A stretch of 34,377 bases of DNA from a virus (lineage: Duplodnaviria > Caudoviricetes). The position numbers were made by a program, and so were the translations under genes. Where the stretch lies: positions 1 to 34,377 of the IMG/VR virus record IMGVR_UViG_3300031802_000399, one strand, 5' to 3'. A model generated the notes under the pieces. The model ran no database searches and was not told the origin of the DNA. It saw nothing but the letters and a program-made list of their open reading frames with translations. Shown piece after piece: positions 1-34,377 of the stretch (the stretch's first letter is position 1; the number at the start of each line of letters is the position of its first letter).

Positions 1-1
1 C

Positions 2-520
2 GGCGTACAGACGCCCACAGGCCCGCACCCTCTTAGCGTATTCCTATATAAGGACCAAATAGCCGACGTAATATGTGGTTTAAAAGAGGATCCTTTTAGC
101 CGCAGGCATATTGTTACAGCATGGAACCCCGCAGAACTAGATAAAATGGCTTTGCCGCCTTGTCATATGATGTTCCAATTTAATGTTAATAAAAATATGG
201 AATTGAGTTGCCAGTTATACCAACGCTCGTGTGATATGTTCTTGGGCGTACCTTTTAATATAGCAAGTTATAGTCTGCTTACACAAATTATTGCTCGTGA
301 ATGCGATTTATACGTAAGAGACTTTATATGGACAGGTGGTGATTGTCACATATACAATAATCATATAGATGCTGTTACAGAACAATTAACTCGCACACCA
401 AAAGAATTACCTGAAGTGTTTATATCAGTTGGAAAGAAATGGGATGACTATAATATAACAGATTTTGTGTTAGCGGATTATGATCCCATGCCAAGTATAA
501 AAGCAGAGATGGCAGTATGA
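2..520 (+). CDS. thyA: Thymidylate synthase, C-terminal part (5'-truncated by window)
   Basis: The frame is open from base 2 (…KDQIADVICGLKEDPFSRRHIVTAWNPAELDK) into MALPPCH, LYQRSCDMFLGVPFNIASY, GDCHIYNNH and the C-terminal AEMAV. The catalytic Cys and the dUMP-specifying Asn (PFN) are present. Confidence 0.97.
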   Translation, partial: GVQTPTGPHPLSVFLYKDQIADVICGLKEDPFSRRHIVTAWNPAELDKMALPPCHMMFQFNVNKNMELSCQLYQRSCDMFLGVPFNIASYSLLTQIIARECDLYVRDFIWTGGDCHIYNNHIDAVTEQLTRTPKELPEVFISVGKKWDDYNITDFVLADYDPMPSIKAEMAV

Positions 521-693
521 GAATATGGACTAATTTTGAATTAGGTATAACAATATGTGTTGGCATTGCTATGGGTTTTACTATAGCATTATTATTTTCG
601 GTAGGATGCGGCGAGACTGTTATCGAAGATCATGAAGTACTAATAGGTAATTTTTTAGGGTATGAAGAATTAATGGTAGTTAAGAAACATTGA
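517..693 (+). CDS. Small (58 aa) putative membrane protein, absent from the ORF track
   Basis: Its ATG overlaps the thyA stop (ATGA) and its TGA overlaps the next gene's TTG. Translation MRIWTNFELGITICVGIAMGFTIALLFSVGCGETVIEDHEVLIGNFLGYEELMVVKKH has one hydrophobic segment. Confidence 0.7.
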   Translation: MRIWTNFELGITICVGIAMGFTIALLFSVGCGETVIEDHEVLIGNFLGYEELMVVKKH

Positions 694-1307
694 ACATTAT
701 AACATTTGATCCTAAATTAGATAGTAGTAAAGATCTTGTTAAAAAATTATCTATTAAGTGTAAAGAAATTTATAAAAGCAATGATACTCTTGCAGAAAAC
801 TATAGTACTAAAAAATTTATAATAGCCGATCAGACTATAATCACTTTAGTATTAGATTCAATTGATGAAATAATGATGTTTGCAACATTATACAATACAA
901 AATTTTATAATAATTCTTTTCGTACAGTAAATAGACTGTGGAAATCTCCTACTATTAGAAAAGAAACACCTTGGAAGAATGCTCACAATAGAAAATTTTT
1001 TTATGGGCCCGATATTATAATAGGACATATCAACTTTGCTAAAGAAAAAAATATAAATCAATTGTTTATAAGTATAGAAGGAGGAGCACATAGATACTTA
1101 AAATATATTAGTTCTGTATTAGAAGAAAGAACAGGATTAAAATGGACTGCTCCTAAAGAAATGTATCAAGTTTGTCCTGCTAATAACTTCAGATGTTGGC
1201 AAAATATTACCTATACAAATATATTCAAAGAAGAACCTTTACCATTTAAATGTTCAGGGTTAACATATGAAGAAATGATTAAAACTAAATATAACTATGA
1301 GAACTGA
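690..1307 (+). CDS. Hypothetical protein, possibly GNAT-like acyltransferase fold
   Basis: 205-aa ORF with a TTG start, coupled to both neighbours. The alpha/beta pattern (RTVNRLW, QLFISIE) is loosely GNAT-like, and it ends in a YQVCP…CWQ motif. The function call is weak. Confidence 0.5.
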   Translation: MNIITFDPKLDSSKDLVKKLSIKCKEIYKSNDTLAENYSTKKFIIADQTIITLVLDSIDEIMMFATLYNTKFYNNSFRTVNRLWKSPTIRKETPWKNAHNRKFFYGPDIIIGHINFAKEKNINQLFISIEGGAHRYLKYISSVLEERTGLKWTAPKEMYQVCPANNFRCWQNITYTNIFKEEPLPFKCSGLTYEEMIKTKYNYEN

Positions 1308-2328
1308 AATCGCTGTTAACACTATAAAACCATATAAGTCACCGAGAATAATACCCAAACAATATCCAACATTAAATAATTTGGATACGTTTACTGTTAA
1401 AGATAATCCATACTCGTACATTTATATTGATCTAACATATGCATGTAATATGCATTGCCACTATTGTTATAATCCTGTAAGGACATTACCAGATATTGAT
1501 TTAGATTATTTTAAATATGTATGTGAAAATCTTCCTCGCAGGGTACAACTTCGTTTGTTGGGTGGCGAACCTACTATGTACGAACATTTAGAAGAAGCAT
1601 GTCAAATAGCACATAAAAATGGACACTTTGTTTCTATTATTACAAACGGTATTAAATTTGCAGATAAAGCATATGCACAGTCAATAAAAGATTTAGGAAT
1701 TCCTACATTAGTACCAGGATTAACAATGAACGGTGGTAGAAATAGAGATGACTGGTATGCTGAAATTGATAATGCTAATTGTTCAAAAATAAAAGTCAAA
1801 GCATTAGAAAATATTATAGAAGTTGGATTTAGAAAAGTATATCTTGCCGCTATTGTAATAAGAGATTTTAACGAAGGAATTATTAAAGAGTTATACGATA
1901 TTTCACGTGAACATCCAAAGCAAATAAAAAATATACACTATAGAACTGCTGGAAATGTAGGACGCTGGAATGAAAAATTTGGACAACCTTATACTGCTAC
2001 AGAATTACATGAAGTAGTTGCTAGTATTATTCCTGGAGCGGTAAAGCCTTTAAAATGGATAAGGGATGGTATTAATCCTTCTACAATTAAAGGTGTTCAT
2101 ATTAATAACGACAAACTTACATGTCGAGGATGCTGTCGCGAATATTATTCAGAACCAGGTTTGTTAATTTCAATAATTGAATTTGGTACTGACAATGCTG
2201 GAAAATGTTGGCGGCGTGGAAAACTTAACCCAGATGGAACTGTACAATCTTTCTTTGCTGGAATGCGTGAATTTACTACAGATACATTAGGAGTAGAGTC
2301 CTGTGATGGTGACCATTCCCCTAGTTAA
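1297..2328 (+). CDS. Radical SAM protein with C-terminal Cys motif (paralog A)
   Basis: CxxxCxxC (CNMHCHYC), GGEPT and TNG motifs, with C-terminal CRGCC…KCWRRG. Confidence 0.92.
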   Translation: MRTEIAVNTIKPYKSPRIIPKQYPTLNNLDTFTVKDNPYSYIYIDLTYACNMHCHYCYNPVRTLPDIDLDYFKYVCENLPRRVQLRLLGGEPTMYEHLEEACQIAHKNGHFVSIITNGIKFADKAYAQSIKDLGIPTLVPGLTMNGGRNRDDWYAEIDNANCSKIKVKALENIIEVGFRKVYLAAIVIRDFNEGIIKELYDISREHPKQIKNIHYRTAGNVGRWNEKFGQPYTATELHEVVASIIPGAVKPLKWIRDGINPSTIKGVHINNDKLTCRGCCREYYSEPGLLISIIEFGTDNAGKCWRRGKLNPDGTVQSFFAGMREFTTDTLGVESCDGDHSPS

Positions 2329-3226
2329 AAAAGATTCTGTTGTTAATAGAGCATATAAATTTGAGGAGAATCCGTTCACCGAAGTTTATATTGACGTCAA
2401 TTACAAATGCAATATGGCATGTCCTATGTGCTATTCCGATACACCTCTTGGTGCTCAAGCAACAATACCCGATTTAGATCTAGACTATTATGAAGAATTT
2501 TGTGCTAAACTTCCTCAGCCTATAATCATTCCAATGGTCGGTGGTGAACCTACTATAAGTAAACACATATTAAAAATAATAGAGATAACGCACAAGTATG
2601 GGCATCTTGCTTTTATGTCTACTAACGGTAGACGGTTTGCACAGAGTTTAAACTTTACAAAACAATTTGCAGAAGTAGCAAAGAAAGGCAATACAAGAAT
2701 TCATATTGATATTAGTGGCGGCTATAATGATGATTATAATCAAATTTTATATGGTGAGCCGGGTGTAGAAATGAAAATGAAAGCATTAGAAAACATGCGC
2801 GAAGCAAAACTTGGAAAAGTTTTAATAGCATGTGTACTAATACGTGGATTCAATGAAAATGCAATTCCTGATGTACTTGATATGGCTCAAAAATATAAAA
2901 GAATAGTGCGGCGACTTAAATTTAGAGCACAAGGACATACTGGTAGATTTGTAGATGAGGAACAACCATATACAACACCCGAAATAATAAATTTATTAGA
3001 AGAGCATATAGGATATGAAGCAATTTATAAAGATGTTACATTAAGTGGAAAGATAGTAGATAAATGTTTAGGTAAAAATTGTTGTATGCATTTTAGACCA
3101 TGGCGTGGTTTACAAATTCAAGTACTTGAACATTTTACCAGACAAGGTGTATGTTGGCGCAAGGGATTTTTAACCAATGAAGGCACAATAGTACCTTGGG
3201 GAGAAGACGGCGGACCTTATGTATAA
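2303..3226 (+). CDS. Radical SAM protein with C-terminal Cys motif (paralog B)
   Basis: CNMACPMC, GGEPT and STNG motifs, with C-terminal CLGKNCC…VCWRKG. Colinear with the upstream gene. Confidence 0.92.
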   Translation: MMVTIPLVKKDSVVNRAYKFEENPFTEVYIDVNYKCNMACPMCYSDTPLGAQATIPDLDLDYYEEFCAKLPQPIIIPMVGGEPTISKHILKIIEITHKYGHLAFMSTNGRRFAQSLNFTKQFAEVAKKGNTRIHIDISGGYNDDYNQILYGEPGVEMKMKALENMREAKLGKVLIACVLIRGFNENAIPDVLDMAQKYKRIVRRLKFRAQGHTGRFVDEEQPYTTPEIINLLEEHIGYEAIYKDVTLSGKIVDKCLGKNCCMHFRPWRGLQIQVLEHFTRQGVCWRKGFLTNEGTIVPWGEDGGPYV

Positions 3227-3242
3227 CCTTACGTATGATAAT

Positions 3243-3250
3243 GATAAATA
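3243..3250 (+). promoter_or_regulatory. Putative T4-like late promoter (GATAAATA)
   Basis: 7/8 match to TATAAATA, in an intergenic gap 26 nt before the ATG at 3277 and followed by a GGAGA ribosome-binding site. Confidence 0.5.
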
Positions 3251-3276
3251 TAATATAGTTTAATGGAGAACAACAA

Positions 3277-3585
3277 ATGCCAACAACACAAATAGTGACA
3301 TTCTCAAAAGGAAACACTGTATTTGCAAATGCAGATAATGCAATTCAAAATTTGGAAGTAAATATACCGACTGCAGAACTATCTGCTATTAAAAGTTTAA
3401 TCACTGAAGCAGAAAGTGCAGGTAATTTGACCCAACAAAAAACTTTAAGTGCAGACGGCACAACAACTACAATAACAAGAAGTTGGGGCGATGCCGGCTG
3501 GACAGCATATTCAGCATTAGCAAATCAACAAGCATCTGCAAAAGCAGGAGTAGAAGCAGCTGGTTGGACAGTAACTATTTCTTAA
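3277..3585 (+). CDS. Small Ala/Thr/Ser-rich protein, possibly virion-associated or a modification substrate
   Basis: 102 aa with a strong RBS (GGAGA), no Cys or His, and two AGWT motifs. Its composition resembles the structural proteins more than the neighbouring enzymes. Confidence 0.75.
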   Translation: MPTTQIVTFSKGNTVFANADNAIQNLEVNIPTAELSAIKSLITEAESAGNLTQQKTLSADGTTTTITRSWGDAGWTAYSALANQQASAKAGVEAAGWTVTIS

Positions 3586-3645
3586 TATTCCACTGATATA
3601 AATGTACCATCGATAAATGTGTGTTTTCTAACCACAAGTTGACCA

Positions 3646-4281
3646 ATGAGTTTTGAATTATATAATACAATAACAGCCTATGGTGATCAAATACCATTGG
3701 CCATAAGTATTAAGTATGAAAAAGTATTGGATAAATTACAATCTTTTGATAATGACTGGACACAGTATAATCCTAGAAAGTTACCTAATAATAGACATGG
3801 ATTAAGTATTACAAATCTAGACGGAAAATTGGGTGCTGGTCCGGATTTAGATAGTTTAATTCAGTACAATAAAGAGCATGGTACAACAATAAGAGAATTA
3901 GATTTTATAGTACCCACTCCTGTATATGATATATTTGCTGAATGTTTTGAACCTTTTAAACAATGGTTAGTTAGATGTCATGTACTACAATTACGAGCAG
4001 GCGGATTTTTCCCTCACCACATAGATAATTATGGTTCAGATATCAATTCATTTAGACTATTAATACCATTAGAAAATTGTAATCCAATGAAGGGATATTT
4101 TTTAATAGAAAATAGAATTTTAAATTGGCAACATGGAGTTTTATACTTTATGAATACCTGTAAACAACATGTAGTTTTTAATGCAACGTCAAATAGGAAT
4201 ATGACGTTTGTTGTTTTAAATGTATTATTAAATGAGGAATCTGTTAATTATTTCCTATCACCAGAAGCGATGGGTTTTTAA
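3646..4281 (+). CDS. 2OG-Fe(II) oxygenase, aspartyl/asparaginyl beta-hydroxylase-like
   Basis: HxD (PHHIDN), RLLIPL strand, distal His (NTCKQHVVFN) followed by Arg. Confidence 0.8.
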   Translation: MSFELYNTITAYGDQIPLAISIKYEKVLDKLQSFDNDWTQYNPRKLPNNRHGLSITNLDGKLGAGPDLDSLIQYNKEHGTTIRELDFIVPTPVYDIFAECFEPFKQWLVRCHVLQLRAGGFFPHHIDNYGSDINSFRLLIPLENCNPMKGYFLIENRILNWQHGVLYFMNTCKQHVVFNATSNRNMTFVVLNVLLNEESVNYFLSPEAMGF

Positions 4282-4958
4282 TACCCTAGTACTTCTAATA
4301 AATCACTTGGAAAAGTTTTTTTTATTTTTTGATAATGTATGTCCTTTAAGAATTCTATATACGTATGACAATTCTTAGGATTAGTTCGATGATTACCAAT
4401 ACCATGATTAAAAGATAAACTAGATTCAAATGCTTTTACTAATTTGTCCATATGAATATCATATTCCAAATAGACTTTAATTTTTTTACAAACATCTATC
4501 ATATCTATTCTATTCCATAAATCTTCTAGTTTAATAAACAAAACTGTTGTTCTGTTCTTAACGTTTTCGTACATTTTATTAATATTCTTTCCACTAGAAT
4601 TATCCATTTCAAATAATATTTTTTCGTCTATTGTCTTTAAAGAATTGATATATTCATAATATGAATAAAGTTGATTATATGGTTCATACAACCAAGGTTC
4701 TTGTTTAGCAGTTGCTACCTGATGCCAACGCATTGCAGACATAATTATTTCATAAGGGTGTCTAATAATTACTATACATTTACTTTTTAAAACAGTAATA
4801 TCTTCTACTTCGTTAAAATGATCGACAAACTGAAAATTAAATTTGTCATTATATTTTTTATATTCTTCGAAGATTTTATAAAATAATAGTGTTCCAGTCT
4901 TATGATATGAAGCAATTATGATTTGTGGCGTTTCTTTCCGCATCTTATTTTTTGCCAT
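4278..4958 (-). CDS. Sulfotransferase-family protein
   Basis: 5'-PSB-like loop HKTGT, 3'-PB-like IIRHPYEIIMS, IKLEDL and C-terminal LGY. The start may be the Met at 4943. Confidence 0.8.
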   Translation of the reverse strand: MAKNKMRKETPQIIIASYHKTGTLLFYKIFEEYKKYNDKFNFQFVDHFNEVEDITVLKSKCIVIIRHPYEIIMSAMRWHQVATAKQEPWLYEPYNQLYSYYEYINSLKTIDEKILFEMDNSSGKNINKMYENVKNRTTVLFIKLEDLWNRIDMIDVCKKIKVYLEYDIHMDKLVKAFESSLSFNHGIGNHRTNPKNCHTYIEFLKDIHYQKIKKTFPSDLLEVLGY

Positions 4959-5128
4959 CCTCTTTCATGTAGATAATATAATCCCATTTTTGTAATGACT
5001 TCTATACCAGCAATAGATACGGCCCAAGCGAGGCGGCCAGTTATAAAATAACTGATAATAAAAGTATCTGTGGTTGCTAATACCCTCCATGATATAGTCT
5101 TAATTATAGATCGTTCAACAGTTTCCAT
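4916..5128 (-). CDS. DUF2061-type small membrane protein
   Basis: RSIIKTISWR…LYYLHERGW signature with two hydrophobic segments. Confidence 0.85.
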   Translation of the reverse strand: METVERSIIKTISWRVLATTDTFIISYFITGRLAWAVSIAGIEVITKMGLYYLHERGWQKIRCGKKRHKS

Positions 5129-5160
5129 AGCCTAACCCTCTTTTTGGTTAACTATTTAGA
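5127..5160 (-). promoter_or_regulatory. Late-promoter-like TCTAAATA overlapping an RBS/start-sequestering hairpin
   Basis: The minus strand reads TCTAA-ATAGTTAACC-AAAAAGAG-GGTTAGGCTAT-G, giving a 10-bp stem with one G-U pair and one bulge. Confidence 0.5.
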
Positions 5161-5189
5161 CTGGTTTGTAACTAGGTAAACATATCTTT

Positions 5190-5849
5190 TTAAGTATATT
5201 GTTGTCTATCGTTATCTGTATTCAGTGAAAGCCACTCATCAGATGGTTTTAACCATTCTCCTTTTGGGGGCCATCTTGTTGATTTTACTAATTCAAAAAT
5301 GAATCCATGCGTTTTAGATAATTCTATTGCTTCGTCAATTTGATGTTCATTGAATTTAAATACTACAAATTTCCATATAACTCTTATATTCATTTCTCTA
5401 GCAAGTAACATTGCATCCCATGTCTGTTGTGTATTTTGATTTACTCTATATATTGCAGAAGACTCTCCCACTCCATCTAAACTAAATGCCCATTCAACAT
5501 GGGGGCCCGATAATTCATATGCTTGTTTATACCATTTTAATTTTTTACCGGATCCATTTGTGTTAACTCTATAATATTTGTTTTTATCTAAACATGCTAA
5601 AATATCTAAAAAATTTCTATGGTATATAGCATCAGATATTGTACCGCAAAAATTTAACATATCAAAATACTTAACTAGTTTTTTAACATTTGCTATAGAT
5701 ATATCTCCACTTTCATTTATTTTTTTTGTAGCTAATTCTTTTGGACGTGCATGTCTCTCACATAAAAAACATTGAACTATACATTTATTAGATGCATCTA
5801 CATTTACCATTGGTTTTCTAATTGCTGTCAGATAATCTTCGTAATACAT
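5190..5849 (-). CDS. Radical SAM core-only protein
   Basis: CIVQCFLC, CGTISD, NTNGSG, FSLDG and WKFVVFKFNEHQIDEA. The start is probably MYYED at 5849, after a G-rich RBS, rather than 5885. Confidence 0.88.
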   Translation of the reverse strand: MYYEDYLTAIRKPMVNVDASNKCIVQCFLCERHARPKELATKKINESGDISIANVKKLVKYFDMLNFCGTISDAIYHRNFLDILACLDKNKYYRVNTNGSGKKLKWYKQAYELSGPHVEWAFSLDGVGESSAIYRVNQNTQQTWDAMLLAREMNIRVIWKFVVFKFNEHQIDEAIELSKTHGFIFELVKSTRWPPKGEWLKPSDEWLSLNTDNDRQQYT

Positions 5850-6162
5850 CTTCCCCCCATGTTGATAATTTTGAACATTTTTCATTGCATATATCTGGTT
5901 TAATCGAATCAGAATCTTCTAACATTTTAAAAAAGGATCTCCATATATCTGATGTTAATACATCTTCTACGCTATCATTATTTTCTAATTTTAATTCTTC
6001 GTTAAATAAACCGTATTGTGATAATTGTTCTTCATCGAGAGCCTTATCACACCAACAACACGGTAAAAGAAATCCGCGAGAACTATAAGTGATTTCTTTT
6101 ATTTTTGTATTTTTTACTATTTTATTATCTATATTCCAATAAGGAAAACATTTAGGAAACAT
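5818..6162 (-). CDS. Stand-alone SPASM/twitch-like Fe-S domain protein
   Basis: PKC…SSRGFLLPCCWCD…ICNEKCS matches the C-terminal domain of the 7256-8350 protein (IKC…SAEGLCLPCCW…VCAEKCG). Confidence 0.8.
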   Translation of the reverse strand: MFPKCFPYWNIDNKIVKNTKIKEITYSSRGFLLPCCWCDKALDEEQLSQYGLFNEELKLENNDSVEDVLTSDIWRSFFKMLEDSDSIKPDICNEKCSKLSTWGEDVLRRLSDSN

Positions 6163-6165
6163 ATT

Positions 6166-7266
6166 TTATAAATGTCCTCTTAATTTAAAAAACTCCCTAT
6201 CTTCGTCTGTATATTTATAGAGCTTCTTTTTAGATGCCTCTAGTTCATTGGCGTCAGTTTTATTATGTAATGCCATTACTTCGTAATGTAAATTTTTATA
6301 TTGAGATGCAAGATCGATTATTTTTAATATCCTATCTTTATAATCTTTATCGTACATAAATTTAACATTCAAATGTTTACAATTTTCGTCTCGCAATTCT
6401 AGAAATTGTTGTACCTTGTTTATAAACTTATCTGTCATATATGCAAGATGTACACTAAAAGTTATATCGCTCAATGTATTTAATTTATATAATTTTTTAA
6501 CTGTTCCTGTTAAATTAGTCAGAGTTAATATTTTAGTATTAAATCGATCATCATCATGGATCATTTTTATAAAATCATAGTAGTGAGGTATTAGTGTCGG
6601 TTCACCTCCTCCAAAAATATAACTCGCTAGTTTGTTATCCAAATTTAATTCTCGCTCTATAATTATATCGGTTAAAAATTTATAATCATTTTCTAATTTT
6701 TTCATATTATGAATAGGACTAAAATTATCATGTATAGTAGGAGGACAATAGTGACAATCAAAATTACATCGTCTTCCTAAAAACCAATCTATATGAATCA
6801 ATGCATCATCGATAAAACCAGATAATCCAAATGCTAAAATTTTTTCATTATCATAATATGGTATTTTATTTTTTTCTTCATCAGACAATGATTTAAATGT
6901 TGTTTTAAATTTTGTTAAATGATCTAGATCTATACCTTTTGGTATACCTATATCCATTCCACAATAACAATTTTCTTTAGGACAAATATCTGCTTTGTTA
7001 TTAAAAATAACAGGACGTCCATCATGAGTATTATAATCGTTATCAAAGCCAAAACGAGATAAAGAATTACATATGGTATTACTTATAAAACCAGTTATTT
7101 GACTGCCTGATCGAAATGGTCCACTGGTATTAAAATTATATACATGACTAGATGCATCACACACCCAACCTTTAACTTGAGTATGAAATTTTAAATCTAC
7201 TAATCTAATATTTCGTAGACCTTTATCTGTTAATATTATCCATGACCACATTAAATTATTTCTCAA
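6166..7266 (-). CDS. Radical SAM protein with N-terminal Cys-rich auxiliary domain
   Basis: CNFDCHYC lies mid-protein, followed by GGGEPT and TNL. The N-terminal region has GWVC…TIC…ICPKENCYCGMDIGIPK. Confidence 0.88.
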   Translation of the reverse strand: MRNNLMWSWIILTDKGLRNIRLVDLKFHTQVKGWVCDASSHVYNFNTSGPFRSGSQITGFISNTICNSLSRFGFDNDYNTHDGRPVIFNNKADICPKENCYCGMDIGIPKGIDLDHLTKFKTTFKSLSDEEKNKIPYYDNEKILAFGLSGFIDDALIHIDWFLGRRCNFDCHYCPPTIHDNFSPIHNMKKLENDYKFLTDIIIERELNLDNKLASYIFGGGEPTLIPHYYDFIKMIHDDDRFNTKILTLTNLTGTVKKLYKLNTLSDITFSVHLAYMTDKFINKVQQFLELRDENCKHLNVKFMYDKDYKDRILKIIDLASQYKNLHYEVMALHNKTDANELEASKKKLYKYTDEDREFFKLRGHL

Positions 7267-8350
7267 ACATATCTTTAAAGGTATCTAATCCTGTACCACA
7301 TTTTTCTGCACAAACATCTAGTCTACCTTCTTCTAAACTAGAACAAGACCAACTATTTTTAATATCAGTAAAAAAGCCTCTATTATCCATAACATCTTCT
7401 AATTTATTATTAATAACATCTATTCCTTTTTTACCTCCTACTGCATCTATAAAATTCCATATTGGTTCTGATTTAAATTCTCTAAAAGTTCTATACATGC
7501 GAGAAGCAGTCCAACAACAAGGTAAACATAATCCTTCTGCAGATATATACATAGAGTTGTCTTCTAATACTTTACATTTAATTTCAGTTTGATCATAATA
7601 AGTTTTCATATTACCATATTGTTCTGTTAATTGTTCTACTTTATAAAGTGACTTGTTCTGATATTCTTTTGAAGTTGGCATTTTGATAGTTCCTTTAATT
7701 TGTTCTTGCTTTTTTTTAGTTCGAATATTTTGTTCAGTTACACGAGAATGAGTTCTGGCATTCCAAAAACGATCTGATTTTTTTAATCGAAATTCTTCGA
7801 ATCCTAATTTTTTAGAAAATGCTCTTGCTTCTTCAATTTGATGTTCATTATGTTCAAATACTATAAAGTCCCATTTTGCTCTTCCTCCAGCATTTATAAA
7901 TGCTTCCATACTACGTATTACAATATCCCAATTAACATTTTGTCTATATATATGATTTGTATCTTCTAATCCGTCTACACTAAAAGTAACTATACCCTTG
8001 CGTCCAAAAACTTTTGCAAGATCTGCCCACCATTCCTTTTTACGTGCGCCTGCATTGGTATGCATACCGAACCATATATCGGGATTTTGTTCTCTAAAAT
8101 ATTGATATACTTCTACTGTATCTTGTGCTATACAAGGTTCCCCAAAATTACCACACGTAAATAAAGAAGTTAATTGTTTAATAAATTCTGGTTCAAATAT
8201 TTTTTGACAATCTTCTAACGTAAGTTCCGCCATTGTTAAATGAGGATTAATACCTACTCCGTTTAAATTACGAGGACATTGCGGACAAGCAGCTTGACAT
8301 TTTTCTGTTATTTCTAAATGAATTTGCCTTATATCCTTATATCTATACAT
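7256..8350 (-). CDS. Radical SAM/SPASM (twitch) domain protein
   Basis: CQAACPQC, CGNFGEP and FSVDG motifs, with C-terminal C…PCC…CxxxC. Confidence 0.92.
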   Translation of the reverse strand: MYRYKDIRQIHLEITEKCQAACPQCPRNLNGVGINPHLTMAELTLEDCQKIFEPEFIKQLTSLFTCGNFGEPCIAQDTVEVYQYFREQNPDIWFGMHTNAGARKKEWWADLAKVFGRKGIVTFSVDGLEDTNHIYRQNVNWDIVIRSMEAFINAGGRAKWDFIVFEHNEHQIEEARAFSKKLGFEEFRLKKSDRFWNARTHSRVTEQNIRTKKKQEQIKGTIKMPTSKEYQNKSLYKVEQLTEQYGNMKTYYDQTEIKCKVLEDNSMYISAEGLCLPCCWTASRMYRTFREFKSEPIWNFIDAVGGKKGIDVINNKLEDVMDNRGFFTDIKNSWSCSSLEEGRLDVCAEKCGTGLDTFKDMFEK

Positions 8351-9012
8351 TATTTTATACCTATTAACATAAAGCGATTATATTTTTGTAATTCAATAGT
8401 ACCACCGTATAATAAATTATTTATTAAACATTGCTCTCGAAATTCTTTTACATCCTTAACACAATTAATATGTTCTTCAAGTTCAAAATAATTATTACTT
8501 TGTAGTATAACTAGTTTACCTTTTGGTATTAAATCATACCATTTATCAAAATCTATTATATGTTCACATGAAGTATTAATAATTGTATTGGGATTTTCAA
8601 ATAATTCTCGTGCTTCGCCATCTGCTCTATATGTAGTATACCTATGTCCTGCATAATTTATATTATGAATATCTTCTGTTGTTGCTTTAAACTTCCACCT
8701 ATCTAACACATAATCTTTATTTAATGCTTCTGCTATATCGGCACATGAAGGATCTATATCAAAGGATCTAATTTTGTTAAACTGTAATTGACTTACGAAC
8801 ATTATGTTTGCTAAACTAGCATACCAACCGCCGCATAAAAAAATAGTTCCTAAATTTAAATTTAATGCTTCTAGTTCTTCTATTAACCAAACTTTACTTT
8901 CAAGTTGTCCTACACTATAAAGATCTCTCCATTTTAAATCAGGATTTTTAATCATAATGTCTGCAAGACGAAAATAATTACGTAATATATTTTCAGTTGT
9001 AATTTCTTTCAT
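8350..9012 (-). CDS. Class I SAM-dependent methyltransferase-like protein
   Basis: Motif I-like FLCGGWYA, acidic SFDID, IINTSCEH and a terminal RFMLIG strand. Confidence 0.7.
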   Translation of the reverse strand: MKEITTENILRNYFRLADIMIKNPDLKWRDLYSVGQLESKVWLIEELEALNLNLGTIFLCGGWYASLANIMFVSQLQFNKIRSFDIDPSCADIAEALNKDYVLDRWKFKATTEDIHNINYAGHRYTTYRADGEARELFENPNTIINTSCEHIIDFDKWYDLIPKGKLVILQSNNYFELEEHINCVKDVKEFREQCLINNLLYGGTIELQKYNRFMLIGIK

Positions 9013-9727
9013 ATTGTTCTTTTAACCATGCATAGTCATTTATCTTGTTTAATGCTTTATCATTGGTACGATTTTTTGCACCATATTCACGTCCTGCGTT
9101 AGCACCGGCTATAGCATATTCCCCAAATTCTTTATCAGCTCCTACTGTACACCAAATATCTAATCTTTTTTCCGTATCTTCATGTTGCTTTCTTCTTAAA
9201 AACTTTTTACCACTAGGTAATGTTACAATACTACTTACCAATTTGGAACATTCACGAAACGCACTTTTCCATGTACTATAAGGATCTGTATTGAATGCAG
9301 TTATATTACTAACTTGTAACATGGGTTTAAAATGTTTAACTACAGACGTTGTAAAATCTAGATTCCAACCTTTTGCTTCTCGTAATCCTTTTGCAGGAAA
9401 TAATTTAGCACCACCATAACCATATACTAAATCATTAATGGGATTTATTGCTCGCCACGTATGCACACAATCTGTTGCTAAAATACTTTCATATGCTTCG
9501 TCTAATTCAGTTGGCTGATAATCAAAATTAAAATCATTTAATAAAATAGCATCAGCATCTATTACATAAAACATTTTTGTTTTACTTAATTCAGCTGCAC
9601 GTTTATGTGCATTAAAAATACCTTTAATACCATCTACTCTTTTAGCAAGAGGTGCTTTCTCTTTTAATACTTTGAAGTTGTCATCAGCATACTGTTCGTG
9701 ATAACTTATAAAAAATACGTCAAACAT
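8993..9727 (-). CDS. Putative GT-A glycosyltransferase (paralog of 22233-23231)
   Basis: FDVFFISY, DxD (IDAD), NDLVYGYGGAKL, AFRECSKL and WCTVGAD. Confidence 0.7.
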   Translation of the reverse strand: MFDVFFISYHEQYADDNFKVLKEKAPLAKRVDGIKGIFNAHKRAAELSKTKMFYVIDADAILLNDFNFDYQPTELDEAYESILATDCVHTWRAINPINDLVYGYGGAKLFPAKGLREAKGWNLDFTTSVVKHFKPMLQVSNITAFNTDPYSTWKSAFRECSKLVSSIVTLPSGKKFLRRKQHEDTEKRLDIWCTVGADKEFGEYAIAGANAGREYGAKNRTNDKALNKINDYAWLKEQYERNYN

Positions 9728-9953
9728 TTTCTTTCCTTATATCCTTAGACATAATTATACTCTTTATTCCACAATGTGGGCAAGTCATTTCGTGTAAACG
9801 CAAATCCTTATAAGGCCAAAAACGATATTGTTTCCTCGAGGTAATTACATGATCGGATGGATAACTCCACGGTTGTTGACATTCACCACATGTAAAATGA
9901 TAAACTCGTTCTACTGTATATTCATGACTCATAGCATTAATTTGCTCTTTCAA
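9720..9953 (-). CDS. Small zinc-ribbon protein
   Basis: Two CxxC pairs (CGEC, CPHC). It overlaps both neighbours in the operon. Confidence 0.65.
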   Translation of the reverse strand: MKEQINAMSHEYTVERVYHFTCGECQQPWSYPSDHVITSRKQYRFWPYKDLRLHEMTCPHCGIKSIIMSKDIRKENV

Positions 9954-10689
9954 TATCTAATTCTTCACACTCTTCGCCGTATTGAATTTCTACCATTCTA
10001 CATGGTTCCGTTGTATGATTATATAAACTATGCCAGGTATTAGTGGGCACAGTACATTGTTCATGCGGTGTTAATATAATAGAATGTTTCCATGCATCGC
10101 GATGAAATATTGCAGTACATTCTCCTTCTGATACAAACCAAAATTCGTTTCGTTTAAAATGACGTTGTATACTCAATGACTGGCCAGCTTCGATTTGTAG
10201 TTCTTTTACCTTTGTAGTCATTGCATTATATAATACCTTATACCACCCCCAGCTTCTTTTTACCTTGCCAATAGTACTAGAAGAATTTATCTTTTCTGTA
10301 CCACCTATGCCAAATACTAATTCTACATCTTTAATATCTTTTTCAAGTATGTTTTCTTTTGTTCTATCGCCTCCATTACAAAAGAATATTTTCCTAATAG
10401 GATATAATAGTTTAATTTGTTCTATTGCATCTATAGCACTACCGTCGTCATCATTGAATTTAAATACCGGCGAGATAAACCGATGTTCAATCATTTGTAA
10501 ATTACTAATAATTTCCATACGTTCTTCAAGCGGCATAAAACAATATCCTTTTTTATTTTTTAACCACTGGTCTGAATTCACACCAACATATAATTCTCCC
10601 AGTTTAGCTGCTTCTTTAAAGAGTGCAATATGTCCGGAATGTATTGGATCAAAACCTCCGGTTACTAGTGCGATTGATTTAGATGGCAT
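9937..10689 (-). CDS. Cytidylyltransferase-like (HxGH) domain fused to a type II mannose-6-phosphate isomerase-like cupin
   Basis: GGFDPIHSGH, GVNSD, NGGDR and KINSSS, followed by RSWGWY…VKEL…LSIQRHFKRNEFW…WHSL…EIQYG. Confidence 0.88.
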   Translation of the reverse strand: MPSKSIALVTGGFDPIHSGHIALFKEAAKLGELYVGVNSDQWLKNKKGYCFMPLEERMEIISNLQMIEHRFISPVFKFNDDDGSAIDAIEQIKLLYPIRKIFFCNGGDRTKENILEKDIKDVELVFGIGGTEKINSSSTIGKVKRSWGWYKVLYNAMTTKVKELQIEAGQSLSIQRHFKRNEFWFVSEGECTAIFHRDAWKHSIILTPHEQCTVPTNTWHSLYNHTTEPCRMVEIQYGEECEELDIERAN

Positions 10690-10697
10690 ATTAATAA

Positions 10698-10726
10698 AGT
10701 ATAGCAGGATTAAGGTAAATTGTCAA
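10698..10726 (-). promoter_or_regulatory. Sigma70-type promoter for the leftward operon
   Basis: TTGACA (10726-10721), 17-nt spacer, TATACT (10703-10698), with an extended -10 TG. Confidence 0.8.
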
Positions 10727-10755
10727 TTGACGTAATATTTATTAAATGCTACTAT
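10727..10755 (+). promoter_or_regulatory. Sigma70-type promoter for the rightward sugar operon
   Basis: TTGACG (10727-10732), 17-nt spacer, TACTAT (10750-10755), with an extended -10 TG. Confidence 0.72.
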
Positions 10756-10771
10756 AATAAATAGTAATAGC

Positions 10772-11650
10772 ATGAAAATTTTAGTTACAGGTAGTTCTGG
10801 GTTTATTGGATGCAACCTAATTAAACAACTCAAAGAACAACACACAATAATAGAAGCAGATATAGCAATAGGCACAGATTTATGCGATAAAAAACTAGTA
10901 GATGATTTACCAGATGTAGATATGATATACCATTTAGCAATGATTAATAATACTGGTAGGTTTTATACTAATCCATATGATATAATTGAAAATAGTTATT
11001 TGCCATTACATAATATATTAAAACGCTATAAAGGTATTCCTATTATATATACCAGCAGTAGTGAAGCGTATGCAGGTACTGTACAACAAAAATGGGCGGA
11101 AGTTCCCACTAGTGAAAATGTTCTATTATCAATTGAAGACATTAAAAATCCTCGTTGGAGTTACGGTGCTAGTAAAATAATAGGCGAAAGCATGGTAGTG
11201 GCTGCTAATGTACAATGGGGAACACCATATAAGATTATACGCTATCATAATATATACGGTCCGGACCAAAAAAATCATTTTATTCCTGAATTTATTGAAC
11301 GATGTTTAACTGGCGTATATGAATTATATGGTTATGACAATACAAGAAGTTTTTGTTATATAGATGATGCCATCAATGCTACTATGTTATATGCAGAATC
11401 TACAACATGGAATGATATTATACATATAGGAAATAATACTGAGCATAAAATAGAGGATATAGCAAAAATGATATTGCATATTATGGGCATTGATGCTAAA
11501 ATAATACTATATCCTTCGCCCATAGGATCAGTACTACGTCGATGTCCTGATATAACAAAACTAAAACAATTAGGATATACTCCTCAATATACATTAGAAG
11601 AAGGATTAAAAAAGATTTTGGAGATTAATTATGGTATTAATGGTAAGTGA
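10772..11650 (+). CDS. NAD-dependent epimerase/dehydratase, UDP-glucuronate decarboxylase-like
   Basis: GSSGFIG, TSSSEAY, NPRWSYGASK (YxxxK preceded by PR, as in UXS/ArnA-type enzymes), RYHNIYGP, TRSFCYIDD and RRCPDI. Confidence 0.88.
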   Translation: MKILVTGSSGFIGCNLIKQLKEQHTIIEADIAIGTDLCDKKLVDDLPDVDMIYHLAMINNTGRFYTNPYDIIENSYLPLHNILKRYKGIPIIYTSSSEAYAGTVQQKWAEVPTSENVLLSIEDIKNPRWSYGASKIIGESMVVAANVQWGTPYKIIRYHNIYGPDQKNHFIPEFIERCLTGVYELYGYDNTRSFCYIDDAINATMLYAESTTWNDIIHIGNNTEHKIEDIAKMILHIMGIDAKIILYPSPIGSVLRRCPDITKLKQLGYTPQYTLEEGLKKILEINYGINGK

Positions 11651-12149
11651 AAATGAAATAGGAAAATCTGCATATCAATTCGATCAATTAGTAGCAGGTA
11701 ATATTAATTTAGTAATGATTATTTGTAATCATTGTCCTTATGTTATATATAGAATGAATGCAATTAGTCAATTAGTAAGTGATTATAGAGATAAAGTAAA
11801 TTGTGTAGCGGTAAGTTCAAACGATCCTGGACGACACATGGAAGACCATCCAGACTCTATGCCGGCATTTAAGGAACAATGGAACTTACAATGTGAATAC
11901 ATATATGATGAGGATCAAAGTATAGCACATAATTATAATGCTGTATGTACACCAGAATTCTATTTAATAGATAATGATAATATAATTCGATATCATGGAG
12001 AATTTGACCCAAGTCATACAGCAAATGATTTAGTACCTACCGGTAGTAGTTTACGTCACGCATTAGATTTAGTATTAACAAACAAACCTATTACTTGGGA
12101 ACCTAATCCAAGTTTTGGTTGTAGTATTAAATGGAAAGATAGTGCATGA
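11631..12149 (+). CDS. Thioredoxin-fold redoxin (AhpC/TSA-like)
   Basis: ICNHCPYV, VSSND, AVCTPEFY and C-terminal GCSIKWK. Confidence 0.9.
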   Translation: MVLMVSENEIGKSAYQFDQLVAGNINLVMIICNHCPYVIYRMNAISQLVSDYRDKVNCVAVSSNDPGRHMEDHPDSMPAFKEQWNLQCEYIYDEDQSIAHNYNAVCTPEFYLIDNDNIIRYHGEFDPSHTANDLVPTGSSLRHALDLVLTNKPITWEPNPSFGCSIKWKDSA

Positions 12150-12946
12150 AAATAGGTATTATTGGAATGGGTGTCGTAGGACATGCTTTAAAAAACGGAT
12201 TTGAAAAGATTGGCTATAGTGTATGCATTCATGATATAAAGCTTGCTACGAGCATTACAGACGTACTAGACACGGAGATTATATACGTAGCAGTACCTAC
12301 ACCTGCTAAAGAGGATGGGGGTTGTGATACAAGTATTGTAGAAAATATTGTACATGAATTAAGGTTTGCAAACATGCGGTATGAAGGTGTAATAGCAATA
12401 AAAAGTACATGCATTCCCGGAACAACACAACGATTAATAGATATATACGATGATAAAATAGTATTTGTTCCTGAATTTTTAAAAGAACGAAGTGCAAATT
12501 ATGATTTTGTATATGCACACGATTTATTATGTATAGGATCAGACAATGTTAATCATGCATATGTTGTACAACGTAGTCATGGTGACTATCCTGTAGAAGT
12601 AATGCGAGTAAGTCCTACCGAAGCAGAGCTAGTAAAATATATGCACAATAGTTTTGGAGCATTTAGAGTTACATTTGCAAATGAATATTTTGAATTATGC
12701 GACAAATTAAATATTAATTATGATAATGTTAAACGTGCATTCGTTACTAAGAATCGTATACCAGATGAATACTTAGATGTTAAACCAGAGTTACGAGGAT
12801 TTGCCGGAGCGTGTTTCCCCAAAGACATAGCTGCAATAAATCATTTAATGCAAAAAGAATTAGGACTGCCTTATAAGTTATGGGAAAATGTTCTTGAAGA
12901 AAATGATCGCTTTAAGAGTACAGTGTTTAAAGGTATGAGGAAATGA
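12146..12946 (+). CDS. UDP-glucose/GDP-mannose dehydrogenase family, short form
   Basis: GMGVVG, VAVPTP, IKST, PEFLKE, AELVKY and the catalytic GFAGACFPKD. It ends without the usual C-terminal domain. Confidence 0.9.
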   Translation: MKIGIIGMGVVGHALKNGFEKIGYSVCIHDIKLATSITDVLDTEIIYVAVPTPAKEDGGCDTSIVENIVHELRFANMRYEGVIAIKSTCIPGTTQRLIDIYDDKIVFVPEFLKERSANYDFVYAHDLLCIGSDNVNHAYVVQRSHGDYPVEVMRVSPTEAELVKYMHNSFGAFRVTFANEYFELCDKLNINYDNVKRAFVTKNRIPDEYLDVKPELRGFAGACFPKDIAAINHLMQKELGLPYKLWENVLEENDRFKSTVFKGMRK

Positions 12947-13797
12947 AATTACATTGTACAATAAGTGATGGTAGTGAGTTTGATATACAATTAATAGAAC
13001 ATCCTTTTGTACACGAATGGGCACAATCTGTAGTCAAATTTGAATTATTACCTACAGAATCTGTAGGCATTATTGGAGCCGGAAAAAATGATCCCGAACT
13101 TTTTATAGCTCGTTTAAATTATTTGTTAGATTTAGTAGATACTGTTATTAGTTTAGGATTTGAGGTACCTATTGAATTAATAGAACATTTACCTCGACAT
13201 GAAGACAGTGGAGCAGTAATACAACCATGGACAAATAATATACATCGCTGGAGTGTACGTAATCAAAATTTATTAGATGCTAAAAGTAATATTGGTAAAA
13301 TACTTATAAAAATTAATGCAGCTGTTCATGCCTTTGAAAATACATATGAAAGACCCGGACAAAAAACTATGCAAGGTAATGATAATCAATATTGGGATCA
13401 AGGTTTAAATTTACAAGATCCAGATTGTTATATTCGTAATGGTAATTTTATAGATGAAATTAAAGATTTATTAACCAATGATTATTATACAGTATGGGTA
13501 GCAAAACGTATATTAGGTAAGGATTGGCGAGAATGTTATATGGATCAAGATGATCCTACAGAAATAGATATTGTTAATATGGATAAACATATTCAATATG
13601 CATTTGAAATCGATTTAAATGATTGGCGACAATTTTATTACGGGGAAAATTTTTTAAATTGGTTAGCAAAATATAATATAGAATACGATATTACTGAAAT
13701 GGGCAGAGTTCCATTGGGCAATGTTCTTATAGAACATGAAGAATTACAAAAAAAGATAAACATTAATGAAATTATTACGACATTGCAAATTCGTTGA
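12943..13797 (+). CDS. Hypothetical protein (paralog of 16038-16991)
   Basis: Shared motifs NxxHRW, NxxxHxxE, LGK…D(D/N)PxExDxxN, WLxxY and GRxPLGN. Confidence 0.75.
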   Translation: MKLHCTISDGSEFDIQLIEHPFVHEWAQSVVKFELLPTESVGIIGAGKNDPELFIARLNYLLDLVDTVISLGFEVPIELIEHLPRHEDSGAVIQPWTNNIHRWSVRNQNLLDAKSNIGKILIKINAAVHAFENTYERPGQKTMQGNDNQYWDQGLNLQDPDCYIRNGNFIDEIKDLLTNDYYTVWVAKRILGKDWRECYMDQDDPTEIDIVNMDKHIQYAFEIDLNDWRQFYYGENFLNWLAKYNIEYDITEMGRVPLGNVLIEHEELQKKININEIITTLQIR

Positions 13798-14152
13798 TCC
13801 TGAAGTATTCGAAGATCATAGAGGAGTTATTAAAAGTTTTTATCCCGATAACGCAATAGTAGAATATAATTTAATGATTACAAAACAAGGGGATCAACGT
13901 GGTTATCATTTCCATCCTCATTTCGATGAATATATGTTAGTAGTGGATGGTATATGTGAATTTACCGAGTACAATAAAAAAGGAAATAACACAGTAACAC
14001 TTAATGTCGGAGATAGTATACATATACCTACTGGTATAGCACATACATTTACAGCATTAACAGACTTTAAATTTGTAAGCATGTTAACAAAGCGATGGCA
14101 CGATAGTGACCCTCCTATTATAAAGGTAGACGAAAATGGCAACACCATATGA
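13766..14152 (+). CDS. Cupin, NDP-ketosugar epimerase/isomerase-like (RmlC/FdtA-like)
   Basis: FEDHRG, RGYHFH…EY and IPTGIAH, in a sugar-operon context. Confidence 0.78.
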   Translation: MKLLRHCKFVDPEVFEDHRGVIKSFYPDNAIVEYNLMITKQGDQRGYHFHPHFDEYMLVVDGICEFTEYNKKGNNTVTLNVGDSIHIPTGIAHTFTALTDFKFVSMLTKRWHDSDPPIIKVDENGNTI

Positions 14153-14807
14153 TTCGGTAGTAGAATTTGAAAATACAATAGCAGAATATGCCGGAGCAAA
14201 ATATGGTATAGCAGTGGATTGTTGTAGTCATGCTATATTTTTATCTGCATTACATAATCGTATAGTTAAATCTATAAACATTGTTACTGTGCCAAAGCAA
14301 ACATATGTCAGTATTCCTATGCAATTAAGACATGCTGGACTTACGTTAAATTTTGTAAATCTTCAATGGCAAGGATGTTATGAAATAAAACCCACTGGAT
14401 GGAACCCGCGCAAAGCATCAAATATTATAGACTCTGCTTGTAGATTTACATCTGATATGTATATACCTAATACATTATATTGTTTAAGTTTTCAATTTCA
14501 TAAAACACTTTCTACAATACGTGGAGGTATGATACTTACCGACGACGAAGAAGCAGTTAAATGGATACGTCCTAGAGTACATGATGGTAGGGATATGAAT
14601 ATAAAATATGAACAAGATAATATTACATGTTTAGGCTATCATATGCATATGACACCCGAAGCTGCTATACTAGGATTAGAACAATTTCATAGTATTATAT
14701 CTTTCGTGAAACCTGGGTTTCACGTTGGACATAACAAAGATGTGTGTGGATATGAATATTATCATGACGTAAGTTATGTAAACAATTTAGAATATGGAGA
14801 AAAATAA
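14136..14807 (+). CDS. DegT/DnrJ/EryC1/StrS-family sugar aminotransferase, short form
   Basis: FENTIAEY, IDSAC, LSFQFHKTL (PLP Lys), GGMILT and LGYHMHM. Confidence 0.88.
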   Translation: MATPYDSVVEFENTIAEYAGAKYGIAVDCCSHAIFLSALHNRIVKSINIVTVPKQTYVSIPMQLRHAGLTLNFVNLQWQGCYEIKPTGWNPRKASNIIDSACRFTSDMYIPNTLYCLSFQFHKTLSTIRGGMILTDDEEAVKWIRPRVHDGRDMNIKYEQDNITCLGYHMHMTPEAAILGLEQFHSIISFVKPGFHVGHNKDVCGYEYYHDVSYVNNLEYGEK

Positions 14808-16057
14808 TGGCAAACGTTAAACAAATAACAAGTTGTAGAATATGTAACAATAAAGAATTAATTACTATATTTGATCTAGGCGATTTAATGATTAATTGTT
14901 TTGTAGAAGAGCCGGGTGATCATAAAGGCGAAGCACCTTTAAAGTTACAACGTTGTAGTGAATGTGATTTAATTCAATTATCACATACTGTACGCGAAGA
15001 AGATTTATATACAAACTATTGGTATTTGTCTAGACTTAATAAAAAGATAGTAGACAATCTAAAAAGCATAGTAGAGGACGCACAGAAAGAATGTCCTTTA
15101 GAAGATGATGACATTGTTATTGACATTGGTGCAAATGATGGTACGTTATTAAGTTTTTATCCAGAGAATGTAATAACAGTAGGCGTAGATCCAGCAAAAA
15201 ATATTCATGCTGAATTAAAAGAAAATTGTAGTATTATGATTCCAGGCTTTTTTAACTATAGAAACTATATGAATGAAATGCCAAACATATCATTGACAGG
15301 ACCTAATTCTTTTCATGCCAGTACACGCCAAGCAAAAATAATTACTGCGGTTGCTATGTTTTATGATTTAGATGATCCAAATGAATTTGTACAAGACATT
15401 AAAAAAATATTGCAAGACGATGGAATATTCTTATGTCAATTAATGCCGGCACGACCAATGATTGATGCAAATGATATAGGTAATATTATTCATGAACATT
15501 TAGAATACTATACATATAAAAGTCTTGTTAATTTATTTGAGCCTAATGGTCTAGAAATATATGATGTCAGAGAAAATGATATTAATGGGGGCAGTTATCA
15601 ATTATTCATACGGCATTATCAAAATGGTAGTATAGAGTATCCAGAAGATTGTTCCGACGAACGTATAGAGCGTTGGATTAATATCATGAAATGTAATAAA
15701 ATTGATACAATGAATTATTTACATACATTAAAAGAGCAAGGAAAAAATGTTTACATAATGGGTGCAAGTACAAAAGGTAATACTATTATGCAGTATTATG
15801 GTATCGACGATACCATTATTAAAGGAGCGGCGGAAATACATCCAGATAAAATAGGGAAATATTTAGTAGGTAGTGGTATTCCTATTGTACACGAGGATGA
15901 TGCAAAGAAAGATGCAGATGCATTTTTAGTATTCCCATTTCACTTTAAAGAATTATTTGTAAACAAAATTATGAAAGACTGGATAGCTGAAGGGGGACAA
16001 CTAATTTTTTGTACTCCAAAGTTTGAAGTAATAAGCAATGAAAATACATTTCAGTAA
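14807..16057 (+). CDS. NDP-sugar C-methyltransferase with N-terminal zinc-binding domain
   Basis: CRIC…CSECDLIQL, IDIGANDG, HEHLEYY, NGGS and GASTKGNT, as in NovU/TylC3-type C3-methyltransferases. Confidence 0.9.
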   Translation: MANVKQITSCRICNNKELITIFDLGDLMINCFVEEPGDHKGEAPLKLQRCSECDLIQLSHTVREEDLYTNYWYLSRLNKKIVDNLKSIVEDAQKECPLEDDDIVIDIGANDGTLLSFYPENVITVGVDPAKNIHAELKENCSIMIPGFFNYRNYMNEMPNISLTGPNSFHASTRQAKIITAVAMFYDLDDPNEFVQDIKKILQDDGIFLCQLMPARPMIDANDIGNIIHEHLEYYTYKSLVNLFEPNGLEIYDVRENDINGGSYQLFIRHYQNGSIEYPEDCSDERIERWINIMKCNKIDTMNYLHTLKEQGKNVYIMGASTKGNTIMQYYGIDDTIIKGAAEIHPDKIGKYLVGSGIPIVHEDDAKKDADAFLVFPFHFKELFVNKIMKDWIAEGGQLIFCTPKFEVISNENTFQ

Positions 16058-16991
16058 TAATCAAACAGCAGAAATTATACTATTAGAAAATGAATTTATA
16101 GAAAGATGGAAAGAAGAATCTACTAAATCAGAAAAATTAGGGTATAGACAACAAACATGGGTAGAAGATTATCTCCGAGATACTCCTAATCATTCTGTCC
16201 TGCAAGCAAAAATCATTAATGAATTCAATAGTAATGTAGATAAATTATATACAGAGCATAATATTGCTTTGCCCGGTAAAATGCATAAAAATCAAAGTAT
16301 AAAATGGATTAATGAATTACACCGTTGGATAACATATGGTTCATTTACTTTACAAAATTGGACATTGCCTAGGGCAACATTAGAAGAAAAACAACATGCT
16401 AAAAGAAATCATTGGCATTCATATAATAATACTCATGATCCAGAATTTATAAATTTGGGAGATAAAGAAGGTGCAATTATAATATTATTTGAATTGAATG
16501 CAGGTATTCATAATTATGAAGTTTATCCAACATATCCTAACAAACAAGTATTAATAGAGAAAGGATTAACAGATGGTAGGTATATAGAACAAAGATATAG
16601 AAATACAGAAATTGTTCATAGAACTTTCGATCATTTTGATCATTTGTATACAGATAGAAAAAATTATTGTTCTATAGATCCGCACGATCTATGGCTGCCT
16701 TTTGCTGTATTAGGTAAAGAATATTTTATTAGTTGGATCAATGAAGATAATCCCATCGAATTTGATTGTACTAATATAGATAAAAATTGGTGGGCAGGAT
16801 TTCAATTTGTACCAAGTAGTATATTAAGTAGAACATTAAGTACCGATTGGTTTCAAGATTGGCTTAAAAGTTATGGAGTGCCTATAGAAGTAGAATATAT
16901 AGGACGAATTCCTTTAGGAAATTGTACTAATAAACATTTGCTTGATATGGATACAGTATTAACAAGCCAAGTTATTGGCGTTGAATATTAA
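16038..16991 (+). CDS. Hypothetical protein (paralog of 12943-13797)
   Basis: NELHRW, NAGIHNYE, LGKEY…EDNPIEFDCTN, WLKSY and GRIPLGN. Confidence 0.75.
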   Translation: MKIHFSNNQTAEIILLENEFIERWKEESTKSEKLGYRQQTWVEDYLRDTPNHSVLQAKIINEFNSNVDKLYTEHNIALPGKMHKNQSIKWINELHRWITYGSFTLQNWTLPRATLEEKQHAKRNHWHSYNNTHDPEFINLGDKEGAIIILFELNAGIHNYEVYPTYPNKQVLIEKGLTDGRYIEQRYRNTEIVHRTFDHFDHLYTDRKNYCSIDPHDLWLPFAVLGKEYFISWINEDNPIEFDCTNIDKNWWAGFQFVPSSILSRTLSTDWFQDWLKSYGVPIEVEYIGRIPLGNCTNKHLLDMDTVLTSQVIGVEY

Positions 16992-18171
16992 TTAATATAT
17001 CTGTCAATCGCTGCGATTGCTGCTGATGAAATTCTGTATATAACCAATGGTTATTACGCTCACATTGTTGGTGTATTTGTTCTATTAATGCCGGAGTTTT
17101 AGGTAAACTGATTGCTTCTTTTAAACTATCAACAGCCATTTCAATTCTATTACACATAAATGGTTCTTCATCATATTCCTCTCCGAATAACCAATCCCAA
17201 GTTTCAAATCCCCAATCACGTAATTGTTTAACCATACCGGGTTGTCCTATCCATATTGCAGGACATTTATAGAAAAATGCTTTGTATGCGGCTTCGCTGA
17301 TAAAACAACCATTACCTTCTGCCTGTGTTTCTGTTATAACACTCATGAATGTTGTATTATAATAAGGTATACTACTTAATGTTGTATCTATTTCTGCACA
17401 GTTATTATTATCATGATCAAGTACATCCAATGTCCATGGTAATGAAGCTACAATACTTTCTAACGTATTCCGTTCGTTATCTATATTAATATCATATGAT
17501 GCTAAAAATTTTTGATTTATTGTTAATCGTTCACTCCAGTCTTTTACTTTATCCATAAAAGTCCAACCCCCAACTTTATTTGGTATAGAACAATACCCAT
17601 ATTCTATTAAATTTTTTTGTAATAATTTACTAGTAAAATACATTCTACCCGGTTTCATAAAACGTTGAAAACATAAAAATTCTTTTTCAAATTGTCTTTG
17701 ATTATAAGGAATTATATCTATCTGTTTATTTGTTACTTGGTCTACTAATTCATGACTATAACAACTAAAACCATATGTTTGTATTTTAGAATTTATTCGC
17801 TTATTAATTGAAACATCACCTGTTATCCATACTACATTTTTATATGGTATATGTTGAGCATCACACCAATTTTCTAGCATAGTATGTATATTTTGTGTTT
17901 CATAAAAAGAGTATTCTTCTTCAATACTCCAACTTTCTTGAAACGTAGAAAATACAATAACACATTCATTATTACATGCTTGTTGTATTATTGTATCATC
18001 AATATATACATTTAGATTACCAGCATAAAATTCTTTCGAAGGACTTTTTGTAGGATCACTGAGTATTTCACACCAATGTATATGTTTATTAAATGTAGGA
18101 AATATGCTATAAAATTCAATTAATCGTTGTATAAGTTTATCATTATATATTGGATTAAAATCAATATCCAT
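16972..18171 (-). CDS. Putative GT-B-like glycosyltransferase / conserved phage protein
   Basis: The C-terminal SVITET…FISEAAYKA…P…G…LRDWGFET…EEYD resembles the nucleotide-sugar-binding half of GT10/GT47-like proteins. Confidence 0.5.
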   Translation of the reverse strand: MDIDFNPIYNDKLIQRLIEFYSIFPTFNKHIHWCEILSDPTKSPSKEFYAGNLNVYIDDTIIQQACNNECVIVFSTFQESWSIEEEYSFYETQNIHTMLENWCDAQHIPYKNVVWITGDVSINKRINSKIQTYGFSCYSHELVDQVTNKQIDIIPYNQRQFEKEFLCFQRFMKPGRMYFTSKLLQKNLIEYGYCSIPNKVGGWTFMDKVKDWSERLTINQKFLASYDINIDNERNTLESIVASLPWTLDVLDHDNNNCAEIDTTLSSIPYYNTTFMSVITETQAEGNGCFISEAAYKAFFYKCPAIWIGQPGMVKQLRDWGFETWDWLFGEEYDEEPFMCNRIEMAVDSLKEAISLPKTPALIEQIHQQCERNNHWLYTEFHQQQSQRLTDILINIQRQ

Positions 18172-19489
18172 ATTTTTTCCAAATTAAATCAAGCTCTGGA
18201 AATATAGTAGGAGTATGTTCTTCACGGATGCCATCTAATTTAATAGTTTGATCTACCATTCTATATAATTTTTCTTCCGGCATTTGTTCACTCATCATGA
18301 AATTTATTGTATTTGCTACAGTGTCTTTAAATTTACCAGGAAACATTGATGTTCTATTTTCTACCCATTCTACATGTTTCTCTAATTTTTCTTTTGCTTG
18401 TTCTTTGAATTCAAGTGGTAATGCTTTTATATTATAATAATCTGGATTTACAAGTATATTAAAAAACATAAGTTCAGGCTTTACGTAACCTTTTTCAACC
18501 CAATCTTTATGTAAATCAGTTATTGTTAAAATATTTAATATTTGTACAGTAGGTGATACTTCAAAATGTACATTGGGTGCTTCTTTAGCTAAACGTTCTA
18601 CATTTCTTTCAATTGTTTTCCACACTGTATCCTTACGAATAAGTTCTGCTCTAGCATCACTTGCATCTATACTGGCTGCAACATGGACATTTCTAAATTT
18701 TTTCCACATGCTAATTACATCCATATCTTTATAATGCATTTGCATAAAATTTGTATTATATCTAATGTAAACATTATATAATTCTAATTCATCTAATCGT
18801 TTTAAAATTCTATAATGCTCTTCCATAATAAGAGGTTCCCCTCCTGCAAAATAAAATTCTTTAACATAAGGAATATATTCATCTAGTCTATCTAGTAGAG
18901 CAGTACTATCTTCAACACCATGAATGATTGCTATATCTTGATTTGGAGGGAAAGCACCATAATGATAATCCTTATATTTTTCTCGCATTGCTTTTGCATC
19001 TGCAAACCATCGCGAACTAGAAAAATGCCCACACATCCTACAACGCATATTACATATATTTGAAAAACGAATATCCCAATATATTGGTTTAGAATCTAAA
19101 CTGGTACCGTCTTCTTCTGTATTAAGAATATACTCTTTTGCATTATGATGATGTTTTCTAAGTTCAGCATATCTGAGACTCCAATTTCCAGTTTGTTCTT
19201 TTTCATAACAAACTTTACATCTTGCATCAGGTTTATCATTTAACATTTTTACTCTGAACTGGCGCATTTCCTTACCATTCCAAATTTCATCAAACGAATT
19301 TTTATTAATATTACCAAGCGGAGTTTCACCCCATTCGCTTATGCAACAAGGTAATACATCTCCTATTGCCGCTACATGTAAATGAACCCATGGTAAAGGA
19401 CAATAACAACTTGTTTCATTTTTAAGTTGTTCTATTGTTGCACCTTCTTCTATTTTTTGTTGTATAATAGATTTTTTAATATCTGACAT
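18161..19489 (-). CDS. Radical SAM protein with N-terminal twitch/SPASM domain
   Basis: CPLPW…GDVLPCC…LGNI…CKVC, then CNMRCRMC, FAGGEPL and YNTN. Confidence 0.92.
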   Translation of the reverse strand: MSDIKKSIIQQKIEEGATIEQLKNETSCYCPLPWVHLHVAAIGDVLPCCISEWGETPLGNINKNSFDEIWNGKEMRQFRVKMLNDKPDARCKVCYEKEQTGNWSLRYAELRKHHHNAKEYILNTEEDGTSLDSKPIYWDIRFSNICNMRCRMCGHFSSSRWFADAKAMREKYKDYHYGAFPPNQDIAIIHGVEDSTALLDRLDEYIPYVKEFYFAGGEPLIMEEHYRILKRLDELELYNVYIRYNTNFMQMHYKDMDVISMWKKFRNVHVAASIDASDARAELIRKDTVWKTIERNVERLAKEAPNVHFEVSPTVQILNILTITDLHKDWVEKGYVKPELMFFNILVNPDYYNIKALPLEFKEQAKEKLEKHVEWVENRTSMFPGKFKDTVANTINFMMSEQMPEEKLYRMVDQTIKLDGIREEHTPTIFPELDLIWKKYGY

Positions 19490-21077
19490 TATTAAATTCC
19501 GTTTTACATTGGTTATAAAAATCTTCTAGTTCTGGAAATGTTTTAACAAAATTAGTATTTCGTCTCTTATCCATTTCTGATATATATTTAAAACAATTAA
19601 TTTTCATGCTTTGTATTTTAGTAAAGTTATCATTAACTATATCATCATGATATTTGTCATTTACAAAAACAGCTGCATCACATACTCTTCCCATTTTTTC
19701 TGCTTCATAATCATAAAAATTTTTATTATTTCTACTTTGGATTCCATCTGATAAAGAAATATTTTCAAGCATAAACTCATAACAGCTCCATAGTTTAGGC
19801 ATTGTCCAAACTTTATCAGGCACACCAACAGATAAGAAAGGAGGAAATTCTAGACATGCTATATCTATATGTAATTGACAGGGTTTCTCTGCTATAACAA
19901 ATTTAGTAGCATGTTGCCAACCAGACATTGGATCATATGATGTTCGTCGCGATAACTCATCTTTTCTAGCAAAGTCTATATTGTTAGTACGAAAAAAGTC
20001 TTTATATATATCATATCTATTTTCATTTCGTGTATTATATTTTTGTTTAATTAATAATATTTCTTTTAGGAACTTATCAAATTTGGGAATACTCATCCAA
20101 GTAAATGTTGTCATTATACTAACATAAACAGTAGGATGATTTTCGATCAAGTATATTAACCTTTCCCAAAACATATTAAATTGTAGTCCTGTACGAATAT
20201 ATTCTGCTTGTTCGCCCCATGTATCCATACTTGCAAATATAGTAAATTTTTTAACACAAGGATTATCTTCATTGTGTTTAATAAAATCTATAAGTTTTTT
20301 CCATGCTTCTTCCGGTGCGTTTAAATTTGTATTAATAGAAAAGTCTAGATCTTTAATAGGATTACATTTAAGTTCTTCAAATAGTTTAAAAGTATCACGG
20401 CACATTAAAGGTTCACCACCTGTTACTCTTAAATATTTGAGCGTCTTTCTAAGTTCGAACCACCACTTCCAAAATGCTTCTACATAAGGATTATGTTCAC
20501 GATGAGGAATAGGTAATTGATCTGTTTTCTTTAACCAATCTATATCATGATAACTCCATTTAGCAAAAGAATAATCATCCCATAAATGTATCTTATTGTG
20601 TTCTTCTTGTTCTTGTACCCACTTGGAACTGAAATGCGGACCACAATATAAACATTTAAAGTTACATGCATTCGAAAAACTAACTTCTACATAACTAGGA
20701 TTAAATTTTTCTCCCACCCCTGCATCTTTAATTATATCAAATCTATTTGCAAATAGATTAGCACTTTTTAACATTCTATCACTAACAGCTTCTTTATTAG
20801 ATTCTACTTTCCAACAATAATTACACCCTGCAGGTAAACCACCATGTAACATTTCGTCACGTTGTTTTTGTTTTTCTAATGTATTATGAATTGCTCTGTG
20901 ATCTTTTTTTAGTTCCTCTAGAGGTATTTTATGCGGCTCCGGATGATGACAACTATGTGTCATTCCGTTATGAAGATGCAATGTGACTTGATCCCATTTT
21001 GCAAGACAGAATCCGGGGCCTACTTCATTGAGTCGCTCCCTCATTTTATTTGCGTTTGATATTTGTTGATTAGCCAT
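19476..21077 (-). CDS. Radical SAM protein with N-terminal twitch-like domain
   Basis: FCLAKW…SCHH…CNYCW, then CNFKCLYC, TGGEPL and INTNL. Confidence 0.92.
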   Translation of the reverse strand: MANQQISNANKMRERLNEVGPGFCLAKWDQVTLHLHNGMTHSCHHPEPHKIPLEELKKDHRAIHNTLEKQKQRDEMLHGGLPAGCNYCWKVESNKEAVSDRMLKSANLFANRFDIIKDAGVGEKFNPSYVEVSFSNACNFKCLYCGPHFSSKWVQEQEEHNKIHLWDDYSFAKWSYHDIDWLKKTDQLPIPHREHNPYVEAFWKWWFELRKTLKYLRVTGGEPLMCRDTFKLFEELKCNPIKDLDFSINTNLNAPEEAWKKLIDFIKHNEDNPCVKKFTIFASMDTWGEQAEYIRTGLQFNMFWERLIYLIENHPTVYVSIMTTFTWMSIPKFDKFLKEILLIKQKYNTRNENRYDIYKDFFRTNNIDFARKDELSRRTSYDPMSGWQHATKFVIAEKPCQLHIDIACLEFPPFLSVGVPDKVWTMPKLWSCYEFMLENISLSDGIQSRNNKNFYDYEAEKMGRVCDAAVFVNDKYHDDIVNDNFTKIQSMKINCFKYISEMDKRRNTNFVKTFPELEDFYNQCKTEFNNVRY

Positions 21078-22224
21078 GATAAGGTGTTAAATTTCCCAAT
21101 GATACTTTAGGATGATTAAATAATTCATGCTTTAATGTATTTAAAAACTCTTTGTGTTCGGGATGAGTATTTTTCCATATACATTGTTGTTCATATTCTT
21201 CGGGCGACCATGTTCCCCAATCTGTAACTAAACTAAAATTAATAGTAGCTACATTATTATATCTATTTGTAATTAATTCGATATATGTAGGCATTTCTTT
21301 ATAGTTTGTTACCTGTACAACAAAATCATAATGTATATCAAATTTATTATAATCATTGTGCTTATCATTTAAAAAGTCACAATTTTCTAATAATAAATCC
21401 CAATTACCGCCTAAACGAGTTTTGTTTTCGTATGTATCTTTAGTACCTGCATCAAACGATATTCTACATGCTCTTAATTGATTTTGAATTTTGTGTAATT
21501 TATTCCACATTTTAGGAGTAAACATAACTCCGTTTGTTTGAAGATTAATTTTTAAATTAGGAAATTTAGTACCATCTATATTATATAACATATCCCTATA
21601 TATTTTACTAGCAAACGGATCCCCACTTCCGGTAACATATATATTAAAGTTTCTATCGGTTGGTTCTATCAAAAATGCTTCAACTACTTTATCATTAACA
21701 AACTTTCGTTGTTCATACATTGCGCCTTCAGTTAACAATATTTTTCCTACTCTGCAACTAGGGCATTGAAGATTACAACTTTCATCGTTGGCAAAATTAA
21801 TACGTGTGGGTAATTCACTTGCAATAACAGATAAATTTTTATCCTGATCTGCTAAAAAAGGTAATTTATCTTCTGCTATTTCTGGACAAAAATGATGTTG
21901 ACAATATTGCCATGTACCATCAAATACTTGTTGACGGATTGCTTGTGCTTTTGGACCATTCCACATTTCTTTAATGCTTTGTTCGCGAAGATTTCCTATA
22001 AAATAAGGCAACCAACTAGGGCAACAAAGCCAACATTTCCCCCACATGTCTACTTCTAACCAGTCCCACATTTTAGAACAATAGCGACCTTCTAGATTTT
22101 TTTTAGAATCTCTGGCACCTTCTGTATCTTTAATCCATACATCACCAAATATAGGATCAATTTGGTGACCTTTCGCTTGCTGTGTAAAGGGTCGTCTAAC
22201 TGCGGCGTTTATTTTTTTATCCAT
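21070..22224 (-). CDS. Radical SAM protein with N-terminal SPASM-like domain
   Basis: YCSKMW…LCCPSW…IGNL…YCQHHFCP, then CNLQCPSC, GSGDPF and QTNG. Confidence 0.92.
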   Translation of the reverse strand: MDKKINAAVRRPFTQQAKGHQIDPIFGDVWIKDTEGARDSKKNLEGRYCSKMWDWLEVDMWGKCWLCCPSWLPYFIGNLREQSIKEMWNGPKAQAIRQQVFDGTWQYCQHHFCPEIAEDKLPFLADQDKNLSVIASELPTRINFANDESCNLQCPSCRVGKILLTEGAMYEQRKFVNDKVVEAFLIEPTDRNFNIYVTGSGDPFASKIYRDMLYNIDGTKFPNLKINLQTNGVMFTPKMWNKLHKIQNQLRACRISFDAGTKDTYENKTRLGGNWDLLLENCDFLNDKHNDYNKFDIHYDFVVQVTNYKEMPTYIELITNRYNNVATINFSLVTDWGTWSPEEYEQQCIWKNTHPEHKEFLNTLKHELFNHPKVSLGNLTPYHG

Positions 22225-22232
22225 TTATCTAT

Positions 22233-23231
22233 TTAACCTTCAAGATCTATTGGATCACCTATATACTGTTCTACATCACTTTCTCTTACCATTGCACCCA
22301 ACCTACTAGGATTAACATATGTTGCTTTAAAAAATCTACTACCTACTTCGTCTAAATCTGCAATTTCTAAATCTATTTCGCGACGCAATTCTAATCCAAG
22401 TTTTTTTGTTTCGGATAATAAAAGTTGCCTATTCCATCGGTAACCTGTTTTAGCACAGATATCATCACCGCCTTCAAATTTATTATTGATATTATCTTTC
22501 CAAAATTGTGTAATCCATTCGAAGTCACGTACATTAGTCCATTCCCAAGTTTCACGCGACACGTTAACCATATGACAACCTAACCGTGCTCCATATACTG
22601 CCCATAATCCATTTAATACATCTGCACCAACTGTACACCATATTAATAATCTATTATAATTTCCTCTATGGATGTGTTTTAATCGTTCTCTACTTACAGG
22701 TGCCCCATCTATTAAACTCATTTTAACACCTTCTCTAAAACCTGCCCTAAATGATTGATAAGGGGAAGCATTATTCATAACTTGAGAGTATATATTATTC
22801 ATTTGAATATAATGTATGTCCCAACAAAAATCAACTTGACTACTAGGACTATCTTCAGGAGCAGCTTCATGTGTTCGCATTTGTTCTACTACTTTTATCG
22901 GCCATGATTTAATTCCACCATTGCCATATACTAAACTGTTTACTTCATTACGTCCTGCCCATGATATTACATCTAGTTCTGATATTTTGTCAGTATCTAT
23001 TTCTATACTAAAAAAGTCTGGATCTACTATATTGTCTGCATCTATACCTACAAAACGTTCTGTTTCTGATAAGGCTGCCGCGGCTTTATGTGCCGCATCG
23101 CTCCCCCATACACCATGTGAACGTTTTGCCCACGGGCATTTATCTAATAAGTCTGCATAGTTTTCTTCTGCGTTTGGTTCATCATATGAAATATATACTA
23201 CATCAAATTCAGTTATTGGTATTTTCGACAT
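22233..23231 (-). CDS. Putative GT-A glycosyltransferase (paralog of 8993-9727)
   Basis: FDVVYISY, IDAD, NSLVYGNGGIKS, GFREGVKM and WCTVGAD. Confidence 0.7.
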   Translation of the reverse strand: MSKIPITEFDVVYISYDEPNAEENYADLLDKCPWAKRSHGVWGSDAAHKAAAALSETERFVGIDADNIVDPDFFSIEIDTDKISELDVISWAGRNEVNSLVYGNGGIKSWPIKVVEQMRTHEAAPEDSPSSQVDFCWDIHYIQMNNIYSQVMNNASPYQSFRAGFREGVKMSLIDGAPVSRERLKHIHRGNYNRLLIWCTVGADVLNGLWAVYGARLGCHMVNVSRETWEWTNVRDFEWITQFWKDNINNKFEGGDDICAKTGYRWNRQLLLSETKKLGLELRREIDLEIADLDEVGSRFFKATYVNPSRLGAMVRESDVEQYIGDPIDLEG

Positions 23232-24231
23232 TATTGTCCTCTCCTCTAAATGTTATCTTAATTCTACTGCCGTCATATAAAAGCATTTTATTTTTTAAAC
23301 TTATAAATCCTTGTAAGTCAAAAATTCTATGTTTCTTTGGAATTAAATCCTTCCAATCAAAACTTAATGCTCCATCATAATAATCCGGATCTTCTTCATC
23401 ACATATATAAAATTTAAGTTGTTTTTCATATTGTGCTACTTGTTGTGTGTTTACTATATGACTAATAACTTCTAAATTATTATCTTCATGTTGAATTAAA
23501 TCTATATGAGAAGTTTCGTCTTGTGTAAATTCTTTAACCATGTTAAGTCTTCCTAATTTATTCTTGTAATAATCTGTTTCTACAAATTTATCTTTAATAA
23601 TTAAACTATAATCTCGAAAATGTCGTTTGATACAAATATCCATGTTGGACGGGTCAAATTTTGAAAAGCTAGGTATAAGCAATGACCCTTCATCAAATAT
23701 ATCTGCTAAAGGAAATACAAATCTTGCTTCTAATTTGTCAGGATCTTTTTTGTCTACCAGATAGATTATAAATTGCTCTTCAAATGCTAATTTAAATTGA
23801 TTACGCCATAATGTATTATTATAGTTTCCTAATACAACTGCATTAAATTGTATTTCGAGTAATTGACTCTCTTTATAAAAAATAAAGGTAATGCCTTTGG
23901 AATCATTGTTTCGTGGTATTTTATATAAATTAGCATCACGTTTAACAAAATTAATTAAGTTAGTTTTTTTAACTAGTTTTAATTCATTTGCTTCATAATC
24001 TTTATAACCTATTGCATATTTGGTATCAGATAATATTCCTTTAATAATATCCTTTGCTAATCCTGTATCATCGATTATATAAGGATCTGTATTATAGTCT
24101 TGTAATTGTGTTGTAACACAAGAGATGCTTCCATTAAACTCATCATAATATACTAAAAAATCTTTCTCTTTAGTTTTTTTAGGTACGAGTTTAATTACTC
24201 CTTGTGAATTTATCGAGTTCGTCATATTCAA
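23209..24231 (-). CDS. Hypothetical protein
   Basis: 340-aa ORF overlapping both neighbours in the operon. It may carry an internal duplication (IYLVDKKDPD / FYICDEEDPD). Confidence 0.75.
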   Translation of the reverse strand: MNMTNSINSQGVIKLVPKKTKEKDFLVYYDEFNGSISCVTTQLQDYNTDPYIIDDTGLAKDIIKGILSDTKYAIGYKDYEANELKLVKKTNLINFVKRDANLYKIPRNNDSKGITFIFYKESQLLEIQFNAVVLGNYNNTLWRNQFKLAFEEQFIIYLVDKKDPDKLEARFVFPLADIFDEGSLLIPSFSKFDPSNMDICIKRHFRDYSLIIKDKFVETDYYKNKLGRLNMVKEFTQDETSHIDLIQHEDNNLEVISHIVNTQQVAQYEKQLKFYICDEEDPDYYDGALSFDWKDLIPKKHRIFDLQGFISLKNKMLLYDGSRIKITFRGEDNNVENTNN

Positions 24232-25063
24232 ATGCTTTATTACCGTAATGAATTATACCGGTAACATTATAATTTTCTATTTTTAAATTACCTTCTTTAA
24301 TCCAATAATTTAAATCTTCGTGCCATAATTCTCCATTGGTTAGAGACAGGTCTGTGTATGTTAATATATTTGTATCTACTATTTCATCTGCTAAATCTAA
24401 ATTATCTATAGTTAGACTAAAAAGAAAATCCTTATCAAATTCTGCTGGTCGTTCATGTTCAAATTGATTATACGAATCTTCGTAATTGCGTAAATAAACT
24501 TCTAGCAAATTAAAAAATGGTTCTGTATCTTCTTCGGAAGAATCTAGTTCTATTCTTTCTCTACCTTCATAACGATATTCTTTTTTCTTATTAAAGTCCT
24601 TGTTGAAATACCAAATTGATGTTTCGAATTGTGGCAGACTATTTTTTTCTTGTATTTTTTGTTGTACTGAATGGCATACATTTCTGAAATCTTTTACAGT
24701 ATGTGGAAAAAGCATGTCGTGTCTTCTTGCAGCTTCAAAAAGACCATCCAATTTTGCTAATACTATTGTATCGGCATCTAGTACTAATGTATTTTCATAA
24801 GGTGTTGCATAATATAATTGATAAAGATTCTTCAATGTATTGTCATCTAGATGTCCTGCATCATCAAAAGGAAATTCAATTATATTATCATACAGTTCCT
24901 GTTGTCCTGATGGTACAAATAATTTATTTCTCGTAAATAAACTAATTGATATATCAGGATTATGTTGTTTAATTGTTTTTGCACAAATAGAAGCACTGTA
25001 TAAGTAATCACGTTTACTTGAATTACAATTATGTGCAAAAATTAAAATACCGGTATTAGCCAT
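24191..25063 (-). CDS. GT-A (GT8-like) glycosyltransferase
   Basis: GILIFA, TPYENTLVLDADT (DxD) and IIHY. Confidence 0.75.
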   Translation of the reverse strand: MANTGILIFAHNCNSSKRDYLYSASICAKTIKQHNPDISISLFTRNKLFVPSGQQELYDNIIEFPFDDAGHLDDNTLKNLYQLYYATPYENTLVLDADTIVLAKLDGLFEAARRHDMLFPHTVKDFRNVCHSVQQKIQEKNSLPQFETSIWYFNKDFNKKKEYRYEGRERIELDSSEEDTEPFFNLLEVYLRNYEDSYNQFEHERPAEFDKDFLFSLTIDNLDLADEIVDTNILTYTDLSLTNGELWHEDLNYWIKEGNLKIENYNVTGIIHYGNKAFEYDELDKFTRSN

Positions 25064-25973
25064 ATGTTTTTATAAATTTATCAGCATGTCGCTCTATTGC
25101 TTTTTTATTCATCAAATGTACATTTTCATTTGTACACTGTACTAATAAATCTCTCCAGTTTTCTTGTCTATTGTTAGATAAAAATAATAATTTATTTTTA
25201 CCTTGTACTTCAACCAAATCATCTTTTTGATCCATATAACGCATAAACTTACCTGGTAGAGTTTGTACTAAACTATCATTGTCCATCATTCCATTTAAAA
25301 TATGAATTGCTATTGATACTGCATAGTCTGTTCTATATAATGTACCAGGAAACCCATATCTAAATTTATAAAAGTCATAATTGTCTCTTATATGCCCCCA
25401 TAGATCGAAAAACAATTTACAAAAATCACTTTTATCAAAATACACAACAGTACTCCACCACATATCTATACCATGTGCTTGTAATCGTACTTCATCTGGA
25501 TGTGGTACTTTAAACTCTAAATTTAAAGCATGATCATACATACTTAACGGTGCATCTGTTTCAAATACTGCATCTAAATTAGAATTAGATATAAAGTAAT
25601 CTATATCTATTAATAATGTTCTATCAAATGGGGAATATTCAAATATCTTATGTTTATTATGATTTTTAAAAGGAGCACTAAATGTATACCACGGTGAATC
25701 ATGATGTACTCTTGTATTTTTAATATTTTCATCGATATTATCTATGATAATATAATTAAAGGCAGCATTTACTAACTTTTTATCTATTCCATGTTCTATA
25801 TATCCAGCAGTTCCTTGATCACATATTAACGCAACTTTATTATTTTTCATATTTGCTTTAACATGAAGAGCGGCAATAACTGCTAGTTTAGCATAATCTA
25901 TTTCCTTATTGTTGTATGCAAACATACATACACCATTTTTTATAGGTTTTTCTATTTTTCTTTTTGATCCCAT
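25056..25973 (-). CDS. GT-A (GT8-like) glycosyltransferase
   Basis: GVCMFAYN, SPFDRTLLIDID (DxD), RTDYAVSIA and VHLMNK. Related to the adjacent gene. Confidence 0.75.
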   Translation of the reverse strand: MGSKRKIEKPIKNGVCMFAYNNKEIDYAKLAVIAALHVKANMKNNKVALICDQGTAGYIEHGIDKKLVNAAFNYIIIDNIDENIKNTRVHHDSPWYTFSAPFKNHNKHKIFEYSPFDRTLLIDIDYFISNSNLDAVFETDAPLSMYDHALNLEFKVPHPDEVRLQAHGIDMWWSTVVYFDKSDFCKLFFDLWGHIRDNYDFYKFRYGFPGTLYRTDYAVSIAIHILNGMMDNDSLVQTLPGKFMRYMDQKDDLVEVQGKNKLLFLSNNRQENWRDLLVQCTNENVHLMNKKAIERHADKFIKTYG

Positions 25974-26314
25974 TCTATAATGGCCTTAATGTTTCTACTC
26001 TTTTTTAGGCGTTGATGTTCTGTATATAATTCATTACTTGCTTGATGATATGCTTCTAATAAATTATCTCTAAATTCTTTTAAATTTTCTATGTTAACAG
26101 GATTATTTTTACTATCACTAATAATTGCTGTTTCATTTTTTGTTTCTATTAATACCTGAACAAATGCAATTAAATCTCGTTCGGCATAAAATATCCCACC
26201 ATTAACTATTAGTTGTAATTGACTATTATATCTTTGTTTTACATTTTCTCTTTGAATATGTAATGTCTGCCGATAGTTTGCAAATTCCAGAGCCCGACGC
26301 AAGCGGTCTTCCAC
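25952..26314 (-). CDS. Conserved hypothetical protein, first gene of the glycosyltransferase/radical SAM operon
   Basis: GTG start with a GGAGGT RBS (26326-26321). A 120-aa, largely helical protein. Confidence 0.8.
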   Translation of the reverse strand: MEDRLRRALEFANYRQTLHIQRENVKQRYNSQLQLIVNGGIFYAERDLIAFVQVLIETKNETAIISDSKNNPVNIENLKEFRDNLLEAYHQASNELYTEHQRLKKSRNIKAIIEWDQKEK

Positions 26315-26346
26315 GATAATACCTCCATTGAAATGTGTATTACTAT

Positions 26347-26375
26347 ATTGTATATGGTTTTCTTAAATAAGTCAA
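26347..26375 (-). promoter_or_regulatory. Sigma70-type promoter
   Basis: TTGACT (26375-26370), 17-nt spacer, TACAAT (26352-26347), in the intergenic gap. Confidence 0.75.
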
Positions 26376-26385
26376 GAAAATTTAA

Positions 26386-27453
26386 TTATTCTAATGTGTT
26401 ACCAATAGAATATTGTGGATCATATGGTGTTAGGTTTACAGTGAACGGTGTAGAGACCGTTGTAGTTGTAGTACAAGTTTGATTATTTAACCTGCGTTCT
26501 TTTACTTCTATTGTAGTTGTACCGTCAACAGCAGTACAAATAGCCGAATTATCTAATGTTACTTTAATATGGAATTTATCTCCAGTAGTGCTTAACATTC
26601 CATATATCCTTAATCCAAGAGATGCATATCCTCCATATGAAGCATAACATCCAGTACCATAGGTACCATAACTACCATAAGCACCCGAACCCGAACCACT
26701 AGTGAATAATAGTGTCCATTCTGCCGCACTTAAATTAGTAGGATCTCCTACGATGCAATCATAAAAACCTTTATTTGTTGATGTACCGCCTGTACCGGTT
26801 TGTGTTGTATTATCTAAAGTAATCGCAACTGAACCCATTTGACTAAAAAGAGTAACCCATTGTCCATATGCTACTGTAGTGCCGGCTGCACCAGAACCAG
26901 ATATTTGATGTTGGCCACCTGCATTAAAAAAGTATCGTGCTTTATCATATGAAGTAAAAGCTACATCAAAAACACAATCTATTATTGCAGTAGCGGCCGG
27001 TCCTGTACCCCATGCTGTTGTTCTAGCTGTTGTAGATGTGCCGTTGCCGGCTGCACTAGGACTTGTAAGAGTTTGTTCGGTAGTATCCATATTATTTTTA
27101 TTAGTAATTAATAAATCTAATACGCTATCTACTGTTGTCCAATCTGCGGCAGTAATTAATTGATGTTGATCAACATATGTTAAATTTGAAGGTGTATTGT
27201 TTGTTATGTCTACGCCAATATTGGCACGACAAATGATAGCGTTTAATTGTTCGTCTGTAATTAATTCGCTTATTGAAACAGGAGTGACAGCGGTACCACC
27301 CCATCCAAACTTATAGTTCGCAATGGTAGCTGCGTTTGTTACCGGATTTACCGGGGTTGCTCCTGAATAAATGTCGTCGTATACTTTGTTAATTAGCGCG
27401 GCTAGTGCATTATAATCAGCAGCTGTTATTAGGCTACTTACTGCAATCGTCAC
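26386..27453 (-). CDS. Putative virion structural (tail-associated) protein
   Basis: Thr/Gly/Ala-rich, repeated LITAAD motif, ARYFFNAGG motif. It follows the fibre-like gene directly. Confidence 0.7.
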   Translation of the reverse strand: MTIAVSSLITAADYNALAALINKVYDDIYSGATPVNPVTNAATIANYKFGWGGTAVTPVSISELITDEQLNAIICRANIGVDITNNTPSNLTYVDQHQLITAADWTTVDSVLDLLITNKNNMDTTEQTLTSPSAAGNGTSTTARTTAWGTGPAATAIIDCVFDVAFTSYDKARYFFNAGGQHQISGSGAAGTTVAYGQWVTLFSQMGSVAITLDNTTQTGTGGTSTNKGFYDCIVGDPTNLSAAEWTLLFTSGSGSGAYGSYGTYGTGCYASYGGYASLGLRIYGMLSTTGDKFHIKVTLDNSAICTAVDGTTTIEVKERRLNNQTCTTTTTVSTPFTVNLTPYDPQYSIGNTLE

Positions 27454-27454
27454 G

Positions 27455-28528
27455 TTACTTTACTCCCACAATTATCTCAATGAGACCCTCTTCTTCTGTA
27501 TCTTTATTAACTAAACTTCGACCTATTACTGTTTCCCAAGTGATTGGACCATCAGCATGCCAAGCTATTGCTTTGGCTACACCTGGTACATCACTAGTGA
27601 TTAATCTATCTCCCTTATTAACTTTGCCTATTACTCTAGCACCAACACGACCTGATAGTGCTACAAACGGATGTGACATATCATCTCCAGCGCCTGCATT
27701 CATTTCGAAAGCAGGATGTTCTGATATAACTCCAAGTACTGTGCCATCTTTTGCTGTAGTACTCTTTGTAATTTCACATTCGCCACCAAGACAAACAATG
27801 TCACCAGGCTCTAAGCAGCAATCCGCTGCAAATCTTTCTGCCAAGTCAGCATATTCAGCTGAAGTAGCAGTACCGCGGAATTTAAAACCTTCCGAGGAAG
27901 ATGAAGCCGGCGTTACTGAGTTTGTCATGTTTACGCCTTTGTTAATTGTAGGAAATTCAGATACAACTGTTGTTGTACCGTCTGTTTGTACTTCTGTTGC
28001 TTTTGGTATCCATGGACCTGCGTCACCGTTCATAATAGTAACATATTTTTTATTATGAAATGTAACAATACATTCATGTGTAACATCTAATGTATCAATT
28101 ATTTTTATCAGTTGAACGCTAGTATTAGTATTACCTACGCCTACTGGTTGCCATGCTGTACCGTTCCAAATATATAATAAAAGGTTAGCAGGTGTAGTAT
28201 CAAACCAAAAATCTCCAACTGTATTGACAGCCCCGGCCGGTGCAGTAGCACTAGCAACTAATTGGCCCAATTCCTTCCAATTACTATTATTATCGCGAAC
28301 TTTAATTTTATTAGTAGTAGTATCAAACCATAATTGACCAATTATTGAATTTGTTGGTTCAGTTAAATTGGCAAAATGTTCTAACATATGAACAAAGTCT
28401 TCTGCTATTTGTTCACCGTAGCCAACATAATTTTTACCAATAAGTTTTATACTAGTGGTACTATCTAAAGTTCCGTCCGCAACAGAAACGAGTAAATCTC
28501 CGTTTCGTTTGTTAATATCATATGCCAT
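27455..28528 (-). CDS. Putative tail fibre/baseplate protein with C-terminal intramolecular-chaperone/autoproteolysis-like domain
   Basis: N-terminal LIGKNYVGYGE…HMLEHFA, repeated G(Q/D)(L/F)WFDT units, and C-terminal YADLAE…GVIS…VALSGRV…KGDRL…IGR. Confidence 0.75.
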   Translation of the reverse strand: MAYDINKRNGDLLVSVADGTLDSTTSIKLIGKNYVGYGEQIAEDFVHMLEHFANLTEPTNSIIGQLWFDTTTNKIKVRDNNSNWKELGQLVASATAPAGAVNTVGDFWFDTTPANLLLYIWNGTAWQPVGVGNTNTSVQLIKIIDTLDVTHECIVTFHNKKYVTIMNGDAGPWIPKATEVQTDGTTTVVSEFPTINKGVNMTNSVTPASSSSEGFKFRGTATSAEYADLAERFAADCCLEPGDIVCLGGECEITKSTTAKDGTVLGVISEHPAFEMNAGAGDDMSHPFVALSGRVGARVIGKVNKGDRLITSDVPGVAKAIAWHADGPITWETVIGRSLVNKDTEEEGLIEIIVGVK

Positions 28529-28563
28529 TTTCTATTTTCCTATTTAATTATAGCAGTTTTTAA

Positions 28564-28571
28564 TATTTATA
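28564..28571 (-). promoter_or_regulatory. T4-like late promoter TATAAATA
   Basis: Exact octamer in the intergenic gap upstream of the fibre-like gene. Confidence 0.65.
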
Positions 28572-29198
28572 TTATCCTACTCTAATTCTTAATGTATAAA
28601 CAATTTGAATTAATCTATTAGCACTTTTTTGTACAGGATGAAATATTACATGTGTTAATAGTAGTCCAGCACCCAATGTAGCTGCTTTACTTTTTAGTCC
28701 TAATTCATCAAATATAAAAGTGTCTTCCATATCAGCCGAATCATCAACAACATCTTGACCTGATGGTTCTGCATAATCTAATGTACATGTAGTAACAACA
28801 TCGGTAAATGTTGTTCCTGCAACATGAGATATAGTTAGAAAATTATCAGCAGGAGCCAAATTGTTTACAGTATCATTTGCATCAATTACTTTAAAATATG
28901 TTTTATTATATAAATCATCTGTACTAATATTAACATTGGGTGATTTATATGTAACAACTCCTGCTCCTGATACAGTAGTACCTCCATTACCTAAATGCAT
29001 TTCATAAATGGTATTGGCTGTAGATGCTGTGCCTGAAATTAACAATGATGCTAATGCACTAGCAATAGCCTGACTGAAATTTTCAGCATGTACAGCATTA
29101 TGTTTATTAACAAATATGTCGCCCGAATTCGGATCCCATATTTTAATATAACCATCTACACCTATTATACTTTCATCGTTAAAAATACTATTTGTCAT
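28572..29198 (-). CDS. Putative baseplate/tail structural protein
   Basis: 208 aa with FIFDELGL…LLTHVIFHPVQKSANR…YTLRI, in a structural gene context. Confidence 0.65.
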   Translation of the reverse strand: MTNSIFNDESIIGVDGYIKIWDPNSGDIFVNKHNAVHAENFSQAIASALASLLISGTASTANTIYEMHLGNGGTTVSGAGVVTYKSPNVNISTDDLYNKTYFKVIDANDTVNNLAPADNFLTISHVAGTTFTDVVTTCTLDYAEPSGQDVVDDSADMEDTFIFDELGLKSKAATLGAGLLLTHVIFHPVQKSANRLIQIVYTLRIRVG

Positions 29199-29223
29199 TT
29201 TTTATATTCTTCCTGATCTATAC

Positions 29224-29231
29224 TATTTATA
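29224..29231 (-). promoter_or_regulatory. T4-like late promoter TATAAATA
   Basis: Exact octamer 25 nt upstream of the ATG at 29198. Confidence 0.65.
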
Positions 29232-29233
29232 TC

Positions 29234-29247
29234 AGTAGTTAACTACT
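29234..29247. repeat. Perfect 14-bp palindrome AGTAGTTAACTACT
   Basis: Read directly from the sequence, between the giant gene's stop and the late promoter. Confidence 0.85.
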
Positions 29248-29250
29248 AAT

Positions 29251-32200
29251 TTATGTATTTGGCCATATTGTACCATCGTCGCCATCATTAATAAATTCTG
29301 CTTCTACGTTTGTACTAGCCTGTAATGTCGCACCTAAATCGTTGAATGCGGTATGTACGTGTAATGTTGCCGGAGTTGTACCTAAACTATTCATATAATC
29401 CCAATAATCAGGTATACCCGGAATTTGTTGTCGGCGGCCATTATCTACTACTTGAGAATTAATAGTATGTGCTCTTGCCGATGTTCCTAATGTTCCTCGT
29501 ACTGCTCCTTTTAATAAATCTCCTCCAGCGCCGCCTGCGCCAGGATCTATTTGCCAAAATTCTATTCTTTCTGTTCCTATCCATACCGAACCAGGTACAT
29601 TAAGTTCTGGATCTGGTTGAGTTAAATCAGTAGCGCCAGACCCTGCAACTATTTCTATTTCTGTATCTAATTGACCCAACGCACTAATTATATGTGTTTT
29701 TCCACCATTATTATCTACTCTATGAAGATGGAAATAATCTAAAGCATCCTTAAACATATGGAAAGTACGTGTGTCATTTGTTATAGTTGAACCTGATAAG
29801 TTAGTTTGTACACGAATATCTACTGCATCATACGGAATAACAGGAACTAATTCTTCTGGATAACATGTTTCCAAAGGTTGTATAAACTTATTACCTTCTA
29901 GAATTTCTTCTATTGTTGCAGGATCTAATCCAAATGTACTTGCATTATAAATTGTATCTAGATATAAATCTTCTAATGCAGCTCTACTTATATCCCATGC
30001 ATGTGTATCAAACCCGCGACAACTATTATCCCATCCTGGTTCTAATAATTGAGAACAGTCACCTCCACTAATTAAATCTTTACACCAATCATCACATCTA
30101 GATGACCGGCCTCTATCCCATTGGGGGTTGCCATCATGATGTACATCCCACGGATTTTGTACTTGAGAATCCCAGCCGCAACCAACACGATCAAATTTAA
30201 TTATTATCTTTTTAGTATCTGAATCTGTAATTGTAAGACATGCAGTTTCTAAATGGCTTTTTATATTAAACACATCTCGTAATTTTGTATGATATGGTTT
30301 AACATCCTTAATATAGTCTACAATATAATCTGCTACTTCTGGTTTATATAAATTAACTTTGACTGAAAGATTTGTATCAATTTTAAGTTGAACATATGTT
30401 GTTTTATGTACCCAATCCAATTGCGGTTGATCTATTAATGCTTGATCTATCATTGCAAAAAACAATCTACCATAGGCGTATTTAAAATCATCTATGAATA
30501 TATCATTCTTTATAGCATTTATAATTTGGAACAATTCAAACTCTGGAAATTTATCCCATTCTATAGCTCCTGCCCATGTACAAATATCCCAGCCGCCGCA
30601 TTCTAAATAACCATCCCAAAGTTTACAACTTAATTCTATTGTTCCTCTTTCCTTTGCAATTAATTTCCAACTTTCTGCTATTGTACATGGTACTTCAGCT
30701 ACATATTGATATATTTCCCATCTACCGCTACCATCTTCTAATACTTTTACAGTATCGCCTATATTGACTGAAAGAAGTAAGTCTTCATCAGATAAATTCT
30801 TTCTAAGAGCTATTACTTTAATAGGTATAGTAGTAGATGAATATGTTGAGGATTCCCAATTTATATATTTCCAATAATCTGCTAAATTATAACTTATTGC
30901 ACCACGAGTTATTGTAGTACCTATTGTTTTATCCCAATCTATTGAACTATCAATAAGATTCATTTCTTTAAGAAGCATATTGGCTTTTTCAATAAAAATT
31001 CTTCGAGCAGTTGTTAAATCTTCATACCAACTTTGTGCTGGACGAACTCTATTACCAATTTGATTTAATTTATGTAAACTTAAATCAGGTACATTACTAT
31101 ATCGATATTCTGTTAATGTACTGGCTGTAGTGTTTACATCTGTTATGTCATATAACCTACTCCATTTAGTAGCATCAAATGTTGCGGCAGCTGCTATAGG
31201 TGTTATTGCTTTATAATAGATACTTGCATTAACTACAACACTTCCTGTACTATAAGCAACACCTACTGTCCAAGCAGTAAAACTTAAAGTTTCTTTTGTT
31301 TTTGCAATCGTTGTTAAACTATCTCGCATTCGTCCATGAAAGAATTCAGGTATAATTTTTGTATCATCACCTTCTGCTATTAGCATAAATTCTGAATGGA
31401 CGTCTTGTTCTTCTCCAAATCGGATCTGGAAGATAGCATCTTTATCTTCAAATGTATCTCCAAAATTAGATATTATCATGGCATGCTTCTCGATAGGAGC
31501 AATCCATGCTAGTCCTAATTTAGATGGATTTTCAATATAAGAAGCAATAGATTTAACACTTAAATTTCGAGATATAATATTAGGAACATCTGTTTTTCCT
31601 TTAACCCAAAAATAGTAATATGTTTCTAGTTGCAAAGTATTGCTATTATATTTTTGTTTTATACTGTATCTGTATACTGTTTCTTCCTCTTCATTAACAA
31701 TTGAAAAAGGTGTACCAGTAATATTAACTCCATTTATTATTGTTCCTGCTTTAGATTCCCAGTCGCTAGGTTCTACAGAAGATTCTACCCATTCATATAC
31801 ATCTATACTTGCACCCGGAAATAATTTACCCCAATTATTACGTTTATATGAATTAGTACTTTGTTCATAGTCAATAAAAACAGCAGTAGAAGTATTCCAC
31901 CAAGTTGTACCTACTTCATTTCTTTCCCAATAATCTCTATCATCAATATTTCCACTACGATCTGTTGAATATGTATAAACTGCTGTATCTAATGTACCTA
32001 TAGTATCAATTTCTCTTTCTGCAATTCCAGGGATAACGCCCTTTATTGGATCATATGTCTCAAATTTTGCTAATTGTTGTTTTGTTTTTGGATTGTAAAC
32101 TTTATTAACATTATTCAATGATCTAGGATTAACTTTATCAATCTTAAATGCTCCGATCCAACTACGCCGTTCTACATCAAAAGATACTCCGTTAAATTTA

Positions 32201-34377
32201 TAAGCAGTATCTAGAGTATATCCTATATCTCCTGCTTTCCATGCATAACGAGAATCTGTTATTGTTGCATTTAATTCTGTTATAGTATCAAACATAACAG
32301 GCATTAAAGGTAATACCTTACCAAATAAAGTATTAGTATCTGTATACGAATCAATATAAAATACAAGTTTAGATTCATCGGCAGGAGTAGACGAAATGTC
32401 GGATGCTAAACTATCTACTTTAAATATACCATCTAAAGTAGGCCGTGTTGTTGTTCCTACAAGTATACAATAATCTCCTACAATTAGATTATGTGCGGCC
32501 GCTGTTGTAACTTCTGCTTTATCTACTGTAGAAACTCCCTTGCCAATCTGTTCTATACTTATGTTTGTATCAAATGCCTTATATACCATGGGTCTACCAC
32601 CTGAAAAATGTGGGGTAGAACTAGACACAATAGTTTTCTTTGCTATCCAGTATACTGGTCTATATGGTTCTGCTGTTTCTGTCCATTGTGATGTAGTAAA
32701 AGTATTACCTACACTTCCTTTTATATCAGTTTGTGCTGTATAAACTTTACCTTCATGACGAACTATATCTCCAACAAGATAATCATTAAATTTATTATAA
32801 GAGTCTAATTCAAATTTACTTGAATCATATAATGTAGGTAAATCTTTTTCATATAAAGTTTGATTTGTTGTCTCATCTAATAAAGGCATTCCCGGCCAAT
32901 ATATACTAGTTGCATTATATTCATCACTTGTTAATGTCGAAAATTCTATACGATCTGTTGGTTTATGTACCCACCTAGGATCACTTTGTGACATAGTAAT
33001 TTTTTCATCATATGGAACTTCATCTTGAGTTATACCGGTTGCTGATATATCCAGAGGAAATTCTATTATTTGTGGATCAAAATCCACTTCGTCTGTTTTT
33101 AATTGAAATTCATATACTAGATTCTTTTCGGTTGCGCCAGCATCTGCCAATTTAAACATCCATTCTTCATTAACTTCTACATCAGTTAATATATTATTAA
33201 TATCTGTACTTCTACCAATATTGGTATTGACGCTAGGAGTACCTGCTTTATGAATTAATCCTTTCCAAAATTCAAATGCGGCATCTTTATTATAAAGTAA
33301 ATCTTTAAGATATGCTTTTGTATTATAACCTAATGTTGCTCTACTTGCATCTATAAGTGCTTGATTTAAAACAGTTTCTTCTGTAGAAAAATATCCTCTA
33401 TCAATATCACTAATTGTTTTTTCAAAGTTAGGAATTAATTTGGTATCTGTAACAACATAACCTGCGCCTTTTGGAAGACCTGTCCAGTCTCCTGTTTTTT
33501 GTCCTATAAACTTTGCTCTCCATATTCTAGAATTAAGTAAAGTATCGTACACAATATCAGCAAAAACTGTATAACGATTAACAGTTATAACATGATCATA
33601 TTCAATTACGTTTAATCGTACAAAAAATAATTCTGTATTTTCTTCAATTGCGGTTATAACAAATTCATATTCACGTGCCGCCGGAGTATCTCCCTGTGAT
33701 ATATTATCTAATCGATTAACATCAATATACTTACTATTAATTCTATTACCGTTTTTGTCAGCAATATTAAATACTTCATTAACTTTACTTACTGCATGAT
33801 CTATAAATCGTTTATCAGCATCCCGGAATATTAATTCTTTATTATGTGGAGAAAGATATACTTCATCGCCTGCAACAAGTGGACTGGTAAATGCCGCATG
33901 CCAACTTACAAAATCACTGGCAGCTCTATTCCAATTGTGATAACCTTCAGTATCATATGATTTATACATAACACCAATACTTTCATAATACCTACCAAGA
34001 TTAATTAGGAAATCATATACGTCTCCTACTTTTGTATATTCTGCGCCGTATGGTATTTTTAATATATTGCCTGTTGTGTTTTTATATTTCGATACTGTAA
34101 CAGTAGGAGAAGTATTTGAAACTTCAACTACATCAAAAGGACCACCTTTATTACTTTCTGTTACAAGGAATGAAGATAAAATAGTATCACCACCGTGTAC
34201 TTCAAATGCTGTTCCATTGAAAATAACACGTACTCCACTTATACTAACTTGTTTTAACGGAGCACTCCTATAAAAATGTACATGAAAATCTTCTTCAGGA
34301 ATAAACTTTTCATTGGTTACTCCTAAAGTATCTACTGCTAATCTGGTAGAATTTTTATCTGTAAAACCTTCTACTTT
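29251..34377 (-). CDS. Giant virion structural protein, probably baseplate wedge-like (5'-truncated by window, >1700 aa)
   Basis: The frame stays open for 136 more codons upstream of the ORF-track Met (KVEGFTDK…FIPEEDF…IPYG…FLINLGRY). Motifs include YDPIKGVIPG, WGKLFPGASIDVYEWVES, VKPYHTKLR, PEELVP and RGTLGT. Confidence 0.8.
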   Translation of the reverse strand, partial: KVEGFTDKNSTRLAVDTLGVTNEKFIPEEDFHVHFYRSAPLKQVSISGVRVIFNGTAFEVHGGDTILSSFLVTESNKGGPFDVVEVSNTSPTVTVSKYKNTTGNILKIPYGAEYTKVGDVYDFLINLGRYYESIGVMYKSYDTEGYHNWNRAASDFVSWHAAFTSPLVAGDEVYLSPHNKELIFRDADKRFIDHAVSKVNEVFNIADKNGNRINSKYIDVNRLDNISQGDTPAAREYEFVITAIEENTELFFVRLNVIEYDHVITVNRYTVFADIVYDTLLNSRIWRAKFIGQKTGDWTGLPKGAGYVVTDTKLIPNFEKTISDIDRGYFSTEETVLNQALIDASRATLGYNTKAYLKDLLYNKDAAFEFWKGLIHKAGTPSVNTNIGRSTDINNILTDVEVNEEWMFKLADAGATEKNLVYEFQLKTDEVDFDPQIIEFPLDISATGITQDEVPYDEKITMSQSDPRWVHKPTDRIEFSTLTSDEYNATSIYWPGMPLLDETTNQTLYEKDLPTLYDSSKFELDSYNKFNDYLVGDIVRHEGKVYTAQTDIKGSVGNTFTTSQWTETAEPYRPVYWIAKKTIVSSSTPHFSGGRPMVYKAFDTNISIEQIGKGVSTVDKAEVTTAAAHNLIVGDYCILVGTTTRPTLDGIFKVDSLASDISSTPADESKLVFYIDSYTDTNTLFGKVLPLMPVMFDTITELNATITDSRYAWKAGDIGYTLDTAYKFNGVSFDVERRSWIGAFKIDKVNPRSLNNVNKVYNPKTKQQLAKFETYDPIKGVIPGIAEREIDTIGTLDTAVYTYSTDRSGNIDDRDYWERNEVGTTWWNTSTAVFIDYEQSTNSYKRNNWGKLFPGASIDVYEWVESSVEPSDWESKAGTIINGVNITGTPFSIVNEEEETVYRYSIKQKYNSNTLQLETYYYFWVKGKTDVPNIISRNLSVKSIASYIENPSKLGLAWIAPIEKHAMIISNFGDTFEDKDAIFQIRFGEEQDVHSEFMLIAEGDDTKIIPEFFHGRMRDSLTTIAKTKETLSFTAWTVGVAYSTGSVVVNASIYYKAITPIAAAATFDATKWSRLYDITDVNTTASTLTEYRYSNVPDLSLHKLNQIGNRVRPAQSWYEDLTTARRIFIEKANMLLKEMNLIDSSIDWDKTIGTTITRGAISYNLADYWKYINWESSTYSSTTIPIKVIALRKNLSDEDLLLSVNIGDTVKVLEDGSGRWEIYQYVAEVPCTIAESWKLIAKERGTIELSCKLWDGYLECGGWDICTWAGAIEWDKFPEFELFQIINAIKNDIFIDDFKYAYGRLFFAMIDQALIDQPQLDWVHKTTYVQLKIDTNLSVKVNLYKPEVADYIVDYIKDVKPYHTKLRDVFNIKSHLETACLTITDSDTKKIIIKFDRVGCGWDSQVQNPWDVHHDGNPQWDRGRSSRCDDWCKDLISGGDCSQLLEPGWDNSCRGFDTHAWDISRAALEDLYLDTIYNASTFGLDPATIEEILEGNKFIQPLETCYPEELVPVIPYDAVDIRVQTNLSGSTITNDTRTFHMFKDALDYFHLHRVDNNGGKTHIISALGQLDTEIEIVAGSGATDLTQPDPELNVPGSVWIGTERIEFWQIDPGAGGAGGDLLKGAVRGTLGTSARAHTINSQVVDNGRRQQIPGIPDYWDYMNSLGTTPATLHVHTAFNDLGATLQASTNVEAEFINDGDDGTIWPNT

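Follow-up and report, generated by a model that had tools for sequence, protein, structure and literature searches.

A fixed glycosyltransferase-like operon behind a predicted virion protein in jumbo phages, with variable radical SAM and sugar-pathway cargo

What does a phage modify when it carries eight radical SAM genes, several glycosyltransferase-like genes and a set of sugar-pathway genes next to its virion genes? Phages commonly carry islands of glycosyltransferase and radical SAM genes next to their fibre genes, for which modification of host LPS or DNA is the usual explanation. We address the question for a stretch of 34,377 nucleotides from an uncultured marine tailed phage of giant size (IMG/VR record IMGVR_UViG_3300031802_000399), hereafter the window, in which no tRNA genes were found and whose region 690-26314 consists of four blocks on alternating strands. 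We give roughly even chances to the hypothesis that fib1, a predicted virion protein, is glycosylated by the products of a fixed operon of glycosyltransferase-like genes, probably at Tyr residues in an exposed loop, while the surrounding cargo makes and edits the sugars. The observations on which it is built are a fixed gene order, a promoter-like site belonging to the operon, a GT-A fold with a DxD motif and a disordered Tyr loop.

The structural genes and the transferase core

The structural end of the window lies on the minus strand. It begins with a large virion structural (baseplate-region) protein (29251..34377, its 5' end beyond the window), which matches phrog_10938 (virion structural protein, E 7e-145) and is homologous to RsoM2USA ORF361, a protein detected in virions (PMC8504454). 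Next come g28572 (28572..29198), a conserved 208-residue gene of the structural module that was found in 88 phage records and is a marker of GAP32/Atu_ph07-like jumbo myophages, the fibre-like virion protein fib2 (27455..28528; phrog_14394 virion structural protein, E 1e-11) and fib1 (26386..27453). A TAAATA core lies after the gene upstream of g28572 in 49/49 relatives.

On the same strand behind fib1 are the five remaining genes of a six-gene core: g25952 (25952..26314; 120 residues), which opens the operon and overlaps GTd (25056..25973), then GTc, a divergent GTd paralogue (24191..25063), the fast-evolving g23209 (23209..24231) and the GT2-like GTb (22233..23231). In every locus with enough sequence (69/69) GTd is followed by GTc-g23209-GTb, with g23209 always between its two neighbours; fib1 is upstream of the GTd operon in 68/68 loci and g25952 is present in 66/68. 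When 80 loci were instead picked by the structural gene, g25952/GTd followed fib1 in 35/37, and fib1 preceded GTd in 28/30, the other two being recovered with a wider profile. Core and fib1 stay together in phages from the sea, fresh water and soil, and the cultured phage RsoM2USA has the same order, plus GTa and a methyltransferase. The 24-kb regions examined at this slot in GAP32, Phosso and Atu_ph07 contain neither fib1 nor the core. The first-pass annotation had proposed linkage to the tail genes as a check on the whole island: linkage is very strict for the transferase core, whereas the radical SAM genes beside GTb vary from 0 to 6 across related loci. The locus has two parts, a fixed glycosyltransferase core and a variable radical SAM and sugar cargo.

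The structural model of GTd (pLDDT 92; 343 viral matches to the protein) superposes on glycogenin with Z 15.3 and an rmsd of 3.9 over 216 aligned residues at about 13% identity, and its DxD motif is kept in 71/71 sequences. Glycogenin is tied as a structural match with LgtC, Skp1 galactosyltransferase and UGGT; since LgtC is an LPS enzyme, the fold gives no proof of a Tyr acceptor. The folds nearest to the model are those of GT8/GT24 enzymes, many of which act on proteins or glycoproteins. For GTc, whose DxD positions are partly kept (Asp in 45 and 47 of 67), glycogenin is the sole PDB match of the profile (E 2.7e-7). The two proteins thus share with glycogenin and GT8 enzymes a GT-A fold, a DxD motif and a best structural or profile match, although neither matches the Pfam GT8 family (PF01501). 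GTb keeps its DxD in 66/66 sequences and falls in an Atlas cluster auto-named GT2-like (score 0.99), a cluster that may be GTb's own. GTa, 34% identical to GTb, is encoded with a coupled class I methyltransferase-like gene (8350..9727, minus strand), and this pair adjoins the core in RsoM2USA and 13/55 loci; PDB and Pfam searches returned no match for GTb or GTa. Four of the "about five" glycosyltransferase-like genes first counted are therefore supported (GTd, GTc, GTb and GTa); the fifth, encoding a 399-residue protein (16972..18171, minus strand), had no match in family or profile searches. By a motif this protein may be GT-B/GT10-like, and one of its relatives is fused to an NDP-sugar epimerase.

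Family searches gave no usable match for g23209 and none for g25952, which we guess to be a chaperone or adaptor. DUF4376, which we take to be a known tail-fibre chaperone family, was tried for g25952 and gave no match.

The operon is preceded in the window by a sigma-70-type promoter-like site (26347..26375, minus strand; a sequence pattern), and by this pattern only. Among 64 relatives the fib1-g25952 interval holds the sigma-70 pattern in 49 (background 1.3%) and the late core TAAATA in 54 (background 3.4%); RsoM2USA has TAAATA alone, and sister loci have the sigma-70 pattern in 18/32 and TAAATA in 8/32. By pattern, the operon has both early-type and late-type promoter-like sites, and the sigma-70 patterns in the window and sister loci would be compatible with early expression.

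fib1 and its tyrosine loop

Gene order, and the fusion of fib1 to a fib2-type N-terminus in RsoM2USA ORF355, place fib1 in the virion by prediction. Its model (pLDDT 87) comprises a helical N-domain and a beta-sandwich, with no clear PDB match (Foldseek E >0.001; VIA best Z 6.8). The family spans 2059 clusters at 50% identity; tblastn in cultured phages found no match, and a profile search found two, both in RsoM2USA.

A Tyr/Gly repeat loop (residues 256-277; 26623..26688, minus strand) is the only part of the fib1 model with pLDDT below 50. It holds six Tyr with a period of about 3 and several XYG triplets, and 60/62 fib1 rows have at least four Tyr there. In a sister clade the loop is reduced to a single tip Tyr that is invariant in 52/52 sequences, counted as an alignment column and not by a loose regular expression; besides the start, it is the sole 52/52 column of sister fib1. 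A scan for Tyr plus small residues across all ORFs of related loci flagged only fib1 (56/78, plus one fragment). The syntenic fib1 homologue of RsoM2USA lacks both the loop and the tip Tyr, yet this phage keeps the transferase operon; there the tip Tyr is kept only by a fib1 paralogue 67 kb away. The core does not require a long loop, the sister clade having a short one, and the invariant Tyr may be structural or may bind a receptor sugar.

Long and short loops separate at a single branch in the tree of GTd, so the link between loop length and GTd counts as one event and not as repeated co-evolution. Period-3 loops occur with the GTa/methyltransferase pair in 11/16 cases against 0/25; we set this association aside, as methyltransferase homologues lie elsewhere in 4/5 other genomes and the labels follow the tree.

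The radical SAM and sugar-pathway cargo

The eight CxxxCxxC cores reported at the outset are present in eight ORFs (rS1 to rS8: 1297-2328, 2303-3226, 5190-5885, 6166-7266, 7256-8350, 18161-19489, 19476-21077 and 21070-22224), against 0.08 motifs expected by chance. A ninth motif was dropped, as it sits in a 52-residue shadow frame opposite fib1. Pfam Radical_SAM (PF04055) matches all eight (E 2e-15 to 0.0085, rS3 being weakest), five of them above the curated cut-off. A recent duplication is ruled out by identities of only 22-32%, the upper value being that of rS1 and rS2. The three genes behind GTb on the minus strand have an N-terminal twitch-like domain, seen in rS8 as PF13186 at 49-109 followed by PF04055. 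By the N-terminal-twitch model NF033640, whose cut-off is 170 bits over the whole protein, rS6 (382 bits) and rS7 (273 bits) are members; rS8, rS3, rS4 and rS5 match below the cut-off, and rS1 and rS2 are not among the matches. Models of radical SAM/SPASM enzymes that mature RiPPs, among them spliceases and the ranthipeptide kind, all scored far under cut-off in the eight genes. We know of no reaction assigned to NF033640, and a literature search of titles and abstract beginnings gave no paper on the family. Among seven bacterial matches to rS6, all three neighbourhoods examined are surface-polysaccharide clusters. Sugar tailoring by these enzymes fits better than peptide maturation.

rS5, rS4, a free twitch/SPASM-like gene (5818-6162) and rS3 make up a minus-strand stretch (5190..8350). 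The free Fe-S gene had been noticed as a free SPASM-like gene; family searches found no match to it. It shares its CxxCC + Cx3C pattern with the C-terminal end of rS5, so we read it as the half that has split from rS3, which by sequence would make rS3 a split counterpart of rS5.

Downstream of thyA, a plus-strand block (690..4281) holds gene 690-1307, rS1, rS2, a 102-residue gene and a 2OG oxygenase-like gene, and is followed on the minus strand by a sulfotransferase-like gene (4278..4958). The oxygenase has the motifs and a weak match (E 0.15); the sulfotransferase call likewise leans on motifs, with a PF00685 match on the phosphate loop at E 0.011. A minus-strand fusion of a cytidylyltransferase-like domain and a mannose-6-phosphate-isomerase-type cupin (9937..10689; PF01467, PF01050) precedes the plus-strand NDP-sugar block (10772..16991), which encodes an epimerase, a thioredoxin-like protein, UDP-glucose dehydrogenase, gene 12943-13797, an RmlC/FdtA-like cupin, a short DegT-type aminotransferase, a C-methyltransferase and a last gene (16038) that is a paralogue of 12943-13797 (E 1e-11). 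The NDP-sugar operon called in the first pass is solid by Pfam for the epimerase, dehydrogenase, aminotransferase, cupin and cytidylyltransferase-cupin, as is the C-methyltransferase; the second methyltransferase, that coupled to GTa, has motifs and one relative at E 0.0018. Family searches assigned none of 690-1307, 3277-3585, 9720-9953 and the 12943/16038 pair. Only 16972-26314 continues from the structural genes, as had been claimed for the whole island; the rest is blocks on alternating strands.

Cargo in relatives includes RmlC, TylF, FkbM, carbamoyltransferase and APS kinase. Eight radical SAM genes are not exceptional, contrary to the initial statement that no characterised phage has as many: four partial relatives have 10-20 matches per genome, and the Campylobacter phages CP220 and CPt10 carry 11 and 12 radical SAM genes, five of them in an interchangeable module that resembles the swappable cargo of the window (PMC2853527). 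In the available text of that report no glycosyltransferase core or structural linkage is described, and the genes are read as metabolic.

The target of the operon

Were fib1 the acceptor, GTd, with GTc as its partner, would prime a Tyr hydroxyl in the manner of glycogenin, which primes its own Tyr whereas the window would use a separate acceptor protein. GTb and GTa would lengthen the chain, and the NDP-sugar block could deliver uronic, amino and C-methyl sugars. Enzymes of the BtrN type perform sugar oxidation, epimerisation and decarboxylation-type radical SAM chemistry, and the N-terminal-twitch enzymes may do likewise. With its many sites, an expanded loop might then bear a brush of glycans, protecting the fibre or adjusting attachment, and we propose that each phage owes its own glycan type to the exchangeable cargo of radical SAM, NDP-sugar, methyl- and sulfotransferase genes. 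We put forward more tentatively, and regard as doubtful, that jumbo phages of a large clade, found in water and soil, bear a Tyr-O-linked brush on a dedicated virion protein, with glycogenin-like priming and with sugars varied by an exchangeable set of N-terminal-twitch radical SAM enzymes, one ancestral loop Tyr having been amplified in the lineage of the window to (YG)n/(YGG)n arrays with as many as 24 sites. Counting against fib1 glycosylation are the Tyr-less syntenic fib1 of RsoM2USA, the early-type promoters and a candidate dCMP hydroxymethylase in RsoM2USA.

With a fixed core, and with acceptor protein and residues named, the question can be tested directly by co-expression. If true, fib1 glycosylation would add a very large clade of phages to those with virion glycosylation, bring in Tyr-linked glycans and offer dozens of candidate sugar-editing radical SAM enzymes; the brush would make the locus a phage serotype locus and give a first handle on NF033640 chemistry. 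Freeman et al. 2023 reportedly propose that mycobacteriophage-encoded glycosyltransferases decorate virion proteins, the glycans reportedly lying on capsid and tail tube C-termini. Phage-encoded transferases for virion proteins are common to both systems; we know of no radical SAM or NDP-sugar cargo, and of no Tyr repeat acceptor, in the mycobacteriophage case. Moraphages, also aquatic jumbo phages, have four core glycosyltransferase orthogroups, and virion glycosylation is named as an option; unlike in the window, radical SAM genes go unmentioned in the available text (PMC12619734).

It is unlikely, though the best of the alternatives, that the operon remodels a host surface polysaccharide, for serotype conversion or superinfection exclusion. 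In its favour are LgtC among the GT8-like folds, the LPS/capsule neighbourhoods of bacterial rS6 relatives and the sigma-70 pattern in most relatives, and it is argued, in the available part of the account, for the host recognition cluster of pelagimyophages and cyanomyophages (PMC7029224). That cluster, too, is hypervariable, lies in the structural region and combines tail fibres with GT8 glycosyltransferases, sugar enzymes and radical SAM cassettes; it is described as lacking synteny, and its published interpretation is modification of the host O-chain. The window, in contrast, belongs to GAP32/RsoM2USA-like jumbo phages, and its six-gene core is fixed behind one structural gene whose product has a candidate acceptor loop. 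Against host remodelling, the association with fib1 persists in habitats where hosts should differ, no flippase, polymerase or membrane glycosyltransferase match was found among the window genes, and the late core is frequent upstream of the operon.

Somewhat less probable again is that the transferases glycosylate hydroxymethylated DNA bases, with radical SAM enzymes hypermodifying the sugars and so blocking restriction. The island of the window has thyA as a neighbour, and RsoM2USA ORF10 is a divergent second ThyA-family protein with Asp at the specificity site, where canonical copies have Asn, presumably the mark of a dCMP hydroxymethylase. However, the window ThyA has the canonical Asn, ORF10 is more than 200 kb from the RsoM2USA operon, and the operon is linked to structural and not to replication genes. 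A ThyA-family match was absent in 4/4 partial relatives, and ORF10 as query gave one 26% match in 1/5 other genomes (48-73% complete in both sets). RsoM2USA alone offers a candidate hmC/hmU-making enzyme, none being clear in nine partial genomes; a TET search gave no signal in any genome, the controls being equally silent.

We consider it improbable that the core has nothing to do with the cargo and glycosylates something on the virion, most of the radical SAM genes being either transient island cargo or a means of making some free small molecule. The alternating blocks are in keeping with such a split, as are the spread of relatives' radical SAM genes over several clusters that lie as much as 150 kb from one another and the fact that rS1/rS2, the oxygenase and the sulfotransferase, like several small genes, have few or no relatives in related loci. 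Against this, at least one radical SAM gene lies within about 7 kb of the core in 48/55 loci, and an rS7-type gene is the commonest directly after GTb and is the only radical SAM gene of RsoM2USA (ORF349, 34% identical to rS7).

Least probable is RiPP-style action of the radical SAM enzymes on the loop itself, as Tyr cross-links or as tyramine excision at XYG by spliceases, with the transferases secondary: XYG triplets are present, but the count of Tyr in the loop does not follow that of radical SAM genes in the vicinity (rho 0.22, p 0.18, n=40), long-loop loci sometimes have no such genes nearby, and no splicease or other peptide-maturase model exceeded its cut-off, for which we lowered the splicease reading. 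At the same slot, Phosso and Atu_ph07 carry four radical SAM genes, next to a gene whose product has three CHxS repeats at its end, as such action would suggest, although the Phosso cassette is of a different radical SAM type and has no transferase core.

Fixed transferase core and variable cargo

From the best 80 of 343 viral matches to the glycosyltransferase-like GTd, together with two from one genome bin, we obtained 82 loci. Wherever there was enough sequence, GTd is followed by GTc, g23209 and GTb (69/69 loci) and has fib1, the predicted virion protein (26386-27453, minus strand), upstream (68/68), with g25952 also upstream in 66 of 68. The number of radical SAM genes beyond GTb is variable: among 55 loci, 0, 1, 2, 3, 4, 5 and 6 genes were observed in 7, 8, 9, 12, 5, 13 and 1 loci, respectively, and one of the seven loci with none contains a more distant radical SAM gene at its edge. 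To avoid selection by enzyme, we also chose 80 of 530 loci by the structural gene g28572. fib1 is present in 42 of these; the next gene, where there is one, is g25952 or GTd in 35 of 37, and GTd is preceded by fib1 in 28 of 30, the remaining two being recognized by a wider profile. From both sets of counts, we conclude that fib1 and the transferases form a linked unit, to which the radical SAM genes are cargo. The linkage to structural genes proposed in the first-pass annotation therefore holds for the glycosyltransferase core, but not for the radical SAM genes, which vary from 0 to 6. A fixed core with a cargo island is real and widespread.

The structural genes of the window match those of jumbo myophages of the GAP32, CBB, Atu_ph07 and Phosso type. 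The window sequence is present in seawater and vent metagenomes, and contigs from four runs, one of which may be the source, span the whole of 16500-29500 (30 of 30 bins). Of 50,697 phage records, only that of the cultured phage RsoM2USA has a match to GTd; there, the order behind the tail genes is fib-g25952-GTd-GTc-short gene-GTb-rS7-GTa-methyltransferase. The whole RsoM2USA genome yields one radical SAM match; four partial relative genomes yield 10-20 each. Prokaryote genomes gave only two matches, both on contigs (L083, L084) from a single metagenome bin with the label Gammaproteobacteria; because the genes are arranged as in the phage, these contigs are probably binned phage DNA.

Other cassettes were also observed. 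In four loci without fib1 (L093, L094, L097, L114), an unrelated gene pair closes the fibre genes, followed by other small proteins, without a Pfam match, which we take to be glycosyltransferase-like by motif; some of these loci also contain a methyltransferase or rS5-like gene, and we regard them as independent recruitment into the same slot. In the cultured phages Phosso (L085:14614-22357) and Atu_ph07 (L087:15424-23073), this slot holds four radical SAM genes together with genes for a cupin oxygenase-like protein and for a protein of ~300 residues with three terminal CHxS repeats, a RiPP-like cassette whose substrate may be a virion protein. Vibrio phage K566 (L004:14980-24447) has four rS6/rS7-like genes, two GT8 genes, one GT4-like gene and a 225-residue protein containing 10% Tyr, 13% Ser and 11% Gly.

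Enzymes of the core and cargo

The eight CxxxCxxC radical SAM genes (rS1-rS8) first reported in this 34-kb virus record are confirmed: eight were seen where 0.08 would be expected, and all eight match PF04055. rS6 and rS7 belong, at the model cut-off, to NF033640 (N-terminal twitch radical SAM), and rS8 has the same layout. The free SPASM-like gene likewise stands, as the detached Fe-S partner of rS3, an arrangement that the layout of rS5 mirrors; in this split enzyme (5190-6162) the Fe-S half lies upstream of the core, the opposite of the domain order in rS5. The NDP-sugar assignments are solid and four of the five glycosyltransferase-like genes are supported, while the fifth is not, and the sulfotransferase, 2OG oxygenase and second methyltransferase are weak assignments only. 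The region 690-26314 comprises four blocks on alternating strands. A paralogue pair (12943-13797 and 16038-16991) has conserved histidines in predicted helices and possibly binds metal.

The GTd model (pLDDT 92) has a GT-A fold, its best structural matches being UGGT, GlyE, glycogenin and LgtC, with tied Z scores (glycogenin 15.3, LgtC 14.7, Skp1 galactosyltransferase 14.5, UGGT 14.3). Glycogenins were the sole matches in a profile search with GTc (E 2.7e-7). The DxD motif is kept throughout GTb and its paralogue GTa and is lost in about one third of GTc members, so that GTc may be a partner subunit. More than half of 78 representatives of the relatives' cargo had no Pfam match; the remainder are mostly methyltransferases, NDP-sugar enzymes, acyl-, carbamoyl- and sulfate-activating enzymes and oxygenases. 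rS6 has seven plasmid matches, and the three neighbourhoods opened among them are all surface-polysaccharide clusters. A Brachyspira plasmid (L171) presents a bacterial parallel to this cargo, where a SPASM gene accompanies six radical SAM genes amid rfb and rhamnan synthesis genes.

fib1 as a candidate acceptor

The fib1 model is confident except at residues 256-276, a loop that joins two strands and contains six tyrosines. At least four loop tyrosines (maximum 24) occur in 60 of 62 distinct fib1 rows and at least three YG pairs in 51; no comparable stretch was found in any other gene family of those loci. The 52 sister proteins have a short loop with one invariant tyrosine, which apart from the start position is their only invariant column, and a single branch of a quick GTd tree parts long from short loops (support 97). 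Our search found no solved structural relative of fib1; gene order and, in RsoM2USA, fusion to an N-terminus of the type found in the adjoining fibre-like fib2 suggest that it is located in the virion. The available part of the RsoM2USA virion analysis lists ten identified bands, ORF347-355 not among them (PMC8504454). Counting against fib1 as the acceptor, the syntenic RsoM2USA fib1 gene lacks both the loop and the tyrosine, and retention is seen only in a distant paralogue.

Beyond the observed gene order, folds, motifs and loop, we infer the donor, acceptor, linkage and purpose of the proposed fib1 glycosylation. The reading we favour, with about even confidence, is that the operon glycosylates fib1: GTd and GTc would prime it, probably at a loop tyrosine, GTb and GTa would lengthen the glycan, and the NDP-sugar and radical SAM cargo would determine the sugar type. 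More tentatively, fib1 could bear a tyrosine-O-linked glycan brush, its sugars diversified by a swappable radical SAM cassette.

The host surface is an unlikely target. Modification of DNA is slightly less likely still: RsoM2USA ORF10 (L174:1369-2205), an additional ThyA-family gene that is divergent and encodes Asp at the specificity site, is a candidate dCMP hydroxymethylase and as such counts against the fib1 reading, but no clear counterpart was found in nine partial relatives. ORF10 lies close to dCMP deaminase-like and kinase-like genes and may be a cytosine-modifying enzyme. That the variable cargo is unrelated to the core seems improbable. Radical modification of the fib1 loop itself is the most doubtful, as the number of radical SAM genes does not follow the size of the loop.

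Precedents and operon timing

Virion glycosylation is reportedly known in mycobacteriophages. A search of literature outside subscription journals found no paper on a fixed fib1-glycosyltransferase module or a tyrosine acceptor in phages. In the extracts available, such islands are described as a host recognition cluster (PMC7029224), a cyanomyovirus with one has 13 glycosyltransferases (PMC12801897) and moraphages have four core glycosyltransferases (PMC12619734). The extracts likewise give 11-12 radical SAM genes per phage (PMC2853527), contradicting the first-pass remark that no characterised phage system with so many was known. The novelty is the fixed module with its testable candidate tyrosine acceptor, and not the radical SAM count.

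The glycosyltransferase operon is preceded by a promoter-like interval of its own. Of 64 relatives, 54 have TAAATA there and 49 a sigma-70 pattern (8 and 18, respectively, of 32 sister loci); the window has sigma-70 only and RsoM2USA TAAATA only. The timing of the operon is therefore mixed, which counts against the favoured reading. TAAATA precedes g28572 in 49 of 49 cases, and from this position and its role in T4-like phages we take it to be a late promoter. Sigma-70-like and TAAATA sites also occur on both strands of a short divergent intergenic stretch (10690-10771), and a TAAATA site lies upstream of a 102-residue Ala/Thr/Ser-rich protein between rS2 and the oxygenase (3277-3585), possibly a small virion protein or substrate.
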